A stretch of DNA of 64,000 nt from a virus, in the IMG/VR virus record IMGVR_UViG_3300033182_001068, positions 1 to 64,000 of that record. The stretch is one strand, 5' to 3'. The number at the start of each line of letters is the position of its first letter. Position 1 is the first letter of the stretch. The translations under genes and the position numbers were made by a program. The notes under the pieces are model-generated. The model ran no database searches, was not told where the DNA came from, and worked only from the letters and a program-made list of their open reading frames with translations. This document shows, piece after piece, positions 1 through 64,000 of this stretch.

Positions 1-67
1 CGATCGGAGAAAGGAGAAGCATTACTTTCCGCAGGAAAAATGGGTTGTTGCGGATGTAACGATTCGA

Positions 68-382
68 ATGCCGATCGACATTTCTACGTACCCGGACCCT
101 GAAGACAACACGCTGGAAGCCTGCCAAAAAACCGTCGATTACTTGTACCACGAGCATCTAGATTTTTCGGATACGTATTTGACGTTCGCTCGGTTTGCGT
201 TCTTCCTGTCCAAATGCGGACGCGGGGCTCAACGAAAACTGAAACACGCATGGAAACACGCGTATTACGGAAATTTTAAAATTAAAGTAGTTTACCCTGA
301 AGAAATGAGAGTCGACAAATCCGACCGGGCAATCTACCGAGAGTGGCTCGACACCGAATGGGAAGACTTGGTCGACCTATGA
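68..382 (+). CDS. hypothetical protein (104 aa)
   Basis: ATG ORF from the track. Its stop overlaps the next ATG (ATGA at 379-382), suggesting translational coupling. No motif recognised. Confidence 0.5.
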   Translation: MPIDISTYPDPEDNTLEACQKTVDYLYHEHLDFSDTYLTFARFAFFLSKCGRGAQRKLKHAWKHAYYGNFKIKVVYPEEMRVDKSDRAIYREWLDTEWEDLVDL

Positions 383-678
383 AAAAACGTCGTTACAGCA
401 AAAAGCAACGGGCCCGAGACGAACAAAACTGGAAGAAACAACGCGGCAACGACCGAGGAGCCCCAATCCGTGAAACCATCCGGGTATACAACACCGGATA
501 CCGTCCGCCACCAAAACATCCATGGCAATACGCCAAAGAACAAACCGGGACTTGTGCCATCTGTAAAGCACAAATCCTGATCGGCGACATGCTGATGCCC
601 CCGGCTAAAGGACAACGGAAACGCCATTACCACTGTGTCGACGCCGCCAGTGGAGGAGGAAAACATGGGACAAATTAA
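379..678 (+). CDS. hypothetical basic protein with CxxC...HxHC cluster (possible zinc finger)
   Basis: Internal ATG of ORF 343-678 that forms an ATGA overlap with the upstream stop. Lys/Arg-rich N-terminus, then CAIC and HYHC. Confidence 0.45.
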   Translation: MKKRRYSKKQRARDEQNWKKQRGNDRGAPIRETIRVYNTGYRPPPKHPWQYAKEQTGTCAICKAQILIGDMLMPPAKGQRKRHYHCVDAASGGGKHGTN

Positions 679-862
679 ACAAGTACACAAAAATCCGGAT
701 TCCCCACGATCCCCCGACGAGTCCCGGGATCTCCCATCAGACATGAAACCATCAGTATGGGTCAAACAAGTCATGCGGCAAGCACGAGCCGAAACCCGAG
801 CAGCGAACGCCGCCAAAAAGGCAGCAGCAGCAAAGAAGAAGAAGAAGCCGACGACTCGCTAG
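665..862 (+). CDS. hypothetical protein with Lys/Ala-rich C-terminus
   Basis: ATG at 665 is preceded by the strong SD-like GGAGGAGGA. It is in frame with track ORF 635-862. Confidence 0.45.
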   Translation: MGQIKQVHKNPDSPRSPDESRDLPSDMKPSVWVKQVMRQARAETRAANAAKKAAAAKKKKKPTTR

Positions 863-887
863 GTGCTTACGGTGGTGGAAAGGAACC

Positions 888-1367
888 ATGAACAAGCAAG
901 AACTTGAAGACATCGTCCGTGAAACCTACGGCATGTACAACCGAGACCTGTTCGAAGTCGACCGGCAGCACATCATGCGGGGCTGGTGGGCAGTCCTGAA
1001 AGATTTACCCGCCAACGAAGTCCGAAAAACAATCCAGAAAATATCTACCCGTGAAAAATTCCTCCCACCCGCAGGCCAGATAAGAACCGCCCACCTAGAA
1101 ACCCGAATAAAAAACCCGCCACCAACACCCCAACAATTCTGGGGACACATTTTAACCGTAAACAAAAACCTCAACACGGGAACCCGAACAGAAAGCCCGA
1201 AAAAAATAGCCGAACACCCATGCGTCAAAGCCACCATGGAAGAACTCGGCACCGCAATGCTCGGCGTCTCAACAAACGGCGACCGCACATTCGTCCTCGA
1301 AGCCTACACACGACACACAACAACCTATTTGGAACAACAAACGGTGGTGGAAAGCAATGAAACGTAA
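888..1367 (+). CDS. hypothetical early protein (159 aa)
   Basis: ORF with GGAAAGGAA upstream. Its N-terminal helical region loosely resembles phage replication-organiser/loader proteins, but I cannot support a function. Confidence 0.55.
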   Translation: MNKQELEDIVRETYGMYNRDLFEVDRQHIMRGWWAVLKDLPANEVRKTIQKISTREKFLPPAGQIRTAHLETRIKNPPPTPQQFWGHILTVNKNLNTGTRTESPKKIAEHPCVKATMEELGTAMLGVSTNGDRTFVLEAYTRHTTTYLEQQTVVESNET

Positions 1368-1527
1368 CCCCGGACGACCCCCCAAAAACCCAACCAACAA
1401 CAAAAGTTCACTCACCATGAAAGTCGACGCAGACTTCAAACGGCTGGTGATCTCGCAGTCTGATGCGTATGGGTTGACGATTACGGAGTATGTGCGGATG
1501 CTGGTGGAGCGGGATTGTGCCTCGTGA
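1357..1527 (+). CDS. ribbon-helix-helix (CopG/Arc-like) DNA-binding protein, 56 aa
   Basis: Hand-translated ORF below the track cut-off: MKRNPGRPPK...LTMKVDADFKRLVISQSDAYGLTITEYVRMLVERD. It shows the beta-strand/helix/helix pattern. The GGTGGTGGAAAG box seen before 888 recurs upstream. Confidence 0.5.
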   Translation: MKRNPGRPPKNPTNNKSSLTMKVDADFKRLVISQSDAYGLTITEYVRMLVERDCAS

Positions 1528-1864
1528 TGCTTCTCGTGCTGGTGATCCTGACGGTTTGTATAACGTTTCTGTGCGGGTGCGAGGTTCTGTTAAGAACGGG
1601 TTGTTGGATGAGGCTGACCGGTTGGGGGTTTCGCTTTCTCAGATGGTGTTGTTGGCTTGTGAGGATTTTGTGCGGGGGCGTGATGGTGTGCCTCGGCTTG
1701 TGGATGGTGTTCGTGTTCCTGATGTGGCTGATGTTCTTCGTGGCTATTTGAGTGGGGAGCGTGTGTTGTGGCCGTGTGGGAGGGTTGAGGCTGAGTGTGA
1801 GTTTGTTGAGTTGGGGGTTGGGTCGCAGGTGTTTTGTGATTCGTGTGGGGTGAGGGTGGGTTAG
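1517..1864 (+). CDS. RHH-like protein with C-terminal Cys4 zinc-ribbon-like motif
   Basis: VSVRVRGSVKNGLLDEADRLGVSLSQMVLLACEDFV fits an RHH fold. The C-terminus has CGRVEAEC...CDSC. The GTG at 1517 has GGAG 9 nt upstream; the alternative ATG is at 1490. The coding strand is unusually G+T-rich. Confidence 0.45.
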   Translation: MPRDASRAGDPDGLYNVSVRVRGSVKNGLLDEADRLGVSLSQMVLLACEDFVRGRDGVPRLVDGVRVPDVADVLRGYLSGERVLWPCGRVEAECEFVELGVGSQVFCDSCGVRVG

Positions 1865-1868
1865 TTTC

Positions 1869-2186
1869 TCAGTTTCCCCACATTTGGGAGAGGGTTGGGC
1901 GTGTGGGTTTGATGCCTCTTCGTTTTTGTTCGTTTGCGAGTTGTCTGCTGGTCATTCCTGCCCATACTCCGTGCATGTCTGCTGGGGGGTATTGGAGGGC
2001 GTAGTCGAGGCATTGTTGGGTGACGGTGCAGTGTTCGCAGATTTGGCGTGCGCCTGTGATGTAGGTGATGTCTTTGTGTTCTTTGGGGAACATTTGGTGG
2101 GTTTTGTTTTTGCAGTTTGCAAGGTCGAACCATGTTGTTTCGGGTGTATCGTCGTTTTGGTGGGGTGGGGGGTTATGTTCTGCCAT
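1869..2186 (-). CDS. whiB: WhiB-like Fe-S transcription factor
   Basis: Four Cys in WhiB spacing (ANC...ICEHCTVTQQC), followed by the GVWAG turn (G[VI]WGG motif) and a basic tail. Confidence 0.85.
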   Translation of the reverse strand: MAEHNPPPHQNDDTPETTWFDLANCKNKTHQMFPKEHKDITYITGARQICEHCTVTQQCLDYALQYPPADMHGVWAGMTSRQLANEQKRRGIKPTRPTLSQMWGN

Positions 2187-2802
2187 GTTTTTCGCCCTTT
2201 TTTGTGGGGGTTGTGTGGCAGGTGTGGGGTGGTGCGGTGTGGGGGTCGTAGGTTGACGCTGTGTTGAGGGCGTGTAGGGCGATTTGTTCGAGGCCGGTGA
2301 GGTGGGTTTCTTGTAGGTGGTGCCGGTAGGTGTGTAGGCAGCCTAGGGCGTATTGGGCTCCTGTACCGATGGCGTGTGTTCCGGTGTGTTCTCCCATTAC
2401 GGAGTAGTCTCCGTCTATACAGAAGATTTGGCCTTTGACGGCTATTAGGATCGTTGAGGAATGTTCGGCGATGTGGTTGCTTTGCTCTCTTTGGGGGAGG
2501 CTGTAGCCGTGGTCATCGAAGGTTTGTCGTAGTTCGGGGATGAGTTTGTTGATGATGTGGGGGAGTTGTTTGTCTGGGTTTTTGGGTGGGGGTGGGGGTG
2601 TGAAGGCGTGTTGGATGAGGTTGAGTGCTCTGAGGTCTCCGGATGCTCCGATGATGTAGTCACCTGTTTTGATGACTTTTGTCATGGTGTTGGGGAGTGT
2701 GTTGATTTGTGTGGCGTATCCGCTGTTGTCGATTGTGGTGATTCGGGAGTCGCCTGCTATCACTGCTCCGTATTTGTTGGAGAGTCCTACGATGGTGGTC
2801 AT
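2173..2802 (-). CDS. HslV / proteasome-beta-like Ntn-hydrolase peptidase
   Basis: Starts MTTIVGL...GAVIAGDSRIT, so Thr follows Met directly as in HslV. KVIKTGDYIIGASG carries the Lys33-like residue, and IGTGAQYALG matches the GSG region. The ATG at 2802 overlaps the upstream stop. The longer track ORF 2173-3171 is rejected. Confidence 0.8.
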   Translation of the reverse strand: MTTIVGLSNKYGAVIAGDSRITTIDNSGYATQINTLPNTMTKVIKTGDYIIGASGDLRALNLIQHAFTPPPPPKNPDKQLPHIINKLIPELRQTFDDHGYSLPQREQSNHIAEHSSTILIAVKGQIFCIDGDYSVMGEHTGTHAIGTGAQYALGCLHTYRHHLQETHLTGLEQIALHALNTASTYDPHTAPPHTCHTTPTKKGEKHGRT

Positions 2803-2912
2803 GGGGTGAGGGTGATGATGGTTGCGCCGATGGTGGTGAGGGTTGCCCAAATGAGGACGGTTTTTGCGAATCGGCGTGTGGTGTTGTCGTTTTGGTTGGG
2901 AAAGGTCACCAT
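2799..2912 (-). CDS. small membrane protein (37 aa)
   Basis: Hand-translated: MVTFPNQNDNTTRRFAKTVLIWATLTTIGATIITLTP. It has one hydrophobic helix, and its stop overlaps the HslV-like ATG (ATGA). Confidence 0.4.
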   Translation of the reverse strand: MVTFPNQNDNTTRRFAKTVLIWATLTTIGATIITLTP

Positions 2913-2933
2913 TTTTTAGGGTTCCTGTTAGAT

Positions 2934-4169
2934 TTACAGAAGGTGGAGGTTGTTCCAGCCGTCTGCATCTACGGTGAAGTTGAGTGTCCCTGCACGTGTC
3001 TTGACCCCGTAGGCGTCTTGGAAGTATTCCCCTACCGAGGTGAGGCTTGGACAGATGAGGACTGCCCTTCCTTCTTGTTCCTTGACGTTGAGATGGTGGT
3101 AGTGGCCTGTGACGAGGATGTCTGCATCTGCGACGCCTTCGTGTGCCCTTCCCATGGCTTGGTCTTTCCACCAGTTCCAGACTGCTTGCCCGGCGTTTGC
3201 TCCTGCTTTGGAGAGGTGGCCGTGCGTAAACGCAACTACTTTCCCTGATAGATTTATCGAAAGTGAGAGTTTTTCGAGCGGGAGTTTGAAACCGACGTGC
3301 CCGTACACGTCAGGGTTCATTGCGAAAGTTTCCGCCAACTGCTCAAAGATGGCGACATCGTCGTTGTCCCCGGTCGTAGTGAAGGCCTTTCCCTGTAGAC
3401 CACGGTTCTCACCGTGGTTTCCCCCGATCGCGAGTACCGTGACCTTGTCCACGATGGGGCTGACGGCCATGATGATGTCTCGGATTCCGCGTCGTACCAG
3501 TTTGACTTGTTCTCGCCGGTCAGCCTCGATCCGATACTGCTGCCCGGGGTAGTGTCCGCATGTTCCTTCGACAAGATCGCCAAGGCCCGCAATAACCACA
3601 TGGCCAATAGGAACACCGCTCCCACGAAGACACTCGATACGAGCAGGAATCGAGTGAACCAGATCTGCAATACGTTCGGCTTGGATTTCAAGACCGCCTC
3701 CATCTCTATTTCCGGTCTGCCAGTCTGACAGTGCAACGACAAAATGGGCGTCGCCTGCAGGGGCTGCTTTCTTGGGCTTTTTGGCCTTCAGGATGTCCTG
3801 ATATACATCGACTGGAATGGCCTCTTTTTCGACGGCTGAGGTCTTCTTCCGGATCTCTGCCTTGAACGAATAACAGATGGTGCTATACGCCTCTTCGCCG
3901 GGAGCGTCACGTTTCCATCCGTCAAACGATGTCCATCGGATCGTGTCACCGACGATTTTGTACACTTCGGGGTCCAAACCCCGTGCTGCTATCAGGTCGT
4001 CCCACTCTGCGTTCGGGTCGAACGACGGGTCAGTGGTGATTTCACCTTTGTCTCCGTCCCACACAACTCCGGGCACCCACCCGTTCGGCATGTTGCGTGC
4101 CTTGGTGGAGTCCTTGTGCTCAGGTTCGTTCTCCAGAGCGGCGAGCCGTTTCCTCAATTTGTCGTTCAT
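2934..4169 (-). CDS. calcineurin-like metallophosphoesterase
   Basis: Motifs GDLVEG, GGNHGE, THGH and GHYHH are present. The ATG at 4169 forms an ATGA overlap with the upstream stop. The track start at 4214 is possible but would overlap by 49 nt. Confidence 0.85.
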   Translation of the reverse strand: MNDKLRKRLAALENEPEHKDSTKARNMPNGWVPGVVWDGDKGEITTDPSFDPNAEWDDLIAARGLDPEVYKIVGDTIRWTSFDGWKRDAPGEEAYSTICYSFKAEIRKKTSAVEKEAIPVDVYQDILKAKKPKKAAPAGDAHFVVALSDWQTGNRDGGGLEIQAERIADLVHSIPARIECLRGSGVPIGHVVIAGLGDLVEGTCGHYPGQQYRIEADRREQVKLVRRGIRDIIMAVSPIVDKVTVLAIGGNHGENRGLQGKAFTTTGDNDDVAIFEQLAETFAMNPDVYGHVGFKLPLEKLSLSINLSGKVVAFTHGHLSKAGANAGQAVWNWWKDQAMGRAHEGVADADILVTGHYHHLNVKEQEGRAVLICPSLTSVGEYFQDAYGVKTRAGTLNFTVDADGWNNLHLL

Positions 4170-4423
4170 ACCAGAGAGTCCCAATCGCACGAGCAGTTTT
4201 CGGTTTTCATGCACTGCCGCTGGTCGCTCAGGCCGGTGCGGTCAATTCGGATTCCTTCGCTGCGGAGAGCAAGGTGGATCTTCCGAGTCGAGATGTTCGG
4301 GTTCAACATCACATCGATGAACGTCGATCGGTCTTCCCCTTCCAACTTTTTGGCTTCCTCGAACAGTCGGCAATCCCCCGTCCCTGATTTTTGTGGCAAT
4401 GAAGCCAGCGTTTCTCTCAGCAT
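4166..4423 (-). CDS. small helix-turn-helix DNA-binding protein
   Basis: 85-aa ORF with GGAGG 8 nt upstream. ISTRKIHLALRSEGIRIDRTGLSD looks like an HTH. It is the first gene of the minus operon and diverges from the wHTH gene. Confidence 0.55.
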   Translation of the reverse strand: MLRETLASLPQKSGTGDCRLFEEAKKLEGEDRSTFIDVMLNPNISTRKIHLALRSEGIRIDRTGLSDQRQCMKTENCSCDWDSLV

Positions 4424-4460
4424 TCTGGTAACCTCCGCAGGTGTGACTACTGTTACCCAG

Positions 4461-4484
4461 ACACTACACCATGTTGTGTAGTGT
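4461..4484. promoter_or_regulatory. perfect 9-6-9 inverted repeat (candidate operator) between divergent regulator genes
   Basis: ACACTACAC-catgtt-GTGTAGTGT. Each arm contains TAGTGT (a TANNNT -10-like hexamer) on its own strand. Confidence 0.55.
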
Positions 4485-4500
4485 GTGTGTGGATACGACT

Positions 4501-4971
4501 ATGAGCGAAGATTTGACTGCAGCCAGCATCCGTGAAGCCTTAGCAGAGGCAATCGGCAATGATCCGAATTCGCCAGCCGTTGAGGAACTTATGCGCGCCC
4601 TTGACCGGAAGAAACTGTTTCGGTATCACAACGACGAGGGCGTCAACTTGTTGTCGACTGCTGGCAGGGTACTCATGGCAATCATGCAGGACCCGACGAT
4701 GACACAGCGGGCGATCTCGGTGTATTTGGGCTGCTCGGAAACCCTCGTCGACAAAACCGTGAAAACTCTTGTGGAATCAGGGCTGATTACAAAGACAAAA
4801 GTCCAACGACGAAACGTCTACAGAATCAACCCGATTTTGATCGATGGGCACAGTGATATACAGCATCTGCGTGATGCCATCAAACTGTTGGATTCGGTAA
4901 ACCGCAAGGAAGTTCCGGAGAAAAAACCGGCAATCTCAAGAGTTATCCACAACCAGAACGATCCGTTCTAA
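4501..4971 (+). CDS. winged-helix (MarR/PadR-like) transcriptional regulator
   Basis: TQRAISVYLGCSETLVDKTVKTLVESGLITKTKVQRRNVYRINP fits a wHTH recognition helix plus wing. I prefer the ATG at 4501 because the track ATG at 4471 lies inside the palindrome. Confidence 0.6.
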   Translation: MSEDLTAASIREALAEAIGNDPNSPAVEELMRALDRKKLFRYHNDEGVNLLSTAGRVLMAIMQDPTMTQRAISVYLGCSETLVDKTVKTLVESGLITKTKVQRRNVYRINPILIDGHSDIQHLRDAIKLLDSVNRKEVPEKKPAISRVIHNQNDPF

Positions 4972-4990
4972 CTTCCGGTAGCCTGACCTG

Positions 4991-5275
4991 ATGGCTGGCA
5001 AAAGACCGAAAGTTGGAAGGCTTCCGTTCGTTCACAACTCTCGAACGCATCACATTCTGCTGTTGGCCGCAAGCAGGTCGAACGCCAAGAAGCCGATGAC
5101 ATTTGCCGACGTGAAGAGTGTTCTGAAACCATCGCCAAGGACGAACAGGGATCACGATGCGCTTCGCCATCTGGTGGATAATCGCCTGTTGGCAAGATTG
5201 GGTCCTGACCAGTGGGCCATCACCCGGACAGGGATGGCCTCATTGGGTGAGTCAGCGAATCGCAAAACGTATTAG
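4991..5275 (+). CDS. possible winged-helix protein (94 aa)
   Basis: ALRHLVDNRLLARLGPDQWAITRTGMASLGE resembles the C-terminal helix and wing of wHTH proteins. Weak call. Confidence 0.4.
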   Translation: MAGKRPKVGRLPFVHNSRTHHILLLAASRSNAKKPMTFADVKSVLKPSPRTNRDHDALRHLVDNRLLARLGPDQWAITRTGMASLGESANRKTY

Positions 5276-5610
5276 GTCCGTGACGTCATCCATGCGTAGA
5301 AGACGGCATCGTTGACTGGCACAAACCACACTTGGCCCTCGTCAGGCAAGTAACGGTCGCCAACGAACGACCAACAGATTTCGAGGTGTTCCTCGGGGTG
5401 GCACGCTCCGATGTTGCACTCGAAACCGTAGAGTTTGATGAAACGCGTAACGAGGCAGCCGTGGGATTCGTCCCATCCGCACTTGGCGTCCTCGTTCTCA
5501 GGGCATTTGATCTGCAGGATCTTTAGTTCGCTTTTTTCGATCTGCAACCAGAGTGAATGCCCGTCGTTGTGCCACTCCATGGTTTGCTCGCCTGTTGCGT
5601 TCATATCCAC
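5272..5610 (-). CDS. hypothetical Cys-rich protein (112 aa)
   Basis: ORF with its own upstream intergenic region (5611-5722). It converges on 4991-5275 with overlapping stops. No motif recognised. Confidence 0.55.
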   Translation of the reverse strand: MDMNATGEQTMEWHNDGHSLWLQIEKSELKILQIKCPENEDAKCGWDESHGCLVTRFIKLYGFECNIGACHPEEHLEICWSFVGDRYLPDEGQVWFVPVNDAVFYAWMTSRT

Positions 5611-5722
5611 ATCTTAGTCGCAGATAGATTTACGATCAACAGGTCCTTTTTCGCAGGCGACGCTGTTCGGTCGCTACCCTTATTTTACACTACCTACAGG
5701 GTGTAATGGGTAGATGCTCGGT

Positions 5723-5941
5723 TTAGTCTTTGCTGCCTTTGGCTCCGAAATAGCCGCCGATGATGCCGATCACGCCACCAAGAGCGGTCTGCACAAGCGT
5801 CATCACATCCGACGAAACGTCAACTGGCTCACCAGTCTCAAAAGTCTCAAAAGACGCAACGACATAATCTCCGATGATTGCGACAAGAATGCATCCCATC
5901 ACACCAGCGGAGAGAACGTACATAATCTTTTCTTTCATCAC
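5723..5941 (-). CDS. holin-like membrane protein (2 TM segments)
   Basis: 72 aa with two hydrophobic helices and a charged C-terminus. ATGA overlap with the upstream gene. Last gene of the lysis cassette. Confidence 0.55.
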   Translation of the reverse strand: MMKEKIMYVLSAGVMGCILVAIIGDYVVASFETFETGEPVDVSSDVMTLVQTALGGVIGIIGGYFGAKGSKD

Positions 5942-6192
5942 TTAGCCCCCGACTTCTTCGTAGGCGCAGCATTAAACACAGCATTGACTTCGTCTTCATC
6001 AAGTTCGCCGTCATTCAAAAATGCGCGCGCAAGACCCTCAACGACAGTTGCTACACCTGCAAGACCGGCTACTGCCATTGACTGCATAATTGAGATTCCG
6101 GCAATTGCGCCAGCGCCAATCACACTTAGGGCAGAAGCCACAAACACTGCAATGATTCTCAAAACAAGGTTTTTAAGAAAATCAATTGTCAT
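5938..6192 (-). CDS. holin, LL-H/r1t-like family
   Basis: 84 aa: LRIIAVFVASALSVIGAGAIAG...AVAGLAGVATVVEGLARAF. The pattern resembles the r1t/LL-H holin family and the second copy at 37349-37564. Confidence 0.55.
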   Translation of the reverse strand: MTIDFLKNLVLRIIAVFVASALSVIGAGAIAGISIMQSMAVAGLAGVATVVEGLARAFLNDGELDEDEVNAVFNAAPTKKSGAK

Positions 6193-6226
6193 ATCGATCC
6201 CCCCAGATCGACTTTATGAAAAAGTC

Positions 6227-6457
6227 TTAATCGAATGAACCCTTTGCATGCTCATTAATGTGATTGTCTAGTTTTTCTTCCGTGCGATGCACAGACTCTT
6301 CGACTCGGTCGATTGATTTGCCGAGACTTTTGCCCATCATGTCGAGTTTTGCGGAGACGACACCGTGGTCTCGCTTGTTCTCACGTCGTCCTTTTTCGAC
6401 TAAAGCCACAATGATTGCCGATACGGCTACGACCACCGCTCCGATAACTTCGACCAT
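6227..6457 (-). CDS. N-terminally membrane-anchored lysis-cassette protein
   Basis: 76 aa with one N-terminal TM helix followed by a charged helical region. It lies between the endolysin and holin genes. Confidence 0.5.
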   Translation of the reverse strand: MVEVIGAVVVAVSAIIVALVEKGRRENKRDHGVVSAKLDMMGKSLGKSIDRVEESVHRTEEKLDNHINEHAKGSFD

Positions 6458-6466
6458 GGCTGCTTC

Positions 6467-7192
6467 CTAACTTGTGAGAGCAGCCCACGTGTTGGGACCG
6501 CAGATACCATCCTGTACGAGGTTTTCGTCCTTCTGGAACTGACGAACTGCCCCAGTAGTCATTTTCCCATAAACACCATCGATCCCGGCGTTCCTACGCG
6601 GCTTTTTCGTCAACTTATAACCGTTTTTATCAAGAAGTTTCTGAAGGAGTTCGACCGCAGGACCCCGATCACCTTGCCGCACAACAGTTTTCACTGCGGC
6701 AGCAATAAACTCAAGGGCCTTCTGCTGATCAGATTTAATAGAAACGGCTTTCGGGATGGCCGTCTGAGTCGTGGGGAACCACACCATTTTGCCGTTCTGC
6801 ACACGAGATGCCTGATGGTGCCACCACTCGGAGCGCACCGTTTTCACCAGACCGTACTCTTCAGCAATCCGGTTCACGTCACGAGTCGAAATCCGGTTAC
6901 CCAAAATCCGGAAATCGACAGCGTACCCATAATTGTCAAACGCTGGCTGACCCATATGATACGAACCCTGAAAACCGTTGGAAAGTTTACGGTCCGGGTT
7001 GGCAGCGAGATTCCCTCGCCCAGCCTTGTACTTCGCATACAGGGCCTTCTGTTGCTGGTAGGAGCGGACGCCGCTAATCACGGTGACTTTGCCTGCGATC
7101 CGAGGATCAGCAAAGAACGCTGCGAGTCGAGCCCGCAGTTTCGGGTGCAGGTCTTTGACGTTGACGCCGCCATGGGCAACAGGGATATGCAT
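6467..7192 (-). CDS. endolysin: VanY/M15-type LAS zinc peptidase + C-terminal PG_binding_1 domain
   Basis: LAS motifs SGVRSYQQQKALY, SYHMGQPAFDNYGYAVD and EWWHH. The C-terminus has GDRGPAVELLQKLL...DGVYGKMTTGAVRQFQ...DGICGPNTWAAL. Confidence 0.85.
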   Translation of the reverse strand: MHIPVAHGGVNVKDLHPKLRARLAAFFADPRIAGKVTVISGVRSYQQQKALYAKYKAGRGNLAANPDRKLSNGFQGSYHMGQPAFDNYGYAVDFRILGNRISTRDVNRIAEEYGLVKTVRSEWWHHQASRVQNGKMVWFPTTQTAIPKAVSIKSDQQKALEFIAAAVKTVVRQGDRGPAVELLQKLLDKNGYKLTKKPRRNAGIDGVYGKMTTGAVRQFQKDENLVQDGICGPNTWAALTS

Positions 7193-7282
7193 GGGTTTTA
7201 CTCCGGATAGAGGAACGAGAAGGCGCGGAACCCGAACGGACTCAACGCGCTTCCGTCATTTTACTACACGGAGCAAAGCGTT

Positions 7283-8260
7283 TTAGCCAAACATGCACTT
7301 CCACGTCTTGGGTCCGACAACACCATCGCTTGGGCCACAGCAGGCAGCATTGAGTTTCTGCCACGCCTTCACTCGGCGTTCCGTGGCAGGACCAAAGTCG
7401 CCGTCTTGCTTGGCATGGACGATGGTTTGGACCAACTTCACGGAGTCTCCCTTTGAGCCCTTCTTCAGCGGGCTGCCGGGATACTCGTTTGCAGGCTGGT
7501 TGTCAGTGTCTGCGTTGTCATCAGTTGTTGGCTCCTTGCCGTCAAGGCTTTTGGCGTGCTTCTCGCAGCCCGGACCCCAGATGCCATCGACGTGAAGGTC
7601 GTGTTTTGCTTGCCACTCTCGGAGAGCGGCAGCCGTTTTGGGGCCGAAATCTCCGTCTGCGGTCGCACCGATGATCTTTTGCATTTCTTTGACTTCGTCA
7701 CCCTTGGAACCTTGCGTCAACCAAGGCGACTTTCCGGCAGGAGCCTTCGGAGCGGGCTGAGAAGCGGAGGCTTTGACTTCCTTCGGGGGATCACCAAGGA
7801 GCGCTTTCATGGTGTCAATGTAGAACTGGCCATCGTCCGCCTTAGCATTGCTGACCTCGATATGGACCCAATCGCCGCCGGGAACGCCAGAAAACGCTTT
7901 TCTTGAATACACCATCCAAGCGTCACGATCGCATTTGTATCCACGACCGTAAGGTGCGGGGTAGTAGTCGAAAACGGCTTCGATGTGAAGGGCATCTGCG
8001 TTGGCGACCAAGAAGTCCATCATTTTGACAGCGTCGTCGTAGTTGCCGGTTCCACGGTAAGGGGCGCCACGCCAAGAAAGATCGGCCCCACGCCCTGTAG
8101 CATGTACGCTATAAGAGGACTTGCCCCTCTTCTTCCTTACAGCAAACGTTCCGTTGTTCCAAAGACCGAAGTACGCCTCAAGGAGATCGACGAGCGTTTC
8201 GAGGCCTGCTCGTTTTCCGCCTGCGATTGCATCAAATCCCGTGTATGGACGTTTCGACAT
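7283..8260 (-). CDS. endolysin: N-terminal LAS-type zinc peptidase + two PG_binding_1 repeats
   Basis: HATGRGAD (Hx6D) and DWVHIEV motifs. Two repeats of GSKGD.VK..Q.I....DGDFGP.T......WQ. Confidence 0.8.
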   Translation of the reverse strand: MSKRPYTGFDAIAGGKRAGLETLVDLLEAYFGLWNNGTFAVRKKRGKSSYSVHATGRGADLSWRGAPYRGTGNYDDAVKMMDFLVANADALHIEAVFDYYPAPYGRGYKCDRDAWMVYSRKAFSGVPGGDWVHIEVSNAKADDGQFYIDTMKALLGDPPKEVKASASQPAPKAPAGKSPWLTQGSKGDEVKEMQKIIGATADGDFGPKTAAALREWQAKHDLHVDGIWGPGCEKHAKSLDGKEPTTDDNADTDNQPANEYPGSPLKKGSKGDSVKLVQTIVHAKQDGDFGPATERRVKAWQKLNAACCGPSDGVVGPKTWKCMFG

Positions 8261-8287
8261 GACGTACCTCGTTGTTCGTTGACTTGC

Positions 8288-8306
8288 AATGTAAGCCTAC
8301 ATTATA
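8288..8306 (-). promoter_or_regulatory. candidate lysis-cassette promoter: perfect TATAAT overlapped by a 6-4-6 palindrome
   Basis: Minus strand reads CGGTATAATGTAGGCTTACATT. The -10 hexamer is at 8301-8306. The palindrome AATGTA-ggct-TACATT (+ strand: AATGTA-agcc-TACATT) is at 8288-8303. It lies about 40 nt upstream of the ATG at 8260. Confidence 0.4.
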
Positions 8307-8311
8307 CCGTA

Positions 8312-8509
8312 TTAGTCATCTGGCTTAAAAAGTAGCGCGCCCAGTAGGTGGAAAAACAGGGATGCGCCGCTAATCCACAGACCCCACCTGAGAGTTTCAC
8401 CACTTAGCGTGATAAGTACAAGCCCTGTACCACCCAGCGTCCACGAAAGCGCCAAAAGTTCATTCCTCAGATTTCTGAGAATTTTCGCGAAATTCTTTAG
8501 GATTGCCAT
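8312..8509 (-). CDS. small membrane protein (2 TM)
   Basis: 65 aa with two hydrophobic segments and GGGGGAA upstream. Confidence 0.5.
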   Translation of the reverse strand: MAILKNFAKILRNLRNELLALSWTLGGTGLVLITLSGETLRWGLWISGASLFFHLLGALLFKPDD

Positions 8510-8529
8510 TCTTCCCCCAATTTGACGAT

Positions 8530-10860
8530 TCAGTCGTCCTTACCTGATCCTCCGGACCCACCAGATGACCCGCCGGAAGATCCCCCTCCCGAAGGACCTC
8601 CCCCTGAAGGTCCTCCCGAACCTCCGGCTGGCCCACTTGGTGCAGGCGGAGCCGGTGGTGCTGGCGGAACAGGCCGTGGAGCCGGAACCGGAATAGGAAC
8701 AGTCATCGCAACAACTGTCGCCGCAACAATTATACGGCGTTCTGACACTGTGATATTGGAACCAGAGGGCACATATTCCTCTGTCGCCCCATCAAAAATG
8801 TCTACCTCTTCCTCAAATACCTCTTTCACTTCATCAGATTCATCAGACAAAGCATCGGCGATAACCCCTATCTGATCATCAGTAAGCGTGTCGAAATTGT
8901 CGTCGCTGACAAGACTTTCGATGTCTTCTACTGTGACTTCTTCTTCGGCAATGACCTTGAACACTTCTCCCGCAAGTTCGTCGTCTTCAATTTTCTCTGT
9001 AATTGCAATGGCTTCTGCAATTTTCTCTTCATTTTCGCTGACGATTTCTGGTTGACGTACCGGGTTGGTTGTGGTCGTGGTGGGGGTGTGGACGGTTGTT
9101 GTTGATGCAACTATGGCCTCCGTTGTGGTCGTCGGTGGAACAGTGGTTGTGGAAGTAGTTGTCGTTGTCGGTGGGGCGCTAGTCGTCGTTGACGTTGTTG
9201 TCGTTGGTGGAGCGGTAGTCGTCGTCGACGTTGTCGTGGTTGGTGGCACCGTCGTCGTTGTTGACGTAGTAGTCGTAGTTGTCGAGGTAGTCGTAATTGG
9301 GGGCACCGTAGACGTCGTGGGGGGCGGCGGCGGTGATGTGGTGGTTGTCGTGGTAGTGCTTGTAGTTGTTGATGGCGGTGCCTCCGTTGTCGTGGTCGGC
9401 GGCAACGTCGTTGTTGTCGTCGACGTGGTTGTTGTTGTAGGAGAAGTTGTCGTGGTTGGAGGGGTCGGCTCCTCAACGGTCAAGGTCACTTGTGTGGACC
9501 AACCGGAGTACAAGCCAAGAGTGTCGTTGTCTGAGCGCACATCGAAGACGTATTCTTCGCCAAGCCCACCGGTGCTCTCAAACGTGCTGAACGCTATTGT
9601 GTATTCGGTACTAAGGGCGTTTTCGTCGCCAACATTTCCAGTTGCCAGACCCCAGCCTGCGTTGGGTGGAATTCTAAAAGAAATGGCGTAACGCTCTGGG
9701 TCGACATTTCCTGTATTTGGTGCATCCCAGTCGAGAAAGACTCCATTTGCGGTGATTTCACCAGTCAGGTTCATTGGCGGGCCAATGGTTTGCGGAATCG
9801 TGGTCGTTGTAGTTGTCGTCGTAGTCGTCGTTGTGGTCGTAGGGGCAGCCGTCGTCGTAGTCGTCGTGGTTACCGGGGTAGCCCACGTCCATTCATTGAC
9901 AACAAAGCCGCACAAGGTGGCAGAGTGAAGCCCTTGGCACGTATCCCAAGAGGCATTAGATGACCAGCCATTAGGTGCAGAGTTGCTGTTGATCGAGTTG
10001 AAATACGGGTTGGTCAGCAGACTGGTGAGGTCTGTCCACTCGGCGCTCCCGTCGAGTTTTGCCTTGAAGGACACTTCTTTGACCTGCGTGCCGTAGTTGC
10101 CGCCCCAGCCTTCGCCGTCTTTGGCCCAGATGCGGATTTTGACGGTGTCCCAGTTTGTCGAGTCTTGTACGCTTGTCGAGATGGACGCTTGGAACCAGCC
10201 AGACCCGACCTCAGTCCAAGAAGTAGGCGCAGAAGATGTGATGTTGCCTTGAAGAAGGCCGCCTGATGCGTCGTATGCGGCGTACTGCGCTCTGACGTAG
10301 TCGTTTACATCGTAAGTCCGTCTTACGAGCGGAGTGACAATGATGGAGTCGATCTCGCCCGCATACGAAGAAACGTCAATCGTCTGCTCGATGTATCTGG
10401 GGCTGTAAGTGAACTTGACGCCGTTCCAAGTGTTGAAGTCGGTAGCCAGAGTTTGATCGGTGACAAGTGTGTACTCACCACCGTCGTAACCGTTCCCTCT
10501 TTGCGTACAACAGTACCCAGCGTGGATACGGTAGACGCCAGCGTCTAGCGTCGTATCGATCTTTGATGAAACACATTGCGTGTCACCATCGTGGTTACCG
10601 TCGTCATTTGATGCGAGTTCTGTACCAGACAAGTCGTACAGCCACAAATGTGGGTCAGACGCTACTTGTGTGCAGGAACTGTTCGAGTTGCCGTAAATGA
10701 CAACATTGGTGTCGTCTTCCGAAACTTCGAAATACCAGTCGGATTCTTCAGTAACCGTATAAGTTGCCGCCGCTGCGGGGACTGCTGGAGTTAAAACCGC
10801 AAATAATGCAGTAATCGCAAAGATCCACGCCCCCCTGCGCGTTCGCATCCCCCAGCGCAT
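8530..10860 (-). CDS. secreted, C-terminally membrane-anchored multidomain protein
   Basis: Order of elements: signal peptide (..AVPAAAA|TY), PPC-type domain (DPHLWLYDLSGTELASNDDG...GVYRIHAG), a roughly 230-aa beta-rich domain, a poly-Thr linker, an FN3-like domain (PPMNLTGEITANGVFLDWDAP...), a roughly 140-aa Thr/Pro block, an acidic region, a TM helix (IIVAATVVAMTV) and a Pro/Gly/Ser tail. Confidence 0.75.
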   Translation of the reverse strand: MRWGMRTRRGAWIFAITALFAVLTPAVPAAAATYTVTEESDWYFEVSEDDTNVVIYGNSNSSCTQVASDPHLWLYDLSGTELASNDDGNHDGDTQCVSSKIDTTLDAGVYRIHAGYCCTQRGNGYDGGEYTLVTDQTLATDFNTWNGVKFTYSPRYIEQTIDVSSYAGEIDSIIVTPLVRRTYDVNDYVRAQYAAYDASGGLLQGNITSSAPTSWTEVGSGWFQASISTSVQDSTNWDTVKIRIWAKDGEGWGGNYGTQVKEVSFKAKLDGSAEWTDLTSLLTNPYFNSINSNSAPNGWSSNASWDTCQGLHSATLCGFVVNEWTWATPVTTTTTTTAAPTTTTTTTTTTTTTTIPQTIGPPMNLTGEITANGVFLDWDAPNTGNVDPERYAISFRIPPNAGWGLATGNVGDENALSTEYTIAFSTFESTGGLGEEYVFDVRSDNDTLGLYSGWSTQVTLTVEEPTPPTTTTSPTTTTTSTTTTTLPPTTTTEAPPSTTTSTTTTTTTSPPPPPTTSTVPPITTTSTTTTTTSTTTTVPPTTTTSTTTTAPPTTTTSTTTSAPPTTTTTSTTTVPPTTTTEAIVASTTTVHTPTTTTTNPVRQPEIVSENEEKIAEAIAITEKIEDDELAGEVFKVIAEEEVTVEDIESLVSDDNFDTLTDDQIGVIADALSDESDEVKEVFEEEVDIFDGATEEYVPSGSNITVSERRIIVAATVVAMTVPIPVPAPRPVPPAPPAPPAPSGPAGGSGGPSGGGPSGGGSSGGSSGGSGGSGKDD
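9056..9475 (-). repeat. Thr/Pro-rich low-complexity coding repeat
   Basis: Encodes ...PPTTTTSPTTTTTSTTTTTLPPTTTT...VPPTTTTSTTTTAPPTTTT... It generates the spurious poly-Val (+) and Arg/Gln (-) ORFs in the track. Confidence 0.85.
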
Positions 10861-11145
10861 TTACACGATTCTGTTTGGACCTTCGAGTTTGTCAATAACG
10901 AGAGCCAGCCTGTCGGCCAGATGGCCAAGTTTCAAATAGACGGGCCAGTCGGGGTCGTTAGCAGCAACAGTCGGAAGATCGGTCTCGGGGTCGTGCCACA
11001 GATTTCCGATCTGCGTAATGTCATCCAGCGAATCAACGTCAAGGCCAAGCGCAGCCGACATTGAATAAATGTTGGTTTCCAGATCACGACGCGCACTTTC
11101 TAGCGCGTGGCGTCTTTGTTCAGGAGTGAGTTGCAAATTAGCCAT
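10861..11145 (-). CDS. small helical protein, distal member of the 21.5-22.2 kb small-protein family
   Basis: LTPEQRRHALESARRDLETNIYSMSAALGLDVDSLDD aligns by eye with ORFs 21704-21922 and 21938-22150. Confidence 0.55.
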   Translation of the reverse strand: MANLQLTPEQRRHALESARRDLETNIYSMSAALGLDVDSLDDITQIGNLWHDPETDLPTVAANDPDWPVYLKLGHLADRLALVIDKLEGPNRIV

Positions 11146-11171
11146 TGTCGATCACCATTACCTATTGTACA

Positions 11172-12746
11172 TCACACATTAAGAAGGACAGTTGCGTAGC
11201 CACCATTTGAGGTGTTGATTGAGGCAGCAATCGAGTCAGTGACGATCAAAACGCCGCCTCTTGCCCCTGTCGACCCTGTTGCGCCGGTGCCGCCCGCACC
11301 GCCAGTTCCTGCATTTCCAGCCGTACCGGGATTGCCTCGCGTGCCTGCAGAACCGCCAGCGCCCCCCGCACCGCCCGCAATTGCAGGGTAGTGAGTTGCG
11401 GAGTTGTGATTTCCGCCCGCAGTGGCATGGTTTTCTGTAGCGGCAGGGTTGTGGTCACCCGCAGTGTGGTGATGGTTCGTTGTGGCCGGGTTGTGACCAT
11501 CGACATAGTGGTGGTTGTGGTTCGGGTTGTAGTTCGGGTTGCAGTGATGGTTACCGGTCGGGTTGCCGCCACCAGTGTGCAGGTGATGGGCGTTGCTGCG
11601 ATATCCAGTGTTGTGGTAATACTGGAAGTAGCCGTCGTAGTGATAGTGGTGGTGAGAGTTGCTGCGCTGGTGATGCTGATAGGTGGGGTTTGTGTCCGCC
11701 TTGCAGTCGTGGTTTGCGACAGTCGCTCCACCGTGGGCTTGGGCATGGTTTTCTGTAGATGGGGTGTGTGACGACGTGTGATGATGGTTTTGTGTCGCTG
11801 CAGGGTTATGCCCGCTCACATAATGGTTGATCGGGTTCTGCGTGGCTGCGGTATGCGTTGCAGGGTAAGTGTGGCCTTGGTTTCCTGCATTTCCTGCGTT
11901 TCCGGGGTTGCCAAAAGAACCTGCGGTTCCGGGGTTGCCGTCTGCGCCGGTTGCGCCAGTGGTTCCGGCGTAACCGACCCGTCCGACTGACTCGATGATG
12001 GGGTTCACGACCCCGTTAGAGTTATCGAAAACGATGTTTTTAGCAACGACAAGAACAAGCCCGCCGCCTTCGCCGCCGTCACCACCAGTGCCAGTCGCCC
12101 CTTGGGCGCCTTGGTTTCCGGGGTTTCCGTCAGTTCCGGGATTTCCTGCGTTTCCGGGGTTGCCCGGATTGCCAGCCCCAGACATTCCCCACTCTCGATA
12201 AACGCCGACTTCGCCAGTGGCACCTGCCCCACCTGCACCGCCTGCTCCACCGGCACCGCCTGCCCCACCGGGGTTGCCGGGCGACCCGGCAACATCGGCA
12301 CCCACGGCGCCTTCCGCTCCACCTTCGACTCTCTTGAACCCGTCGGTGATGTCGTAGCGCCAACCACGCAAAGCAAAATTGAGGTCTTTTCGAACGTCTG
12401 CTGGGACTTGCGTACCTGACGAATCACCAATCACGTACGTCTTGGTGATGCCGGGAACGTTGTCATCGGCACGCCCGATGAGAGTTCCAAACGTGTTCAC
12501 GTTATCGACGCTCGACGGCATCCCTAGTTTTGAACCGGAATGCATTGTTAGCGTTTCAGCAACAAACACCCTGTAACCATTAGTAAAGAGGGTTGAGTTG
12601 GCGTTAATCGTAAGATTGTTGAAGTAGTAGTCGCGGTTCATGATGAAAGTGCCGCTAATAACGGTCGTCCCATCGGGCCCCAAACCGTAAACACTGTCGT
12701 TCCCCAGACGCTGGTCGGGTTTTACCTTGACTCGCCGAATACCCAT
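11172..12746 (-). CDS. tail fibre protein with collagen-like Gly-X-Y tracts and a His-rich core
   Basis: Runs such as GNPGNPGNAGNPGTDGNPGNQGAQGATG. The N-terminus is paralogous to 12746-13426. A His/Asn-rich block sits between collagen-like tracts. Confidence 0.75.
   Translation of the reverse strand: MGIRRVKVKPDQRLGNDSVYGLGPDGTTVISGTFIMNRDYYFNNLTINANSTLFTNGYRVFVAETLTMHSGSKLGMPSSVDNVNTFGTLIGRADDNVPGITKTYVIGDSSGTQVPADVRKDLNFALRGWRYDITDGFKRVEGGAEGAVGADVAGSPGNPGGAGGAGGAGGAGGAGATGEVGVYREWGMSGAGNPGNPGNAGNPGTDGNPGNQGAQGATGTGGDGGEGGGLVLVVAKNIVFDNSNGVVNPIIESVGRVGYAGTTGATGADGNPGTAGSFGNPGNAGNAGNQGHTYPATHTAATQNPINHYVSGHNPAATQNHHHTSSHTPSTENHAQAHGGATVANHDCKADTNPTYQHHQRSNSHHHYHYDGYFQYYHNTGYRSNAHHLHTGGGNPTGNHHCNPNYNPNHNHHYVDGHNPATTNHHHTAGDHNPAATENHATAGGNHNSATHYPAIAGGAGGAGGSAGTRGNPGTAGNAGTGGAGGTGATGSTGARGGVLIVTDSIAASINTSNGGYATVLLNV
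11382..11873 (-). repeat. His/Asn-rich low-complexity block (34 His in 164 aa by manual count)
   Basis: Contains repeated GHNPA(A/T)T(Q/N/E)NHH-type units and HxH/HHH clusters (NHHHTS, SHHHYHY, NHNHHY, NHHHTA). Confidence 0.8.
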
Positions 12747-13426
12747 CAGTCGACCTCTAGGTAAATAGCCGTACCCTCCGCAGCGCCGCCCTGACCATCC
12801 ACATTGAGAACCAGTCCGGCTGGAGCCACTGAAGGCGTGCTGACAAGCATCACAACACCGCCCCCAGCGTCGGTTCCGCCAGTTGCGGCGATTTGCGCTG
12901 TGCCGTCGATCGAAATGTACCGAGCGGCGACGATCACAACACCGCCACCGCTATCAGTGGTTGAACCCGCACCACCCTTGAGATATACAGGACCTCCGGA
13001 GGATGCTGTAATCTGATACCCAAGAATCGCCTGCGAGGGATACTGGTAGTACTGTGATCCGCCATTTGCTGCGGTTGGAGCCGTTGCGGTTTCCCCAGTA
13101 CCGGAGTTCCCACCCAAACTGTTCGTTACTGATGCGCCAGCAGCGCCACCGCCAGACACGGACCCTTCCCCAGAGAAACCTCCGGGCAAACCAACGACAG
13201 CATTGTTGTTGAGAACAAGGTTGTTCTTGACAAACAGCCGGTAACCGTTCGTGTTCAACGTTACGCCACTATCGATAGTGAGGTTGAGGTAGTACATGTC
13301 CGCAGACATGGTCGTGTTGGCAGTGATGGTTGCGTCCCCATCGACTCCCGTTCCGTAAATTTCATCTGCTGAATTTACGTACTCTTCAAGGGGATCTGGG
13401 GCGTTCAGCCTTACGATCCCCCCCAT
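12746..13426 (-). CDS. Gly-rich tail fibre protein (paralog of the 11172-12746 N-terminal domain)
   Basis: Shared pattern YYLNLTIDSGVTLNTNGYRLFV vs YYFNNLTINANSTLFTNGYRVFV. Gly/Ala/Ser-rich C-terminal part. 1-nt start/stop overlaps on both sides. Confidence 0.7.
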   Translation of the reverse strand: MGGIVRLNAPDPLEEYVNSADEIYGTGVDGDATITANTTMSADMYYLNLTIDSGVTLNTNGYRLFVKNNLVLNNNAVVGLPGGFSGEGSVSGGGAAGASVTNSLGGNSGTGETATAPTAANGGSQYYQYPSQAILGYQITASSGGPVYLKGGAGSTTDSGGGVVIVAARYISIDGTAQIAATGGTDAGGGVVMLVSTPSVAPAGLVLNVDGQGGAAEGTAIYLEVD

Positions 13427-13797
13427 TAGGAACCGTCCTCGACGACAGCGTTAACGGTCAGGTTAACCGAACTGGCAGCGCTGGCTCGCGCGTAAATCTG
13501 ATCGCCCGTTCCGCCGCTTTCTTCAAGTACAAGAGATAGGTTGATCATCGTTGTTTCGTTAGCCTGCATGGTCAAATCGTGAAAAACGATGTGCTGGTTT
13601 CCTGCAGTAGCGCCATAAGGAACAACCCACATCGTCACAGTTTTTACAGATGAAGTCAGGTTTGACAGAATGATCTGCTTGACAATGGCGGTTTCACCGG
13701 CAGGAACAACGTATGAAGAAGATCCGGGCAGAGTCGTGCTGTTGGCAGTCGTGCCCAAAGTAACAGGCCCGACAATTCTCTTCTGGTTAAAGGCCAT
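13426..13797 (-). CDS. hypothetical fibre-module protein (123 aa)
   Basis: ORF preceded by GAGAGGA and overlapping the next gene by 1 nt. No motif recognised. Confidence 0.6.
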   Translation of the reverse strand: MAFNQKRIVGPVTLGTTANSTTLPGSSSYVVPAGETAIVKQIILSNLTSSVKTVTMWVVPYGATAGNQHIVFHDLTMQANETTMINLSLVLEESGGTGDQIYARASAASSVNLTVNAVVEDGS

Positions 13798-13842
13798 CGC
13801 TAATCCTCTCAGGCAGAACGTTCTTGTTACATGTTACCAGCA

Positions 13843-14688
13843 TTAAGGGGTCCGAAACAGACGGAAAAGCCTGTCTCTGAACCTCTTTTTGGCTGGCTGT
13901 GAACCGTGAAATACGGGGCAAACTTCGTCCTGTTTCCGCTGTTGCATCCGGTACTTCCGGTTCCGATTCTCGTCGTAGCCGACAAACACTTCCCCCATGC
14001 CTCGTGGGAAAATCAACTCATGGACATTTTGATCACCGTAAATGACCTTGTAGTCAACCGTTCGAGGAAATGTGATGATATGGGCGATCTTGGTACCCAT
14101 CGGAATGACAAACTCGTCCTCGTCGGTAAAAATGTTCAGAACCCAGTTCATATGGTGATAAAAATCCGTATGAACAACACCCGGTACAAGACTCCATCGG
14201 CGGTCCTGCTCCCACAGAACCGGCAAAATCATTGAGGACCAGCCGGGCGCTGTCTTGATCTCCCAAGGGTTAAGGATCTTGATCCAGTTTCCAGTCTCTA
14301 CAGCGCGCCCATTTGTTGCAGGGATTGGGCCAGTCTGCTCGTACCCAAAACTTTCAACTCCCAAACCCTGAATCTCTTCTTGAGTGTCATACCTTGCCTC
14401 CCACCCGGTCGAAAACGCATTTTTTCGGATGCGTACGTCGCATGGGAGCCGTAGAGTCATGCCCGTGTTCAGGAAATCCTGTGTGCCTTGGCATCGTTTC
14501 AAGGTTTGCTGTTCAGCATTCAGTTTCTTGAACCAGTCGGGGAAATGCAGGAAGTTGTCAATCGGGTCGATTCTCTGGTCGTAAAGACGGTTAGTGAGTG
14601 GGGCAACGAGGATTTGGCCCGGCTGAATCTCCGGAATGTCCCCAAAAGTCTTGGCAGAAACAAGGTCTTCGCTTTTGCGTTCAGGCAT
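13843..14688 (-). CDS. cupin-like protein, paralog of 28071-28793
   Basis: By-eye alignment with 28071-28793: KRCQGTQDFLNTGMTLRLPCDVRI vs YKCLPLTEANVNGWELVLQQDVVI; NPWEIKTAPGW vs TGWSFSTPPGI; MNWVL...IPMGTKIAHIITF vs MNWKI...FPAGSPFMFFQF. It may belong to an uncharacterised phage/bacterial DUF family (unverified). Confidence 0.55.
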   Translation of the reverse strand: MPERKSEDLVSAKTFGDIPEIQPGQILVAPLTNRLYDQRIDPIDNFLHFPDWFKKLNAEQQTLKRCQGTQDFLNTGMTLRLPCDVRIRKNAFSTGWEARYDTQEEIQGLGVESFGYEQTGPIPATNGRAVETGNWIKILNPWEIKTAPGWSSMILPVLWEQDRRWSLVPGVVHTDFYHHMNWVLNIFTDEDEFVIPMGTKIAHIITFPRTVDYKVIYGDQNVHELIFPRGMGEVFVGYDENRNRKYRMQQRKQDEVCPVFHGSQPAKKRFRDRLFRLFRTP

Positions 14689-14706
14689 GCTTACACCCTA
14701 CACCAG

Positions 14707-15420
14707 TCAGACTTTGGTAATAAGTGAAAGCCCCAAGGAGATAGGAATGTGGGAAACACGGACATCGTCTCGTGCCGCAAGGTCGGTAAACATCGGCCAG
14801 AAGTCGTGCGCTTCCCCGAGCCGAACGAGGTTGCCCTGATCGAGGGAAATGCCCAAGATGACTGTTCCGCCATCGGCACAGTTGTTGATAGCAGCCTCAA
14901 GCATCTCTGGGTTGGCGCTTGCGTCGGCAGCCTCAATGATCGAAATATCGAACTTTTGTGGGAACACTCCAGAACGAGCGTCGGCATGGGTTACAACGGT
15001 GTATTCCAAGTCATTTGGCAGCCCGAAGTGGCGTTCGACGTAATCGAGGTGAATGGAGTTCTCGACGAAAAGGTCGGCTTCGATGCCTGCTGTCATCATG
15101 AATTTCAAGACCGTGCTGTCCGAAAGGTACAACGATGCCGGTTTTGCGGCCCGAACAACACCTTCCACGATTGAGCAGTAAGCAGCAAAAGTGGTGTTGA
15201 AGTTGAACGACCCTGTCGCAATCAGGTCGTAGTTGACGATTTCGGTAGCAAATCCAATGGAGTTGCGATCTTGGGGTGCTCCGAGAGCGATTTCTTCTTG
15301 TTTGACTGCTTGACCAAACGATGTTCTGCGTTCGAGTGTGTAGTTCTCGCGGTGCGCGGTGTTCGAGATTGACTCGGTCATCGAAAACAACTGGGGCGCT
15401 GTCACGTCAATGCTGTCCAT
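14707..15420 (-). CDS. hypothetical protein, possible Rossmann/class-I methyltransferase-like fold
   Basis: YDLIATGSFNF...LYLSD...FDISIIEAAD...LEAAINNCADGGTVILGIS has the beta-strand/acidic-residue spacing of SAM-MTases, but no clean GxGxG. It shares an (A/I)(T/S)GSF motif with 22705-23478. Confidence 0.4.
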   Translation of the reverse strand: MDSIDVTAPQLFSMTESISNTAHRENYTLERRTSFGQAVKQEEIALGAPQDRNSIGFATEIVNYDLIATGSFNFNTTFAAYCSIVEGVVRAAKPASLYLSDSTVLKFMMTAGIEADLFVENSIHLDYVERHFGLPNDLEYTVVTHADARSGVFPQKFDISIIEAADASANPEMLEAAINNCADGGTVILGISLDQGNLVRLGEAHDFWPMFTDLAARDDVRVSHIPISLGLSLITKV

Positions 15421-15421
15421 T

Positions 15422-15700
15422 TCAGGCCATCCTTGCTTTCAAAACGTCCCTGTAATAACAGTGACGGCGAGCATCCTGCTTGGTGCGAGTAAAAACCCGG
15501 TACATCTGCCGCTGAGCAGTAGTTGTCAGAGTTGATTTATCGACAATGCCGTCAGGGTAGTAGTGCCCGGCAAGAAGCCCCATCAGTTCATCGACAGTGA
15601 TGTCAGCGGCGCGAGTTTCGTCTTCGCCACACAGCGCGATAAGGGATGCCACGGCAACAATCCGGTAGTCGTAATCATCTTGGATGTTGTATTGACCCAT
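15422..15700 (-). CDS. hypothetical protein (92 aa)
   Basis: Track ORF. Its ATG overlaps the upstream stop by 1 nt. Confidence 0.55.
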   Translation of the reverse strand: MGQYNIQDDYDYRIVAVASLIALCGEDETRAADITVDELMGLLAGHYYPDGIVDKSTLTTTAQRQMYRVFTRTKQDARRHCYYRDVLKARMA

Positions 15701-15837
15701 TACTCGGACTCTTCTTCCATATCGAAGGGAACGTTTTCGATGACGAAGCAGGAAACGATGTTGTCCTCGGCATCATCATCCCGAATGAATCGCTGGACAT
15801 CAGGGTCCCAGCCTTCAGGGACGTAAGTGTCACTCAT
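15700..15837 (-). CDS. small acidic protein (45 aa) ending ...DMEEESE
   Basis: Hand-translated: MSDTYVPEGWDPDVQRFIRDDDAEDNIVSCFVIENVPFDMEEESE. It fills the gap between two genes, and TAATG couples it to the next. Confidence 0.45.
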   Translation of the reverse strand: MSDTYVPEGWDPDVQRFIRDDDAEDNIVSCFVIENVPFDMEEESE

Positions 15838-15868
15838 CACTACCTCCTACACCTTACAGTTTACACCA

Positions 15869-16591
15869 TCAACTATTTTCAGAAGTGGCGTCAGACTCCT
15901 CAGATTCTTCCTTTTGGTCCGAGTAAAAGGGCGGCTCGATAGGCTCTTCGTGCTGGTTCTGGGTACAAACCATGAACGTACTGATCATCCACTTATCCTC
16001 CGACAGAGGCGTTTGCCCCATGTGAGGGTGCGTCCAAGAGGTCGGGAAAAGGGAAATTGAACCCGCTTTTGCCGGAACATGGAGGTCGTGCTCAGGAAAG
16101 TATGTGCTCCCCCCAACCTTTACATCGTTGAGGTAGATGACCGCACCCAGAACTCGCGGCCCGTACCCGGGGATTGGGTCCCATGCGGCTCCGTCAATGT
16201 GCGTCCTGTAAAACCCAACGTTTCGGAAATAACGCTGCAGCCTATATCCGGTGTCAGAAGGGTTTGGCCATTTCCAAAGTTCTTCATACTGCTGGATGTA
16301 GTGGCCAACTGCCGAGTACAAGCCGACACTGACCTCGTTCTCGTAAAACGCAAAATTGGATGAATCAACACCCCTGCTCTCAATGAACGAGCGAGAAAAG
16401 TTCATGTCGCTTGAGTTCTTCACCATCGGGTTTAGGCCCCCGAGGGTTACCCCGGGCTGAAAGAGCCGGTCAAAGTATCTGTTGCATTCGTCAACGAGCC
16501 CGCTCGCAACTTTTCTGGAAAACGCATTTTCAGCGACCATGATGTGTCGCTGCTTTCCTGCGGGGAACTTAAACGAAATGGTTTTAGACAC
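15869..16591 (-). CDS. 2OG-Fe(II) oxygenase (prolyl-4-hydroxylase-like)
   Basis: YRTHIDG (HxD), VIYLNDVKVGGSTYFP and WTHPHMG (distal His). Acidic Ser/Glu-rich C-terminal tail. Confidence 0.75.
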   Translation of the reverse strand: MSKTISFKFPAGKQRHIMVAENAFSRKVASGLVDECNRYFDRLFQPGVTLGGLNPMVKNSSDMNFSRSFIESRGVDSSNFAFYENEVSVGLYSAVGHYIQQYEELWKWPNPSDTGYRLQRYFRNVGFYRTHIDGAAWDPIPGYGPRVLGAVIYLNDVKVGGSTYFPEHDLHVPAKAGSISLFPTSWTHPHMGQTPLSEDKWMISTFMVCTQNQHEEPIEPPFYSDQKEESEESDATSENS

Positions 16592-18065
16592 CCGATAGTC
16601 CTTTCATGAGTGCATCTTTATGAGGTATGAAGTTTCCTGCCTTGTTCTGCTGGACGATGGTTCCAATTTCTTGTTGCAAAAACGTTTTTGTCCCACGCAA
16701 AGCAATGTTTTGTTCGCAGCCGTCAAATGCTACGAGGCCTTGCCCTTGCGCCACGTGCCAAAAATGAAACACCCGGAACAGTTCGTATCCGGCGACCGGC
16801 ACATCATGCTCCTCCAGCCCACGAATCGACATAATGTCCATAAGATGGTTAAGGAGATCAGGGCGTGGACGGTGCTTTTGCTCCAACCACATATCTGTGT
16901 CTTCCCTGTCTGACACATAATGCATTGCGATCATTGCCAGCAAGTTTCCCATCATCGAATCAATGATACGCAGATACTCGCTTCTCAGTTTGTCTTTGCG
17001 AGGCGAGTACACGGGCAAGTAACTCGTCAAAAGCATCGACTGGTTAATGCTTGCCGCAATCGATGTGGCCTCCAAAGGTTCTACAAACCCTGATGACAGC
17101 CCGATCGCAACGCAGTTCTTGACCCAACTGTTTTTCAGGTAGCCGGGCTCAAAGCGGATAAACCGATGTTCATCCCCAATTGTGTGCCCAGCCTGTTGTT
17201 CTGCTTCCTTCAGGGCGTCTTCGTCAGAAATGTGAGACGACGAGAAGACGTACCCGTTGCCCCTTCTGCTTTGTGTCGGGATTTCCCACATCCACCCTGC
17301 CGACATTGCCTGCGCCAAGGTGTAAGGCTTGATTCCGTCAACGGGATCTTCTGGGGTTGGGAACACGACAGCGCTGTCGGTTGGCAGATAGTCCGAATAG
17401 GAACACCAGTTCGGTTTTTCCAACTTGGAAATGACAGCCTTTCTAAAACCGGAAGCATCGACGACGAAATCGGTTTCGATAAGCCTCCCATCTTCAAGCA
17501 TTAGGGTTTCAATATCGCCGGTCTCTGGGGAGACACCAATGTCGATAACCTCGCCTTCAGTGAACATCACATTTGCGTCACTGCACTCAAGTCGCAGAAA
17601 GTCGTTGAGTTTGTGGGTATCGAAATGGAACTGATTTGTCTGCCCCAGAATGTCGTCGCCTTTGTCTGCAACAAGATTTCTTGTGAGCGAGGGAAGCCCA
17701 AACGCTGGGGTCAGTTGCCGCCCGTCGATATGAGCGGCGTTGTAAGTGCCGATAAACGTCGAGTGGACGGACTGTCCTCCGCTGATGCTGTGAAAGTAGT
17801 CGGGAGTATGGTTGGTCCAGTCTCTGAAGCGAATACCAAATTTGAAAGTCGCTTCCGTCGCTTCAACCATTTTTGTTCGATTGATGTTGGCGAGTTTCTC
17901 GAATGTTGACCAATGCTCTGTTGATCCTTCGCCAACTCCAACAATGCCGATTGAATCGGAAGAAATAACCTCAACATCAAGGTTGACAAAAATACGCTTC
18001 ATGATCAACGCGTTAATTAGCCCGGCTGTGCCAGAGCCAACGACAGTAAGTTTTTTTACAGTCAT
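16584..18065 (-). CDS. flavin-dependent (tryptophan-type) halogenase
   Basis: N-terminal VVGSGTAGL (GxGxxG), GVGEGS, ATFKFGIRFRDW (conserved Lys) and the hallmark WxWxIP motif as WMWEIP. At 493 aa the size is typical. Confidence 0.8.
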   Translation of the reverse strand: MTVKKLTVVGSGTAGLINALIMKRIFVNLDVEVISSDSIGIVGVGEGSTEHWSTFEKLANINRTKMVEATEATFKFGIRFRDWTNHTPDYFHSISGGQSVHSTFIGTYNAAHIDGRQLTPAFGLPSLTRNLVADKGDDILGQTNQFHFDTHKLNDFLRLECSDANVMFTEGEVIDIGVSPETGDIETLMLEDGRLIETDFVVDASGFRKAVISKLEKPNWCSYSDYLPTDSAVVFPTPEDPVDGIKPYTLAQAMSAGWMWEIPTQSRRGNGYVFSSSHISDEDALKEAEQQAGHTIGDEHRFIRFEPGYLKNSWVKNCVAIGLSSGFVEPLEATSIAASINQSMLLTSYLPVYSPRKDKLRSEYLRIIDSMMGNLLAMIAMHYVSDREDTDMWLEQKHRPRPDLLNHLMDIMSIRGLEEHDVPVAGYELFRVFHFWHVAQGQGLVAFDGCEQNIALRGTKTFLQQEIGTIVQQNKAGNFIPHKDALMKGLSGV

Positions 18066-18068
18066 GAT

Positions 18069-18647
18069 TTACCGATACTGTCGTTTGAGCAGAATGTTGC
18101 TTTCTTCCGTGTAGATGGAGTGGGCAAAGGGGAATCCGCCGGGAGCGAACATGATGTCCCCTTGATTTAATTTGACTGTCAAATCGAGAGACGGGAACTC
18201 GATGTGCATTGGGCTGGGAGAAAGCGAAGCGATTTCGACGACTATTCCTTCTTCCAGATGATTGGAGAGAACAACAGATCTGCCCTGCTCGCCGTGCTTA
18301 GAAAACCTGAGAAGGTCATAGATCATCGACCCGTAATCACCAATGTCGACAGAATTGAAATAGTCCTTTGACAGTTCAAGCCCGGTATCAGAGATTGATG
18401 TGATGCGCTCTCGAAGAAAATCAAGAAACTCGTCTTTTACGTCAGTGGTGAGGGCGAAGAGAGAAGCGCTTTCTGATTTGCAATGGTCGTCCGCCCCAGC
18501 AGCAACAGTCGTAAATGTCACGAAAGACCAGTCACTAGAAGCCCCACGTTCAAGAATCGGAAGGAATTCGTCATCGACGCAAAAGGAGTGTTCGTAGACG
18601 TAGACATTGTCGTGATGTTCGGTAGGAAACATGGTCACCCCAACCAA
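18069..18647 (-). CDS. divergent double-stranded beta-helix (2OG oxygenase-like) protein with an HxE variant
   Basis: SNHLEEGIVVEIASLS...PMHIEFP...GDIMFAPGGFPFAHS parallels the HxD...GG..F.P...G....F....H layout of its neighbours. Confidence 0.5.
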   Translation of the reverse strand: MVGVTMFPTEHHDNVYVYEHSFCVDDEFLPILERGASSDWSFVTFTTVAAGADDHCKSESASLFALTTDVKDEFLDFLRERITSISDTGLELSKDYFNSVDIGDYGSMIYDLLRFSKHGEQGRSVVLSNHLEEGIVVEIASLSPSPMHIEFPSLDLTVKLNQGDIMFAPGGFPFAHSIYTEESNILLKRQYR

Positions 18648-19204
18648 CTGACGAGAGAGTACTTAACGCCGGATACGACAGGCATCGACGCATGACCGAA
18701 AGGGTAGGAGGAGGGGAACACCACAATGTTCCCGGCCTTAGCGGCGACTGACACTTTCCGCTGAGGGAATACAAGATCCCCACCTGTTTCAACGTCGTTG
18801 AGCATCAAAACGACACTGACGCTTCGTGATTCGAGCGGAGACCAGTCGAAGTGCGTAACGTATTCCGCTCCCTCCAAGTACCGGTTAACGGCCCACCCGT
18901 TGTCGAACCGAAGCGGGATCTGGTGCGATTCCTTGTACTTGTTGACAACGTCATCTACTTGCAAGTGCAGTTCTTTGAAAGCCAGAGTGACCGGATGGCT
19001 TGCGTAGCCGTCTGCGATCAGGACAGCGTTCAGATCGAACGAGTAGTTCGACCGTTTGTCCGTGATTTGCCCGGTGCCAACGGTGGCCCGTTTCCAGTGT
19101 GACGGGAAGTCTGGGATCTGCGCCCAATCTTCGAGGAGTTTCAGGAACGGCAAGTAGTCGTAGTCGAGCGTTTCTGTATGGATGAAACTGTCCATAGGTT
19201 TCAT
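18635..19204 (-). CDS. 2OG-Fe(II) oxygenase (prolyl-4-hydroxylase-like)
   Basis: YVTHFDW (HxD), VVLMLNDVETGGDLVFP, AGNIVVFPSSYPFGHAS...GVKYSLVSW. Confidence 0.75.
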   Translation of the reverse strand: MKPMDSFIHTETLDYDYLPFLKLLEDWAQIPDFPSHWKRATVGTGQITDKRSNYSFDLNAVLIADGYASHPVTLAFKELHLQVDDVVNKYKESHQIPLRFDNGWAVNRYLEGAEYVTHFDWSPLESRSVSVVLMLNDVETGGDLVFPQRKVSVAAKAGNIVVFPSSYPFGHASMPVVSGVKYSLVSWLG

Positions 19205-19656
19205 GCCCGAACCTCAAATTCGAATGTCGCCACAGTTCCGCTGTCGTCGAAGAGAGACCCGGTGTGGGCTCCGATGACTGTGGGGCGAATCTTGAACCTC
19301 ACCGACTTTTTGTCGACGCTTACATCGGAATCGAGGGAGGTTTTGTTGCCGAAGGAATCTTCGACCTCTGCGCTGATGGCATCCACTGGATCAAAGTCGT
19401 CGGCGTACTCGATCTTCACGATTTTCCCCAACTGGAGAAATTGTGGGTGGACTCGTAGGCTTTGAACCGTTGGGACGTCCAGCACTTGGACAGAATCCCT
19501 GTCAAATGTCAGGTCTTCGGTTTTGCTGTTGTCGCCTACAATGATGGGCAAGCCGTTTTCGTTGGCAAGGGCGGATGCTTCATCCAAACGATCATCGCTA
19601 GGGCAATAAATAACTCGCTCCACGTCACTCCGACTCTTCTTCTTCCGGAGGAGCAA
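19201..19656 (-). CDS. hypothetical protein (about 140-151 aa)
   Basis: Track ORF. An alternative GTG start at 19623 lies 2 nt after the upstream small-ORF stop. No motif recognised. Confidence 0.5.
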   Translation of the reverse strand: MLLRKKKSRSDVERVIYCPSDDRLDEASALANENGLPIIVGDNSKTEDLTFDRDSVQVLDVPTVQSLRVHPQFLQLGKIVKIEYADDFDPVDAISAEVEDSFGNKTSLDSDVSVDKKSVRFKIRPTVIGAHTGSLFDDSGTVATFEFEVRA

Positions 19657-19774
19657 TTGATGCCTGTTGGAGTTGTTTGATCATTGCTCTCAGGATGCTG
19701 TTGTTTAGGGACAATTGTTTTACCTGATCTGAAAGATCCAAGATGACGTCGTTGGCGTTATAAGGGGTATCCAT
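19625..19774 (-). CDS. small helical protein (49 aa) ending ...PPEEEESE
   Basis: Hand-translated: MDTPYNANDVILDLSDQVKQLSLNNSILRAMIKQLQQASIAPPEEEESE. It starts 10 nt after the upstream stop. Confidence 0.45.
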   Translation of the reverse strand: MDTPYNANDVILDLSDQVKQLSLNNSILRAMIKQLQQASIAPPEEEESE

Positions 19775-19783
19775 GTCCCCACC

Positions 19784-20743
19784 CTACCCTGTCGTGGCTT
19801 CCTGTTTGGGAATCTCGGCAAGTCGAGGCGATGGGGCTTCGGGGACGCCGAACTCGTGCAGCCAGTACCCCTGAAATGTTCGCTGGCCTGCAGAGTACCC
19901 TGCTCGAACACTATGAGCCATTCGGAACAGGTCGACGATCATTAGGTCGCCTTCGTCCCAAAGGTACCACTCTTGACGTTCTTCGTTTTCGCAGATTTCC
20001 CACCTGACCTTGTCCATCAGTTCTGCGAATGTGTGGCGATGCGAGTCTGTGGCGGGTTGTCCGTCGAAAAGCAGGAGATGTTCTTGCAGTCCGTACATGT
20101 TGTGACATGGGCATGTGCGCAAAGTTGGTTTTTTTGTCGCCGGATGGGGAGACACGGCTGGTCTGCTGTGCGAGGCCACGTAGCCGTCGCCGTCTTTGCT
20201 GTAGATGACTTTTGACCCGGACCGAACATCAGCGCTGAATTGTTCGGACATTTCGGGGGATGGGGGGATGGTCCAGTTGCAGAAGTGGATGATCTCCGCC
20301 CTGTTAAAGAAATCCTGCTCGTCCTCGTCAAGGTCGGCGTACAACTGGCACATGTCAACGAAACCAGTTGAGCCTGTTCCCTTTGGGGCCTTGAAGTTAA
20401 ACATGTTCCATGCGCCGCCGTACTGCGGATACTTCATAGAAACGCCCTCAAGGTGCCATTCAATTAGGGCGGCATCGGCTTCGTTTCGCCCTTCTGACGT
20501 TACGTCATTGATTCGTTTGTCGTGGTCTTGGAGGTATGGCCAAGCCATCGTCTGCTGATCTTGGGTCGTATGAGTCCATCCAAGGTGCGGTGATAGTGCC
20601 GAGCAAATCTGGGCGATATCACTTTCCTCGGCCTTGATCTCCTTGAAGACAACTGCTCCGTTGGATTTATATGACTCGACGTACGGCTGAGGGTTGTTTG
20701 CAACATCGTTCGGCCTGACGCCGACGAAACAAGAAATGGTCAT
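19784..20743 (-). CDS. TauD/TfdA-family 2OG-dependent dioxygenase-like protein
   Basis: EWHLEG (HxE in the WHxD position), GSTGFVDMCQLYADL and WDEGDLMIVDLFRMAHS (W..GD...DN....H pattern). Confidence 0.65.
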   Translation of the reverse strand: MTISCFVGVRPNDVANNPQPYVESYKSNGAVVFKEIKAEESDIAQICSALSPHLGWTHTTQDQQTMAWPYLQDHDKRINDVTSEGRNEADAALIEWHLEGVSMKYPQYGGAWNMFNFKAPKGTGSTGFVDMCQLYADLDEDEQDFFNRAEIIHFCNWTIPPSPEMSEQFSADVRSGSKVIYSKDGDGYVASHSRPAVSPHPATKKPTLRTCPCHNMYGLQEHLLLFDGQPATDSHRHTFAELMDKVRWEICENEERQEWYLWDEGDLMIVDLFRMAHSVRAGYSAGQRTFQGYWLHEFGVPEAPSPRLAEIPKQEATTG

Positions 20744-21387
20744 TTCTCTTCAGACAGGAAGTACTCAATAGCCCCACGAATCCGCCTCAAGGCTTCTTTC
20801 GGGTCATAATCGTCATAACCGGTTTCGAAGTTCGCAGGAAGCAGTGAACCATTGGTGAATCGAACGCGCCGCTTTCCGTCGCGCGAAACAACCCACTTTT
20901 CGAAGTTTCCACGGATTGGCCCGTCCAGCACTCCGAGACGCTGATAAAGAGGGTGTGGATATTGGTCGGGTTCGTCTTCGTAATTCAATCGCGATGCCAC
21001 AAGTTCAGTAAAATCCATACGAACTCGATAGTTGTAGAAGGCATACTTGTGGCACTCTTCGGCAGTGGACTTGGAGTCTTTGAAATCCCCATACCCGTAC
21101 TCGCAGTAGTCATTAGTGGGGACGCAAATGATCTTGAATCCCTGATCGGCGTAGTCGTACTCAAGAACTTGCAGCATCGGGTACTGCATCGAGTTGCCGC
21201 ATTCTCCCGTCACGTTGACAATCATTGTCACCTCGCCGTGACGATCTGCCAGCAGGTTCGAGGTAGATCCGTCTACCGATTTGATGGCAATGTCGTAGAC
21301 ACTTTCGCCGTCTGCGGTCGGCCCAAAATGATGCTCTTTTTCGAGGATTTCGAGCATTGATGTGGTTTCGTTTGCAGTGATTGACAT
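20740..21387 (-). CDS. glutathione-peroxidase-family (thioredoxin-fold) protein
   Basis: IVNVTGECGNS (NVASxCG-like, Cys), FKIICVPTNDY (FPCNQF region) and GNFEKWVVSRDGK (WNFxKFL.). I prefer the ATG at 21387 over the track TTG at 21417. Confidence 0.7.
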   Translation of the reverse strand: MSITANETTSMLEILEKEHHFGPTADGESVYDIAIKSVDGSTSNLLADRHGEVTMIVNVTGECGNSMQYPMLQVLEYDYADQGFKIICVPTNDYCEYGYGDFKDSKSTAEECHKYAFYNYRVRMDFTELVASRLNYEDEPDQYPHPLYQRLGVLDGPIRGNFEKWVVSRDGKRRVRFTNGSLLPANFETGYDDYDPKEALRRIRGAIEYFLSEEK

Positions 21388-21393
21388 GACCCG

Positions 21394-21402
21394 ATGATAC
21401 CA
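21394..21402 (-). promoter_or_regulatory. extended -10-like box TGGTATCAT, 6 nt upstream of the ATG at 21387 (possible leaderless transcript)
   Basis: Minus strand reads CGTGGTATCATCGGGTCATG. No SD fits between the box and the ATG. Confidence 0.35.
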
Positions 21403-21421
21403 CGACCCCCTTATCAAAACG

Positions 21422-21430
21422 TGATATCAT
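21422..21430 (+). promoter_or_regulatory. extended -10-like box TGATATCAT for the plus-strand operon
   Basis: gTGATATCAT lies about 39 nt upstream of the ATG at 21469. GGAGAG SD at 21456-21461. It mirrors the divergent box at 21394-21402. Confidence 0.35.
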
Positions 21431-21468
21431 CTATAGCAAGCAGCAGATCATCGTCCGGAGAGAAAATC

Positions 21469-21702
21469 ATGGTAGCACTTAACAGAATTTCCGCTGACGC
21501 TAAACGGCAGCACCTTGCCAACATCCTGAAAGAGCACGAAAAACTGATACTCGCAGATGCCCTGCGTGCGGGAGAAGACCCCGACGCCATCGACCCCGCG
21601 ACCCATCCGTCACCCGATGACTGTGAGGGCGTGCTGCAAATCTCACTCGCAACCCGTGTTGTTGCTTACAACAGCCTGAAGGCATCACTGGAGAGCATCT
21701 GA
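21469..21702 (+). CDS. small helical protein (77 aa), family member A
   Basis: ATG preceded by GGAGAG. First gene of the plus operon. Loosely similar in layout to the next two ORFs. Confidence 0.5.
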   Translation: MVALNRISADAKRQHLANILKEHEKLILADALRAGEDPDAIDPATHPSPDDCEGVLQISLATRVVAYNSLKASLESI

Positions 21703-21703
21703 C

Positions 21704-21922
21704 ATGGACTACACTCTGAGTAACGCTGAAAAAATCGAAGCATGTGAGATCGCTCTCGCTGCTATCGAAGAAGATGTCCTGATTGCGTGCCTCGGGCTGG
21801 GAATTGATGCTGCGGACGTTCCGGACGACTACACCTCCGACGACCCAAGTCATGGAGAACTGGTCGATTCGCTCGGTCGCCTCAACGCTGCCAAGGCATA
21901 CATGGCGGGCTTGTCAGCCTGA
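21704..21922 (+). CDS. small helical protein (72 aa), family member B
   Basis: LSNAEKIEACEIALAAIEEDVLIACLGLGIDAADVPDD aligns with 10861-11145. Confidence 0.55.
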   Translation: MDYTLSNAEKIEACEIALAAIEEDVLIACLGLGIDAADVPDDYTSDDPSHGELVDSLGRLNAAKAYMAGLSA

Positions 21923-21937
21923 TAACGAGGAGAAAAA

Positions 21938-22150
21938 ATGGCACTGCCGGAAGCCATCGTCAACCAAGCAAAAGAAGAGGCTCGGGATTTCCTTGAGTAC
22001 TCGATTTATGTTCTCTGCACGTTCCTCGAAGTAGATATCGAGACAGTGACTTCCGCAATCGAAATCCCGGTCGCTGAAGGCGACCCGGACTACTACAACT
22101 ATGTGTCACTCAAGCGTCAGTTGTCAGCATTCGAGGCCTTGACGTCATGA
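21938..22150 (+). CDS. small helical protein (70 aa), family member C
   Basis: GAGGAG SD upstream. AKEEARDFLEYSIYVLCTFLEVDIETV aligns with ETNIYSMSAALGLDVDS of 10861-11145. Confidence 0.55.
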   Translation: MALPEAIVNQAKEEARDFLEYSIYVLCTFLEVDIETVTSAIEIPVAEGDPDYYNYVSLKRQLSAFEALTS

Positions 22151-22377
22151 AGTTTTCGTCACCTCATCTACGTGCTGTAGTTGACGGAGATGACCGTCAC
22201 CCACGAGAAATTGCTGCTGCGTCAGGCAAATCGCTTCCCGAAGAGGACCCCAGCGAAACGACGCCGTTCGACGATCGCATGGAAAAGACAATTGTGTTCA
22301 ACCCCGCTGTTGGGGCCCTTGAGTTTACCGAAGAAGGTGCCGTCCTTCTTTGTGAGAAGATCAAAGAAGACACCTGA
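22147..22377 (+). CDS. hypothetical acidic protein (76 aa)
   Basis: ATGA overlap with the upstream gene. No motif recognised. Confidence 0.5.
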   Translation: MKFSSPHLRAVVDGDDRHPREIAAASGKSLPEEDPSETTPFDDRMEKTIVFNPAVGALEFTEEGAVLLCEKIKEDT

Positions 22378-22712
22378 TGGCCATTAGGAAGACGAGCCCA
22401 ACATCCGGAAAAGTTTATAGCCCTCAAGCCGAACTTGACTGGGTAAACACCCACCTGCTGTCATCGTTTTTTATTCTCGGCCTTACCGAAGCGGACATGG
22501 AGACCTACACGATCGACGAACTTATCGATCGTTGCGAGTGGATGTTCGAACCACACCCCACGTTGCCGCTCGTGATGGTGGGCGAGAAGCAACGATCGTC
22601 TAACTCCGGCTTCGCTTTCGGCAGAAAACAGAAAAGTTGGATGATGCTGCTGGTCCGCAGATTCTGGCGTCGACGCCAAATCTCGTCATTTGAGGTATCC
22701 CGGAATGTCTAG
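22377..22712 (+). CDS. hypothetical protein (111 aa)
   Basis: 1-nt overlap with the upstream stop. The C-terminal 30 aa are Arg/Trp-rich and may not all be genuine. Confidence 0.45.
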   Translation: MAIRKTSPTSGKVYSPQAELDWVNTHLLSSFFILGLTEADMETYTIDELIDRCEWMFEPHPTLPLVMVGEKQRSSNSGFAFGRKQKSWMMLLVRRFWRRRQISSFEVSRNV

Positions 22713-23478
22713 CAATATCTTTCACAAAGGCGTTGTCGCAAGAAGCCTTTCCACCGATCAGACCGGAACAACGTGGGATGATGAACTAAGCATTGTTCGA
22801 GACTACTCCCGTCTAGCAGATGCTGCGATTCTTGAGGCCAACGTTGACATGCGGCAGGCGGCGATGGGTAGGGACTGGTATTTCTGGAAATACACCACGT
22901 GGCTTGGCGAACAGGACAACACTTGGCTTGAATACGCATGGCGCAACTACGTAGCCGTAAAGTCCCTTTATGGGGTATTGAAGCCAGTAGACAGTGTGAC
23001 GCCGGAGAAAATTCTGATTTCTGGTTCGTTCCCAATCCAAATGCACACCGCCCACATGCAGGCAGCGACGAAGGATTATTACTGGATCAATACATTCGAA
23101 ACACGAATGATGGAAGACACTCTTGACGAAAATGGGACAATCCCCAATCAGTCAGAATGTACGTACAACGTCATTGACCTCCAAGACTTTGAGCAGGGAA
23201 CAGTTGTTGACTACTTCGACTCTGCTCGCCTGCACACCCACGACTTCCTGACTCCAAACCTAAATCTGGTCGACGGTCTTCTTGATTCAATCCGAGTTGG
23301 CGGGATCATGATGATCTACGACCTTTCCGACTTTGGCGCTTTGTACGAGGACGGCTTGTGCGCACACGAAGAGCGCATGCATAGAATCAACCGCCGGGTC
23401 GCTCAGCGTGGCGACTTCGAGGTTTACCACTTGGCGCATGATGAGATTGGCACCATCCTCGCCTACAAGACCGAGTAA
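22705..23478 (+). CDS. hypothetical protein, possible Rossmann/methyltransferase-like fold
   Basis: ATG at 22705 with GAGG 9 nt upstream; the track start 22690 is a TTG. KILISGSFP...VGGIMMIYDL layout. Shares the (A/I)(T/S)GSF motif with 14707-15420. Confidence 0.4.
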   Translation: MSSNIFHKGVVARSLSTDQTGTTWDDELSIVRDYSRLADAAILEANVDMRQAAMGRDWYFWKYTTWLGEQDNTWLEYAWRNYVAVKSLYGVLKPVDSVTPEKILISGSFPIQMHTAHMQAATKDYYWINTFETRMMEDTLDENGTIPNQSECTYNVIDLQDFEQGTVVDYFDSARLHTHDFLTPNLNLVDGLLDSIRVGGIMMIYDLSDFGALYEDGLCAHEERMHRINRRVAQRGDFEVYHLAHDEIGTILAYKTE

Positions 23479-23488
23479 TATGTAAACC

Positions 23489-24487
23489 ATGCCACAACAT
23501 TTCGGGCCACCCACACGAGACAAATACGCCTTCTACAGCCTAGACGAGGCTGACTGCGAGCGAATTGGCGGAATTGAGTACACCCACCATGTCGGCGGTG
23601 TCACACACTTCCACAACGCTTTCCAGATCGATCAAAGTGTCGTTCTTCCCTACATCGACGAAATGGCCTACGTGCCGTCCTGTGGCCTAGAGATCATCAA
23701 AGACGATGAAGGTAACATGATTCGAGGGGAGACCTTCGATGGCAAAGTGGTCGACATCAAAGACCTGCTAGCCCTACCGATGCGTGTTGGTGGAATGGGA
23801 ATGCCGGAACCAGTTCATCCCGGAACCCCTCACGAAGTTCGAGAATTCTTCGAAGGTGTCGAAAGAGCCTTTTACGACTCTCTTATCCGCTACTGTGATC
23901 TGTACCCACTCATCGTCAACTCGATCTGGTGGCGAATGCGAGGCCACTGTCTCAAATATCTGCGGGGCGCCAACCTCGGGCTACACAATGATAACGACAC
24001 GAACACATTTGTGATCGACGGCCAGCGCTACTACAGCGGACGAGAAATTGCGATGTATCAGGTCGTCAACGGTCTCGCCTACTTCAATGACGACTACGAG
24101 GGCGGAGAGATGCATTTCCCCTACCTCGACCTTACGATCAAGCCGAAAACCGGTGACATCATCCTTTTCCCAGCCAACTACGTCGGAGCGCACGGTGTCG
24201 CACAGGTCACGGGAGATATTCCGCGCTACACGTACTTAACGCAGTTCGGTCATGGCGGTGAACACAAATACGAGGTTCTTGAGCCACAGGAAAGCGACAT
24301 GTGGCTGGCACCTGTATACGTTCCGTTTCTTTATCAGGACCACGTCAAGTTCGCCCACTCAGGGCACTCACATCTGGACACATCGAAGGACGTCGCGTTG
24401 GGTTTCCACGCCTCCACCATCGAGACGCAGGAACGTTCAAAGGAAGGCGCTCCTGTCGGTACGGTTATTCCGTATGACGAGGTGTGA
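23489..24487 (+). CDS. 2OG-Fe(II) oxygenase with N-terminal extension
   Basis: SIWWRMRGH...LGLHNDND (HxD), AYFNDDYEGGEMHFP, GDIILFPANYVGAHGV. Paralog of 24465-25133 and 25680-26516. Confidence 0.75.
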   Translation: MPQHFGPPTRDKYAFYSLDEADCERIGGIEYTHHVGGVTHFHNAFQIDQSVVLPYIDEMAYVPSCGLEIIKDDEGNMIRGETFDGKVVDIKDLLALPMRVGGMGMPEPVHPGTPHEVREFFEGVERAFYDSLIRYCDLYPLIVNSIWWRMRGHCLKYLRGANLGLHNDNDTNTFVIDGQRYYSGREIAMYQVVNGLAYFNDDYEGGEMHFPYLDLTIKPKTGDIILFPANYVGAHGVAQVTGDIPRYTYLTQFGHGGEHKYEVLEPQESDMWLAPVYVPFLYQDHVKFAHSGHSHLDTSKDVALGFHASTIETQERSKEGAPVGTVIPYDEV

Positions 24488-25133
24488 ACGGAATCGTTCC
24501 AATAAGCGTTCCGTGTCCAAAAAATTCTAAGTAGGACACTCGTTCTCCTGAGGTGACTGGGACAACCTCGTGAGCCCCAAGGAATCCCGCCGGGTATACA
24601 AAAGCCGACCCAGTTTTTGGTTTGAAGTGCTTATCAATGTACTTGAAACCCAGATCTCCACCTTCACATTCGTCTTTAAGGATCAGCGAACCTGTCAAAA
24701 CGCTGTAGATGGCTTTTTCGCTTTCGGAACCATCTCCGACAAGATTGTCGTGGTGGTACCCCATGTAACCACCTACTCGATAAGTGGCAACATGAGGAAC
24801 TGCCCGCCACCAGATACTGTGCCGAGCCTCAGGGAAAAAATCGAAATACTTTGAGACGCATAGCGTCATCGTGTTTTCTAGCGCTTCAGCAAATGCCAAG
24901 TCCTCTTCGTTGGCATTAACTTTGAGTTGAAGTAGACGGCCCGGAGACGCATTTACCTGCTCTTCGGTGAAAATGTATCCACCACGATTCATGTAGGTTC
25001 CATCGCCTACCGGCTCGTAGTCACGTGGTTCTTGAGTTCTGCGCCGTTCCAGCCACGCTTCAAAAAACTCAGAATCGAAGTTAATGGCGTCGACGTACTC
25101 GACGATTCCAAAACCGTGATGAATCGCTTCCAT
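24465..25133 (-). CDS. 2OG-Fe(II) oxygenase
   Basis: SIWWRAVPH...GYHHDN (HxD), LILKDECEGGDLGF, GSAFVYPAGFLGAHEV. Its 3' end overlaps the convergent 23489-24487 gene by 23 nt. Confidence 0.75.
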   Translation of the reverse strand: MEAIHHGFGIVEYVDAINFDSEFFEAWLERRRTQEPRDYEPVGDGTYMNRGGYIFTEEQVNASPGRLLQLKVNANEEDLAFAEALENTMTLCVSKYFDFFPEARHSIWWRAVPHVATYRVGGYMGYHHDNLVGDGSESEKAIYSVLTGSLILKDECEGGDLGFKYIDKHFKPKTGSAFVYPAGFLGAHEVVPVTSGERVSYLEFFGHGTLIGTIPFTPRHTE

Positions 25134-25711
25134 TACTCGTCAGGGAACTCTGTTCCACGTTCCCGATCGTTGCGAAGTCGCTTTACTTCTTTTGCTGATG
25201 TCTCATGAACTTCTGCAGTCCAATACCCATCAGTGAAAAGATCGGAAATTTCTTGCGCCTTGGCGCCGGAGAGATAGATCGTGTGCTCATCTGTGTAGCC
25301 CTCACGACCGGGGTATGGCCAACCGTAAAGACCAGCCTCGACGTATTCGATGCCAGCCTCAGTAATGATCGACGCAAATTCTTTCTCCGACTCTTCACCC
25401 CAGAGTCCGTTTGCATCGACATAGATCCCGTCGAAACCAACCTTTGCGACATGCTTGGCGATTTCAAGTGGTGCTCCACCAAAAGCAATGCAGAAGAACA
25501 CATCTACCTTCTGCAGCATGATGTCCAAAGTTACGTAGTCAGAAAGTTCGAATTCTTCTGCTCGTGCTGCAGTTGTTTCCGATCGACCTTCTGAAGCCCA
25601 ATACACGTCGTGTCCACTACGGGTCAGGGCATACGCAAGCGTTCCACCCATCTTTCCGGGGTGAGCGATCCCGATGCTTTTAGCCGACCGGGGGGAGGAT
25701 TGAGTAGCCAT
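25133..25711 (-). CDS. NAD(P)-binding Rossmann-fold oxidoreductase-like protein
   Basis: N-terminal SIGIAHPGKMGGTLAYAL (GxGxxG-like) followed by an acidic residue after beta-2. I prefer the ATG at 25711 (MATQSS...). Confidence 0.55.
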   Translation of the reverse strand: MATQSSPRSAKSIGIAHPGKMGGTLAYALTRSGHDVYWASEGRSETTAARAEEFELSDYVTLDIMLQKVDVFFCIAFGGAPLEIAKHVAKVGFDGIYVDANGLWGEESEKEFASIITEAGIEYVEAGLYGWPYPGREGYTDEHTIYLSGAKAQEISDLFTDGYWTAEVHETSAKEVKRLRNDRERGTEFPDE

Positions 25712-26516
25712 TTTCCATGTACACATTCGTTGAGATTTTCGCAAGTTCCGGATTCTCGCGAGGGTCTACGACATTTTCACACACGTCCGGATTCGGTGTG
25801 CCTTGACAATACCATCCCAAATAGGAGTAGCGCCACCCCCCTATTACTGGCTGAACCTCATGGGCTGCCACGTAGTTCGAGGGAAAGAAGAGCATGTCGC
25901 CCTTTTTGATGTTTTTGTGGTTGATATCCAGATACGCAAAATTATGAGCGCCACCAGTGAAGTTGGTGCCGTCCAATTCTTCTTCGGACTCGACGGAGTC
26001 GTTCAGATAGGCGACCACGGAAACACTGTTTCGTGTTGCCAGTTGGTCTCGTGGGTGTGGTTTCCCGTATTCGTAATCCGTGCTCACATCCGCGTGCATT
26101 CCAAGGAATCCGCCGACCGGATAGGCAACAATGTGGCTTTTGATTTTCCACCAAATGCATTTTCCCGCGATAGGGAACATTTCCAAGTAAGCAAGTAGAC
26201 AGGCGTCACGACGCTCCTCGATGTAGTCAAGGGTGTCAATAACTTCTTGACGACTGTCCTGATGAACGAAACTTCCACGCCAAGGCATTTCATCAAGCGA
26301 GTCCTTCTTAAAGAAGTAGCCGCTTCGGTTGATGTATCCATCCTCGCCGGTAATGGGATCTTTCCCGGGGGTATACATGGTGTCGCGTTCTTGCTGCAAA
26401 ACTGTTTTGCAGTAATCGCGCATCCATGCCCAATCGAGGTCGAACACCTGTTCGAAAAGAACAACTCCTCCACCGAGATGCTTGCCAACCGGAAAATCTT
26501 TATCGCTCGAACTCAT
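25680..26516 (-). CDS. 2OG-Fe(II) oxygenase
   Basis: CIWWKIKSH...LGMHADV (HxD), AYLNDS...GGAHNF, GDMLFFPSNYVAAHEV. I prefer the ATG at 26516 (MSSSDKDF). Confidence 0.75.
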   Translation of the reverse strand: MSSSDKDFPVGKHLGGGVVLFEQVFDLDWAWMRDYCKTVLQQERDTMYTPGKDPITGEDGYINRSGYFFKKDSLDEMPWRGSFVHQDSRQEVIDTLDYIEERRDACLLAYLEMFPIAGKCIWWKIKSHIVAYPVGGFLGMHADVSTDYEYGKPHPRDQLATRNSVSVVAYLNDSVESEEELDGTNFTGGAHNFAYLDINHKNIKKGDMLFFPSNYVAAHEVQPVIGGWRYSYLGWYCQGTPNPDVCENVVDPRENPELAKISTNVYMENGYSILPPVG

Positions 26517-28074
26517 ATTCGTCCAACTCCAGCATGTATGAGATGTAATCGTTGATACGTTCAATGATTCTACGACGTTCGTCATTGTCTTTCAGGTGAT
26601 TGAAGCACCCATAGATAGAGTCAATGGCAAACTGCACAAGGAAATCTTCAGGGGGATTCTTCCCGTTGAAGCCCTCATAGGTCATGAACGACAGGTTGTG
26701 GAAGTCCCAAGGCCTGAATTGCAAAGGCTGATGTGGAAACCAGTCTGGATAATGCCAAGCATGGCCAGCGTGGCGCATGTCTGGATGCCAGCGAAGATAT
26801 GCTCGCACCTTCTCGATGGGAGTCAGCAAACCATCTTCATTGGACTTTGTTTGCATCAGGTCTTGACGCGCAGGCATTGACCCACCATGGGTGTCGCCAT
26901 TCCGAGAGAACAGGAACATCTGACCCTCGACTGGGTCTTCAACATTGTGGTGCTTGCTGTAGCGCATCAAATTGACGAAAACTCGGTTATTTTCGTCAAT
27001 CGGAACTCCGACGACATGGAAGTCATCAGACAGTTCGTCTGTCTCATCTATAAAATCCTTGAATTCTTGGACTTTCTGCGGAACGGAGCCATCCTCCGAA
27101 AACACGAACAATGTCACCTTTTGGAAAAGGTGTTCGAGCCCTCTCAGGGCGTAGATGCCTTTTGTGAAAACAAGCGGGATGTGATCAGGGTTCGGACCTT
27201 TTGAGCGGTCTTTTGCTACGCCTTTGTACTCGTTCGTGTCGCCGAAAGCCGGATCTAGGTTGCCCTCATGATTCACGTCATAGAACGGTGCCTCGTTGCC
27301 TACCTCTACACGCTGGAAGATTCGCTCCGATCGATCCCACCCGTTGTAGAAGCCGTGCATTACAGCCCGATTGTCCCAAATGATTACATCACCCTCTGAC
27401 CATGTCCACTTGAATCGGTTGGCTTCGTTGGCGCAGTAGTCAGTGACCCACTCGTAAAGTTCATCAAACCACGGAGTGTTGCCACCGGCCAGTGCTGTGC
27501 CCGGGCCAGTCCAATAAAGCATTGTCTCGCCGGTGTCTGGGTGAGTGCGAAGTGCTGGGTGCGTGGACACATCTTGATCGATCGCTCCTGTCTGGCATAC
27601 AAAGTGGGCGGTTTCGAGATGCTCTTTGATGTGGTCAGGACAATCGTTGTAGAGGTTTGCAAGACTCACGAAAAAGGTGTGTCCGTAATCCGGGTCCACC
27701 TTGTACGTCGTCATATGGATGGAAACCAGACATGGTGGTTCGGGCATGAAGGGGTTATCGACGTGCCAGTTGCGCTTCAAAAAACCCTCTGGATCAGTCT
27801 TGTCCTCAACGTTCAGTACGGTTTCATGTCGCTGTCCTGCCAACAATCCGCCGCTGAAGTCTTCATCGCGGACTCCTCGATACAAACAGTCCACCAACTG
27901 CATGTGCTCCAAGTCGGTAGGTCGCATGCCAATGAAGCCGATGACCTTGTTGCGCTTAAATATCTCCTTGAAGTACGAGGGATCGTCGAACACCTGTTCG
28001 GCTTTTACTCCTTTGATCTTGAATCCAAGATTGCCGAGTTTGAGACCGAGGGCGATTCCGCCAAATTTCTTCAT
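26500..28074 (-). CDS. TauD/TfdA-family 2OG dioxygenase with an uncharacterised C-terminal domain of about 250 aa
   Basis: NWHVDNPF (WHxD), GHTFFVSLANLY and WSEGDVIIWDNRAVMHG. The ATG at 28074 forms an ATGA overlap with the upstream stop. Confidence 0.75.
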   Translation of the reverse strand: MKKFGGIALGLKLGNLGFKIKGVKAEQVFDDPSYFKEIFKRNKVIGFIGMRPTDLEHMQLVDCLYRGVRDEDFSGGLLAGQRHETVLNVEDKTDPEGFLKRNWHVDNPFMPEPPCLVSIHMTTYKVDPDYGHTFFVSLANLYNDCPDHIKEHLETAHFVCQTGAIDQDVSTHPALRTHPDTGETMLYWTGPGTALAGGNTPWFDELYEWVTDYCANEANRFKWTWSEGDVIIWDNRAVMHGFYNGWDRSERIFQRVEVGNEAPFYDVNHEGNLDPAFGDTNEYKGVAKDRSKGPNPDHIPLVFTKGIYALRGLEHLFQKVTLFVFSEDGSVPQKVQEFKDFIDETDELSDDFHVVGVPIDENNRVFVNLMRYSKHHNVEDPVEGQMFLFSRNGDTHGGSMPARQDLMQTKSNEDGLLTPIEKVRAYLRWHPDMRHAGHAWHYPDWFPHQPLQFRPWDFHNLSFMTYEGFNGKNPPEDFLVQFAIDSIYGCFNHLKDNDERRRIIERINDYISYMLELDEYEFER

Positions 28075-28793
28075 TTTGGTTCTTTCAGTTGCGGGTGGCC
28101 GTCGAAGCGTGGACCGATCTGATTGCCGTTCTCGTCCAGTCCTGTGCGGATTCCGCCCATCCATGTCCAAGGCTGCTCTTGCAGTTTTTTCATTTTCGCA
28201 TCCCCGTAAGACTGCCGGGCAGCGGAAAGTTCTGGCTTATCCCAGTAGTTCTCAACATTGAACTCAACGCTGGGCATTAGAGATGTGTCGTAAAACTGGA
28301 AAAACATGAATGGTGATCCCGCCGGGAAAACGACAGGCTCGCCAATCTTGGTGATTTTCCAGTTCATGTTGAACTCGTCTGGCCACCACTCGGATGGGAT
28401 GTGAGCGGTCAATGGAACCGCTCCGTCTACGAAGTAGTTGGGTGAGCCAGAGATCCATGTACCGATACCCGGAGGTGTAGAGAATGACCAGCCAGTTGTG
28501 AATGACATGATGCCGATGATGCTGGGCATAACGATGTCTCGCTCATAGGTCTGACCATTTGTCTCAAACGTCATTTTTTCGCCGCTCAAAACACGTGGGA
28601 CAGTGAGTCCTCCATCCCATTGAATAACGACGTCTTGCTGAAGGACCAGTTCCCAGCCGTTGACGTTTGCTTCGGTAAGAGGCAGGCACTTGTATGCGTG
28701 CTTCTTGTACGTCTCGTCCATCCAGTCCCTTCGGACTTCGGCCTGCCTGATTTGAGGAGGGTTCTGGTGGGTGCGTGTAACGGTGACTTGCAT
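28071..28793 (-). CDS. cupin-like protein, paralog of 13843-14688
   Basis: See 13843-14688. The ATG at 28793 overlaps the upstream TGA by 1 nt. The longer track ORF (to 29213) is Arg-rich off-frame sequence and is rejected. Confidence 0.55.
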   Translation of the reverse strand: MQVTVTRTHQNPPQIRQAEVRRDWMDETYKKHAYKCLPLTEANVNGWELVLQQDVVIQWDGGLTVPRVLSGEKMTFETNGQTYERDIVMPSIIGIMSFTTGWSFSTPPGIGTWISGSPNYFVDGAVPLTAHIPSEWWPDEFNMNWKITKIGEPVVFPAGSPFMFFQFYDTSLMPSVEFNVENYWDKPELSAARQSYGDAKMKKLQEQPWTWMGGIRTGLDENGNQIGPRFDGHPQLKEPK

Positions 28794-29494
28794 CAGGACA
28801 GGGTTGACGTCTGGTTGCTTACGACAGGAATACCAGACATTGCAACAGTTGGTTCTGGCGCTTGTGTAGCCGAGTGTTGCTGATGGTTTCGGTCGTTGTA
28901 GTCGTACATTGTGACTGCTGAGTACTTGACGCCTTCGTTGACCGGCTGGGAGGCATGTGCGTAGATGAAATCGCTTGGGTGAACGATGACGTCGCCAGCC
29001 TCGGGAACGAACTTGAGGTTCTTGAATGGCATGACATATTCGCCGCCGGTGTAGTCGTCGTTGATATATCCGATTGTCGATACGGCACAGGAGTAAGAGA
29101 ACCCTGAGTCGGGGTGAACGGCGAAGTGTTGTCCAACGCCGTACTTCACGAAATTGGTTGCTTCTTCGTAGTCGAGTTGAAGGTTGTAGAGGCTTGAGTA
29201 GTGACGCACACACTCACGTACACCGCCGATGACTTCTTCGTACACTTTGCCGAGATCGGCAAACTCTTCGGGGACGGGAAGATCGAACTGTCGTAGTTTG
29301 AAGTCGAAGCAGTCTCGGTAGTCCCTCATGACTTCGTAGTCGCCAACTGTGGCCTGTTTCCAACTGAAGTATTCGTGGGTGCTTCCTTCCAGACCACGTT
29401 CGAGTCTGCCAACAAAATCGGAGCCTTCGGGCCAAACGTCTTTGTAGAGGAGGATTCCGTCACTGGGGTTTCCCAGATAACCACCGATACGCAT
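28793..29494 (-). CDS. 2OG-Fe(II) oxygenase (prolyl-4-hydroxylase-like)
   Basis: FAVHPDSG (HxD), GYINDDYTGGEYVMPF, GDVIVHPSDFIYAHAS...GVKYSAV. Confidence 0.75.
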   Translation of the reverse strand: MRIGGYLGNPSDGILLYKDVWPEGSDFVGRLERGLEGSTHEYFSWKQATVGDYEVMRDYRDCFDFKLRQFDLPVPEEFADLGKVYEEVIGGVRECVRHYSSLYNLQLDYEEATNFVKYGVGQHFAVHPDSGFSYSCAVSTIGYINDDYTGGEYVMPFKNLKFVPEAGDVIVHPSDFIYAHASQPVNEGVKYSAVTMYDYNDRNHQQHSATQAPEPTVAMSGIPVVSNQTSTLS

Positions 29495-29498
29495 GTTG

Positions 29499-30128
29499 TT
29501 ACCTCAGTTCAGTAATTGTGTAGAAAGATGGGGTTGTCCAGCGTTCACCAGACACCATTGGTTTTACCCCGTGCAGGTAGTGTACGTCGCCGGGGTGAGC
29601 GACCGCCATGCCTGCTTTGATTGGCAGGTGGATATCAAACTCGGGGTAGTAGAAGTCTCCACCCTCGAAGTTGTCGTTCCAGTAAATGATCGAATTGATG
29701 TCGTATGTTGGGAACGGGTTCGGTGTTCCGTCGTTCAGTTGCTTGTCGGCGTGCGGTTGCTGTTCGTTTCCTTCAAGCCACCTGATCAAGACCGGTGGTC
29801 GTTTGTACAGTGAAACGTTGAACTTCTGTTCGAGTACGTTCTGCATCTTGTCGATGTACTTGTCGATGAGCGCATGCATGTCTGGGGCAATCCTCTGAAG
29901 GATTGTTCCACTACACATGCGATCCCACCAGTATGAGGCATCGTAAATACAGGTTCCATCTTCGTTGAACTCGTCCCCCAAGGGGTTTTCCCACTCTGAG
30001 ATCGTCGGGAAAAACTCCTGCAACACTTTCAGGTCGTCTGGGTCGACAAAATCTTCGATGATTGTGATGTTGTCGGCAGATGTTCCAAAGTGGCCGGGTT
30101 CGACTAGAGAGACTTCATCGTCAGCCAT
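29499..30128 (-). CDS. 2OG-Fe(II) oxygenase (prolyl-4-hydroxylase-like)
   Basis: QPHADKQ (HxD), IIYWNDNFEGGDFYYPEF, AGMAVAHPGDVHYLHGV...GERW. Confidence 0.75.
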   Translation of the reverse strand: MADDEVSLVEPGHFGTSADNITIIEDFVDPDDLKVLQEFFPTISEWENPLGDEFNEDGTCIYDASYWWDRMCSGTILQRIAPDMHALIDKYIDKMQNVLEQKFNVSLYKRPPVLIRWLEGNEQQPHADKQLNDGTPNPFPTYDINSIIYWNDNFEGGDFYYPEFDIHLPIKAGMAVAHPGDVHYLHGVKPMVSGERWTTPSFYTITELR

Positions 30129-30150
30129 GCGGCCAGACTAGCACGATCAG

Positions 30151-30426
30151 TTACTTGGCGTGCAGGATCTTCCGTACCTTCGCCTCGAACAGTAAATGGA
30201 AAGTCAGCCACACCCAGACAACTCGCAGTGTTGGCCCGGCAATGCTTTGTTCTGCTGAGCGCCAAAAATAGCGAGACAGGGTTTCGATCCGTCTAGTCTT
30301 TATTGCAAACACATCGTAAGCAATAATAACCAAGATGAGACCGACCCACCCGTATGCGCCAGATGCGCGACTATCTCGCGTCAAGTCAATTGGACCCAAA
30401 TACCATCCAATAAACCGCTTGAGCAT
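30151..30426 (-). CDS. small membrane protein (2-3 TM)
   Basis: 91 aa with hydrophobic segments GWVGLILVIIAYDVFAI and VVWVWLTFHLLF. Confidence 0.55.
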   Translation of the reverse strand: MLKRFIGWYLGPIDLTRDSRASGAYGWVGLILVIIAYDVFAIKTRRIETLSRYFWRSAEQSIAGPTLRVVWVWLTFHLLFEAKVRKILHAK

Positions 30427-30435
30427 CTGCAGTCT

Positions 30436-31011
30436 CTATTTGAAACCCGGCGGGAAGAACGGCGGGAAGTGAGGCGGGAAATGCGGAGGGAACCACGGAG
30501 GGAAATGTGGAGGGAAGAAAGGTGGGAAGTGTGGTGGGAAGTGTGGTGGAAAGAACGGTGGGAAGTGTGGTGGGAAGTGAGGTGGGAAGAACGGAGGAAA
30601 GTGGGGAGGGAAATGTGGAGGGAAGAACGGCGGGAAATGCGGCGGGAAATGTGGAGGGAAATGCGGCGGGAAATGTGGAGGGAAGAACGGAGGAAAGTGG
30701 GGCGGAAAGTGAGGTGGGAAGAACGGAGGAAAGTGGGGCGGAAAGTGCGGCGGGAAAAACGGGCCGATTGCGCGAACCGAAATCACCACACCAATCGGAA
30801 GTTCGAACGAAGTGGTGTCCGTGTACGTGACGCCATCAACAACGATCTCGTGGGCCTTTCCAACATCTCCAGCAACGGACGTGTCTGACGTGTCGGCAGC
30901 CTCAGAGACAATCGAAAACCCCAACCCCTGAAGGGTCGTTACAAGGTCGCCCGCATCTTCCCCATCAGTGTAAGTAAATGCGCCTTTCGGGGTATCGCTT
31001 CTTCCAGCCAT
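30436..31011 (-). CDS. (H/F)FPP tetrapeptide-repeat protein (84-aa N-terminal domain + 26 tandem xFPP units)
   Basis: Direct translation: ...AIGP-FFPP-HFPP-HFPP-FFPP-...-WFPP-HFPP-HFPP-FFPP-GFK. It lies immediately downstream of the 1132-aa fibre gene. Confidence 0.8.
   Translation of the reverse strand: MAGRSDTPKGAFTYTDGEDAGDLVTTLQGLGFSIVSEAADTSDTSVAGDVGKAHEIVVDGVTYTDTTSFELPIGVVISVRAIGPFFPPHFPPHFPPFFPPHFPPHFPPFFPPHFPPHFPPHFPPHFPPFFPPHFPPHFPPFFPPHFPPHFPPFFPPHFPPHFPPFFPPHFPPWFPPHFPPHFPPFFPPGFK
30448..30759 (-). repeat. 12-nt-period coding tandem repeat (26 units) with a partial 36-nt super-period
   Basis: Units use mixed synonymous codons: Pro CCA/CCG/CCT/CCC, Phe TTC/TTT, His CAC/CAT. The common super-unit is FFPP-HFPP-HFPP. 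Confidence 0.9.
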
Positions 31012-31026
31012 TTCACTACAACCCTA

Positions 31027-34000
31027 TCACGTCTTGGTGTCGCCGTAGACGAGCCACGAATCGGAGGAACGTCGCTTGCAGATAATAACCGAATACCGTT
31101 CACGACACTTAAAGCCATTCGCCCCATTGATGGTCACGCCGGACCCGCCAGCAACAGTCACCTGACCAGTATCCACCTGCGTAACCTCGAACCAGTCGCC
31201 GTCAGACCAAGACCCGGAAGATTGCGGCGCAATCGTAAATGTAACAGCGTTCGTACTGTCGTTATACATCATCTGGCCTGCATAGGTGCCGGTCACGGTC
31301 GTTGTGATGTTCTGGTGATACCAGTTTTGACGAACGACCGTCCCAGTCGGCAACGTCACTGTTCCGGTGAAAGTCGGCGAAGCAAGAGGGGCCTTCAGGG
31401 CCAACGAGTTCGTGACCGTCGTCGAGAAGTTCGCATCATCACCAAGAGCAGCCGCCAACTCGTTCAACGTGTCAAGCGTCCCCGGAGCGGAATCAACTAG
31501 GTTCGCAACAGCGGTTGACACGAACTCGGTTGTAGCGATCTGGGTCGTGTTGGTGCCTGCCGTTGCAGTTGGCGCAGTCGGTGTTCCGGTGAGTGGGGTG
31601 TCAACGAGAATGTCGGTGTTGACCCACGCAGAATCAGAAACACTCCACCGAAGCACCTGCCCCCCTGAGGGGGAGCCGCTGATACTGACATCTCCAATGT
31701 CAGCCACCGAGTTGATCGTCGGAATAGAAGCGTTCACCCAGTTCGAGGTGCCGTTATCCCACTTTAGGAACTGGCCGTCGGAGACGCTCGTGATGGTTAC
31801 ATTTGTGACGTTTTCCAACGTATGAGCAGTGTTTACATAGTTGGTTCCGTTGTAGAGCAGGATGTCGCCAGATGATTCGGCAGACGTTGACACTCCGGAA
31901 GCGCCCTGAATAGTCCAAGGTTCCGCAACCCAGTTGGTGCCGTCAAAGTAGGCGATGTCACCCTGACTTGGGGCAACGGTTGTCATGTCGACGTCACTCA
32001 AACCACCAATGCTGTGATTCGAGATGCCAGAAACTGTTCCGGTTACATCGCCGGTCAAGTCCCCAGTTACATTTCCGGTCAGGTTGGCGGTGACCGTGCC
32101 GAACGTGACGTTTGCACCAGAAGCAACATCCTGACCGATGGCAATGGTTGCTGTCGATCCTTCACCGGGAGTGTGGGTGACCGTAACTCCGGTTCCACCT
32201 GAAACGTCGGTCATAAAGTTTCCGGTAGTGTCGGTTCCGAGGGCGACCGAGTTCGCTGCAATCGTCACAGCCAGAGAAGCATTAGCGGTTCCATCAAACG
32301 ACGCGGAACCGGTCACGTCGCCGGTGAGTTCAATTGTGCGTGACGTAGCGAGTGCTGTAGCGGTGCTGGCGTTCCCAGTTAGGCTCGCCGTGACACTATT
32401 GAATGTGACATCAGAAGTCGTCAGAAGGTTCTGCCCGGCGTTGGATGTCTCGATCGACGTGACGCGACCGTAAGCATCTGTAGTTACGGCAGAAACAAAA
32501 TCTGAAGTATCTGAACCAGTTGTGCTTCCGACTGTTACCGTGCCAAGGTCGATGTTGTCGGCGTTGACAACAATCCGGCCAGAATCTGCCGTCACGATGT
32601 CGATTGTGTTCCCGGTCTTGGTCAGGCCACCACCGGCGGAGAAAGCCTGCGTTCCAGTGAACTGCGTAAAGGTGATGGAATCGGTGCCAATGGTGTGCGG
32701 GTCATTTGTTGAAGTGACAACAAAGCCCTGATTCGAGTTTGTGGACCCAGCGAGAACAAACACGGCTTCGCCGGGCTGAACCCCTCCGGGCTGAGTTCCG
32801 TCAAAATCTTCCGCGCGAGTAAGTACCCATGCCGCAGATCCGGCGGCACCTTGATTGGTGACGTCGTAGATGCCGTTTTCATAACCGTTTGACTGGTTCT
32901 TGACGAGGACACGGTCGCCGGTGTTGGCATTTGCGCCATCAATGAGGAGTCGTGCTTGACTCCCGGCGGTGAGCGTTGCGCCGTCTCCCGATGTGCCGTT
33001 GCTGTAGGTCGGCGTGTCCGGCAAGGCCGCAGCAGTCGCAAGACGAGCAGCCTCGTGCCAGTCGATTCCAGCAGCAAGATTGTCGACATACGACTTTGTT
33101 GCTGCGTGAGTCGCCTGCGTTGGAGCCGCTCCAAGAGTGACGGTGTTGAATGCGACGTTCGCGCTTGTTGCTACATCCTGACCGATCGAAATTGTCGGCT
33201 GGGCGCTCTCGCCAGAGTTGTTGGCAAGAGTAATGCCGGTGCCGTTGACGAGATTAGCGACGTAGTCTCCAGTCGTGTCGGTTCCCAGCGCAATGCTGTT
33301 GGCTTGAATCGTGGCAGCAATATCGACGTTGGCGCTACCGTCAAAACTGACAGAACCGGCGACGTCTCCAGAAAGTGAAATGGTTCTTGCGGTAGCGAGA
33401 GTTGTGGCCGTATCTGCGTTGCCCGTAACATCCCCGGTGACGTTGCCGGTCACATCGCCGGTCAAGTCGCCAGTGACGTTACCTGTCACGTTCCCAGTGA
33501 CATCACCCGTTAGATCAGCGGTAACGGTGTTGAAGGTGACGTTGTCAGTGGTGCTGACAGCCTGACCGATGGCAACAGTAGGCGTGTTTCCTTCTCCGGT
33601 TCCTCCGGTGACGGTAACACCTGTTCCGCCAGTAACACTTTCTGTGTAGTTTCCTGTTGTGTCGGTTCCCAGCGCAACAGAGTCTGGCTGGATTGTGACA
33701 GCGATATTGATGTCACCTGAACCGTCAAAACTTGCAGAACCAGATGCGTCGCCAGAGATCTGGATCGTGCGAGCAGTTTCCAAAGCACTCGCAGTATCGG
33801 CATTACCTGTTAAGTCACCAGTAAGGCCACTTGTGGTTGAAAGTGACGGGATCGAGACCGTGCTGCCATCGCTTGTGATCTCAACGCCACCCAAGTCAAT
33901 GGTTGTGCCAGAGAGGTACAGGTCGCGGAATCGGTTATCCGTTGAACCAAGGTCGTAGGTGACGTCAGTGTCAGGAACGATATGGCCACCAACAGTGATT

Positions 34001-34425
34001 CCGGCATCCGTGGTAAGAGTATTGAACGTTACGTTGTCAGTCGTTCCGACAGCCTGCCCAATAGCAACCGTCGGGGTGGCGCCCTCACCCGTGTTGTTCG
34101 TAAGAGAGACACCAGTTCCAGCGACAAGGCTTTCCACGTAATCACCAACAGAGTCGGTGCCAAGGTTGACGGCATCGTTAATCCATGCGGAGCCATTCCA
34201 GCGAAGGAAGTCGCCGTCAGCAGCCGAAGTGATCGTTACATCACTTATATCGTTTAGGCCAGCAGCGTTGTAGTAATAATCAAGAGAGGTCCACGCGGTT
34301 GAGCCGTCACCAATCTTGATCTTTCCAGTGTCGGTTTCGTAACCTAGTTCACCCTGCGCGAGAGTCGGGTTGGCCGAAGTCCAGTTTGATGCCGTATCGC
34401 GACGGAGTTGAATTTGTGCTGCCAT
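31027..34425 (-). CDS. large tail fibre protein (1132 aa) with internal repeats
   Basis: N-terminal QLRRDTASNW...GELGYETDTGKIKIGDGSTAW fibre motif. Three to four copies of a roughly 130-aa unit (GNADTA..L..ARTI.LSGD..GS.SFDGS...ALGTDTTGNY...GEG.TPTVAIGQ.V...NVTFNTVTA). C-terminal GTPTAPTATAGTNTTQIATTEFV collar-like motif. Confidence 0.85.
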   Translation of the reverse strand: MAAQIQLRRDTASNWTSANPTLAQGELGYETDTGKIKIGDGSTAWTSLDYYYNAAGLNDISDVTITSAADGDFLRWNGSAWINDAVNLGTDSVGDYVESLVAGTGVSLTNNTGEGATPTVAIGQAVGTTDNVTFNTLTTDAGITVGGHIVPDTDVTYDLGSTDNRFRDLYLSGTTIDLGGVEITSDGSTVSIPSLSTTSGLTGDLTGNADTASALETARTIQISGDASGSASFDGSGDINIAVTIQPDSVALGTDTTGNYTESVTGGTGVTVTGGTGEGNTPTVAIGQAVSTTDNVTFNTVTADLTGDVTGNVTGNVTGDLTGDVTGNVTGDVTGNADTATTLATARTISLSGDVAGSVSFDGSANVDIAATIQANSIALGTDTTGDYVANLVNGTGITLANNSGESAQPTISIGQDVATSANVAFNTVTLGAAPTQATHAATKSYVDNLAAGIDWHEAARLATAAALPDTPTYSNGTSGDGATLTAGSQARLLIDGANANTGDRVLVKNQSNGYENGIYDVTNQGAAGSAAWVLTRAEDFDGTQPGGVQPGEAVFVLAGSTNSNQGFVVTSTNDPHTIGTDSITFTQFTGTQAFSAGGGLTKTGNTIDIVTADSGRIVVNADNIDLGTVTVGSTTGSDTSDFVSAVTTDAYGRVTSIETSNAGQNLLTTSDVTFNSVTASLTGNASTATALATSRTIELTGDVTGSASFDGTANASLAVTIAANSVALGTDTTGNFMTDVSGGTGVTVTHTPGEGSTATIAIGQDVASGANVTFGTVTANLTGNVTGDLTGDVTGTVSGISNHSIGGLSDVDMTTVAPSQGDIAYFDGTNWVAEPWTIQGASGVSTSAESSGDILLYNGTNYVNTAHTLENVTNVTITSVSDGQFLKWDNGTSNWVNASIPTINSVADIGDVSISGSPSGGQVLRWSVSDSAWVNTDILVDTPLTGTPTAPTATAGTNTTQIATTEFVSTAVANLVDSAPGTLDTLNELAAALGDDANFSTTVTNSLALKAPLASPTFTGTVTLPTGTVVRQNWYHQNITTTVTGTYAGQMMYNDSTNAVTFTIAPQSSGSWSDGDWFEVTQVDTGQVTVAGGSGVTINGANGFKCRERYSVIICKRRSSDSWLVYGDTKT
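33418..33513 (-). repeat. eight tandem (L/V)TG(D/N) tetrapeptide units (12-nt period) inside the fibre gene
   Basis: Translates LTGD VTGN VTGN VTGD LTGD VTGN VTGD VTGN. Confidence 0.85.
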
Positions 34426-35159
34426 TAGGCTGTTCCTCCATTAACCGAGGGAATTCCTCCATAGTTGGAGTTAGATGCTCCGCCATCAAGGTTGGCAGAT
34501 CCGCCTGCATCGGCCCATTGAACGTTGTAATCTGTAGAGTCTACTTTCGATAGTACTTGACCAGTAGAGCCACCTGTTGGAAGCGCATAAAAAGCGGCGC
34601 TAACCCACTCGCCGCTAGCCGAGTCGTACTGCAATACGTCGCCGTCATTCGGCGCGGTGGCATTTACATCGAAAAGGTCGTCAAGAGTTGTCGAAGCGGT
34701 GACAGACACCCACGAACTCGACGAATAGACAGAAAGCACACCATCATCGGTATCGAACCACATGTCGCCTTCGTCGACACCCGTGGGAGCCGTCGTGGCC
34801 AACTCGACAACAGCACTTCCGGCTTTCACCCAAGCATTGTTTGAGCGGAGATACAGGCGATCCTCGTTGGTGTCGATAGCAATTGCGCCATCGGGCAGGC
34901 TGGCGGTTGGGGCGCCTGTAGTGGTGAGGGTGATGATCCCGTTAGCCGCATACAGGCTGTCATCGGTTTTGAGTTGGTTTGCATCGCCTCGATAAAGCGT
35001 TACATCACCCGACCCAGTTCCGTCACCCCAAGTGAGTCGACCGCCAGCGTCGATACGAAGTCTCGCAGCAGAATCGCCGCTAACACGACCAGAAAAAGCC
35101 TCGTCGCCAGCATTCGCGAATTCAACACCCCTTAGGGGCGTCCCTACAAAACGTGTCAT
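34425..35159 (-). CDS. tail fibre / fibre-associated protein (244 aa)
   Basis: Contains GDVLQYDSASGEWV, matching the G(D/Q)xLx(W/Y)(D/N)...W(V/I) motif repeated in 31027-34425. 1-nt overlap with the next gene. Confidence 0.65.
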   Translation of the reverse strand: MTRFVGTPLRGVEFANAGDEAFSGRVSGDSAARLRIDAGGRLTWGDGTGSGDVTLYRGDANQLKTDDSLYAANGIITLTTTGAPTASLPDGAIAIDTNEDRLYLRSNNAWVKAGSAVVELATTAPTGVDEGDMWFDTDDGVLSVYSSSSWVSVTASTTLDDLFDVNATAPNDGDVLQYDSASGEWVSAAFYALPTGGSTGQVLSKVDSTDYNVQWADAGGSANLDGGASNSNYGGIPSVNGGTA

Positions 35160-35210
35160 ATCAAACCAGCCTCAACTGCTTCTTGTTTGGTCGCCCCTCA
35201 AGGCGAAGTT

Positions 35211-36569
35211 TTATCCAGTGACAACCACTCGATATGCGCCAGAGGCTGGAGCGACCGAGAAGGAAACGTCAACTTGGTTAACATTTGTGCGCACGACGTC
35301 AGTAATCACGGTGTCATATGTTGCTGAGTCATAAACCTGCACCAAAACGTCGCGAGTACCAAAGTTGTGAACGATTGAGAACGTTGTATCAGTCGCATTG
35401 CCGACAGTCTGCGCTGAGACACGAGAAAGCGTCGGGGTGCTCGTGGTGAGGCCGGTCGCTGGGGTGGCAGCAAGGTTGTCACGGGCATCAGCCTCGGTAG
35501 TGGCATTTGTACCACCATTGGCGATAGGGAGTTCTCCACTAACACCACTACCGGTGACACTTTCGAGGTCGATCGTGTCAACCGAAAGCACACCATTTGT
35601 AAACGTAAGTTGCGTGCCAGCAACGTCAGAGTGAAGAGCAAGACCGTCCGCCGTGGTAGCCAAGCCGCTGTAGTTAGAGTCAATCTTGATCTGGAGATCG
35701 TCAGAAACAATCTCGATGCCGCCAGCAGCCGCCACGTTGACGTCAAGAACGTCGCCGGTCTTCGAAAGACCATCACCGGCAAGAATATTGCCAGCGACAG
35801 AGAAGAGTGCAAACTCAAGAGCGGTCGAACCAAGGGTGACCGTGCCATTGTTGGTCATCACCCAGCCAGAGTCGGCGTTTACGGTACCTTCCTCAACGAA
35901 GGTGAACATGCCGGGCGTGACTTCGGCAGATCCATCAGCGTCGGTCGCGCGAACAGCAGCACCGGAAGCCTGAACAACGTAAATGCCGTTTTCAGAACCA
36001 GTCGTCTGGTTCTTGACAAGGACGCGGTCTCCGGTGGCGAGAGTGACTCCGTCAACGGTGTCACCGTCTTCAAGGTCGGTTGTGATACTGAGGTTTGCGG
36101 TAGTGGCGACTCGGACTGATGCTTTAACGTCAAGACCGGTGCGGGCGGCATCCACGTACGACTTGTTTGCCGCATCGAGGTCGTTAACTGGGGCGGAAAC
36201 CTGCAAACGACCACCAGAATCGCGAATGGCGATTGTTGAAGCCGTATTGGTGGAGGTTTTATTGTCAAGTGCCTGCTTGTCGGTGCCGTTGAGGAGACCA
36301 GAGGCGCCGGAGGCGACTGCATCTGCAATGGAGAAAGTGACAGAACCGTTTGATTCGCTAATTACGAGAGCGGTTGTTGACGAGGAGAGGGCGTGAATGG
36401 CTTTGCGCCAGCCAGTGCCGTCATAAACTTTCAGTACCTTTTCGGTACTGTTGTAGATCAGTCGGCCTTCAAAGTTGCTCGTTGCGGGGTCGGTGGCAAG
36501 CGCCTCGAATCGCCCATTAAGCAACTGATTTTGGTTGAGATCAAGATTTGTAACGAATTTTTGCGCCAT
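35211..36569 (-). CDS. tail fibre protein (452 aa)
   Basis: N-terminal FVTNLDLNQNQLLNGRFE...GRLIYNSTEKVLKVYDGTGW is a typical fibre start. The C-terminal domain TFSIVHNFGTRDVLVQVYD... is shared with 36585-36899. Confidence 0.75.
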   Translation of the reverse strand: MAQKFVTNLDLNQNQLLNGRFEALATDPATSNFEGRLIYNSTEKVLKVYDGTGWRKAIHALSSSTTALVISESNGSVTFSIADAVASGASGLLNGTDKQALDNKTSTNTASTIAIRDSGGRLQVSAPVNDLDAANKSYVDAARTGLDVKASVRVATTANLSITTDLEDGDTVDGVTLATGDRVLVKNQTTGSENGIYVVQASGAAVRATDADGSAEVTPGMFTFVEEGTVNADSGWVMTNNGTVTLGSTALEFALFSVAGNILAGDGLSKTGDVLDVNVAAAGGIEIVSDDLQIKIDSNYSGLATTADGLALHSDVAGTQLTFTNGVLSVDTIDLESVTGSGVSGELPIANGGTNATTEADARDNLAATPATGLTTSTPTLSRVSAQTVGNATDTTFSIVHNFGTRDVLVQVYDSATYDTVITDVVRTNVNQVDVSFSVAPASGAYRVVVTG

Positions 36570-36584
36570 GGATGCGGACCCCTA

Positions 36585-36899
36585 CTACGTGAGGTAAACG
36601 TACCCGGCAAACGCCGCCGTAAAGTCTACCCTGATTTCGTTGTTACTTATATATGTTACCTCACCGAAGACGACTGTATCAGCAGTATCCACAACCATTA
36701 CTGAGGGCTTCCCGCCCAAAGTATGCGTAATTGTCCAACTGGACGCAGGGGAAGATTGAGTATGAATGTGACGCCTCGTGTTGCTCGACGAAGCACCGCT
36801 CAGACGCACCTCAATAACGGTGGGAGCGTCCTCCTCAACGATTACCCGATTCGGAGAGTCCTGATGGACGTAGACCTGATTCGGCACAGCGCTACTCAC
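36585..36899 (-). CDS. small fibre-domain protein (104 aa)
   Basis: SWTITHTLGGKPSVMVVDTADTVVFGEVTYISNNEIRVDF parallels the C-terminus of 35211-36569. Confidence 0.6.
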   Translation of the reverse strand: MSSAVPNQVYVHQDSPNRVIVEEDAPTVIEVRLSGASSSNTRRHIHTQSSPASSWTITHTLGGKPSVMVVDTADTVVFGEVTYISNNEIRVDFTAAFAGYVYLT

Positions 36900-37273
36900 C
36901 TCGTGACCTCCAAGGAAAGCGTAAAGGTTCCTTGAATTACACGACTAACGACACCGGTCGCCGACACGATCTCAAGGTCGTAAACGCCGTCTGAAGTCAA
37001 GGCAGCAGTGGTTGCATCGTCCATATACAGACGAATTAGCCCTGTTGCGCCAGCAGGTTCGATCTCAATACGTCCGTTTTCCGTCGTCAACTCCACCTGA
37101 GGGGTAGTTGACGACTGGGTTCGACGCACCTGCATCCGAGCGGTGTAGTTCTGCAAATCAAAATCGAGATAAGTAGAACCAGTAGGATCTGCGGGGTCTG
37201 GCTCTTTGAGTTTGATGATGCGAGTAAAGGTCGTTCCCTGCTCGCATGTCATGTTATATGTGCCTGCGATCAT
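36896..37273 (-). CDS. hypothetical structural protein (125 aa)
   Basis: ORF with GAGGAAGAGG upstream and a beta-rich sequence. ATGA-type overlap with the next gene. Confidence 0.55.
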   Translation of the reverse strand: MIAGTYNMTCEQGTTFTRIIKLKEPDPADPTGSTYLDFDLQNYTARMQVRRTQSSTTPQVELTTENGRIEIEPAGATGLIRLYMDDATTAALTSDGVYDLEIVSATGVVSRVIQGTFTLSLEVTR

Positions 37274-37318
37274 CGACGCCTCTTCCTCGCTCAGAACTAC
37301 TACTTATTGTAGATCAGA

Positions 37319-37340
37319 GCCCCCCTTTGTCGGGGGTGGT
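37319..37340 (-). terminator. GC hairpin downstream of the holin-like gene
   Basis: + strand reads gagCCCCCCtttgtcGGGGGtgg. The core is a 5-bp G:C stem with a 6-nt loop. No clear U-tract, so terminator function is uncertain. Confidence 0.3.
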
Positions 37341-37348
37341 TAAGCGCC

Positions 37349-37564
37349 TCAGACGACAGAAGCGGAGTTTTTGTTCGGTCCGACCTTCTTCAGGCCCATG
37401 CTCATGGCGATCGAAAGGGCTACAGCGACAACGCCAGCCTTCAGGTTGTCGCTGCTGGCGAGACCGTCGAAGTCGGCTCCGGTGGCCATCCAGACGCCAA
37501 GGTACGCCTGCACGAACGTCTTGACAGCGCGCTCAACAGCATCTTTGATAAAGGAAGTGTCCAT
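37349..37564 (-). CDS. LL-H/r1t-type holin-like membrane protein inside the tail module
   Basis: MDTSFIKDAVERAVKTFVQAYLGVWMATG...AGVVAVALSIAMSMGL fits the r1t-holin family pattern. GGAGGA SD 6 nt upstream. Confidence 0.6.
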   Translation of the reverse strand: MDTSFIKDAVERAVKTFVQAYLGVWMATGADFDGLASSDNLKAGVVAVALSIAMSMGLKKVGPNKNSASVV

Positions 37565-37600
37565 TTTGTCCTCCGTTGGGGGGTTCTATCGGAACATAAC

Positions 37601-37609
37601 CATTATACC
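37601..37609 (-). promoter_or_regulatory. extended -10 promoter candidate TGGTATAAT
   Basis: Minus strand reads TTGTTTGGTATAATGGTTATG, 37 nt upstream of the ATG at 37564. Confidence 0.4.
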
Positions 37610-37619
37610 AAACAAGGTG

Positions 37620-37925
37620 CTAGTTGATCACTTCCATGTACAAAAGGACCTGACCAGTACGGTTCTCCTGAGCATCAACCTCAGCCTTTGTCGCCAACCG
37701 ATTCCACGAAGCCCCATCATAGAAATGCGGCCTATTCAAAGCGTTTCCGCCCGAATCTTCAAGGAAAAAACCCATCATGCCAGCGGCACGGTTTGCCCCA
37801 AGTTGACCATCAAGAGTACCAACATTGGTTGCCAACATCACAGCCTGATCCATCAGATACCCATTCACCTGAGTCGCCGTAAGAATCGATTCCGGCTGAA
37901 ACTCGTAATACCCCTGACCTGCCAT
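37620..37925 (-). CDS. hypothetical tail-module protein (101 aa)
   Basis: Track ORF between the large baseplate-associated gene and the holin-like gene. No motif recognised. Confidence 0.55.
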   Translation of the reverse strand: MAGQGYYEFQPESILTATQVNGYLMDQAVMLATNVGTLDGQLGANRAAGMMGFFLEDSGGNALNRPHFYDGASWNRLATKAEVDAQENRTGQVLLYMEVIN

Positions 37926-37937
37926 TGCAATCTCCTA

Positions 37938-40900
37938 CTAACCAAGCACGGACACGTCGAGGCGCCCGATGCCGATGTTGTTCAATGTAAAGAACAGTTT
38001 ATCAACTGTTTCGTGAGTAAAATAAAAGCCCGTTGGAGTCGTCGGCGCAGCAGCGTTAAGCACAGCGAGAGATTCGTTGGTTACCGAGTCAACGTTCGAT
38101 GTTTCGGCGGTAATAGTCCGCAAATGAATCCGGTGCGTCAAACCGCTGTAGTTCGGGGAAACAGCAACGACTTTGTCGCCGGTCAACACCTGCCTGACAG
38201 CCTCAATCATCGACTCGCGAGAACCAGATTTGTGGCCGTAATACGCGTTTTGGATCTGCCAGTTGATGAAACCTGTTTCTTGTGCTGTGGTAAAGAAATT
38301 GGTGATAGTTGAGGCCGTCAAGAAGTGCAACGTCTGCCCGATTTCGCCGTCCCACTCGGTGCCACGTGATGCCGGAGAACCTTGGAACGTTGTGGCGGTG
38401 GGTGTTCCGTCACCTGTTCCTGAAACGATTTCGAGACGCCCCTCGTAGGGGATGAGGTGAACTTGATGACCTGCACTGTCGTTGTACTTTGCAGGGTACT
38501 GCTCGTAGTTGGCGCTAGTTGCATACAAGGGTTTAGACCAGCCCCCGGCGTAACGCATCCGATAAATCTTGTTATTAGCGTCTTCGATGTAGATGTAATC
38601 CCCGCGACTCATCGAGTTCAAGGTGGCTTCGAAAGCGTCAAGGTTCGTTCCGGAGGATGCTCCCCAGTTGACAGCCAAAGCACGCATGCCGGTCTGGTAA
38701 TTGGTTCCACTGAAACGCAGGTTGTGGTTTTTGATGACGTCGAACCATTCGTCGTCAACAATTGGCGATGCGGCTTTAGCGACCGTTGCTCGATCATGGA
38801 AAACGGCATTTTCGTCGTTGTCCATCGCTACTGATCTGTTGTAAGAGTTGGTTTTCGAGTTCCAGAACCAGACAACATGTCCGGGGATATTTGTACCCTC
38901 TCGCGTAGAGTAAGACGAGACAACGACTTTGCCATTGTCGCTCAAGTCGAGGGTTGAACCAACATAACTATCAACAGTTGACGCCAGCAAATCATCACTG
39001 TGGAAGTCGTCTTTGGCTGTGAGTTCGGCACGCAACACCCAAATCAGTTCGCCTACGCCGTTGTCGATCAGGTCATACACGTACACTGCGCCAAGGTAAT
39101 TTTGGGTGCCGTGCCCTTCGGGGAACCAGCCATACGCACCGATCGCGCATACGGTTCCTGTCTGATCAAGCGCCGAGCGGGCCCCATAAAAATGATTCCA
39201 CCCACTGGCAGTTGCGTCACTATCATTATGAACGTCAGTGGAACCGAGCCCGAAAATTTCCGTCCACGAGACGCTATCCCACCTGAAAGACCGAACTTTA
39301 ATTGTCGTATTATCAGAAGCGTCAGTTTTGTAACTGAGAATGATGGTGTTTCCATCAGCGGACATCGTTCCCCACAAATACTGGGCTGACTCGCTCGTGT
39401 CTGGCATGGCTCTAGCGTTCCAAGAGGTTCCATCCCAGTCGTAAATTTTCGAGGCCGATGCTTGACCGCCGTAAACGAAAAACGCTGTTCCATCTCGTTT
39501 AAGGCACGGAGACCAGTTTGTAACACCAGTGTCGACGATGTCACCGATCCGAGTAACTGACTGACCGTCCCAGTCGATTGAGCAAACGGAAACCTCATTA
39601 GAAGTTTCGTCCTGCACAAGCAACGTTGTGCCGTCATATGAAATCCGAGGCTCCTTGCCGATCTGCGCCAATCCGACATTGGCCGTTGAAACCGTCCACT
39701 CAGGGGTGTTGTCTGATGGGTGAATCCGCTTGCCGTCCGTGGTGGCCAACTTTACGTAGCCTGCGTTGACCCCATTTGTATCCCACACGCCAAGTGCAAA
39801 CTTGTGCCCAGTCGCATCCGTATCAACGCCGGTAGCGTCGTAAAGAGTGCTGTTGATTGAACCGAACATGTTGAGATTGATGTCGCCAGCGTCAAGATCA
39901 CCATCCGGCGAGTAGCGGTTTGTTGATGCTGTGTAACGATCACCAGTAGTGTCAATCTTTTGACCAACCATTTTGGCGTGCTTGCGCTGTCCTGACGACT
40001 GAATTCCCTGAGGGGTAAGGATTGTCACCTCGCCACTCAAGTTCTCCAACTCGGTCGCCTTCGACTCGTCCCACCACAAATCCAACTGAACAGAAGGAGC
40101 ATTAGCCCGGTCTGAAGCAGTGCGACGCTGGCTCAACGTCAATTCACCGCCAAAGTTCGTGTATTTCTTCAACGCTGGGTCGTACAAATCGATGTTGATT
40201 GTTCGCGCGTTGTAATTTGTATTAGCCGTCGTGTAGTCCGTGCCAATGTAGTTAAAATCGATGCTGGTCAGGTAATGCATCGGAATGCCGCTGTTGGCCA
40301 AGGCACTCGGGCTGTGTGTAGACGGCGTCACAATCTTGCCGAGACCACCCGGATAAACCGGATCTTTCCAGTCTTCAAGAATGTCCTGCTCGATAGCGGT
40401 TATCTGGCTTGCATCAATCAACTCCTGCAGAGTGTCGAAACCGCCATCCTCAACCATGAACCCCCACAACTGATCGTCAGTCACGGTGTCGGTGGTTCGC
40501 TCATAACTGTCGTAGGTGCGTGCGACCGAGTCAATGTTGGAACGCAGGCGCGCCCCAGTGAACTGCGCCAACCAGTCCCTATTGTCGTTCGACACCCAAT
40601 ACGGATTTACAAGAGTGCTTTTTGTAAACGTGTCGTCCACGTCTGACGGCAAACGGTCATCTTCTTCGTGTTCAAAAAAGTCGATGTACGAAAGACCCGT
40701 CTGGTTCGCTTCTGATGTGAAAATGTCGAACACTCGATAGAACGGGTAACTCGGGTTTTCTTGCTGCCCATCAATATCCCAGTAGTAGGTGGGAATATAG
40801 TTCCGCCCGTTAAGCACAAAGTTGTTTCGCTTGAACCCGTCAGTGTCGTAAAACACGGGCATCGTAAAATAAATCGGGTTGCCCCCATGCCCGGTAATAA

Positions 40901-41345
40901 GCGCTTGAAACTTGACAGCCGAAAACGAAGGGTTTGACGGAATCTCAAGTAGGTTAGATCGCGCGTTCGTCCACTTGTTTTGTTCGATGACAGTGGTGCG
41001 ACCATCTGGGATTTGCAGAGACTGCTCGCCGATTCGCATCGTCACAGAAATATCTGATTCGCAGTAAAACATCCCGTGGAACCCAGCAACAATTTTGCGG
41101 CCAACAGATGGGACCGCAATGTTGTTGAGGTACACAAGAACAGCGTCAGTTGTGTTTGAAGGCGTCAGGTGCAGTGAGAAATAGTCGGGGACGTAACGCT
41201 GCTCGAAAACGTCGCTTGTGGACAGCGAACCGCCAGTGATTTGCCAAGCAGGGCTAATGCTCGACAACGTTTTCAGTTTGTTGTCGTCTGTGGTCGCAGC
41301 CAGAGAGTTGTTGGCATCAAAAAAATTGGCGTCATGTGCAAGCAT
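37938..41345 (-). CDS. large baseplate-associated structural protein (1135 aa) with beta-propeller-like repeats
   Basis: It follows the J-like gene. The central part carries repeated (S)xDG(x)T / WDGxSW segments: ISYDGTTLLV, LKRDGTAFFV, MSADGNTIIL, LSDNGKVVVS, IDWDGQSV, YDWDGTSW. Confidence 0.65.
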   Translation of the reverse strand: MLAHDANFFDANNSLAATTDDNKLKTLSSISPAWQITGGSLSTSDVFEQRYVPDYFSLHLTPSNTTDAVLVYLNNIAVPSVGRKIVAGFHGMFYCESDISVTMRIGEQSLQIPDGRTTVIEQNKWTNARSNLLEIPSNPSFSAVKFQALITGHGGNPIYFTMPVFYDTDGFKRNNFVLNGRNYIPTYYWDIDGQQENPSYPFYRVFDIFTSEANQTGLSYIDFFEHEEDDRLPSDVDDTFTKSTLVNPYWVSNDNRDWLAQFTGARLRSNIDSVARTYDSYERTTDTVTDDQLWGFMVEDGGFDTLQELIDASQITAIEQDILEDWKDPVYPGGLGKIVTPSTHSPSALANSGIPMHYLTSIDFNYIGTDYTTANTNYNARTINIDLYDPALKKYTNFGGELTLSQRRTASDRANAPSVQLDLWWDESKATELENLSGEVTILTPQGIQSSGQRKHAKMVGQKIDTTGDRYTASTNRYSPDGDLDAGDINLNMFGSINSTLYDATGVDTDATGHKFALGVWDTNGVNAGYVKLATTDGKRIHPSDNTPEWTVSTANVGLAQIGKEPRISYDGTTLLVQDETSNEVSVCSIDWDGQSVTRIGDIVDTGVTNWSPCLKRDGTAFFVYGGQASASKIYDWDGTSWNARAMPDTSESAQYLWGTMSADGNTIILSYKTDASDNTTIKVRSFRWDSVSWTEIFGLGSTDVHNDSDATASGWNHFYGARSALDQTGTVCAIGAYGWFPEGHGTQNYLGAVYVYDLIDNGVGELIWVLRAELTAKDDFHSDDLLASTVDSYVGSTLDLSDNGKVVVSSYSTREGTNIPGHVVWFWNSKTNSYNRSVAMDNDENAVFHDRATVAKAASPIVDDEWFDVIKNHNLRFSGTNYQTGMRALAVNWGASSGTNLDAFEATLNSMSRGDYIYIEDANNKIYRMRYAGGWSKPLYATSANYEQYPAKYNDSAGHQVHLIPYEGRLEIVSGTGDGTPTATTFQGSPASRGTEWDGEIGQTLHFLTASTITNFFTTAQETGFINWQIQNAYYGHKSGSRESMIEAVRQVLTGDKVVAVSPNYSGLTHRIHLRTITAETSNVDSVTNESLAVLNAAAPTTPTGFYFTHETVDKLFFTLNNIGIGRLDVSVLG

Positions 41346-41347
41346 AA

Positions 41348-42583
41348 TTACACCGCTACTGTCGTGACATTGATATCCAACTCGTTAGCAGAAGGCAAAA
41401 TGCCTTTGTTCAAAAACACAATGTCTGACGATCCTCCGCCGCTAATGATCGGATTGGCTGCGCCAAGGAGATTGTCAGGGTCCTGAAGCGTCGTTGAGAT
41501 CACATATTCGACACCTTCAGTAGCCGCAATCACACTTTGCAGTTCCGTGATTTTGATGGCTTCTGCTTTGCTGGTAAAACCGTTGGGGGAGAGGAAGTTG
41601 GCAATCGCGGTTTCAACCGCGCTAGAAACCTCTGTTTCCTGATAAGCCGAGTCTCGGGCGACGCTAACAGTAACCCCAACATTGATCACATTAAAGTTGT
41701 TAGCAGAGAACTGAATACCTGCAGTCGACTTGTTGGAAACACCGATCAGCACGTCGTAAAGTTGAGCGTTCGACAGGGCGGCTTCGACGCCATAAAGAAA
41801 GATCGCAGCATGGCCGGGAGCGGCCGGACCAGCGGACGAAAAGTCAGTCAGATAATCGGTCTGGTCGTAGACTTTGCAACGGTCAACAGATTCGAAGGTC
41901 GACAAAATGTATGCTTGGATTTGGTCTGCTGTGGCCAAGTTGGACGACAGGCCTTGGAGATATGTGGTTGCCCGGTCAAGAAAAATGCCGTCTTCTTCCG
42001 GGTACGAGCCGTTTACAAAATCATTGTTGGCTCTCACTGACGAAATTTCAGGAAGCACTGTCTCAATCTGCAAAGAATCACCCGTGCCAACAAACGAGTT
42101 GAGACCCGTGAACGTGGAGGTAAGTGTGATTGTTCCAGTTGGGAATGGGGCGGGGTCGCCATTGCCGTCAACTTCCGAGACGGCCGCAATGGTAAACGGC
42201 TCAGCGTTTTCGTATGTGGTTGAAATTTCGCCAGCGGCCGTCAAGGACGTATGGGTGAAGACTGTTCCGGCAGGAAGTTCAATCCCATCATAGTCGTTAA
42301 GGGCAACCGTGGCCGTGAATGTCGCTTTGGTTCCTCCGTCACGAGTTACGCCCATCATGGCGCAAAGGCCCTGCATCAAACGGTTTGGAAGACGATTGAT
42401 AGCCCCAACATTTAGCGCTGTCATGTACGAAAAGGCTTGCAACATGGCGTCATCGGGAGTACCTTGCCGGATCTCAAACTCTGGCAAAACAATGCGACCA
42501 AGTTGGATCGCACCGAGGTAAACGTCTGTCGGGGACAGATCGTGAGGGGTCAGGTCGACGTATTCGCTGTAATCTGCTGGCAT
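41348..42583 (-). CDS. baseplate J-like wedge protein
   Basis: Size, position after the W-like gene, and an N-terminal pattern (...TPDDAMLQAFSYMTALNVGAINRLPNRL...GVTRDGGTKATFTATV) typical of the Baseplate_J family. Confidence 0.7.
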   Translation of the reverse strand: MPADYSEYVDLTPHDLSPTDVYLGAIQLGRIVLPEFEIRQGTPDDAMLQAFSYMTALNVGAINRLPNRLMQGLCAMMGVTRDGGTKATFTATVALNDYDGIELPAGTVFTHTSLTAAGEISTTYENAEPFTIAAVSEVDGNGDPAPFPTGTITLTSTFTGLNSFVGTGDSLQIETVLPEISSVRANNDFVNGSYPEEDGIFLDRATTYLQGLSSNLATADQIQAYILSTFESVDRCKVYDQTDYLTDFSSAGPAAPGHAAIFLYGVEAALSNAQLYDVLIGVSNKSTAGIQFSANNFNVINVGVTVSVARDSAYQETEVSSAVETAIANFLSPNGFTSKAEAIKITELQSVIAATEGVEYVISTTLQDPDNLLGAANPIISGGGSSDIVFLNKGILPSANELDINVTTVAV

Positions 42584-42585
42584 TA

Positions 42586-42900
42586 TTAACTCCGAATCCG
42601 GAATGAGAACGAAACGCTGTTTTCCCCTTCGTCGTTGATATCGACGTTGATTTGTTCGATTTCAACTTCTGGCACGTAACGTGCGGCCTGCAAAATAAAC
42701 TGGCCTCGCTCAACGGTGTTGAATGTTGGGTCCCAGATGCCGAAGTCGGGGGTGATTGGTTGTGAATGTGGTTCCGTGATTGTGCATAATGCCAGCAGTT
42801 GCTTGTAAAAGCCGTTGGTGCCGTCTTCCAGACGGGTTATACCATTTGTGTCAAATTTTACGGGAAACTGAATGGCATCCATGGAAACTCCTCGGTACAC
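42586..42900 (-). CDS. GPW/gp25-like baseplate wedge protein
   Basis: 104 aa. IQFPVKFDTNG...YKQLLALCTITEPHSQPITPDFG fits the gp25/W pattern. It lies between the V-like and J-like genes. Confidence 0.65.
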   Translation of the reverse strand: MYRGVSMDAIQFPVKFDTNGITRLEDGTNGFYKQLLALCTITEPHSQPITPDFGIWDPTFNTVERGQFILQAARYVPEVEIEQINVDINDEGENSVSFSFRIRS

Positions 42901-42923
42901 CTACAGTTTACACCCCACACCCT

Positions 42924-43328
42924 TTAGTGGTTGTGAGTTGCGTTCGCTTTAGTAGCAACAACTGCGGTCAACGCATCAATCTGATCCTGCAGGCTCTCGA
43001 CAGTTGTTTCGAGCGTCTCGATACGTTCAATGGCAGCCAAATACTGAGCGTAGGTAGGGAAAACCGTATTTCGATGGTTTACCCGTCCAAGAACAACCAA
43101 CTCCTGCTTGCCGTGATCGAGGAACATCACAACGACCCGTTCCCCTGTCGTGTAGGGGTCGTTCCGATACGAATTCATGAAATTGCACGGCTGGCTAACG
43201 AAGCCCAGCATCGGCACGTTTACTAATGGTTTTCCGTTACGGAAGCCGGAAATTGTCCCGTAATACGCCCCACCCCCGGGCTCGGGGTTTCTGGAGCCTC
43301 CAACGTTAGTGCGAAATTTCGGGTCCAT
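42924..43328 (-). CDS. baseplate spike / gpV-like protein
   Basis: OB-fold-like GTISGFRNGKPLVNVPMLGFVS...GERVVVMFLDHGKQELVVLGRV, followed by a C-terminal coiled coil. Confidence 0.55.
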   Translation of the reverse strand: MDPKFRTNVGGSRNPEPGGGAYYGTISGFRNGKPLVNVPMLGFVSQPCNFMNSYRNDPYTTGERVVVMFLDHGKQELVVLGRVNHRNTVFPTYAQYLAAIERIETLETTVESLQDQIDALTAVVATKANATHNH

Positions 43329-43329
43329 G

Positions 43330-44385
43330 TCAGTAGCCTCGGTCTTGGAAGACTTGCTGGGCGGTAGCCCCCACTTCGTAATTCTTGATGTCCTTCTCTT
43401 CTCGCTCAGGACTGCGGAACTGAATGCGAACAGGCCCAGATTGCAAAAGGTCGTAGTCGACTTGGCTGATCAGGTACATCGCATCGAACGTTGGTATCCC
43501 AGACAGGTAGATCGTCATTCCGGGCCGAAGCGTCACGCCTGAACTGCGATCCAACGTTGCCGACCCTTGAACGGCGAGCGGGTCATTGTCTGATCGTCGG
43601 ACATCAGGCATTGACAACAGTTTGAACTCGTCCTTGGGTTTCGGTGGCCAAGCCATTCGAACAGCGTTATACGCAGACTTTTCTGCGGCACCCGAACGCA
43701 AAATAACATCTTTGGAGACGTCCTCAGCATAACCGGAACCCCACAAACCCAACATGTATTTCTGCGATGCAAACATCAAAAAACCCTGAGTTTCAAAAGT
43801 CACAAACTTTGCTTCACTTGCCAAACTTTTGATGACATCCCACGTGGAGTCAGCCGCACGATCATTTGATGCTTTGTTGATTTTCCGATTTTTTGATGTG
43901 GTTTCCGCAAGGCATGCCATCTCGTATTTCTTGGCTGCATTGATTACCCAGTTCTGGCCTGATCCCGTGATTGAACTTGGGTTTTTGTCTCGGCGCATTT
44001 GCTGGATGGCTTTGTTGCGGCATTCAAGCGTCCACACAGGAGAACTGCCTTTGCCTTGCGAAACTGCAGCAGCAGCAATTTCGAGCCTTAGCCAATTGAA
44101 GTCCCCCAATACGGCCGCAGTTGACGAATTCACGGTTTCTGTAGCCAACGAATTCAAAGTTGTGCGGACATACACATCTCGCGTGATCTGGAAATAGTTG
44201 TTTTTAGTCATCCGCCAATCGGGGTCAATGACTTGCAGCGTCACCTGCGTTGCAAGATCCATGCCGGAACTAAACTTTGCCGACAACAAAGACTCGTACA
44301 TGTCAGTTTCGGCACCCAAAAGAGAAGGATCATCAAAAACGATGTCCTTCCTTCGGTCAATTGGGGTGTCTGCGTCTTCAGCCAC
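43330..44385 (-). CDS. baseplate hub protein (P2 gpD / Mu gp44 position)
   Basis: 351 aa. Its position between the post-TMP gene and the spike fits. C-terminal LRPGMTIYLSGIPTFDAMYLISQVDY resembles gpD-family ends. Confidence 0.5.
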   Translation of the reverse strand: MAEDADTPIDRRKDIVFDDPSLLGAETDMYESLLSAKFSSGMDLATQVTLQVIDPDWRMTKNNYFQITRDVYVRTTLNSLATETVNSSTAAVLGDFNWLRLEIAAAAVSQGKGSSPVWTLECRNKAIQQMRRDKNPSSITGSGQNWVINAAKKYEMACLAETTSKNRKINKASNDRAADSTWDVIKSLASEAKFVTFETQGFLMFASQKYMLGLWGSGYAEDVSKDVILRSGAAEKSAYNAVRMAWPPKPKDEFKLLSMPDVRRSDNDPLAVQGSATLDRSSGVTLRPGMTIYLSGIPTFDAMYLISQVDYDLLQSGPVRIQFRSPEREEKDIKNYEVGATAQQVFQDRGY

Positions 44386-44397
44386 TGCTACATGCCA

Positions 44398-46035
44398 TTA
44401 CTTTGTATACCTGAGGCCGTTACTGAACAGTGAGTCCGAAGGCGGCTCATCGCCGGGAGTGGACCTAGCGGGGATGATCGGAGTGCTCATAATTGGAGGC
44501 GACATTTTTACAAGATTTACTTTTTCGATGGGAATCTCTTGCAACGTGAGTTTCACGCTGGCAGCAGTAATCTCTTTTTCGACGCTGTCAATTGAACGTC
44601 GCGTAGAAGTGAACGACAGATCAGCGATAACGAACTGGAGCGCTTTGCCTGTTTCTTGCGCTCGTTTAACTTGAACACGAAACAAGTCGTCCAGATTAAA
44701 CACGGAGACTGCCGCCTGCCGTTGAGACATGCGACGCAAAGTGTTCAGCCGGTCTTGCACGCTCACGAACAGTCCATCAGGAACTTGGGTTGTGCCTTCG
44801 GTGCGATCCTCCGCAACCAGAAATTCCATTTCGCATCGCATCAAGTCCCATGACGACCATTCAACGATAGGAAAGTTTCCTGTCCGGTCAATATTGTTCC
44901 ATTTCGAACCGAGACCAGAGTAGGAGATGTTGTTTGGGGTGTACGGGAAAACAAAGATGTCTTGACCTTTGACTTCCTTTATTCCCTCGGGAGCGCTGCT
45001 GTCTTTGACGTACGTTGTGTAGTTTTGAACAATTTGCGGCCTGTTGTCGGGCGCTTTTGCTGCTGGTTTAGCAAATCCGTAGGGTGCGCGCACCACAACT
45101 TTTGTGACAGCGGGAGTAGGCGCGACAGGGGGCTTGGGCGGGTTGTTGACGGGGTTGGAATGTCCGCCACCTCCGCCAGTAGTGCCACCGCCCCTGACCG
45201 ATGTGGACGTATTGATTTTGACGCCTTTAGATACAAGGAACGCGGTAATTTGGCTTTGTGGCCAACCTTTTGCTGAAAGAGTTTCTTGAACCAGTTCGCG
45301 CAGAGCAGCAAAGTTAGGCATGCCGTTTGGAAGCCGGTTTGGCACCATGTTGCGCGCCTTTCTCCAATCTGGGTCGGCGTCCAACGTTCTTTGCATTGCG
45401 GCAAAAATAGCGTCGGCTTGAGCAGATAGCGCGGCTGGGTTCAGCGCGGTAGAATATATCATTGGAATGTCAGCGCCATCCCCATGCTCAACAGTATTTT
45501 TCCATGATGCAGCAGCGCTTTGAATTTTGGTGGCGTAAGTCTCACGATAAACGTAAAAGTGACCCCCAAAGTCGCGATAATACTTCGCCGAGTAGTCCGG
45601 AACTGGATACGTCCTAGTAACCTTAAACGGCTCATACAGTTTTTGTTTGCTACAGTACAAACCTTGAGTGTCCGAAATGGGTTTCCCATTTACTGTCGCG
45701 CCATACATGTTGGGAAGATGCCCTTGAGCAACTCGCCTAAAACCGTCTTTGCTGCAGCCCGGCCCATACACGTCTATATGGTTGCCATTCTGGTCTTTAA
45801 CTGGGTTGTAAGAGTTGTAAGTACTGGGCTGCAACTTGTACCACAACTGGACAACCTTGTAACTAGTGCCATTCACAACCAGACCCCAACGTGCGGTTGC
45901 CGTGTACTTAGAGCGGCCGGTCCTTCCCGGGTGGCGCCCACTTCCCGGCGCTTTTTGTGTCGTCCCCGCCGACACGGCGGCGTCCATGGTGACGTCGTTT
46001 TTAGAACCATACAAATCAGTTGGCCATGACGTCAT
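44398..46035 (-). CDS. tail/baseplate protein immediately downstream of the tape measure
   Basis: 545 aa in two domains joined by a Gly/Pro linker (GGGTTGGGGGHSNPVNNPPKPPVAPTP). The C-terminal FVFPYTPNNISYSG...FPIVEWSSW resembles tube-initiator/hub proteins. Confidence 0.55.
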   Translation of the reverse strand: MTSWPTDLYGSKNDVTMDAAVSAGTTQKAPGSGRHPGRTGRSKYTATARWGLVVNGTSYKVVQLWYKLQPSTYNSYNPVKDQNGNHIDVYGPGCSKDGFRRVAQGHLPNMYGATVNGKPISDTQGLYCSKQKLYEPFKVTRTYPVPDYSAKYYRDFGGHFYVYRETYATKIQSAAASWKNTVEHGDGADIPMIYSTALNPAALSAQADAIFAAMQRTLDADPDWRKARNMVPNRLPNGMPNFAALRELVQETLSAKGWPQSQITAFLVSKGVKINTSTSVRGGGTTGGGGGHSNPVNNPPKPPVAPTPAVTKVVVRAPYGFAKPAAKAPDNRPQIVQNYTTYVKDSSAPEGIKEVKGQDIFVFPYTPNNISYSGLGSKWNNIDRTGNFPIVEWSSWDLMRCEMEFLVAEDRTEGTTQVPDGLFVSVQDRLNTLRRMSQRQAAVSVFNLDDLFRVQVKRAQETGKALQFVIADLSFTSTRRSIDSVEKEITAASVKLTLQEIPIEKVNLVKMSPPIMSTPIIPARSTPGDEPPSDSLFSNGLRYTK

Positions 46036-46037
46036 AA

Positions 46038-49000
46038 CTACCTGCGCTCTCCGTCAGAAATAGCGAGCCGGTCGAGTTCGACCATCACCATGTCTGCGAT
46101 TTCTTGAGGCGAATGATCCGCCCCATTGACATTAATAGTGTAGTTGTTATAAGACGTACTACCTGCAGCACCGGTCATCATCGAACCAACAGGACTGCTT
46201 GCATCACCAACTGCACCTGACGTGTTCGGCACAACATGCAAATGTCGAGAACCGCCACTTCCGTGGAACTCGGCGAAACCACCAGAAGCATCAATAAGCG
46301 ACTTGTACTGGCCAAGGTTCTGACCAGTCAAGTCATACGCTCGACCCATGACGTGATCGGAACTCGGGCTGCCCAAATTGAAGTTGCGCCAACCAGAAGT
46401 GATCGTCCTCTTGCCGGTCAACATTGAATCAAACTGACTGTGGGCAGTCATCGTGCGGCTAAAACGAGACGACAACGTGTCGCCACGTGGAGTTCTCGTA
46501 TCACCGGGGTCGTTAAGTTGCTGGATGGCCAGATTCAATTCGTCACTCATAAGGTTCAAAGCGTCAATAAACGCTTGGGCCGCCCCTTCAAGGTTTTTGG
46601 TCTTGTCCTCAACTTGCGTGACCGAGAAATCGAAATTCGGGAACGTTTCGGTAAGCAATCTTGTCAAGGCGCCGCCCGCAAGGTCTTCGTCCGACATGCC
46701 AAACATTGACTCGGAAAAACCGAGAAACGCTTGCGGGTTAGTCATAAGCAAGTTCTGTACAGCATCTTGACTTAAATCAGTTTCACGACCGATAGACAGA
46801 TAACGAGCCTGAATCCCCTCAAGGGCCGCTGCCGCAGCGCCAGCCGTCATCTGCGGGATAAATTCGGCTCCTATCGATTGCAGCAGTGCTTGACCTTCAG
46901 CATCCAAGCCCGACAGAGTGTTGCCGCTTTGGAACGCAATTCCCGAAGGGCCAAATTGGTCAATAAAGTTTGCGGTAGCCAATTCAACATCGCCCTCAAA
47001 GTAGGCGAGCAAGCCCCTATAGATATCTTCGAACCCAGTGGCAACATCTGCGCCTGTAAGAGCGCCTTCTCTGTTCAAGTCGAGAAGGTTTTGAGCAGCC
47101 TCATCCATGACCGCTGGCGCTTGTTCTCTTTCTCTAATTGTCCGAAGCGAGTCAAATGCGCCTGCAGCAACATCCAAAATAGCGTATTCGTACTGTTCTC
47201 GCATAAAGACCAAACCCTTCACCATGCTAGTGATCATTTCGTCGGTGCTCTGCAAGGCATCAAACAGATTTGTTCCGGTGCTTTGCGCGAGACGAATAAC
47301 TTCATCCTCTGTCATGTTGAGGGCGGAAGTCAATAACTCCAGATTGTCAATATAGTGATCAGTCACAGTCGCATTGGCACGGGCGAGGTAGCCCGCTTGA
47401 CCTTCCAATTCCTCCAAAAATTCATGAGGCTTATCTCTGGCATCTCGATACTGATCGTGAGACATTTCAATGCCCAACTCTTTACGATTACGGTAAATGT
47501 AATCGACAAGTTCTTGGCGCTGCTTGTGAGTTTTGTCGCCTTCATCTTTCTGGAAAGCAACCGAATCGATAGCCAACTGCGTAAGTGCGTCCGTCTTAGC
47601 GAGTTTTTTAATGTTTTCCGCGTAGAACTTCTCGATGTTGCCCTCTTTAGACGCTTCCCGGATGCCTTCACTCATTGCTTCGAGAAGTTGTTCGGAAGCG
47701 TCTTTGGCAACTGCGCGGGCTTCGTCTTTGCGTGCGTTGTTGGCGTTAATCCCTGCCTTGATACCGCCAATAGCGGCACCGATGATAGCGCCTGCAGCGG
47801 TACCGAAACCGGGAGCAATCATTGAGCCCAAAGCCGCGCCACCAGCAGCACCGCCACCAATACCGATGGTAGCGTTCTGCGAAGTCAGCGCCGTGCCAAG
47901 ACCAGCAACACCCAAACCAATAAGCGGATTGTACGCGCCGATAGCAGAACCCAAAGCCATCGCTCCTTGGGTTTCCTCAGGCATAAATTGGGAAGCCAGA
48001 CCGAGACCCGCCATCGCGCCCATGCGTGCAGTGCCGGTACGGTTCATCCTCATCATTGTTTGATACGCACGCCCTGTGGCGCCTTCACTTCGCAAGCGGC
48101 GAGGACCAAGCAGGTGGGTGGCGGAAAGTCGCTGCAAAGGTCCCGGCCCTGCTTGCCCGTTGCGGAACCGTCCGCCGCTTTTCGCCGCCGCACGAGTATT
48201 TGCCTGAGTTATTTGTGAAGGAGTCAGGCCCATCTGCGCCCCCTGAGCAGCAGTCAAAGGCGCGCCTTGGTTGGCGGCAATGTTCGCTGCGTTCACAATC
48301 TGGCGCTGAGAACTCATCCCAGCACCGCCACCCCTGAGATGAGGAACATAACCTCCCGGCATGCCCGTCATTCCTTGAGCACCGGCTGCACCCGGATACA
48401 TCTGACCACCAGCGGTCGCTCCAGTCACGACCACCGTTCCAGCGTTCACGTTCATGTTGCCAACGGAACGCTGAACAAAACCACCTTTCGTCTGCTGCAT
48501 CTGACGTCCAATAACACCGATGCCCATCAGCACGCCGAACGCTCCGAACCCGCCACCAGCACCACCGAACAGGTTGCCAAGATTCTCCAGAACGTTACCC
48601 AACAGTTCAGCGACCTGACGGATACCGTTGGCCAACTTCGTCAAGAACGGCAGAGACTGGAAGAACAGGTCACGGATCGTGTCTGTGATCCTGCTGAACG
48701 AAACCAGCATTTCACCCAAGGCAGTACCAAACTCATTCAGGTTGCTCTGGTTCGATTGCAATTGACGGTTAAAAGCGCCGAACTTGTCTGTAATTCGATC
48801 CCAGATCGGCCCAAAGATTTTCCCAAGGAACTCCAGCAGAACTTTTGCGCCCTCCCGCAAAGGCCGGAGACCTTCGATAAGCCTATTCCAACCCCTAGAG
48901 AAGTCGTCCCACCGGTCTCTGATGCGATCCATCATGCCCTTGACATTGGGAAGGTATTCACGGACAAGATGAACGAAAAGGTCGTTCAGTTTCTCAACAG

Positions 49001-50096
49001 CACCAACCAGACCATCAATAAAAGTGCCCGTACCGAACTTCTGCAAAGACCCATACGTCCGCATGAACGTGCGCCGGAAAATGTTGATGATTTCGTCAGT
49101 TGCCTCTTTCAATGGCTTCAGGAACGGCTGACCCAAATCGGCAAACATTGAACGGATCTGGTTGAAACCACCCCGCATAACACTCAGCAGCGTGCTGTTC
49201 ACGGCATCGAACTGTCCCTCGACGCCACCCATAGCGGCAAGAGTGCCATCGTTGATCGCCCGTCGAAGTTCCTCTGCCGTATTGATGCCTTCCTTCTTGG
49301 CTTCCTCCATCGCCTTCTTCATCGAGGGACCAAGCGCCTCGGCAGCCTTAGAAATCTCACCAAACGACGCTTTGGGGTCCTGTAGAACACCAATCAGGTC
49401 ACCTGCGGCCTTAACGCCTTGGTCCAAAGGCTGTCCAGCAGAAGCGAAATCCATCAGGCCTCGGAGAAGCGTCTGAGATCCACGCGTGAAGGTGGACCGT
49501 GACGAGACAGCCGCATAAGCGGCGTTCAAGTTCTCAACGGTGAGGGTTGCAAGGCGCGTGTCGCGCTCCATGCCGCGCATCACGACTCGCACCTGATTCA
49601 GGTTGTTGCCGAACTGCCTGTAAGAACCGTCCGCTTTGTAGGCGAACATGGCCGCATTGTTTTCGCGCATTGCTGCGGCCACAGATGCGAGAGCGACTGC
49701 TGCGCTTGCAGCAGCACCCGCCAAAACGTTCATAGTGCCCGTGTAGGCTTTCGCCAACAGGTTGCCTGCAGCAAACAAGCCGTGAACGGTAATCATTGAC
49801 AGGCCCATGAGGCCGAACTCGGCTGTCGTCGCCTTGATCGCTAGACTGAGACCCTTAGACAGCAAACGTCCAGTCGCCTTGACCATGCTGTCGAGTTCGT
49901 CAAAGTGACGTTTGTAACTCTTCGACATCTCGTCAAGACGTCTGTTCATTTGAGTTGTGTAGGAAGTTCCGAACGCTTTCAGAGAAGCGCTCGCCGCAGT
50001 TGCTGAAACGCTGATCCTGTCAAGATCTCTACGGATTTGTTTTAGTTTCCGCTCACCGACCGCTGATACCCTGACTACAAGACTTGCATCAGCCAT
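46038..50096 (-). CDS. tail tape measure protein with a C-terminal LAS-type peptidase motif
   Basis: 1352 aa, helical and Gly/Ala-rich, located after the chaperone genes. The C-terminus has TSGWRNFNLGSPSSDHVMGRAYD...SRHLHV (SxHxxGxAxD + HxH). Confidence 0.85.
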   Translation of the reverse strand: MADASLVVRVSAVGERKLKQIRRDLDRISVSATAASASLKAFGTSYTTQMNRRLDEMSKSYKRHFDELDSMVKATGRLLSKGLSLAIKATTAEFGLMGLSMITVHGLFAAGNLLAKAYTGTMNVLAGAAASAAVALASVAAAMRENNAAMFAYKADGSYRQFGNNLNQVRVVMRGMERDTRLATLTVENLNAAYAAVSSRSTFTRGSQTLLRGLMDFASAGQPLDQGVKAAGDLIGVLQDPKASFGEISKAAEALGPSMKKAMEEAKKEGINTAEELRRAINDGTLAAMGGVEGQFDAVNSTLLSVMRGGFNQIRSMFADLGQPFLKPLKEATDEIINIFRRTFMRTYGSLQKFGTGTFIDGLVGAVEKLNDLFVHLVREYLPNVKGMMDRIRDRWDDFSRGWNRLIEGLRPLREGAKVLLEFLGKIFGPIWDRITDKFGAFNRQLQSNQSNLNEFGTALGEMLVSFSRITDTIRDLFFQSLPFLTKLANGIRQVAELLGNVLENLGNLFGGAGGGFGAFGVLMGIGVIGRQMQQTKGGFVQRSVGNMNVNAGTVVVTGATAGGQMYPGAAGAQGMTGMPGGYVPHLRGGGAGMSSQRQIVNAANIAANQGAPLTAAQGAQMGLTPSQITQANTRAAAKSGGRFRNGQAGPGPLQRLSATHLLGPRRLRSEGATGRAYQTMMRMNRTGTARMGAMAGLGLASQFMPEETQGAMALGSAIGAYNPLIGLGVAGLGTALTSQNATIGIGGGAAGGAALGSMIAPGFGTAAGAIIGAAIGGIKAGINANNARKDEARAVAKDASEQLLEAMSEGIREASKEGNIEKFYAENIKKLAKTDALTQLAIDSVAFQKDEGDKTHKQRQELVDYIYRNRKELGIEMSHDQYRDARDKPHEFLEELEGQAGYLARANATVTDHYIDNLELLTSALNMTEDEVIRLAQSTGTNLFDALQSTDEMITSMVKGLVFMREQYEYAILDVAAGAFDSLRTIREREQAPAVMDEAAQNLLDLNREGALTGADVATGFEDIYRGLLAYFEGDVELATANFIDQFGPSGIAFQSGNTLSGLDAEGQALLQSIGAEFIPQMTAGAAAAALEGIQARYLSIGRETDLSQDAVQNLLMTNPQAFLGFSESMFGMSDEDLAGGALTRLLTETFPNFDFSVTQVEDKTKNLEGAAQAFIDALNLMSDELNLAIQQLNDPGDTRTPRGDTLSSRFSRTMTAHSQFDSMLTGKRTITSGWRNFNLGSPSSDHVMGRAYDLTGQNLGQYKSLIDASGGFAEFHGSGGSRHLHVVPNTSGAVGDASSPVGSMMTGAAGSTSYNNYTINVNGADHSPQEIADMVMVELDRLAISDGERR

Positions 50097-50115
50097 AGGG
50101 GACCGGTCCTTTTAT

Positions 50116-50825
50116 TTAGCGGGTTTGCTGTCGTCTTTTGCGCTCGGATTCCTCACGATCCTGCTCTATAACTTTAGCACAGGCAAGCAATATCAACCAT
50201 TCATCATCGTCTACAGATAACAAGGTAATAGGGCTTGTGCCCCACAGTTCGGCTAGACGAGCCGCACTTTTGACGTAGTTGTCCTCGACGAGATCGTCTA
50301 GGACTCCTTCGTAGGGTCCACCGTATCAACGACGTCTCCGTACCCTGCGGCCTCCAAGATCGCGAGAGCACCACCCTCGACATGCGGATCAAGGTTGAAA
50401 AACGCCAAAACAGCATCAGGAACAGGTCGAGAAGCACCCGTCGACTCAAGAATGTCCTTCGAAGCAAAGTTCAGCGAATTGCCGTCTTCGTCAAAGACTT
50501 CAGAGCCATCCATCTCAATACCGACAGTGGTATGGCCGATCACATATGCGGCGAACTTGGTCGGGTCCATGCCCTTCTTCGTTTCGTCACCAGCATTGCG
50601 ACGCCACGCCTTCATCTGCTTCTGGGTGATATTGGGGCTAATCCGAAGATACACGCCCTCTCGGTCCGGAACCTCAAGAAGGATAACTGGACGCTCCACC
50701 TTCTTCGAGATCGTCTCCTTCAGGCGACCCAGCGGCGACTCGCTGCTGGACTCCGAGGCGACACTGTCAATGGGGGACGTCGCCGGAGTTTCGTCCGACT
50801 CGTCGATGTAAAGGCTGTCACTCAT
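50116..50825 (-). CDS. tail assembly chaperone, -1 frameshift fusion product (G-T type)
   Basis: The -1 frame is open from 50325 to the TAA at 50116-50118. It encodes protein-like sequence (..DDLVEDNYVKSAARLAELWGTSPITLLSVDDDEWLILLACAKVIEQDREESERKRRQQTR) with no in-frame start codon. The total length of 710 nt fits one -1 shift. Confidence 0.55.
50298..50825 (-). CDS. tail assembly chaperone (G-type, unshifted product)
   Basis: 175-aa acidic protein between the tube and tape measure genes. Confidence 0.75.
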   Translation of the reverse strand: MSDSLYIDESDETPATSPIDSVASESSSESPLGRLKETISKKVERPVILLEVPDREGVYLRISPNITQKQMKAWRRNAGDETKKGMDPTKFAAYVIGHTTVGIEMDGSEVFDEDGNSLNFASKDILESTGASRPVPDAVLAFFNLDPHVEGGALAILEAAGYGDVVDTVDPTKES

Positions 50826-50874
50826 ATGCGGTTAACCTACCACACCAAACAGGGTTTCATGTGTAAATGACAAC

Positions 50875-50898
50875 GGCCCACCCCATCAAGGGTGAGCC
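50875..50898 (-). terminator. stem-loop downstream of the tube gene
   Basis: GGCCCACCC-catcaa-GGGTGAGCC, with 8 of 9 bp paired. On the minus strand it is followed by GTTGTCATTT. It could attenuate transcription after the abundant sheath and tube genes. Confidence 0.4.
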
Positions 50899-50934
50899 GC
50901 CATCAAAGGGTTGTGTTTGTTAGATCGGGTTCGA

Positions 50935-51402
50935 TCAGCCAGTAGACGAGTTGACGCTCTGGATCGCAAACGTGAGGGCAAAGGTGGCCGGAGCGCCTGA
51001 CGAGGAGTCGCCCTCAGGCTCAGTGATACCGACGAGCAGAGCGTTGGAGTACACCCGGTCCGTGCCGATCACCTCAATGTCGCAATCGTACGTCTTCACG
51101 TTGATGTTGTAGTAGGACTGTCCGACGAGAGGACGGAGAGCAGCGAGTTTGATCGCAAGACCAGTCGCCCCATCGCTCGCCGTGTAATCGTCATCAAAGT
51201 GCGCAGTCAGAGTGATGTCGCCAATCTCGAACGGCGCGCATAGCACCGACGGGAACTTGGCCCCACCCTCATAAATCTTCTCGACCGAAGCCGTGATTTC
51301 GCCACCAGACACCTGAGCGAACCGGAAACCCTCCCATTTGGGATGGTTAGGGTTCACCGGCGCAATGTCGGCGAGAATCTGTCGCTGTGAAGTCTTGGCC
51401 AT
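50935..51402 (-). CDS. tail tube protein
   Basis: 155 aa, beta-rich, and directly downstream of the sheath gene, as in contractile-tail modules. Confidence 0.7.
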   Translation of the reverse strand: MAKTSQRQILADIAPVNPNHPKWEGFRFAQVSGGEITASVEKIYEGGAKFPSVLCAPFEIGDITLTAHFDDDYTASDGATGLAIKLAALRPLVGQSYYNINVKTYDCDIEVIGTDRVYSNALLVGITEPEGDSSSGAPATFALTFAIQSVNSSTG

Positions 51403-51417
51403 CTGTTACTCCTCCGA

Positions 51418-52917
51418 TCAGACAACCGATGCGGTTAGGTTGCTCTTAACGATGTCAACCTCGATCTTGTCCCCGACGCTAGACACGCGGACACCGACCT
51501 TGGCTTTGACGAGACCATCAGCCAACTGCGTAACCGGGTTGAGCGACGCGTCACACTTAACCGTGTAACCGTAGTCAATCCGCTTGCCGTTGGAGTCAAA
51601 CGCCTCGTACAGTGCGCCAGCGAGCCGCAGCGGCTCAAGAATGGCGATCATCTTCGCCTCAACGCTGGCAAAAATGTTGTTGCGTCCGTCGATCGTGCTG
51701 AACAGCAGGTCTTCGAGCGCACGGTTGGCCTCAACGACCACGTGGTTCACGACATCCTGTCCAGTGATGTAACGGAAGTTGCTGGTGTCGGCAGACAAGG
51801 TGCGGGCACCATAAATCCGAATCGCATTGTTGATCCGGCGAAGAGCCACGACCCGGGCGTCGTCGAGACGGTCACCCTGCGTCTTGTTGATGTTGTACTC
51901 AAGGCCAGTGACGTACCGGGCGCTTGAAATGATGCCTGCACCAACCTGCTGTGGGCCGATCTGGTTATGGGCCCGGGCACGAGCGCCAGCGGCGTAACCA
52001 ACCGGAGGGCAAAGGCGAGTCACGCCTGCCGTGGCAGTGGGCTTGTACACCCAAGGGAAGATCAACTGAGCGTGCTCGGTGTTCTCACGAGCAGCAGTGA
52101 TTGCGCGAGCCTTATCGGTGATGTCGTCAACCACAGTGCTCTCCATGAGCGTGCCGGACGCCTCAAAGAGATACGCAATACGGTTGTTCGCATTGGCGTG
52201 ATCGATGAGAGCGAACTTCACCGCATCCGCCGAACTCTCCGGGTTCGCAACGACGCCAGCCCCCAACGAATCGAGGAAGAGGTTGAGCGCAGCGTTGTGC
52301 TCCGTCGTGGTGACGTTTGCCTGATCGTCATTACCGGCCGACAAAGCAACCGGCGTCGCGGGAGAGGTCACCTCAGGAAGGTTGTCGCCGATGGCCTCAG
52401 CGGTGACGTAGTTCGACGCAATCGCATCGCTGTTGATCTTGCCCGCCATGGCGGCAGGAGTCGCAACATCACCCGTCGAATAAATGACGTCGCCATCGTT
52501 GTAGATGAGCATCGTTCGGGTTCCTGCGGTGATGCCCGCAGTAACAAGAACAGTGATGTTGGTGCTCCACGAGCCAGCGCCATTTGCCGTGATCGTGATC
52601 GAATCAAGAGCGCCATTGCCCTGAGGGTCGTCGTCCTGAATGGTCAGCGAACCGGTGGTCGCGCCCGGACCGACAACACGAGCGATGTAGCACTGGGTGC
52701 CGCCCTCTTCGAAGAAGGTCTGCACCGTGTCGTGCAGGTAGCCGTAGGAGACGTAGCCACCGTACTGTGACTCGTACTCTTCTTGGCTGTTGATCTTGAC
52801 GGCTTCGTCAGTCGGACCACGCTGGGCGAGGCCTACGAAGAACGCCTGTGAAGTTTCGCGAACGGTGTTCCCAGTGGGACCCGTGCGAACTGCTGTGCTG
52901 ATTACGACTCCCGGCAT
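51418..52917 (-). CDS. contractile tail sheath protein
   Basis: N-terminal MPGVVISTAV...SQAFFVGLAQRGPTDEAVKINSQEEYESQYGG. The C-terminal domain has GIISSARYVTGLEY...VVALRRINNAIRIYGARTLS...FRYITGQDVVNHV, typical of the sheath family. Confidence 0.85.
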   Translation of the reverse strand: MPGVVISTAVRTGPTGNTVRETSQAFFVGLAQRGPTDEAVKINSQEEYESQYGGYVSYGYLHDTVQTFFEEGGTQCYIARVVGPGATTGSLTIQDDDPQGNGALDSITITANGAGSWSTNITVLVTAGITAGTRTMLIYNDGDVIYSTGDVATPAAMAGKINSDAIASNYVTAEAIGDNLPEVTSPATPVALSAGNDDQANVTTTEHNAALNLFLDSLGAGVVANPESSADAVKFALIDHANANNRIAYLFEASGTLMESTVVDDITDKARAITAARENTEHAQLIFPWVYKPTATAGVTRLCPPVGYAAGARARAHNQIGPQQVGAGIISSARYVTGLEYNINKTQGDRLDDARVVALRRINNAIRIYGARTLSADTSNFRYITGQDVVNHVVVEANRALEDLLFSTIDGRNNIFASVEAKMIAILEPLRLAGALYEAFDSNGKRIDYGYTVKCDASLNPVTQLADGLVKAKVGVRVSSVGDKIEVDIVKSNLTASVV

Positions 52918-53003
52918 AGGACTTCCTTCTTCCTCGGCTTACTTGTGATTTGGGTCGGTTCTGTAATTTTACCGAACTTTGCCGCTGTCACTAGCAACTG
53001 TCT

Positions 53004-53009
53004 ATTATA
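53004..53009 (-). promoter_or_regulatory. perfect TATAAT hexamer upstream of the sheath gene
   Basis: Minus strand reads GTCTGATAATCTATAATAGAC, about 85 nt upstream of the ATG at 52917. AAGGAAG SD is near the start. No convincing -35. Confidence 0.3.
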
Positions 53010-53014
53010 GATTA

Positions 53015-53359
53015 TCAGACCTCATCAGGTTCTGATGCTACTTCCGGCTCCGCCTCAACGACTTCCTGTTCAACGACCGGCTCTTCCCTTGGCTCTTCGG
53101 CAGCCTGAGCGGCCTTGGAGCGCGATTTGGTGGTCTTCGGCGCTTTCGGGTCAGCGACGGAAAGAACGCCTCGTTCCACCAGACCTTCGATAATCGGGTT
53201 GATTTTGTCAATGATTGCGCAACCGCGCGGCGGGATGAAGTGGGCGTCTTCGTCGACTTCAACCTTGTTTCCGGTCAAGTTGCAAAGACCGTACTTTCCG
53301 TCGCCGGGCGCAGCGGTGCATTCGGCGGGCGTTGCGTGAGAAAAGAACTTTGTAGCCAT
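53015..53359 (-). CDS. hypothetical protein with acidic Glu/Pro/Val-rich tail (114 aa)
   Basis: Track ORF. No motif recognised. Confidence 0.55.
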   Translation of the reverse strand: MATKFFSHATPAECTAAPGDGKYGLCNLTGNKVEVDEDAHFIPPRGCAIIDKINPIIEGLVERGVLSVADPKAPKTTKSRSKAAQAAEEPREEPVVEQEVVEAEPEVASEPDEV

Positions 53360-53376
53360 GTGCGTATTGTACCTTA

Positions 53377-53631
53377 TTAAGACTTCAGCAATTGCTGCTT
53401 AGCACCAAATCTCGCTAAAACCTTGATTTTAGAGTTTCCCGAAAGCGGCGTCCCCTCGTACAGATCCTTGCTAATAAGCCAAGTTTGCTGCGGATTCATG
53501 CGGCACCCATCTTGGCAGAGATCGTGATTGTCCGGACTGTTATTAGAAACAACGACGGTGTTCGTCCGCTCATAACCGAAGCCGTACACGTCAGAAACAC
53601 CGTTTTTCAATTTTTTACAGCCGCAACTCAT
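53377..53631 (-). CDS. hypothetical small Cys-containing protein (84 aa)
   Basis: Track ORF starting MSCGCKK... ATGA-type overlap with the upstream gene. Confidence 0.5.
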   Translation of the reverse strand: MSCGCKKLKNGVSDVYGFGYERTNTVVVSNNSPDNHDLCQDGCRMNPQQTWLISKDLYEGTPLSGNSKIKVLARFGAKQQLLKS

Positions 53632-54227
53632 AGCGCAATACTCCCTCCATTAGGGCCACGGACAACTTCCGTGACCTCGATCTCGGACACTGTGCCAATA
53701 TCTTCACGAGCCGAAATCTCGTTGATATGCATCTCGTAAGAAAGGAACGCACCGGCCAAAACCCGATCGCCCTTCAGCAAAGTCAAATCCGAGTATTCCT
53801 CTCGAAGCGTCGCCTCATCGACAACCGCCTCAAACGTTTGGCGAGGATCTGTCGCTTTCAAACAAGGACGATCAAGCAAAGCCGACCGAACAACCGTGGT
53901 CAAACGATCTCGCATCAGCGTCGCCTCATCCGAACCTTCTTCCCGAACCCAAACGTACGTACGCATGTTGTACCGCACCCGATACTCCGGATGGTTCTGA
54001 TACCACCCGTTCCTCTCCATCCCCATCATTGAAATGGCAACAGTGATAATGGTGGGCCACTCATCCAGAGCAATCGGCTCATACGACAAATACTTGGTTG
54101 GAGACGGCAGGCTCTCCGAATCAAGATTCCAGCCATTCCTGTAACTGACCAGCCGTTGCGGCAGATCGTTTTCCAAATACGTGGTCACGTATGACTTCGC
54201 AAAATGCGAACCGTGCATTAGATACAT
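53628..54227 (-). CDS. neck / tail-terminator-region structural protein (199 aa)
   Basis: The ATG at 54227 overlaps the upstream TGA by 1 nt. The call rests on position, between the tail-completion and sheath genes. Confidence 0.5.
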   Translation of the reverse strand: MYLMHGSHFAKSYVTTYLENDLPQRLVSYRNGWNLDSESLPSPTKYLSYEPIALDEWPTIITVAISMMGMERNGWYQNHPEYRVRYNMRTYVWVREEGSDEATLMRDRLTTVVRSALLDRPCLKATDPRQTFEAVVDEATLREEYSDLTLLKGDRVLAGAFLSYEMHINEISAREDIGTVSEIEVTEVVRGPNGGSIAL

Positions 54228-54694
54228 CAGATACCGTCCGCTCCATCGCGAATGTATCTCGCGATCTTCTCTCCCCACTCATCTTGGAAATCGGTGGGTT
54301 CGTAAATCACTTCACGCTTCGGCATTTTGGTAGTGCCGTACTGGTGGAACTTTGCGTACTTGATCTTGGTCCCAAACGTCGCCGATTTCCTGTCAATCTC
54401 GTTACCCGGCCCACGCAGGTTGCGCAGACTGGCAAACAAAGAACCAGAAGCAATCATGGGTGGTTGTCCGGGATAGTTGCGTGACTTCCATGCGGCATAC
54501 TCTGCGTCGAGAGGAGCCCAACCACCTACCCTGAGGCCATTCGTCAGGAAGTTTTCTCCCCAGTTTTCCTCAAAGTACTCACGCATCCGCACGAACACAG
54601 GGCGAAAGTTATTCGTCCTGTCATCCATGTCGGTGACCTCATCGCGCATCTCCGTTGCATCCCAGTCAACGTCGACGGTAAGGAACCCGGCCAT
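54227..54694 (-). CDS. virion morphogenesis / tail completion protein (Mu gpG / P2 gpS-like)
   Basis: GGWAPLDAEYAAWKSRNYPGQPPMIASGSLFASL...FGTKIKYAKFHQYGT matches the virion-morphogenesis family pattern. Confidence 0.6.
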   Translation of the reverse strand: MAGFLTVDVDWDATEMRDEVTDMDDRTNNFRPVFVRMREYFEENWGENFLTNGLRVGGWAPLDAEYAAWKSRNYPGQPPMIASGSLFASLRNLRGPGNEIDRKSATFGTKIKYAKFHQYGTTKMPKREVIYEPTDFQDEWGEKIARYIRDGADGI

Positions 54695-55323
54695 CAGGCG
54701 ACTCTGACTCGTCGATACCTCTTGACGGCCAGCAGTTCCTTGTCAAGGAACCCGGTTTCCATTGGCGCAACATTTCGAGGTTCAAGATCCTTGACGCCGA
54801 CCACATCATCATGCATGTTTTGCATTTCCCGAGTGGCAGCACGCAGGATCATAAGTTTAAAAACTTTGATGTTTGCCCCATCAAGACCGCCGTTGTAGGT
54901 GATCTCCACAATGTCGTTGGCAAACCCACGGTAAAGGTCGATACCGTAACGACGAACGGTGTAATCGCGCTCGTTCGTGAGCACGGTGTAGTCGTTACTC
55001 AGATTCGGCTTCAACCGAACCTGTGTAACCGACGCAATCGGCGTGTTCGCCAAATAGACCGTCGACGGAGGCATCGTAAACCCGATGTGCTGCATCGTCG
55101 TGTCTAGAGACGTGTTGTAGAAGAACGAGTCCATCGGCACGCCAATGTGGTTGCTGTCCAGCGTGTGGTTTTCTACGAACGCTTCTTGTTCTACTGGTCG
55201 ACGAAGATACGCCTCCAGTTCGCTTTGCAGACCTTCTAGGACGAAGTCCGCCGCATCCTGCTGGCGCAACGAAAACTTGACGTCCATGTACGTCGAAAGA
55301 TCGGAAACCGATACGAGAGCCAT
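54694..55323 (-). CDS. head-tail connector (gp6-like adaptor) protein
   Basis: N-terminal VSDLSTYMDVKFSLRQQDAADFVLEGLQSELEAYLRRPV is the typical gp6-like connector start. Confidence 0.6.
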   Translation of the reverse strand: MALVSVSDLSTYMDVKFSLRQQDAADFVLEGLQSELEAYLRRPVEQEAFVENHTLDSNHIGVPMDSFFYNTSLDTTMQHIGFTMPPSTVYLANTPIASVTQVRLKPNLSNDYTVLTNERDYTVRRYGIDLYRGFANDIVEITYNGGLDGANIKVFKLMILRAATREMQNMHDDVVGVKDLEPRNVAPMETGFLDKELLAVKRYRRVRVA

Positions 55324-55337
55324 GTCAGCCCCCTATT

Positions 55338-55496
55338 TCAGCGACGGCGACGGCGGATGATGTCGCGAATTCGTTCGTCTCGTTCCCGTGAACGGCCAAC
55401 AAGCCGACCAAGACCCTGTCCAACTGAACGTGCTGCACGACGAAGTCGCCCTGCACGGCGGAGAGCCTCGTCTCCACCTCTACCTGTACCCGGCAT
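55338..55496 (-). CDS. questionable small Arg-rich ORF (52 aa); reading frame ambiguous
   Basis: ATG with AGGGAGA SD 6 nt upstream, but the product is about 40% Arg. An overlapping frame (GTG 55477 to TGA 55325) gives a more protein-like 50-aa product but has a poor RBS. Confidence 0.3.
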   Translation of the reverse strand: MPGTGRGGDEALRRAGRLRRAARSVGQGLGRLVGRSRERDERIRDIIRRRRR

Positions 55497-55568
55497 AAGT
55501 ATCTCCCTCGTGCGGAACTTGCTGTCCCTTAAGTGTAGCACCAAACAAATGGCTACTTGAGGGTCGTT

Positions 55569-56120
55569 TTACCGATCTGCGTTAGGAGGTGACTCGGTTT
55601 TCATGGCGCCCTGTGCCTCGACTGTTCCCGGAGGAGCCTCAACGGGAACCCACGCACGAGAATAACTATGATTCTTGACGTTTCGATGTTTCAGGATCGT
55701 GCCGTCGAGCATCAATTCCAACTCGTCGCCCTTCATGGCGAACTTGCGAGCAAAGTCATCGACGCTGAACGCACGACTTTTCTTCAACTTCCGGATGATG
55801 GCGGACAGGCTCTTCGCCACAACCGAACCCCTACCTCGATTTAACTGAACATGCAGGGCCATGGCTTGAAGATTGGAAACGTCCTTGTACACGACCGGAA
55901 CTTCGGGAAACATCTCCGCCAAGTGGCGGTTACCCATTACAAGCCGCAAACGCTGCGTTCCATCAATCACGTCATTCGTTCCACGCTGCACAACCAGCGG
56001 CGAAACAAAACCCTCCGATGCCAACGAATCAGCAAGAACCAACAAGTCCGGACGAAGAATGTAAGTAGCATGCCACTCAGGAACGTTCAGTTCCGTGACG
56101 GCAACCATCTCAATTTGCAT
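55569..56120 (-). CDS. ParB-like nuclease-domain protein (IbrB/DndB-like partner of the PAPS reductase)
   Basis: VSPLVVQRGTNDVIDGTQRLRL fits the ParB N-terminal domain pattern. The ATG at 56120 overlaps the upstream gene by 11 nt. Confidence 0.6.
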   Translation of the reverse strand: MQIEMVAVTELNVPEWHATYILRPDLLVLADSLASEGFVSPLVVQRGTNDVIDGTQRLRLVMGNRHLAEMFPEVPVVYKDVSNLQAMALHVQLNRGRGSVVAKSLSAIIRKLKKSRAFSVDDFARKFAMKGDELELMLDGTILKHRNVKNHSYSRAWVPVEAPPGTVEAQGAMKTESPPNADR

Positions 56121-57258
56121 CAATCTGCTCCTCTGCAAGTTTCTCCAACGCCTTGCGTCGAAGCGTGTCAGCACGTGTCTTGGGTCCAACTGGTGCGGCA
56201 GCCGCAACAGTCAATTCGTTCAACAAAAGGTTACGGATCAGCCAGTTAAGCGGATACGAGTACGGGTCAGCATTGTGCTTGCGTCGGAAATCAGCAGAAA
56301 ACGCTTTCGCCCTACCCTGCTTAGTTGGTCCGATCATGAAAGTGTCAATAACTTCCTTTACGCCGTCCCACCCCTTATTGGCATAGTTCTCAATGACTGA
56401 CTCAATGTCGTAATCCGGCCACCAACGACGTTGAGCGTCAATGTACGGGAAGCATTCGTAGAGCCGGTCGTAAAACTCGGGCTCGGTTGCCACAAGATCA
56501 CCGATCCGACGAATCGCCACCGAGTGAAGGGGAATTCCAACACGAGTGTTCGAGCCGGTCAACGCAGCCAAGTCGTAGTATTCGCAGTACGGAGCGTTGT
56601 GCTCTTCGCTGATGAACTTCAGTACATCGTCGACGTTCCAGTCGTAGATGATCTTGGCGAACTTCAACGGGATACCACTCTTTAGACGGTACGGCTTGTT
56701 GATGTAGTTCTCGTGCAGTTTCTGAACGACTGAGCGGTAGCGAACCATTGACTCTGCCGCACGCACACCGGTGATGAAAGCGGTGGAGCCAACTTTGCCC
56801 TGCATCGTGTAGTAGTCAACTGATTCGGGTAGAGCCTCCGAGTGGTCAACGCCGAAGTGGTAGCCGGTGATTGCGCCTTCGGGGAAGTCTCGAACAAGGC
56901 GTCCTTGCTTGCGGCGTTCTTCGCCCCACAAGATAACTGACTGGCGTCGGCCAAGAACCCAAACTTCTGCTCCGTAGGGGAGGCAGTACCACTCCATGTC
57001 AACCCAATCAAGGTTCTTGATGTAGTTGACGTAGTCGAGGACCAAGGGTGAAACCATTTCCTCGTCACGGAAAATGACTTTCACAGGGCCGAGTCCACGT
57101 TCTTCGTGGATCTCTTTGGCTAGGTGGAGAACAGCGGTTGAGTCTTTGCCTCCAGAAAACTGGACGCACACTGTGTCGAAGGTGTCGTATACGTGGCGTA
57201 TACGTTCACGAGCCGCCTCGACGACATCGATGTCGAGGAACATTCGTTGGCGAGTCAT
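56110..57258 (-). CDS. PAPS-reductase-family (PP-loop ATPase) protein, IbrA/DndC-like
   Basis: VQFSGGKDSTAVLHL PP-loop (SGGKDS). 382 aa with a long C-terminal extension. Confidence 0.8.
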   Translation of the reverse strand: MTRQRMFLDIDVVEAARERIRHVYDTFDTVCVQFSGGKDSTAVLHLAKEIHEERGLGPVKVIFRDEEMVSPLVLDYVNYIKNLDWVDMEWYCLPYGAEVWVLGRRQSVILWGEERRKQGRLVRDFPEGAITGYHFGVDHSEALPESVDYYTMQGKVGSTAFITGVRAAESMVRYRSVVQKLHENYINKPYRLKSGIPLKFAKIIYDWNVDDVLKFISEEHNAPYCEYYDLAALTGSNTRVGIPLHSVAIRRIGDLVATEPEFYDRLYECFPYIDAQRRWWPDYDIESVIENYANKGWDGVKEVIDTFMIGPTKQGRAKAFSADFRRKHNADPYSYPLNWLIRNLLLNELTVAAAAPVGPKTRADTLRRKALEKLAEEQIDAN

Positions 57259-57920
57259 GGTGCGACTCTACCGTTTTGCTCCCAGAAGTCAAACGTTATT
57301 GGCATTCTGTCTTTGAAGCAGTCAGCCACAACAAACGCATAATCACGAATCTCCCGCTGAGCAGTCTCATCCATGCGCAGCGACAAAAAGTTCATGAGAG
57401 CACGAGCATTGACCGTCCAGTAAAACTCCGTAAACGTAGCCACAGGCAGCACCACACGCGCAACCTCTTTAGCAACACCACGCTCAAGCAGATAGTTGTA
57501 CGTCCGGAAAGCCGCTTTGTTGTGAATATCAATAACTCGACTGGCCTCATCGGCAACGTCATCAGACATCTGCTCAAAAGTGTAAGCGCCGGGCTTACCC
57601 ACCTGAGTCCTCACATAGTCGCCCTTCGGCACATACGAAGCATTTTCAAGAACTGTGTACCGGCCAGAGATCTCATTGAACGAACCAATGCGATGCCGGA
57701 ACCACTCCCGGGCAACAAAAATCGGACACTTCACGTGAAATCTAAACGAGTTGTGTTCGAACGGAGTCCCATGGCGTTCTCGCATCAAAAAGCCAATCAG
57801 GCCTTTGTCGCTGTCGTCCATCTCCGTCTTGCGCGCACCAAAAGAAACCCGGGCCGCATTCACCACGGAAATGTCATCGGCCATGCAGCCATCTAGTAAA
57901 ACAAATCCATGTTCATGCAC
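57255..57920 (-). CDS. thyX: flavin-dependent thymidylate synthase
   Basis: ThyX signature RHRxxSxxxxSxR is present as FRHRIGSFNEISGRY. The GTG at 57920 starts 8 nt after the ParB stop; an ATG at 57884 is the alternative. The long track ORF to 58331 is rejected. Confidence 0.85.
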   Translation of the reverse strand: MHEHGFVLLDGCMADDISVVNAARVSFGARKTEMDDSDKGLIGFLMRERHGTPFEHNSFRFHVKCPIFVAREWFRHRIGSFNEISGRYTVLENASYVPKGDYVRTQVGKPGAYTFEQMSDDVADEASRVIDIHNKAAFRTYNYLLERGVAKEVARVVLPVATFTEFYWTVNARALMNFLSLRMDETAQREIRDYAFVVADCFKDRMPITFDFWEQNGRVAP

Positions 57921-57927
57921 GGCTTCT

Positions 57928-58704
57928 TCACACCTCCGAGTGGGCGTCGATAAACGAAACGATCTTCTGCGCTGTAGTGTCCCCGTCATATCCGGGGTCG
58001 TTGCGCAACCATCGAATGAAGTCGTACCACCGGCGCTGCTGTTCGGCGTCATCAAAGACCAACGTGTATTGGACAACAGCCTGTGGAGCGGCCCCCGGAA
58101 CAGCAACCGTGCTGCCTTGAACAGCCACCGCTTTGTGGTCGACCTCGTCGCCCGCCACAATGCGAGACCCTCCGTCTTCTTCGGAACGGTGCTCGACCTG
58201 CAGTTCGACAGGGTTTGGGTTTGTGATGGCTGGGGGAGTGAACTCTGTCGAGGACGCGCCAACGCCGGAACTGAGATACGAGGATTCTTCCAGCGATGCC
58301 ACTTCGAGTTCGTCCCACTCAAGACCGTCAAACAAATCTTTGTAGTCGTTGTTGATGGTTTGCATCAACTCGAATACGTCCGACGAGTCGCTGTAGCCCA
58401 GTTCGGTAGTCCTGTTGTCAGCGAGAGCGAACGCAACCGCTTTTGACTCGTCGACCAGCATTTGGACCGCAGCAATGTTGCCCCAACCCAATCGGCGAGC
58501 CGCTTCGACTTGGTGGTTACCAGCGATAACAGTGTACGTCGAGTTGTCGTTGGGACGAACAACGATCGGCTTCACCTGCCCGAATTCCCGGTAGGACGCA
58601 ACGATCGCATCAATGTTCCCTCGTCGTGGGTTGCCTTCAAGGGGGACTAGGTCGTCGAGGGGCAACAAGAGGTCTTTGAGTGATTTGTCGATCTTTTCGT
58701 TCAT
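57928..58704 (-). CDS. ParB-like nuclease-domain protein
   Basis: LVPLEGNPRRGNIDAIVASYREFGQVKPIVV...IAGNHQVEAARRLGW. Confidence 0.75.
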   Translation of the reverse strand: MNEKIDKSLKDLLLPLDDLVPLEGNPRRGNIDAIVASYREFGQVKPIVVRPNDNSTYTVIAGNHQVEAARRLGWGNIAAVQMLVDESKAVAFALADNRTTELGYSDSSDVFELMQTINNDYKDLFDGLEWDELEVASLEESSYLSSGVGASSTEFTPPAITNPNPVELQVEHRSEEDGGSRIVAGDEVDHKAVAVQGSTVAVPGAAPQAVVQYTLVFDDAEQQRRWYDFIRWLRNDPGYDGDTTAQKIVSFIDAHSEV

Positions 58705-58753
58705 CAGTAGATCCTTCCGGGCGGCTCAGTCAGCACCGACTCTAGTCGAACTG

Positions 58754-59215
58754 TTACGCGACATCGCCAACTTCGACAACCTCGACACCAGCCGACTGCA
58801 GTAGAGCCAACGACTTGCCCCAGTCGGCGTAGGAAGTGTTCCTGCGGCAAACAACCCTGACGATCCCTGAAGACGCGATCTGCTTTGCACAACCGTAGCA
58901 AGGTGGGCCATTTACGATCAGGGTTGCGCCAATCCGCTTGCTTGGATCTGACCACAGAAGGGCGTTCGCTTCAGCGTGTTGGGCAACGCAGTTGTCGTAG
59001 ACGCTTCCAGCCGGTGACTGCTCTTGTGCCCGTGGGCAAAACCCATCGACACAGTGGCCCATGCCCGGAGGGGAACCGTTGTACCCAACACCAGCGACCC
59101 GTCCGTTCGGCATGAGAACCACCGAAAAGTACTGTGCCTTACTGCATGTAGAGAACAGAGGCGCAAGCATGTCGCACGCTTTAAGCCATTTGCGTTCCCT
59201 GCTGGAAGTGCTCAC
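58754..59215 (-). CDS. dCMP (deoxycytidylate) deaminase
   Basis: Zinc motifs HAEANAL and PCYGCAKQI. Confidence 0.85.
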   Translation of the reverse strand: MSTSSRERKWLKACDMLAPLFSTCSKAQYFSVVLMPNGRVAGVGYNGSPPGMGHCVDGFCPRAQEQSPAGSVYDNCVAQHAEANALLWSDPSKRIGATLIVNGPPCYGCAKQIASSGIVRVVCRRNTSYADWGKSLALLQSAGVEVVEVGDVA

Positions 59216-59595
59216 GGCATAACCTGAGCACGCACGTTGGCGTTCAGGGTGCGCATCGCATCAATAGATGTCCGCAAAGAAAGCAACTTCTCACGCTTTG
59301 ACTTCATAAGCGCTTCAGCAATCTTGAAGTCATACTGCTCATCGGCCATCTTGTAGTCGGCCCATGACTCCCTCTCTTTGATGGAGCCCTTGGCGCTCAA
59401 ATACTCTTTAGCCCAATTCGCTTTGTAGATCGCTTCTTTCTTCGCCGAGTCTTCTGACAGAACTTCAAACGCTTCCGTTTCTTCCTCCAACTCGGAGATC
59501 AGGTCAAGCAGGTTGTTCTCAATATCAACTTGGCTAATAGGTTCAGTTCGGCGGTTCATTGCCCCTCTATCAAAATGGTAGTAGTGACCAGTCAA
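59212..59595 (-). CDS. hypothetical helical protein (115-127 aa)
   Basis: Track ORF. An alternative ATG at 59559 avoids a 26-nt overlap with the RuvC-like gene. Confidence 0.5.
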   Translation of the reverse strand: MTGHYYHFDRGAMNRRTEPISQVDIENNLLDLISELEEETEAFEVLSEDSAKKEAIYKANWAKEYLSAKGSIKERESWADYKMADEQYDFKIAEALMKSKREKLLSLRTSIDAMRTLNANVRAQVMP

Positions 59596-60082
59596 CTGTC
59601 TCTAACGCTGACAGATTTGCTTTAGGCCACTCGTAGACTGATCTGCCACGAGACGCCCATGTCATTTCCCTCAGAAGCCAAGCGTCGCACATATCGTCTG
59701 CGCCCTTGCCTTCGAAGACTTTTCCTGTTCGTGCCGACACGGCACTAACAACTTCTGATTTGCTTGCGTTGCCTCGCCCTGTAGCGAACTTCGCTCTGAC
59801 GGTAGGCGGCACATCAATAGTTAGCAGTTGACGCTCGTGCGCCGCAACCCTAAGAACGCCGCCCAGTTCACCTAAAGCGTGCGCATGGCTATTGCGTGCT
59901 GAGAAGGCATAGCCCTCGATCACGACCACATCAACTATGTACTTGTCAACAAGTCCGAGAAACACATCACGTATTTCAATCAGACGCTCTGGGCCTTTCA
60001 GTTTCGACGCATGTGCAAACACCTGATCCTCAACAGAGAACCCGCATGACGTAAGCGACGGATCAAGGCCCAGTGGAATCAT
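59570..60082 (-). CDS. RuvC-like Holliday junction resolvase
   Basis: MIPLGLDPSLTSCG..., VVVIEGYAF and DDMCDAW acidic motifs. The ATG at 60082 forms an ATGA overlap with the HNH stop. Confidence 0.75.
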   Translation of the reverse strand: MIPLGLDPSLTSCGFSVEDQVFAHASKLKGPERLIEIRDVFLGLVDKYIVDVVVIEGYAFSARNSHAHALGELGGVLRVAAHERQLLTIDVPPTVRAKFATGRGNASKSEVVSAVSARTGKVFEGKGADDMCDAWLLREMTWASRGRSVYEWPKANLSALETVDWSLLPF

Positions 60083-60453
60083 CGTTCCCATCCATGCTTG
60101 GCAAGACCAAGATAGTAAGCAAGTTCTGGATTCTCGCCGATGCGCCGATGGCACTGCCTACACACAGCCATGCAGTTGCTTTCATCAACGATTGAACCGC
60201 CTTGGCTTCGACGAACAATCTCATGAATGTCGACACTGCCACGACGAACGTAAGTCACGTTGCCATCATATTGAGCAAAGACCGGACAGGCGTCGCAAAA
60301 CGGATGCTCTTGCAACATCCGAGCAACCAATTTCCGACGCTCGACGTACAGTTCTTCCTGTTTCTTGCTTCGATGCTTTAGACGACCGGAACGCTTCAGT
60401 GGCTTGCCGCCTTTCAGTGGCTTGTTTCGTCTAAGTGGCCCACCGCGCTTCAT
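60079..60453 (-). CDS. HNH endonuclease
   Basis: CDACPV...DIHEIVRRSQGGSIVDESNCMAVCRQCHRRI. Confidence 0.8.
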   Translation of the reverse strand: MKRGGPLRRNKPLKGGKPLKRSGRLKHRSKKQEELYVERRKLVARMLQEHPFCDACPVFAQYDGNVTYVRRGSVDIHEIVRRSQGGSIVDESNCMAVCRQCHRRIGENPELAYYLGLAKHGWER

Positions 60454-60962
60454 AGTGTTGACACGTCGATTGAGTCAAACTCCCACTTTCCATCAAGCAC
60501 GCCCCAAAGAGCGCGATCAATGGAAGTGGATTCCATGTCGTACTCCTCCAGCAATTCCTTGTGCTTTGAGATTGCGGTCCGGTACTTCGCTACAGTTTCT
60601 TCATCCTCAGGTGCCACCCCATCAGCAATCATCGACTCAACTTGATTCAGTCGACTTTCAACATGGAACTTAAACCTATTGATTTTCTGTAGTTTCTGTT
60701 CGTAAGCACGCTGTGCCGTTTTGGCGAGAGTTACCCCGTCCTGCCCGAGCGCCTTATAACGAATTGCGTCAGCCTTTGCATCTACTTCCAAGTCGGCAAT
60801 TTGCTCATTAAGGTTCTCGCAAAGGGCGTAAAGAGCACGCCGCCAACGATCCCAATTCTCTTCTTTAAGCAGTTCCTGCCGCCGACTGGGGACGAGTTTG
60901 TTCTTCACCTCCTCGGCAACCATCTGAGCAAAAATGTCGTCAGTAATCACACTTACCTCCAT
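60450..60962 (-). CDS. hypothetical coiled-coil protein
   Basis: Track ORF 60450-60989. I prefer the ATG at 60962 (MEVSVITDD). No motif recognised. Confidence 0.5.
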   Translation of the reverse strand: MEVSVITDDIFAQMVAEEVKNKLVPSRRQELLKEENWDRWRRALYALCENLNEQIADLEVDAKADAIRYKALGQDGVTLAKTAQRAYEQKLQKINRFKFHVESRLNQVESMIADGVAPEDEETVAKYRTAISKHKELLEEYDMESTSIDRALWGVLDGKWEFDSIDVSTL

Positions 60963-61720
60963 GCAGGACACATGGTCTTGTATGAGCACCAGTTACACAG
61001 AATCGACTTGCGTGTTTCAAACTCATGAGTCTCACACGCTTTGTCGATCTCTGCTTTGGTGTTCGTTACGTACACAACTGTTTCTTCGTAATCCTCGTCA
61101 GTAAACTCGTGACGGAAAAGAGTTCCGTCTTTCAGGTAGAGGAGTTCCAGATAATCTGGCTCAGCGATACCCAGTTCTTTAGACAAAGACCCATAGATCT
61201 TCAACTGTAAAAACTTGTCGTCGACCCACTGTTTGCGAGGCGTCTTGCCCGTCTTGTAGTCGCTGATAACAACGCTGTCACCAACAGTGAAACGGTCAAT
61301 AAACCCCTTCAATGTTACTCCAGCAAGTTCACCATTTAGTTCGTACTCAATGTGAGTTGCATCAACGGACTCTGGATTCTCGACTTTGAAGATGTTTTCA
61401 AGACACCACCACGAGTTCCAGCGAAACATCCGAATTGCGTCTAGACCACGCACCCAAGGTTCGATGCGTTCCAGCCATTCGCTTTGCTCCCAAGTAGACA
61501 TGGCAAGGCGTTTCAGGTTGGCGATGTTTCGGTCTTCGTGGGGCAGTGCGTAGAAGTACTCCAACGTTTCGTGAACGAAGTTTCCCATAAGGGTTGCTTC
61601 AGTCGGATCGTCGGGGATCTTGTCGATTTTGCTGTAGCGGAATTTTTGGGGGCACTGGTTAAAGGTGCCCATCGAAGACGGCGACAGGTGCGGTGGCTGA
61701 ACCAGTGGTTCAGTTGGCAT
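60953..61720 (-). CDS. Cas4/RecB-like PD-(D/E)XK exonuclease with a Cys cluster
   Basis: KGFIDRF...VISDYKTGK core (D...D/ExK). C-terminal CNWCSYKTMC (Cx2Cx5C) plus an N-terminal Cys, as in the Cas4 family. ATG at 61720. Confidence 0.75.
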   Translation of the reverse strand: MPTEPLVQPPHLSPSSMGTFNQCPQKFRYSKIDKIPDDPTEATLMGNFVHETLEYFYALPHEDRNIANLKRLAMSTWEQSEWLERIEPWVRGLDAIRMFRWNSWWCLENIFKVENPESVDATHIEYELNGELAGVTLKGFIDRFTVGDSVVISDYKTGKTPRKQWVDDKFLQLKIYGSLSKELGIAEPDYLELLYLKDGTLFRHEFTDEDYEETVVYVTNTKAEIDKACETHEFETRKSILCNWCSYKTMCPAWR

Positions 61721-62378
61721 CTTCTGTCTCCACCCATTCGCCTCCGAGCGAAATACGCATGGCTTCACCAATGAGGAACTCAAGGTCTTCGGCCTTGGCG
61801 GTTTCGAGCGTGGGCTTGGGTGCGCCGTCGGCGTACTCGTTCCAGACCTCGGTCAACTCAGACTTCTGATCCTCGTCAAGAGTCTTTGCAACGGACACGA
61901 AGTTGCCCCACAACTCGACGATCGCTTCGTCAATCGGAGGCTTCGATTCCTCCTCCTCAATGGCCAACGACTCGTCGGTGCGGGCGAGGTACAGGCCGAC
62001 ACCAAGTTGCTGTGCGGCTTTCTTCAGTGCGTCGGACACGGCTCCCTTGAACTCGTCGCCAAGGTCAACGATGTCGCCGTTCTTGGTGCGCTTAATCTTT
62101 TGACCGCCGAAGCCATCTTTGGCGACCATCTGCTGAAGACCGTCTTCGCCTTCAAACGTGACGATGAGGCGAACGTGCGCCACGATGAAATCAGGGTCCA
62201 GCGAGTCACGTTCACAACGGACGATTTCTGAGGTCCACTTGTCGACGCCGAGCACTTTGTTCAGGCGAGAGACGACTTCCGAAACAGGGATGTACGTCAG
62301 AGTCGTACCGCCCTTTTTCAGTTGACGTTCCACTTCTGGGGGGAACGGCTCAGAAAGTTGTGTAAGCAGGTTTGTCAT
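61710..62378 (-). CDS. Rad52/Sak-like single-strand annealing protein
   Basis: LSEPFPPEVERQLKKGGTTLTYIPVSEVVSRLNKVLG..W and FKGAVSDALKKAAQQLGVGLYL. Confidence 0.7.
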   Translation of the reverse strand: MTNLLTQLSEPFPPEVERQLKKGGTTLTYIPVSEVVSRLNKVLGVDKWTSEIVRCERDSLDPDFIVAHVRLIVTFEGEDGLQQMVAKDGFGGQKIKRTKNGDIVDLGDEFKGAVSDALKKAAQQLGVGLYLARTDESLAIEEEESKPPIDEAIVELWGNFVSVAKTLDEDQKSELTEVWNEYADGAPKPTLETAKAEDLEFLIGEAMRISLGGEWVETEDAN

Positions 62379-62875
62379 TGTGCATTTCCCTTCCGGACGA
62401 CAAGATTGGTCTTGACTTCCGATTCGCAGTAGTTGTCAGGGTTAATACCAATCTCGTTGAGTTTGGTGGCGCGCCAGTACGACGGCTGGACGTAGTCCAA
62501 CATTTTTTCGGCGACTTCTTGCGGGTTCAGGACGATTTCGCCTGTGTCCATATCGACGGACGACTGAACAATTCGATCAGCGACCGCTGTAGCAAGATCC
62601 TTGTGCTGCCACTTCGTGCGAGTGGCACCAGTTTTGCGTTCAATCTCTGCCCCATCACGCAAGGTGGTCATGTCTTCGTCGAGCAGCGAGATCATCTTGC
62701 GTTCGATCGTTCCGTACACGAACGAAAGATCACGTTTTGCCAGATTGAGTTCAAGGAACACATCGGCGGCTTCTGTCGGATCGGGCAGAGTGCTCAGGTA
62801 GGCATCAAGTTGCTCGTCAAGAGCCATGATGAGTTTGCGGAGAGTCCGGACGTCGTCCAGAGTCGTAGTAGTCAT
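62375..62875 (-). CDS. hypothetical protein (166 aa)
   Basis: Track ORF with GGGAGA SD upstream and an ATGA-type overlap with the annealase gene. Confidence 0.55.
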   Translation of the reverse strand: MTTTTLDDVRTLRKLIMALDEQLDAYLSTLPDPTEAADVFLELNLAKRDLSFVYGTIERKMISLLDEDMTTLRDGAEIERKTGATRTKWQHKDLATAVADRIVQSSVDMDTGEIVLNPQEVAEKMLDYVQPSYWRATKLNEIGINPDNYCESEVKTNLVVRKGNAQ

Positions 62876-62910
62876 TTGGTCTCCCAGTAGTAGCGGGCGG
62901 TAGTAATTGT

Positions 62911-64000
62911 CTAGACGACGATAGCAATCCGTTTCCGTTGTGGCAACCCCAAACCGGTCAAATGGGTGAAGGCTCCGACAGCAGAGTCGACTTGGTCATC
63001 GTGCGTCTTGGCTTCAGGGAAGGCGGCTAGTTCATCAAGCCAATCCGTCAGCCATGGAGATCTTACCGCCCTGACGTTCCCGTTCGCAACCGCAGCAGCA
63101 AACGGCCTTGCTCTCGTGACCTTGTCTCCCGTAGACCTTATACCTTGAAAGTCATAACCGGGAATAACGTATCGTGCATACTGATCACACAAGGCCTTGC
63201 CAGACGAACCGGGCTCTTGCTCCATCCGGATCGCAACACTGTGCCCGTCCTCGTAGGCCGTCTGGGCAACAAGTTGCTCGACCTTCTCCCCCTTCACACG
63301 CGCCTTACGTACATCAAGGACGTAAGCGATGCCTTGGTCGAACAACATCAACGTCCCCACGGTCCAGTCAGGATCAGGGTTTGACTGTGATGGTTCGGTA
63401 GCGGCCAAGTCCCAAAACCTTACGGCTCTCGCCGAAGATGTGATTTGCGGCACCTCGACAGGATCAATGACAATCACGTTCTCCCTGTCAAACAATGAAC
63501 CGAGAGAGGTTGACCACCAGTCGCCCTCTTCAAGCCGCAAACGTTCAACCGGGTCAAGCGCCTGCAGTGCTTGACGGTATGACTCGGCGTCGATGCCCGG
63601 GTTGTCTATCAACTTTGACGGAACGAAGATCCGTCCGTGCTCTTTGCCCTCAACGATGAAGTGCTGCCGCACCCAGTTGGGCGCAGGGTTCGAGGCTGAC
63701 CGCATCCTCAAAGGAACTTTGGCCAGCGGACCACTCGCCGGTCGACGTAAACGAGAGAACAGATACCGGTAGTCGGATTGCCTGATTTCCGTGACCTCAT
63801 CCATCCCAATGAACTGGAACTCAGCGCCCTTGTAGCGCAAGTAATCCTGCTGATTGTTGAGATAGCCGAAGGAAATGCGCGCCCCAGACGGGAAAACGGC
63901 GGTGTAGTTGTTTGCGTTCCACCGGATGTCTTCTTGACCCGCGATCCATGACTGGAAACGGTCCATGATGGCTCCGGGCAGGGCAAGGTCAGCGTAAGTT
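62911..64000 (-). CDS. terL: terminase large subunit (5'-truncated by the window edge)
   Basis: Walker-B-like FIGMDEV. Nuclease-domain motifs RFWDLAAT...DWTVG and THDDQVDSAVGA. The frame stays open upstream of the track ATG at 63966 to the window end. Confidence 0.85.
   Translation of the reverse strand, partial: TYADLALPGAIMDRFQSWIAGQEDIRWNANNYTAVFPSGARISFGYLNNQQDYLRYKGAEFQFIGMDEVTEIRQSDYRYLFSRLRRPASGPLAKVPLRMRSASNPAPNWVRQHFIVEGKEHGRIFVPSKLIDNPGIDAESYRQALQALDPVERLRLEEGDWWSTSLGSLFDRENVIVIDPVEVPQITSSARAVRFWDLAATEPSQSNPDPDWTVGTLMLFDQGIAYVLDVRKARVKGEKVEQLVAQTAYEDGHSVAIRMEQEPGSSGKALCDQYARYVIPGYDFQGIRSTGDKVTRARPFAAAVANGNVRAVRSPWLTDWLDELAAFPEAKTHDDQVDSAVGAFTHLTGLGLPQRKRIAIVV

Follow-up and report, generated by a model that had tools for sequence, protein, structure and literature searches.

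Between tail-fibre genes of the window, the 64,000-nucleotide stretch of tailed-phage DNA that was analysed, lie 27 tightly packed ORFs (13843-30426), every recognisable enzyme of which is a tailoring enzyme. The region falls into two enzyme modules, both linked to fibre genes of their own. Our best reading, held tentatively, is that the enzymes serve the post-translational tailoring of fibre proteins and would constitute a late-gene set tied to the tail fibres.

Organization of the two modules

The ORFs form three strand blocks, with eight genes on the minus strand (30426-24465), seven on the plus strand (approximately 21469-24487) and twelve on the minus strand (21387-13843), and the majority of the gene junctions overlap or leave a gap of less than 25 nt. 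The coordinates, blocks and packing given in an initial annotation were borne out by this layout. The annotation also stated that the island splits the fibre module. Fibre genes are indeed present on both sides, but two modules with their own fibre genes describe the arrangement better (Table 1). Module A (30128-23489, with HFPP and m91 at 31011-30151) is located downstream of the long fibre gene FIB1132 and contains, in this order, P4H_7, P4H_6, DUF6065, TauD_2, P4H_5, the NAD(P) reductase and P4H_4, ending on the opposite strand with P4H_3 and a methyltransferase-like protein. Module B (21387-13843) comes before the fibre genes f123, f226 and COLfib. It comprises GPx, TauD_1, u151, P4H_2 and the degenerate P4H, followed by the halogenase, P4H_1, u92, a methyltransferase-like protein and the DUF6065-like D65a.

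Table 1. Features of the two enzyme modules and the adjoining fibre genes
Feature	Position	Strand	Assignment and evidence
f452	35211-36569	-	Fibre protein; first gene of block f452-f244-FIB1132 ahead of module A
f244	34425-35159	-	Fibre-associated; flanked by f452 and FIB1132 at almost every related locus
FIB1132	31027-34425	-	Long tail fibre; N-terminal Mtd_N (Pfam 2.5e-18)
HFPP repeat protein	30436-31011	-	N-terminal domain of ~85 aa, then 26 (H/F/W)FPP copies
m91	30151-30426	-	Small, hydrophobic, DUF7427-like (Pfam 2.5e-5, below cut-off)
P4H_7	29499-30128	-	Module A core; Pfam 4.6e-4 (below gathering score); HAD126, distal His, Arg
P4H_6	28793-29494	-	Module A core; Pfam 2OG-FeII_Oxy_3 5.4e-8
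D65b	28071-28793	-	DUF6065 (Pfam 3.6e-42); dUTPase-fold family; invariant Cys36
TauD_2	26500-28074	-	TauD/TfdA-type dioxygenase; Pfam TauD 2e-26, N-terminal half only; HVD104
P4H_5	25680-26516	-	IWWK group; Pfam 2OG-FeII_Oxy_3 4.7e-11; synteny in relatives
NAD(P) protein	25133-25744	-	Putative NAD(P)-binding Rossmann oxidoreductase; NAD_binding_2 5.8e-4, F420_oxidored 9e-3
P4H_4	24465-25133	-	IWWR group; Pfam 2OG-FeII_Oxy_3 1.1e-7
P4H_3	23489-24487	+	IWWR group; Pfam 2OG-FeII_Oxy_3 4.2e-7; convergent with P4H_4
u262	22690-23478	+	Methyltransferase-like; likely start ATG at 22705
p102, p72, p70, p76, p111	21469-22712	+	Five small ORFs
GPx-fold protein	20740-21417	-	Pfam GSHPx 1.2e-10; GECG71, NFEKW171
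TauD_1	19784-20743	-	TauD/TfdA-type dioxygenase; Pfam TauD 1.7e-16; HLE97 (HxE) variant
u151	19201-19656	-	Precedes P4H_2 at L001-L011 and further loci
P4H_2	18635-19204	-	Module B core; Pfam 2OG-FeII_Oxy_3 1.2e-13; always adjoins halogenase
Degenerate DSBH-like protein	18069-18647	-	HGE118 and distal His; 2OG-binding K/R not clear
Flavin-dependent halogenase	16584-18065	-	Trp_halogenase (Pfam 1e-98); BrvH/Xcc4156-like
P4H_1	15869-16591	-	P4H-type 2OG oxygenase; Pfam 2OG-FeII_Oxy_3 5.9e-7; HID131
u92	15422-15700	-	Small conserved protein; orthologs in L002, L003-5, L007, L011
u237	14707-15420	-	Methyltransferase-like paralog of u262
D65a	13843-14688	-	dUTPase-fold; phrog_7084 2.4e-23; invariant Cys66, HTDxYH motif
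f123	13426-13797	-	Small fibre-associated beta protein; conserved upstream of f226 and COLfib
f226	12746-13426	-	Gly-rich fibre protein; N-terminal domain common to COLfib
COLfib	11172-12746	-	Collagen-like fibre (Pfam Collagen 1.2e-5); PHROG tail fibre match
s94	10861-11145	-	Small, helical p70-family member downstream of COLfib; conserved C-terminal KLEGPNR(I/V)

The GC content of the island (0.51) is the same as elsewhere in the phage (38-48 kb); thus, the island is compositionally not foreign. A WhiB-like Cys motif at ~1956-2114 on the minus strand agrees with the earlier description of a WhiB-carrying phage. The enzyme genes share strand and contiguity with the structural genes, with start/stop overlaps from GPx (21387) via COLfib to 8530, and promoter-like and terminator-like sites are not enriched between enzyme and structural genes. 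Judged by this arrangement, co-transcription of the enzyme and fibre genes looks likely.

Conservation of the association with fibre genes

Rather than being peculiar to one genome, the island was found in synteny in ~100 or more IMG/VR contigs of uncultured phages. In dozens of contigs, the block f452-f244-FIB1132-(HFPP/m91 or GPx)-P4H_7-P4H_6-DUF6065-TauD_2-P4H_5-NAD-P4H_4 of module A recurs with 40-90% identity, FIB1132 being directly upstream of the module in dozens of loci. The f452 protein, which is paralogous to part of FIB1132, has 320 relatives in IMG/VR and is syntenic with the oxygenase block. P4H_6 is present in at least 79 IMG/VR loci, P4H_7 orthologs were found in ~70 or more, and the NAD(P) gene is kept between P4H_5 and P4H_4 in ~45. 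The position of P4H_3 on the opposite strand is also kept in relatives.

Module B (P4H-halogenase-DUF6065) keeps its place beside f226/COLfib under three or more distinct gene orders, being located at the island end (window, L001-L011), upstream of f452 (L259, L278, L280, L281, L283, L289) and after FIB1132 (L237, L284, L292, L295, L299). The f226/COLfib pair was found within 7 kb of the halogenase in 16 of 20 halogenase loci, the remaining four being truncated, and the halogenase within 7 kb of COLfib in 19 of 20 COLfib loci, the other one being truncated. In a sample that the f452 query yielded independently, the count was 11 of 11. Wherever sequence is available, the halogenase co-occurs with f226/COLfib. 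The enzyme-fibre association, proposed initially from a single sequence, is conserved in ~100 or more contigs, survives rearrangements and is much stronger than could be known at that time.

Enzymes of the island

The enzyme inventory of the annotation was essentially right. All seven P4H-type oxygenases were matched by Pfam and retain the HxD motif, the distal His and a K/R ~10 residues beyond in the alignment. The best PDB matches of the P4H_6 family profile were the B. anthracis collagen P4H (2.4e-5) and the human lysyl hydroxylase LH3 (5e-4), so that, by profile comparison, its nearest solved relatives are collagen-modifying enzymes. The IWW(R/K) signature, which had been attributed to local duplication, is common to three oxygenases in the alignment. 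Their pairwise identity is only 27-39% and numerous phages carry separate orthologs of each copy, indicating that the duplication is old, not recent, and that the paralogs have been conserved separately. A local duplication is therefore not supported. The HGE motif and the distal His of the divergent HxE member (18069-18647) are present as described. A Pfam search gave no match, while BLAST disclosed a weak similarity to P4H_3 (1.8e-4). Taken together, motif and similarity suggest that this protein is probably a degenerate P4H copy.

The predicted TauD/TfdA-type dioxygenases, the halogenase and the GPx-fold protein were all recovered by Pfam. TauD_1 had no match in a PDB sequence search. The TauD_2 profile matches RdpA/TauD/AtsK at 1e-26, albeit only with residues 13-264; its C-terminal domain of ~260 aa is conserved as well. 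The halogenase motifs GSGTAG, K75, WMWEIP and EPLE are intact, and its PDB matches were 6frl (4.6e-56) and 6y1w (1e-55). The GPx-fold protein is of the Cys type, with Cys at the position of the catalytic residue, and its gene probably starts at 21387. The NAD(P)-Rossmann protein was matched as expected, but weakly, both Pfam scores being below the cut-offs. The paralogy of the two Rossmann/methyltransferase-like proteins u262 and u237 was confirmed by comparison of their families (hhalign 97.5%, E 6.4e-12). Searches with u237 in Pfam, PHROG and PDB yielded no match. The AF2 model of u262 is poor (pLDDT 56.6) and its top Foldseek matches, all of them cation-dependent class I O-methyltransferases, have E-values of at least 2.3e-3, which weakly suggests a methyltransferase fold for the pair.

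D65a and D65b had been regarded as paralogous cupin-like proteins. They are distant paralogs, as both match phrog_7084 and align with each other (hhalign E 3.6e-4), but belong to or near DUF6065 with a dUTPase-like fold, by which a cupin fold is ruled out. Consequently, the island encodes 10 DSBH proteins instead of the 12 DSBH/cupin proteins reported. The best Foldseek matches of the D65a model (AF2, pLDDT 81.9) were dUTPases in PDB and BFVD, and dUTPases were the only matches of a profile search of PDB, with weak E-values. The start of D65b overlaps the P4H_6 stop, and single-frame DUF6065-P4H fusions exist in at least 13 bacterial loci. In other cellular proteins, DUF6065 is fused to JmjC/Cupin_8 hydroxylases, the PqqD peptide-recognition domain, SapC or sulfotransferases. 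These domain combinations point to peptide or protein substrates.

Among the small ORFs, p102, p72, p70 and s94 encode small, acidic, helical proteins of a single family, whose alignment is conserved over the full length (s94 vs p70, E 3.9e-4); s94 is a possible fibre chaperone. The u151 gene, which comes first in module B without exception and is likely to start with GTG at ~19620, gave no match in Pfam and PHROG searches.

Fibre proteins as candidate substrates

The two flanking proteins singled out by the annotation, the Gly-X-Pro collagen-like fibre and the (H/F)FPP repeat protein, have the predicted features. COLfib contains GXY runs of 10, 13, 13 and 10 triplets and a core rich in His, Asn, Pro and Tyr, in which residues 291-445 are 20.6% His and include GHNP motifs. 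All 19 distinct homologs possess GXY runs and a His-rich (3.4-9.2% overall), Pro-rich core with recurrent GHNP/NHHH motifs. Fibre type and enzymes co-vary: the Gly-rich fibre-like ORFs of relatives without the island are unrelated and contain 0-1.7% His. The f226 protein, always paired with COLfib, shares 39% identity with it over the N-terminal 79 aa, and f123-like genes were found in relatives without the island too. COLfib is the main substrate candidate.

The xFPP repeat gene is conserved and sits exactly between the fibre gene and the first P4H gene, with m91 kept downstream of it in relatives. Homologs from at least eight distinct phages have 12-34 perfect xFPP repeats, and the full-length ones end with FPP(G/R/S)FK. 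This protein is another candidate hydroxylase substrate.

Function of the modules

In the proposed tailoring of fibres, the P4H-type Fe(II)/2OG oxygenases would hydroxylate unusual fibre proteins inside the cell during assembly, by default at Pro, while Asn, His or Lys are possible targets. The proposed substrates comprise two parts of COLfib, its collagen-like Gly-X-Pro runs and its GHNP/His-rich core, as well as the polyproline-like (H/F)FPP repeat protein. The halogenase may act on an electron-rich aromatic side chain, e.g., Trp or Tyr, and u262 and u237 may cap new hydroxyl groups. The DUF6065 proteins would serve the oxygenases and the halogenase as obligate partners, in the role of a substrate-presenting subunit or of a Cys-dependent catalytic one. 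Redox support could come from the GPx-fold and NAD(P) proteins, by peroxide removal and by flavin or iron reduction.

Of the three functions suggested initially, fibre modification gains most support, from the co-inheritance with COLfib, the collagen hydroxylase relatives, the DUF6065 fusions to peptide- or protein-modifying domains and the lack of a scaffold-building enzyme. A small-molecule or peptide tailoring pathway and a reprogramming of host metabolism are possible alternatives. The pathway is a serious rival. TauD/TfdA-type enzymes and BrvH/Xcc4156-like halogenases have been described chiefly in small-molecule chemistry, and Iyer et al. (2010, PMC2938197; 2021) read homologous cyanophage clusters as secondary-metabolite pathways. 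However, Pfam and NCBIfam revealed no NRPS, PKS, ATP-grasp enzyme or ligase as scaffold builder in the ORFs scanned (all but p102, p72, p70, p76, a 49-aa and a 52-aa ORF). The DUF6065-P4H fusions of Alphaproteobacteria also speak against fibre modification, as they have neither adjacent fibre genes nor a conserved neighbourhood, so that the enzyme pair does not depend on a phage fibre. Moreover, module A is without an obvious universal substrate, because HFPP is absent from many phages with this module and the FIB1132 sequence contains no collagen-like, His-rich or Pro-rich segment. The adjacency of the genes can also stem from a hot-spot close to fibre genes that is permissive for insertion, with no shared function behind it. 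For the His-rich stretches, metal coordination alone can suffice as an explanation; His residues in the HxH motifs of the T4 fibre protein gp37 coordinate metal.

Relation to cyanophage clusters

The annotation compared the island with the 2OG oxygenases of cyanomyoviruses but did not recognise its combination of genes. The comparison was apt, while the claim of novelty was too strong. For the T4-like cyanophage Syn9, Iyer et al. (2010, PMC2938197) described computationally a cluster of the same kind, with many unrelated 2OG dioxygenases, Trp-type halogenases and a dUTPase-fold Cys protein, and predicted a secondary-metabolite product. Given this description, the island is a variant of a kind of cluster already known computationally. 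Although Syn9 belongs to an unrelated lineage, its two halogenases and gp43, a D65a homolog (hhalign 97.7%, E 1.8e-12), directly follow fibre genes (tail fibre gp34, Gly-rich gp36, gp38 and gp39), and the order of halogenase and DUF6065 genes is the same as in the island of the window.

Genomic setting

The island resides on an uncultivated myovirus. Its sheath protein shares 31-39% identity with the sheaths of Gordonia, Brevibacterium and Arthrobacter myophages. Sheath, baseplate and terminase are similar to their counterparts in actinobacteriophage myoviruses (31-39% identity), not to those of T4-like cyanomyoviruses. Among 50,697 GenBank phages, megablast did not disclose any relative of the island or of the tail region. 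The WhiB-like gene of the initial annotation was recovered by motif alone (Cys motif C...CxxCx5C with GVWAG); a longer plus-strand ORF overlapping this motif (1884-2267) is probably spurious. Judged by the WhiB-like gene and the sheath relatives, the host is probably actinobacterial.

Two further regions of the window deserve mention. Three genes located between the head/tail and recombination genes could together constitute a module for the modification of nucleotides or DNA: they encode a PAPS-reductase-like protein (phrog_2302, 1e-71), a thymidylate-synthase-like protein extended N-terminally by approximately 150 aa, and a dCMP deaminase. A 776-aa protein, whose gene lies between those for the fibres and the endolysin-like proteins, begins with a sequence resembling a signal peptide, contains very long poly-Thr/Pro linkers and ends in a Gly/Ser-rich tail. 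It had no Pfam match and is kept after s94, the small gene that follows the collagen-like fibre gene, in related phages (36-71% identity).

Positions of selected features in the window
Feature	Position	Strand	Description or source
WhiB-like gene	~1956-2114	-	Cys motif
Endolysin-like genes (two)	6467-8260		PG_binding_1
776-aa protein	8530-10860	-	poly-Thr/Pro linkers
s94	10861-11145	-	small acidic helical protein
COLfib	11172-12746		collagen-like fibre
D65a	13843-14688		DUF6065-type
u237	14707-15420		methyltransferase-like
Halogenase	16584-18065		Trp-halogenase family
Degenerate P4H	18069-18647		HGE variant
TauD_1	19784-20743		TauD-type oxygenase
p102, p72, p70	21469-22150	+	small acidic helical proteins
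u262	22690-23478		methyltransferase-like
TauD_2	26500-28074		TauD-type oxygenase
TauD_2, C-terminal half	26500-27290	-	conserved domain
D65b	28071-28793		DUF6065-type
P4H_6	28793-29494		P4H-type oxygenase
P4H_7	29499-30128		P4H-type oxygenase
xFPP protein	30436-31011		repeat protein
FIB1132	31027-34425	-	fibre, Mtd_N domain
f452	35211-36569		fibre-side gene
Baseplate wedge	41348-42583		PHROG search
Tape measure	46038-50096		PHROG search
Tail sheath	51418-52917		PHROG search
Nucleotide-metabolism genes	56110-59215	-	three genes
Large terminase	62911-63966		PHROG search

Gene content of the island

ORF calling reproduced the layout described in the initial annotation: 27 ORFs at 13843-30426, arranged in three strand blocks with mostly overlapping or near-abutting junctions. 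The enzyme inventory proposed there also proved largely correct, with the exception of one fold assignment, the cupin-like one. The seven P4H-type oxygenases were confirmed by Pfam as 2OG-FeII_Oxy_3 proteins. Six of them scored above the gathering score (>27 bits); P4H_7 remained below this cut-off at 21.5 bits, yet is clearly paralogous to the others. In the alignment, HxD, the distal His and a basic residue approximately ten positions further on were present in all seven proteins. The degenerate copy has kept HGE and the distal His, and shows no clear Lys or Arg. The oxygenase set comprises seven P4H-type proteins in two subgroups, the degenerate copy and two TauD-type enzymes, with pairwise identities of at most 39%. 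Since each has its own orthologs, the genes form a tandem array of different families and not of recent duplicates, as in the clusters described by Iyer et al. (2010). The same applies to the three oxygenases sharing an IWW(R/K) signature, for which an origin by local duplication had been thought probable. The trio is real, but with identities of 27-39% among its members and separate orthologs of each in many phages, a recent duplication was rejected and the event must be ancient.

Both TauD-type proteins contain the triad and the Arg of TauD/TfdA enzymes. TauD_2 possesses the motif WHVDNPF...HP...R and matches RdpA/TauD at 1e-26; TauD_1 exhibits an HLE variant (Pfam 1.7e-16) and gave no match in a sequence search of the PDB. 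The C-terminal half of TauD_2 is a conserved domain of approximately 260 aa with the invariant motifs PNPDHIPLVFTKG, HPDMRHAGHAWHYPDWFPHQP and FAIDxxYGCFNH, for which neither a Pfam nor a PDB match was obtained. The halogenase belongs to the Pfam Trp-halogenase family (1e-98), and its GSGTAG10, catalytic K75, WMWEIP258 and EPLE329 motifs are intact. Its closest solved relatives are BrvH (6frl) and Xcc4156 (6y1w), both of which are reported not to use free Trp. An exact-sequence look-up of the halogenase returned no record; a related contig with 97% identity was found.

Pfam also confirmed the GSHPx-fold (GPx) protein and, weakly, the NAD-binding protein. The proteins u237 and u262 are paralogs, as had been suggested (hhalign 97.5%). 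The structural model of u262 is of low confidence (pLDDT 56.6), and its top Foldseek matches were all CCoAOMT-like O-methyltransferases (E>=2.3e-3, over approximately 100-115 residues). A GxGxG motif is not evident in the pair, and Pfam, NCBIfam and PDB sequence searches gave no match; NCBIfam altogether added nothing. Cupin_8/JmjC domains were not detected in any island ORF (Pfam, E up to 0.1). Likewise, no PqqD domain was detected in the scanned island ORFs (Pfam), nor did any of these ORFs encode a core enzyme of biosynthesis, a carrier protein, a transporter or a peptide recognisable as a precursor. A scan for promoters and terminators revealed nothing above chance.

A compositionally foreign, horizontally acquired island was ruled out, as its GC content does not differ from that of other genome regions and synteny of the island is kept throughout the family. 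The small plus-strand ORFs were rejected as RiPP precursors, because they are conserved over their whole length like folded helical proteins and not in a leader/core pattern. Three of them (p102, p72 and p70) and s94 belong to one family of small acidic helical proteins. Copies of the s94 type always follow the collagen-like fibre gene and end with KLEGPNR(I/V), those of the p70 type always accompany u262 and P4H_3. Members of this family may be chaperones of the fibres or of the enzymes.

Conservation and two-module structure

In the halogenase relatives L001-L011 from IMG/VR (44-65% identity), the same neighbours were encountered in the same order. P4H_6 was found at no fewer than 79 IMG/VR loci, and the fibre protein f452 has 320 relatives. 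Mapping of all island proteins onto related loci by tblastn revealed two modules. Module A has the order f452, f244 (a fibre-associated gene), the fibre gene FIB1132, then either the xFPP repeat gene with the small gene m91 or a GPx-like gene, followed by P4H_7, P4H_6, a DUF6065 gene, TauD_2, P4H_5, the NAD-binding protein gene and P4H_4; P4H_3, u262 and a p70-like ORF lie on the opposite strand. Module B consists of the fibre genes (f123), f226 and COLfib beside the series (u151), P4H_2, (degenerate P4H), halogenase, (P4H_1, u92, u237) and D65a. In some relatives at approximately 50% f452 identity, the next 8-10 kb downstream are free of oxygenase, DUF6065 and TauD genes; the island is thus widespread, not universal. 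The feature itself is real and robust.

Five contigs carrying the fibre genes and module A (L141-L145) stem from metagenome-assembled genomes (MAGs) labelled Gammaproteobacteria, Verrucomicrobiales, Acidibacter and Cyclobacteriaceae. The DUF6065 identity is 57-68%, and the contigs are most likely phage sequences mis-binned into MAGs, so that the taxon labels are uninformative on the host.

Linkage of the enzymes to fibre genes

Module B was encountered at no fewer than three genomic positions, always beside f226/COLfib. It lies at the distal end of the island, which is the arrangement of the window, or precedes f452, or immediately follows FIB1132. Sixteen out of 20 halogenase loci contained f226/COLfib within 7 kb, the other four being cut off on that side. 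Conversely, the halogenase was present at 19 of 20 f226/COLfib loci, and the remaining locus ends just after P4H_2. In a sample retrieved with f452, and therefore independent of both halogenase and COLfib, the two co-occurred in every case (11/11).

All 19 distinct COLfib homologs share one architecture: a conserved N-terminal domain, collagen-like G-X-Y runs, a core, further G-X-Y triplets and a conserved C-terminal end. GHNP and NHHH motifs recur in the core, which is long and has a high content of His, Asn, Pro, Thr and Tyr; the overall His content of the 19 proteins amounts to 3.4-9.2%. COLfib of the window possesses GXY runs of 10, 13, 13 and 10 triplets, and its residues 291-445 contain 20.6% His. 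Relatives devoid of the island encode unrelated Gly-rich fibre-like ORFs (0-1.7% His), whose comparison with COLfib gave no support for homology.

The xFPP protein, encoded between FIB1132 and the first oxygenase gene, is composed of an N-terminal domain of approximately 85 residues and 26 (H/F/W)FPP repeats. It is kept in at least eight phages (L063, L064, L066, L068, L074, L077, L082, L130) with 12-34 repeats. Despite this range, the four-residue periodicity is perfect, and full-length copies end with FPP[GRS]FK. One or two WFPP units usually reside close to the C-terminus; L064, L068 and L082 have none there. FIB1132 begins with an Mtd_N domain, as found in the major tropism determinant of the Bordetella phage BPP-1. 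Our literature search found no paper on hydroxylated or halogenated phage fibres.

The DUF6065 proteins

D65a and D65b had been regarded as cupin-like. Structure prediction and Foldseek ruled out a cupin/DSBH fold for both, no cupin being among the listed top Foldseek matches. The two proteins are of the DUF6065 type instead, which reduces the number of DSBH proteins in the island from twelve to ten. D65b matches Pfam DUF6065 at 3.6e-42, and both proteins match phrog_7084. The AlphaFold model of D65a is confident (pLDDT 81.9), and its best PDB matches are trimeric dUTPases (Foldseek E 3.5e-4, probability 1.0; TM normalised to target 0.6-0.65). In BFVD, Foldseek placed uncharacterised phage proteins first and dUTPases next. 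With the family sequence profile, dUTPases were the only PDB matches, at non-significant E values of 0.08-1.9. Out of the five dUTPase motifs, only a motif III-like segment (GVVHTDFYHH) is recognisable. According to the model, D65a thus has a dUTPase-like fold without being a dUTPase. Cys66 of D65a and Cys36 of D65b are invariant.

A full HMMER search yielded 1,196 cluster representatives of DUF6065. Among the 39 long members, the fusion partners were 2OG-FeII_Oxy_3 (8), Cupin_8 (6) or JmjC (2), PqqD (3), SapC (2), sulfotransferases (3) and a glycosyltransferase-like domain (1), which indicates modification of peptides or proteins. At a minimum of 13 bacterial genome loci, DUF6065 and a P4H-type oxygenase are fused in one stop-free frame (at least L152, L162, L168, L170, L171, L174, L184, L190-L192, L198, L200 and L213; approximately 510-570 codons). 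The enzyme pair is therefore not confined to phage fibres. Most fusions occur in Alphaproteobacteria (e.g. Sphingomonas segetis), and one in a Solirubrobacterales MAG. Several other bacterial loci exhibit a tandem duplication of DUF6065. Beyond fusion or adjacency to a P4H-type oxygenase, the cellular DUF6065 genes have no conserved neighbourhood. Whichever function of the island holds, DUF6065 emerges as a partner family of peptide- or protein-modifying oxygenases in phages and bacteria alike.

Possible functions of the island

We tentatively favour the explanation that the enzymes tailor fibre proteins post-translationally. This is suggested by their co-orientation and overlap with late structural genes, by the co-inheritance with one fibre family through rearrangements and across lineages, and by the co-variation of the enzymes with the His/Pro-rich fibre core. 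Further arguments are the affinity of the oxygenases to collagen hydroxylases, an enzyme content devoted entirely to tailoring with no scaffold-building enzyme in the scanned ORFs, and the peptide-oriented fusion partners of DUF6065. As to the substrates and the role of the DUF6065 proteins, we infer that prolyl-type hydroxylases, the halogenase and methyltransferase-like proteins, each working with a dUTPase-fold partner, would equip fibre proteins of collagen-like, His-rich and polyproline-like sequence with hydroxyl and halogen groups and possibly with methoxy groups. Cross-links or sites for metal binding could arise from these groups as well. The stability of the fibres or their binding to receptors might thereby be altered, comparable to the maturation of collagen, extensins and His-rich halogenated biomaterials of invertebrates. 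The wider proposition, that phage tail fibres are structural materials matured enzymatically by a dedicated phage-encoded set of modifying enzymes, is doubtful on the present evidence. If true, the same logic would also explain the 2OG-oxygenase/halogenase clusters of marine cyanophages.

The main rival, which we consider rather unlikely, is a pathway successively hydroxylating, halogenating and methylating a free amino acid or a host- or phage-made peptide. Its product would be a diffusible or cell-bound secondary metabolite, e.g. a siderophore-like or toxic halogenated compound. Relatives of the TauD/TfdA enzymes indeed act on small molecules, the neighbourhoods in which BrvH and Xcc4156 presumably lie are predicted to make a halogenated siderophore-like compound, SapC, PqqD and a glycosyltransferase-like domain are among the DUF6065 fusion partners in bacteria, and cellular fusions of DUF6065 with P4H lie far from any fibre gene. 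A pathway of this kind is also the literature reading of two cyanophage clusters: for that of Syn9, the predicted product is a secondary metabolite derived from an amino acid and carrying halogen and hydroxyl groups (Iyer, Abhiman, de Souza & Aravind 2010, NAR, PMC2938197), and a similar prediction exists for S-SSM6a (Iyer et al. 2021, PMC7824862). However, the scanned ORFs lack the core enzymes, carriers, transporters and precursors of such a pathway, the helical small ORFs do not resemble leader/core peptides, and the strict co-inheritance of halogenase module and fibre family, through rearrangements and in Syn9, would be unexpected. Moreover, the genes belong to the presumably late structural operon, and a metabolite made at assembly time would be of little gain to a lytic phage.

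Two other functions are less likely than this rival. Reprogramming of the host, the usual reading of auxiliary metabolic genes of cyanophages, is quite improbable here; the oxygenases would use up 2-oxoglutarate and O2, or hydroxylate host translation factors and regulators, and together with GPx and the reductase change the nitrogen, redox or stress status of the cell. Bacterial P4H-type enzymes hydroxylating EF-Tu are known, 2OG oxygenases abound in marine phages (76 of 153 cyanophages), and the GPx-fold and NAD(P) proteins would suit a redox theme. In addition, cyanophage 2OG oxygenases have been proposed to modulate 2OG/NtcA (Sullivan et al. 2010). The NtcA argument, however, does not apply to a host that is probably actinobacterial, as suggested by the WhiB-like gene and the sheath relatives. 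A drain of 2-oxoglutarate would take one enzyme and not ten, and the fixed order of ten diverse conserved oxygenases, a halogenase and DUF6065 partners next to fibre genes is left unexplained. Location and orientation also suggest late expression, which would be too late for takeover. Searching the literature for the expression timing of homologous cyanophage and pelagiphage genes gave nothing usable. Modification of nucleotides or DNA is highly improbable, even though D65a with its dUTPase-like fold and motif III-like segment could bind a pyrimidine nucleotide whose base is then modified by oxygenases or halogenase, TauD-family and other 2OG oxygenases are able to hydroxylate bases, and the thymidylate-synthase-like, dCMP-deaminase and PAPS-reductase-like genes at 56-59 kb would provide a link. 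The oxygenases are P4H- and TauD-type enzymes, not TET/JBP or AlkB, the other dUTPase motifs are absent from the D65 proteins and the match at the sequence level is not significant. DUF6065 is fused to peptide- or protein-modifying domains, not to nucleic-acid enzymes, and the island lies in the fibre region, approximately 25 kb from the nucleotide genes.

Multiple 2OG oxygenases, together with PrnA-like halogenases, have for some 20 years counted among the commonest unexplained "auxiliary" genes of aquatic phages. The window and its relatives turn this question into a concrete and testable form. In two unrelated myovirus lineages, a halogenase and a dUTPase-fold partner are encoded beside Gly-rich fibre genes, and the long-unexplained cluster type is now tied to particular, very unusual fibre proteins, with the xFPP protein as a second candidate substrate. 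Hydroxylated or halogenated fibres would represent a new class of virion post-translational modification, affecting adsorption, host range, particle stability in water and the iron or halogen chemistry of phages, and would be a source of new hydroxylases and halogenases acting on peptides. Should a small molecule be the product instead, biosynthetic pathways borne by phages would be widespread in freshwater or marine actinobacterial phages.

Comparison with known systems

Collagen P4H and LH3 systems, to which the giant-virus collagen hydroxylases (mimivirus L230, PBCV-1 P4H) can be added, employ P4H-type DSBH enzymes with HxD...H and a basic 2OG-binding residue, as does the island. With the family profile of P4H_6, the collagen P4H of B. 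anthracis and human LH3 were the best solved relatives (E 2e-5 to 5e-4), the match covering the catalytic core alone. As with collagen hydroxylases, the island P4H genes lie beside a protein with Gly-X-Pro triplets. However, a peptide-substrate-binding domain and a PDI-like subunit are missing in the island, and ten oxygenases plus a halogenase go far beyond the needs of collagen hydroxylation.

A combination of halogenase and hydroxylases also characterises bacterial neighbourhoods of SapC, cupin/JmjC, Trp-halogenase and TonB-receptor genes. The closest halogenases are of the BrvH/Xcc4156 type, enzymes which we take to belong to these neighbourhoods, and DUF6065 occurs fused to two of their components, SapC and Cupin_8/JmjC. 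The neighbourhoods were predicted to make a halogenated siderophore-like compound (Iyer et al. 2010, PMC2938197). Unlike them, the island lacks genes for a TonB receptor, SapC and JmjC, and its probable host is Gram-positive.

Pairs of oxygenase and halogenase genes within the structural gene region are likewise present in T4-like marine phages, e.g. the Pelagibacter phage HTVC008M. Their PrnA-like halogenases are 30-37% identical to that of the window, for which VirX1 of cyanophage Syn10 was a distant PDB match (9e-34). Such genes occur singly or in groups of up to four at scattered sites in these phages, whereas the island is one block of 27 genes in fixed order; tblastn disclosed no DUF6065 partner in the scattered sets. 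Oxygenase-cluster genes of Syn9 (L301), HTVC008M (L012) and S-H38 (L013) bear the RefSeq names 'minor coat protein', 'DNA endonuclease V' and 'ferrochelatase', which conflict with the classification as 2OG dioxygenases (Iyer et al. 2010) and look like propagated mis-annotations.

The nearest known counterpart is the Syn9 cluster. The initial annotation did not recognise such a density and combination of enzymes within the fibre module of a WhiB-carrying phage; since the cluster type was described in 2010 (Iyer et al.), the novelty is lower than supposed there. In both phages, many 2OG-Fe(II) dioxygenase genes stand in tandem without being recent duplicates, and flavoenzymes of the Trp-halogenase type are directly followed by a dUTPase-fold protein with a conserved Cys. 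In Syn9 this is gp43, located after the halogenases gp41 and gp42 and homologous to the D65a family (hhalign 97.7%, E 1.8e-12). Both clusters are situated immediately downstream of tail-fibre and Gly-rich fibre genes, in Syn9 directly after gp34, a tail fibre, and three Gly-rich proteins (gp36, gp38 and gp39). Syn9 is a T4-like Kyanoviridae phage, whereas the phage studied here is a non-T4 myovirus with an actinobacteriophage-like sheath. The JmjC/MINA-like gp49 of Syn9 found no counterpart in the island, which for its part contains two TauD-type enzymes, GPx, the NAD(P) protein and two methyltransferase-like paralogs. At the protein level, similarity extends to the halogenase (26-30% identity), gp43 and gp50; it was not detectable for the others, including u151 when compared with gp40. 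Finally, unlike the Syn9 cluster, the island is tied to a collagen-like, His-rich fibre and to the xFPP repeat protein, neither of which has been described before. On the grounds of the gp43 homology and the fibre adjacency in Syn9, we regard the island as the same kind of system in another phage lineage.

What the first reader, a model, noticed from the sequence alone, without database searches (positions are those of the whole stretch)
16584..18065. Phage-encoded flavin-dependent halogenase embedded among oxygenases
The 493-aa ORF has all the hallmarks I can check by eye: GSGTAGL (FAD GxGxxG), GVGEGS, the conserved Lys in ATFKFGIRFRDW, and the diagnostic WxWxIP motif as WMWEIP.

Viral FDHs are rare. 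The characterised example I know is VirX1, a cyanophage enzyme that prefers iodination.

Here the gene overlaps its neighbours at both ends (16584-16591 and 18065-18069), so it lies in an operon with DSBH oxygenases. No obvious flavin reductase is adjacent. The only candidate redox partner is the NAD(P)-Rossmann protein at 25133-25711. The substrate is unknown and could be a free indole or phenol, a peptide, or a virion protein.
Basis: partly seen in the sequence, partly recalled or inferred. Interest (0 to 1): 0.65.

Follow-up and report, generated by a model that had tools for sequence, protein, structure and literature searches.

The report
Phage halogenase in a tail-fibre cassette
The gene is a genuine, probably active flavin-dependent halogenase of a kind known in phages since 2005, but here and in many uncultivated relatives it always travels with a small set of partner genes and an unusual glycine- and histidine-rich tail-fibre gene set, which suggests a testable natural role for viral halogenases.

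Summary
The 493-aa ORF at 16584-18065 (-) is real. It is a full-length Trp-halogenase-family flavin-dependent halogenase (FDH): Pfam E 1e-98, AF2 pLDDT 93, Foldseek TM 0.83-0.90 to solved FDHs. The catalytic Lys (K75) and Glu (E332), GxGxxG and WxWxIP are kept in all 119 homologues examined.

Phage FDHs set among dioxygenases are not rare or new. The tblastn search found 70 deposited phage records. prnA was noted in cyanomyoviruses in 2005, Syn9-type arrays were described in 2010, and VirX1 lies in such an array.

This enzyme is not VirX1-like. It belongs to a large uncharacterised viral clade sister to the Synechococcus phage S-H38 FDH. It lacks the tryptophan-binding lid and carries A333/S335 where PrnA has S347/G349.

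The Rossmann protein is a poor reductase candidate. It is of the beta-hydroxyacid-dehydrogenase type, is fused to a dioxygenase in relatives, and is absent from most FDH loci.

New here: across 33 FDH lineages the gene sits in a cassette of three fibre-like genes (one collagen-like and His-rich), a 2OG oxygenase, the FDH and a dUTPase-fold protein with a conserved Cys. One phage carries two diverged copies of the whole cassette. I favour a fibre-linked role, but the substrate is unproven.

The parts
16584..18065 (-). Flavin-dependent halogenase (FDH), 493 aa. K75, E332, G10xG12xxG15 and W258xW260xIP263 are present.
15869..16591 (-). 2OG-Fe(II) oxygenase (P4H-like, HID motif), 240 aa. It overlaps the 3' end of the FDH gene by 8 nt. 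It is a recurrent cassette member ('2OG240').
18069..18647 (-). Degenerate DSBH paralogue of the 189-aa oxygenase, with the HxD stretch deleted. It ends 3 nt before the FDH start.
18635..19204 (-). 2OG-Fe(II) oxygenase (HFD motif), 189 aa. It is the core cassette partner upstream of the FDH ('2OG189'; replaced by the 2OG233 family in many relatives).
19201..19656 (-). 151-aa protein of unknown function. It is a frequent cassette member between the fibre genes and the oxygenase.
13843..14688 (-). 281-aa dUTPase-fold protein (PHROG 7084) with invariant Cys66 and His178. It is a constant partner of the FDH and a homologue of the Syn10 gene that abuts VirX1.
14707..15420 (-). 237-aa conserved unknown protein with invariant H124, D126 and H205. 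It directly precedes the FDH in type-B relatives.
15422..15700 (-). 92-aa conserved unknown protein.
15700..15840 (-). 46-aa conserved acidic small ORF (PEGWDP...CFV), found only in window-type (type-A) cassettes.
13426..13797 (-). 123-aa protein, first gene of the fibre trio.
12746..13426 (-). 226-aa Gly-rich fibre-like protein. It shares its N-terminal domain with the 524-aa protein.
11172..12746 (-). 524-aa fibre-like protein with collagen-like GXY runs (GNPGNPGNAGNPG...) and a His-rich domain (34 His in residues 291-470).
19784..21417 (-). TauD-family dioxygenase (19784-20743) and glutathione-peroxidase-like protein (20740-21417). They belong to the lineage-specific expansion of the island.
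21394..24487 (+). Opposite-strand block: five conserved small ORFs (21394-22712), a 262-aa paralogue of the 237-aa protein (22690-23478) and a 332-aa 2OG oxygenase (23489-24487).
24465..25711 (-). 222-aa 2OG oxygenase (24465-25133) and a Rossmann NAD(P)-binding protein (25133-25711/25744). The two are fused into one protein in relatives L010/L011.
25680..30128 (-). Further dioxygenases: a 301-aa 2OG oxygenase, a 556-aa TauD-like protein, a DUF6065 protein (28071-about 28790; a second dUTPase-fold relative), and 233-aa and 209-aa 2OG oxygenases.

Best explanation
Shown. The ORF encodes a complete FDH of the tryptophan-halogenase (variant A, free-standing) type.

Inferred from the family's established mechanism. 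FADH2 comes from a host flavin reductase, since none is encoded in the window. It reacts with O2 and halide to give hypohalous acid at the flavin. WxWxIP keeps the substrate away from the flavin. K75, with E332, delivers the electrophilic halogen to an electron-rich aromatic ring about 10 A away. The tryptophan-binding helical lid of PrnA/Thal is deleted, so the pocket should be open, as in BrvH and VirX1. The enzyme should therefore not be a dedicated free-L-tryptophan halogenase.

Inferred from gene context, and less certain. The enzyme works as part of a conserved seven-gene cassette: 123-aa, 226-aa and about 520-aa Gly/His-rich collagen-like fibre proteins; a 151-aa protein; a P4H-like 2OG oxygenase; the FDH; and a dUTPase-fold Cys protein. 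I favour the view that the oxygenase(s), the FDH and the dUTPase-fold protein mature or modify the cassette's own fibre proteins, by hydroxylation and halogenation of side chains. I favour this over the view that they make a free metabolite. The window's extra dioxygenases, the Rossmann protein and the peroxidase are a lineage-specific expansion.
For: Enzyme identity.
- Pfam E 1e-98.
- Best solved relatives are BrvH and Xcc4156, E about 1e-55.
- The AF2 model has pLDDT 93.2. Its top Foldseek hits, as listed, are all FDHs, with TM 0.83-0.90.
- K75, E332, WxWxIP and GxGxxG are conserved in 119/119 homologues.
- PrnA residues E450, F454 and W455 fall in a deletion. The literature links lid loss to an open pocket in VirX1.

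Cassette.
- All 24 loci fetched through the FDH share the core genes.
- In 80 IMG/VR loci fetched through the dUTPase-fold protein, 78 carry an FDH, and in 64 of those it is less than 100 nt away.
- Per FDH cluster at 70% identity (n=33): dUTPase-fold protein 33/33, long fibre 33/33, 226-aa fibre 32/33, a 2OG oxygenase within 1.5 kb 32/33.
- Reverse test through the fibre gene, in 41 loci with at least 6 kb on both sides: 41/41 have the dUTPase-fold protein and a 2OG oxygenase, and 38/41 have the FDH.
- Linkage survives rearrangement: the fibre genes lie downstream in type A, upstream in type B and inverted in L087/88.
- L105 holds two complete, diverged cassettes, with the FDH copies 47% identical.

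The same logic appears elsewhere.
- VirX1 is followed by a PHROG 7084 homologue and preceded by proteins with 22-35% Gly.
- The S-SRM01 FDH lies between genes annotated as tail fibre and adhesin tip.
- The fibre has Pro in the Y position of GXY repeats, and the oxygenases belong to the prolyl-4-hydroxylase-type family PF13640.
Against: - No biochemical data exist for any member of this clade, and I know of no report of a halogenated phage structural protein.
- The fibre family has no conserved tryptophan. Only Tyr and His are conserved, whereas the nearest characterised enzymes act on indoles.
- Conserved order within one phage lineage can reflect common descent rather than joint function.
- In P-SSM2, Syn1, S-RIM44 and HTVC008M the FDH is not next to fibre genes and has no dUTPase-fold neighbour.
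- Three informative fibre loci (one lineage) lack the FDH, so it is dispensable for this fibre type.
- The third FDH signature motif, Fx.Px.SxG, is not strictly met: the window has FVEPLEATS.
- The Ser next to the catalytic Glu (S347 in PrnA, conserved in Trp halogenases) is Ala here.
Confidence: 0.5

Rival explanations
1. Auxiliary metabolic or secondary-metabolite pathway. The FDH and the many dioxygenases successively halogenate and hydroxylate a free amino-acid-derived small molecule or short peptide in the infected cell, as Iyer et al. proposed for the Syn9 array. Proximity to the fibre genes is only genome architecture.
For: - This is the published interpretation of cyanophage arrays.
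- The nearest characterised enzymes, BrvH and Xcc4156, brominate free indole, and VirX1 takes many small aromatics.
- TauD-family enzymes and a beta-hydroxyacid-dehydrogenase-type Rossmann protein fused to a dioxygenase suggest small-molecule chemistry.
- In P-SSM2, Syn1 and S-RIM44 the FDH sits among metabolic genes such as talC, gnd and petE.
Against: - The small-molecule-type enzymes (TauD, Rossmann, peroxidase) are absent from most FDH cassettes (3-5 of 80).
- What is constant is the fibre trio, one or two P4H-like oxygenases and the dUTPase-fold protein.
- Duplication of the whole fibre-plus-enzyme unit in one genome is hard to explain for a metabolic pathway.
- No peptide synthetase, carrier protein or exporter was found in the ORFs scanned.
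Confidence: 0.3
2. RiPP-like system. The FDH and oxygenases modify one of the small conserved ORFs of the island, for example the 46-aa acidic peptide at 15700-15840 with a conserved Trp, or the five small + strand ORFs at 21394-22712.
For: - The 46-aa ORF lies just downstream of the FDH/oxygenase pair. It is conserved in type-A relatives with an aromatic residue in a P-x-G-W-D context.
- Peptide-modifying FDHs exist. MibH is among the PDB hits as 5uao, and ChlH is described in the abstract listed.
Against: - The small ORFs are missing from type-B cassettes, which are the majority of FDH loci: small46 is in 7 of 80.
- The Trp is replaced by Tyr in L008.
- No leader-peptide recognition element or dedicated peptidase was identified.
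Confidence: 0.08
3. The protein no longer halogenates. It would be a flavoprotein retained for another role (structural, chaperone-like or monooxygenase), as was once suggested for 'transient, non-functional' prnA in P-SSM2.
For: - An early paper regarded phage prnA as probably non-functional.
- The S347A and G349S changes sit beside the catalytic Glu and the halide site, and the Fx.Px.SxG motif is not strictly met.
Against: - The catalytic and cofactor residues are invariant across 119 homologues that have diverged to 43% identity. This indicates purifying selection on catalysis.
- WxWxIP, which suppresses monooxygenase chemistry, is intact.
- The AF2 model is confident and matches FDH structures.
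- BrvH is active and also has Ser at the PrnA G349 position.
Confidence: 0.07

Closest known systems
Syn9/Syn10-type cyanophage dioxygenase-halogenase arrays (Iyer et al. 2010, PMC2938197), the home locus of VirX1
   Same: Both have many non-identical tandem 2OG-Fe(II) dioxygenases, Trp-halogenase-type FDH(s) and a dUTPase-fold protein with a conserved Cys. The window's 281-aa protein is homologous to Syn10 CPUG_00130, which abuts VirX1. Gly-rich proteins lie just upstream in Syn10 as well.
   Different: The host genome here is not a T4-like Kyanoviridae phage. Its sheath, terminase and baseplate proteins are nearest to actinophage myoviruses at 23-40% identity. There is one FDH rather than two, and it belongs to a different FDH clade. 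No JmjC/MINA-type member was detected. The fibre genes share no detectable sequence similarity with the Syn10 genes.
VirX1 (cyanophage Syn10, PDB 6QGM), the only characterised viral FDH
   Same: Both are phage-encoded variant-A FDHs with K79 and Glu equivalents. Both lack the helical lid. Both sit next to a PHROG 7084 protein.
   Different: They are only 22% identical and score 120 bits. VirX1 is in a separate clade with 100/100 support. VirX1 keeps the S-T-G after the catalytic Glu, where the window has A-T-S. Halide preference cannot be read from the sequence.
BrvH (6FRL) and Xcc4156 (6Y1W), bacterial indole-brominating FDHs with unknown native substrates
   Same: These are the best sequence and fold matches: E about 1e-55 and TM 0.83-0.87. 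They lack a Trp-binding lid and have a non-Gly residue at the PrnA G349 position.
   Different: Identity is about 32%. They fall outside the phage clade (0/100 bootstraps join them). They keep the Ser after the catalytic Glu. Per Iyer et al., proteobacterial Trp-halogenase homologues occur in TonB-receptor/SapC/JmjC neighbourhoods; I did not check the BrvH or Xcc4156 loci.
Kyanoviridae 'prnA' genes (S-H38, P-SSM2, HTVC008M, Syn1)
   Same: They belong to the same phage FDH superclade (97-98/100). They share the GEGS and E-A-T-S signatures. They commonly have dioxygenase neighbours.
   Different: Identity is 30-38%. No dUTPase-fold partner or homologous fibre trio lies within 6-8 kb in the six loci checked.
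Bacterial operons pairing 2OG dioxygenases with collagen-like or tail-collar proteins (Iyer et al. 2010); prolyl/lysyl hydroxylation of collagen-like proteins in giant viruses (from my own knowledge)
   Same: P4H-type oxygenases are co-encoded with Gly-X-Y proteins that are proposed or known to be their substrates.
   Different: Those systems contain no halogenase. Here the link is by gene context only.

Membership tests
Flavin-dependent halogenase, Trp-halogenase family (PF04820) | N-terminal GxGxxG dinucleotide (FAD) motif | tested here: met
   G10-S-G12-T-A-G15. The Gly positions are conserved across the homologues aligned.
Flavin-dependent halogenase, Trp-halogenase family (PF04820) | WxWxIP motif | tested here: met
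   W258-M-W260-E-I-P263. W258 and P263 are in 119/119 homologues; W260 is in 107/119 and the rest have Phe.
Flavin-dependent halogenase, Trp-halogenase family (PF04820) | Catalytic Lys (PrnA K79) and Glu (PrnA E346) | tested here: met
   K75 and E332 align with K79 and E346 of a PrnA sequence verified against PDB 2APG. Both are in 119/119 homologues.
Flavin-dependent halogenase, Trp-halogenase family (PF04820) | Fx.Px.SxG motif used for FDH genome mining | tested here: not met
   The window has F327-V-E-P330-L-E-A333-T-S335, so Ser is replaced by Ala and Gly by Ser. This holds across the clade (A in 119/119) and in S-H38, HTVC008M and Syn1. The motif is a mining heuristic; active BrvH also lacks its Gly.
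Flavin-dependent halogenase, Trp-halogenase family (PF04820) | Two-domain FDH fold | tested here: met
   AF2 pLDDT 93.2 and pTM 0.92. The top 50 Foldseek PDB hits listed are all FDHs, with TM 0.82-0.90.
Flavin-dependent halogenase, Trp-halogenase family (PF04820) | Halide- and FADH2-dependent halogenating activity | not testable with these tools
   This needs an enzyme assay.
Free L-tryptophan halogenases (PrnA/RebH/Thal type) | Helical lid and Trp-binding residues (PrnA Y443, Y444, E450, F454, W455) | tested here: not met
   E450, F454 and W455 fall in a deletion, and Y443 is replaced by Gly. This is so in the window and in all 119 homologues.
VirX1-like viral FDHs | Clade membership with VirX1 | tested here: not met
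   VirX1 and Syn10_132 form their own clade (100/100). The window clade groups with S-H38, HTVC008M and Syn1 (98/100). The tree is NJ only.
Variant B (carrier-protein-dependent) FDHs | Adjacent carrier protein or NRPS/PKS genes | tested here: not met
   No PP-binding, NRPS or PKS family was found in any ORF scanned. All the best hits are variant-A enzymes.
Syn9-type phage dioxygenase-halogenase array (Iyer et al. 2010) | Tandem, non-identical 2OG-Fe(II) dioxygenases | tested here: met
   There are nine with an intact HxD/E motif plus one degenerate copy, from PF13640 and TauD families.
Syn9-type phage dioxygenase-halogenase array (Iyer et al. 2010) | dUTPase-fold protein with a conserved cysteine | tested here: met
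   The 281-aa protein has invariant C66. Three of 13 family members hit Pfam dUTPase, best E 7.6e-10. It is homologous to Syn10 CPUG_00130 (hhalign 97.5%, E 5e-12).
Syn9-type phage dioxygenase-halogenase array (Iyer et al. 2010) | JmjC/MINA-type dioxygenase member | tested here: inconclusive
   No JmjC or Cupin_4 hit was found. The 237-aa unknown protein has an H-x-D...H pattern but no significant similarity to Syn10 gp49-like or to any Pfam/PDB entry.
FDH plus dedicated flavin reductase pair (RebH/RebF type) | Co-encoded flavin reductase | tested here: not met
   No Flavin_Reduct, FMN_red or Fre-type family is in the window. The Rossmann protein matches MTH1747/beta-hydroxyacid-dehydrogenase-type domains and is fused to a dioxygenase in relatives.

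The most novel reading that the evidence does not exclude
Viral FDHs of this clade, and by context perhaps VirX1 too, may be tail-fibre maturation enzymes. Together with a P4H-like dioxygenase and a dUTPase-fold Cys/His protein, they would hydroxylate and halogenate, or halogen-crosslink, Gly/His/Tyr-rich collagen-like fibre proteins. That would tune virion stability, metal binding or host recognition. It would be the first enzymatic protein halogenation in a virus particle and would give a natural role for phage 'prnA' genes, which has been open since 2005.
Probability: 0.25. Interest if true: 0.85.

Novelty: new member of a known kind. Interest (0 to 1): 0.45.

Why it matters
Phage 'tryptophan halogenase' genes have been known for twenty years, and one (VirX1) is a prized iodinating biocatalyst. 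No natural substrate or biological role is known for any of them.

This analysis does not find a new kind of enzyme. It does three smaller things.
- It defines a large, uncharacterised viral FDH clade outside the T4-like cyanophages. That clade would be missed by strict motif-based mining.
- It identifies a constant partner, the dUTPase-fold Cys protein, which also sits next to VirX1.
- It shows that the enzyme set is inherited, rearranged and even duplicated together with a peculiar collagen-like, histidine-rich fibre gene set.

That turns 'function unknown' into a concrete experiment: look for halogen and hydroxyl mass shifts on fibre proteins. It also offers new lid-less FDH scaffolds for biocatalysis.

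Tried and rejected
1. A single-sequence AlphaFold run of the Rossmann protein failed (pLDDT 36). It was replaced by a profile search against PDB sequences.
2. Megablast of 12-30 kb against deposited phages found no match. An exact-sequence contig look-up of the FDH found nothing on record.
3. The promoter/terminator scan of 11.1-31 kb gave nothing above shuffled expectation, so operon structure rests on spacing only.
4. tblastn of the 281-aa protein against deposited phages found only weak haloarchaeal virus hits. A profile was needed to link it to Syn10.
5. The 237-aa and 226-aa families gave no significant PDB, Pfam or hhalign match.
6. I looked for a conserved tryptophan in the fibre as a halogenation site. 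A 'GW' motif seen in 7 close relatives does not hold across 107 fibres, so I rejected it.
7. I asked whether the FDH correlates with histidine-rich fibres. FDH-less cassettes do have low-His fibres (2-3% against a median of 7.6%), but they come from one lineage, so this is only suggestive.
8. I looked for 2OG-dependent halogenases (HxG/A) among the island's dioxygenases. All that keep the motif have HxD or HxE by inspection, so I rejected this.
9. The GTDB genome scan found no close cellular relative; the best was 31% in a Legionellaceae MAG. The scan is pattern-based and finds close relatives only.
10. No tRNA genes are in the window. The host could not be inferred.
Full report
**Observation.**
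The window holds an ATG-initiated ORF at 16584..18065 on the minus strand that encodes 493 aa.

The stop of this gene overlaps the GTG start of the next gene by 8 nt (16584-16591). At the other end there is no overlap. The upstream ORF stops with TAA at 18071-18069, and three bases (ATC) separate it from the FDH start. The same 3-nt spacer and 8-nt overlap recur in relatives.

**The window is a phage.**
PHROG and Pfam searches identify a tail sheath (51418-52917), baseplate wedge/J (41348-42583), tape measure (46038-50096), tail fibres (31027-34425 and 11172-12746), two peptidoglycan-binding lysis proteins, ThyX, Rad52, RuvC, a PD-(D/E)XK nuclease and a terminase.

The sheath, terminase and baseplate proteins are closest to Gordonia, Arthrobacter and Brevibacterium myoviruses, at only 23-40% identity. 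There is no nucleotide match to any deposited phage. The phage is therefore not a T4-like cyanophage, and its host is unknown. The window's own protein cluster is listed on a 137-kb contig, and a related IMG/VR genome fragment is 156 kb.

**The enzyme.**
- Pfam Trp_halogenase matches residues 5-446 with E 1.1e-98. PHROG 2928 'tryptophan halogenase' gives 1.3e-98.
- Against PDB sequences the best matches are BrvH (6FRL, 4.6e-56) and Xcc4156 (6Y1W, 1e-55). The tryptophan halogenases follow at 1e-52 to 1e-40. VirX1 reaches only 9e-34.
- I verified a PrnA reference sequence as identical to PDB 2APG. I recovered VirX1 as Syn10 CPUG_00131.
- In a MAFFT alignment with 119 metagenomic homologues, window K75 aligns with PrnA K79 and E332 with E346, and both are invariant. 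W258, P263, E329 and H92 are also invariant, and the GxGxxG glycines are conserved.
- An AlphaFold2 model built on 64 sequences is confident (pLDDT 93.2, pTM 0.92). Its top 50 Foldseek matches in the PDB are all FDHs, with TM 0.82-0.90.

The catalytic pair is intact, and the nearest relatives are halogenases.

**What kind of FDH.**
Three features set it apart from classical tryptophan halogenases.
- The residues that clamp free tryptophan in PrnA (E450, F454, W455) lie in a deletion, and Y443 is Gly. This holds in the window and in all 119 homologues. The literature attributes the broad scope and iodinating ability of VirX1 to loss of this helical lid.
- The Ser that follows the catalytic Glu (PrnA S347, Thal S359) is conserved in Trp halogenases. 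Here it is Ala in 119/119 homologues. PrnA G349 is Ser in 113/119. The mining motif Fx.Px.SxG is therefore not strictly met.
- The GEGS and E-A-T-S signatures are shared with the FDHs of phages S-H38, HTVC008M and Syn1, but not with bacterial enzymes or VirX1.

A neighbour-joining tree with 100 bootstraps gives the following.
- The window falls in a metagenomic clade (99).
- That clade is sister to the S-H38 enzyme (97).
- Both lie inside a phage clade that includes HTVC008M and Syn1 (98).
- VirX1 and its tandem paralogue form a separate clade (100).
- BrvH and Xcc4156 lie outside.
This is a distance tree on a limited reference set. A full maximum-likelihood analysis is still needed.

**How common.**
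tblastn finds homologues in 70 deposited phage records, mostly cyanomyoviruses and a pelagiphage, all below 38% identity.

The literature has recorded prnA in cyanomyoviruses since 2005 and lists it as a conserved cyanophage gene. It counts 20 of 153 cyanophage genomes with one. Iyer et al. [quoted passage not shown] VirX1 remains the only characterised viral FDH that I found.

The finding as stated is therefore a new member of a known kind.

**The island in the window.**
Between the large fibre gene (31027-34425) and the fibre-like genes at 11172-13797 lie the following.
- Nine dioxygenases with an intact HxD/E motif: PF13640 at 15869, 18635, 23489, 24465, 25680, 28793 and 29499, and TauD family at 19784 and 26500.
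- One degenerate DSBH (18069).
- A DUF6065 protein (28071).
- A glutathione-peroxidase-like protein (20740).
- A Rossmann protein (25133).
- Several conserved unknown proteins.

The protein just upstream of the FDH (18069-18647) is a paralogue of the adjacent 189-aa oxygenase (hhalign 99.7%, E 1e-25). The HxD stretch is deleted and the 2OG-binding basic residue is lost, so it is probably catalytically dead.

**The proposed redox partner.**
A profile of the Rossmann protein matches MTH1747 (1I36, E 1.5e-12). Weaker matches are to beta-hydroxyacid, 6-phosphogluconate and prephenate dehydrogenases and imine reductases. It does not match any flavin reductase family.

In L010 and L011 it is fused in frame to the homologue of the neighbouring 222-aa dioxygenase. 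It occurs in only 3 of 80 FDH-bearing cassettes. It therefore belongs with that dioxygenase, not with the FDH.

No flavin reductase family was detected in the roughly 50 ORFs scanned. As with VirX1 and most FDHs, reduced flavin presumably comes from the host.

**The conserved cassette.**
The closest FDH homologues (44-73% identity) come from metagenomes and IMG/VR viral contigs. No close relative was found in GTDB representative genomes, though that scan is pattern-based. One homologue labelled 'Bacteroidetes MAG' lies on a contig with the same phage genes.

All loci fetched through the FDH share its neighbours.

The 281-aa protein (13843-14688, PHROG 7084) has an invariant Cys66 and His178. 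Three of 13 family members hit Pfam dUTPase, best E 7.6e-10. The family is homologous to Syn10 CPUG_00130, the gene that overlaps the 3' end of the VirX1 gene (HMM E 3e-15; PHROG 7084 E 2e-71; hhalign 97.5%). It is thus the dUTPase-fold protein of Iyer et al.

A profile scan of IMG/VR with this protein found 292 viral stretches. Of the best 80 loci, 78 carry an FDH; the two exceptions have the gene at a contig edge. In 64 of the 78 the FDH lies within 100 nt.

After dereplication there are 62 distinct FDHs, forming 33 clusters at 70% identity. Per cluster:
- the dUTPase-fold protein is present in 33/33;
- the long fibre protein in 33/33;
- the 226-aa fibre protein in 32/33;
- a 2OG oxygenase within 1.5 kb in 32/33.

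The reverse test used a scan seeded on the 226-aa fibre protein, so neither enzyme was used for selection. It gave 194 stretches. Among the 41 loci with at least 6 kb on both sides, all 41 have the dUTPase-fold protein and a 2OG oxygenase, and 38 have the FDH.

Gene order differs between lineages. The fibre trio is downstream of the enzymes in the window type, upstream in the more common compact type, and inverted in L087/L088. The genes nevertheless stay together.

One 100-kb viral contig (L105, and also L101) carries two complete seven-gene cassettes in the same order. The copies have diverged: FDH 47%, fibres 36-57%, oxygenase 33%, dUTPase-fold protein 34%.

The minimal unit is: 123-aa protein; 226-aa protein; roughly 520-aa fibre; 151-aa protein; 2OG oxygenase; FDH; dUTPase-fold protein; and often a second oxygenase. 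The window carries an expanded version with extra dioxygenases, the Rossmann protein and the peroxidase.

**The fibre proteins.**
The 524-aa protein has collagen-like Gly-X-Y runs with Pro in the Y position (Pfam Collagen E 1e-5). It also has a striking domain with 34 His, 23 Asn and 12 Tyr in 180 residues. That domain is conserved in relatives and reaches 75 His in L012.

Across 98 distinct long fibres from FDH-bearing loci the median His content is 7.6%. No tryptophan is conserved. A Tyr-Tyr pair and about eight His columns are.

The only FDH-less cassettes found come from one lineage. They have low-His fibres and two or three copies of the dUTPase-fold protein. This is suggestive but amounts to a single event.

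**Comparison with deposited phages.**
- In Syn10 the FDH pair is preceded by three proteins with 22-35% Gly and followed by the PHROG 7084 gene and then the dioxygenases.
- In S-SRM01 the FDH lies between genes annotated as tail fibre and gp37-gp38 adhesin tip.
- In S-H38 a tail fibre gene lies 6.5 kb upstream.
- In P-SSM2, Syn1 and S-RIM44 the FDH sits among metabolic genes. In HTVC008M it lies between the terminase genes. None of the six Kyanoviridae loci other than Syn10 has a PHROG 7084 relative within 6-8 kb.
The fibre link is therefore strong in the window's lineage, present in some cyanophages, and not universal.

**Interpretation.**
The identity and probable activity of the enzyme are well supported; I put that part at about 0.85. 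The mechanism is that of the family: host-supplied FADH2, O2 and halide give HOX, and a Lys/Glu-directed electrophilic substitution follows on an aromatic ring in an open pocket.

The biological role is inferred from context only. I favour a role tied to the fibre cassette, namely modification or maturation of the fibre proteins together with the P4H-like oxygenase and the dUTPase-fold protein. The reasons are that these genes are inherited, shuffled and duplicated as a unit, while the small-molecule-type enzymes of the window are dispensable.

The main rival is the published view that such arrays build a halogenated, hydroxylated metabolite. It is favoured by the substrate range of the nearest characterised enzymes and by the non-fibre contexts in several cyanophages.

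Against the fibre model stand the absence of a conserved Trp in the fibres and the fact that no halogenated phage protein has ever been reported, to my knowledge. Overall confidence in the combined statement is about 0.5.

**Verdict.**
The finding is real and correctly identified as an FDH, but it is neither rare nor new in kind. It is a new member of the known phage dioxygenase-halogenase arrays, in a new phage lineage and a new FDH subclade.

The added value of this follow-up is twofold. The FDH is constantly coupled to the dUTPase-fold protein, which is also VirX1's neighbour. It is also coupled to a collagen-like, histidine-rich fibre gene set. Together these give a direct experimental handle on the unknown natural function of viral halogenases.

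Noticed in passing
window 11172-12746 (-): The fibre-like protein combines collagen-like GXY runs with a domain that is 19% His (34 His, 23 Asn and 12 Tyr in 180 residues). The His-rich domain is conserved in relatives, up to 75 His in L012, and suggests metal binding.
   Followed up: partly
window 18069-18647 (-): This is a tandem paralogue of the 189-aa 2OG oxygenase that has lost the HxD iron ligands and the 2OG-binding residue. It is kept directly upstream of the FDH, 3 nt away, in type-A relatives, so it may be a pseudo-enzyme or adaptor.
   Followed up: partly
L010 531-1727 and L011 700-1986; window 24465-25744: The Rossmann NAD(P)-binding protein and the adjacent 222-aa 2OG oxygenase are separate genes with a 1-nt overlap in the window. 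In a related lineage they are fused into one 398-aa protein.
   Followed up: partly
L105 4546-10774 and 13997-20691 (also L101): One 100-kb viral contig carries two complete, diverged copies of the seven-gene fibre/oxygenase/FDH/dUTPase-fold cassette.
   Followed up: yes
L173, L184-L188: This is a variant cassette without an FDH: a 123-aa protein, a 450-aa low-His fibre, a 220-aa fibre, two 2OG oxygenases and two or three copies of the dUTPase-fold protein.
   Followed up: partly
window 21394-22712 (+): Five small ORFs (102, 72, 70, 76 and 111 aa) lie on the opposite strand and are conserved in order in the closest relatives. They are acidic and their function is unknown.
   Followed up: no
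window 15700-15840 (-): A 46-aa acidic ORF with conserved PEGWDP and CFV motifs lies between the 240-aa oxygenase and the 92-aa gene. It is present only in window-type cassettes.
   Followed up: partly
window 14707-15420 (-) and 22690-23478 (+): These are two paralogous unknown proteins (237 and 262 aa). The 237-aa family has invariant H124, D126 and H205, reminiscent of a metal-binding HxD...H triad. It has no detectable similarity to any Pfam or PDB entry.
   Followed up: partly
window 28071-29213 (-): The ORF is listed as 380 aa, but the DUF6065 match covers residues 145-345 and relatives are 216-240 aa. The true start is probably near 28790. It is weakly related to the dUTPase-fold family (PHROG 7084, E 3e-4).
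   Followed up: no
L190 (Synechococcus phage S-SRM01) 8007-9464: In this deposited freshwater cyanophage the FDH gene lies directly between genes annotated 'putative tail fiber' and 'gp37-gp38 adhesin tip complex'.
   Followed up: no
window 55569-58331 (-): A ParB_N-like protein, a PAPS-reductase-like protein (PHROG 2302, E 1e-71) and a ThyX with a 150-aa N-terminal extension lie in a row, followed by a dCMP deaminase. This may be a nucleotide or DNA-modification module.
   Followed up: no
L014 (phage S-H38) 6398-7030 and 9440-9931: The genes flanking the S-H38 halogenase are annotated 'DNA endonuclease V'. In the window, 2OG oxygenases also hit the PHROGs named 'DNA endonuclease (V)' (phrog_274 and 2297). 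That annotation may therefore be a mislabel of 2OG oxygenases.
   Followed up: no
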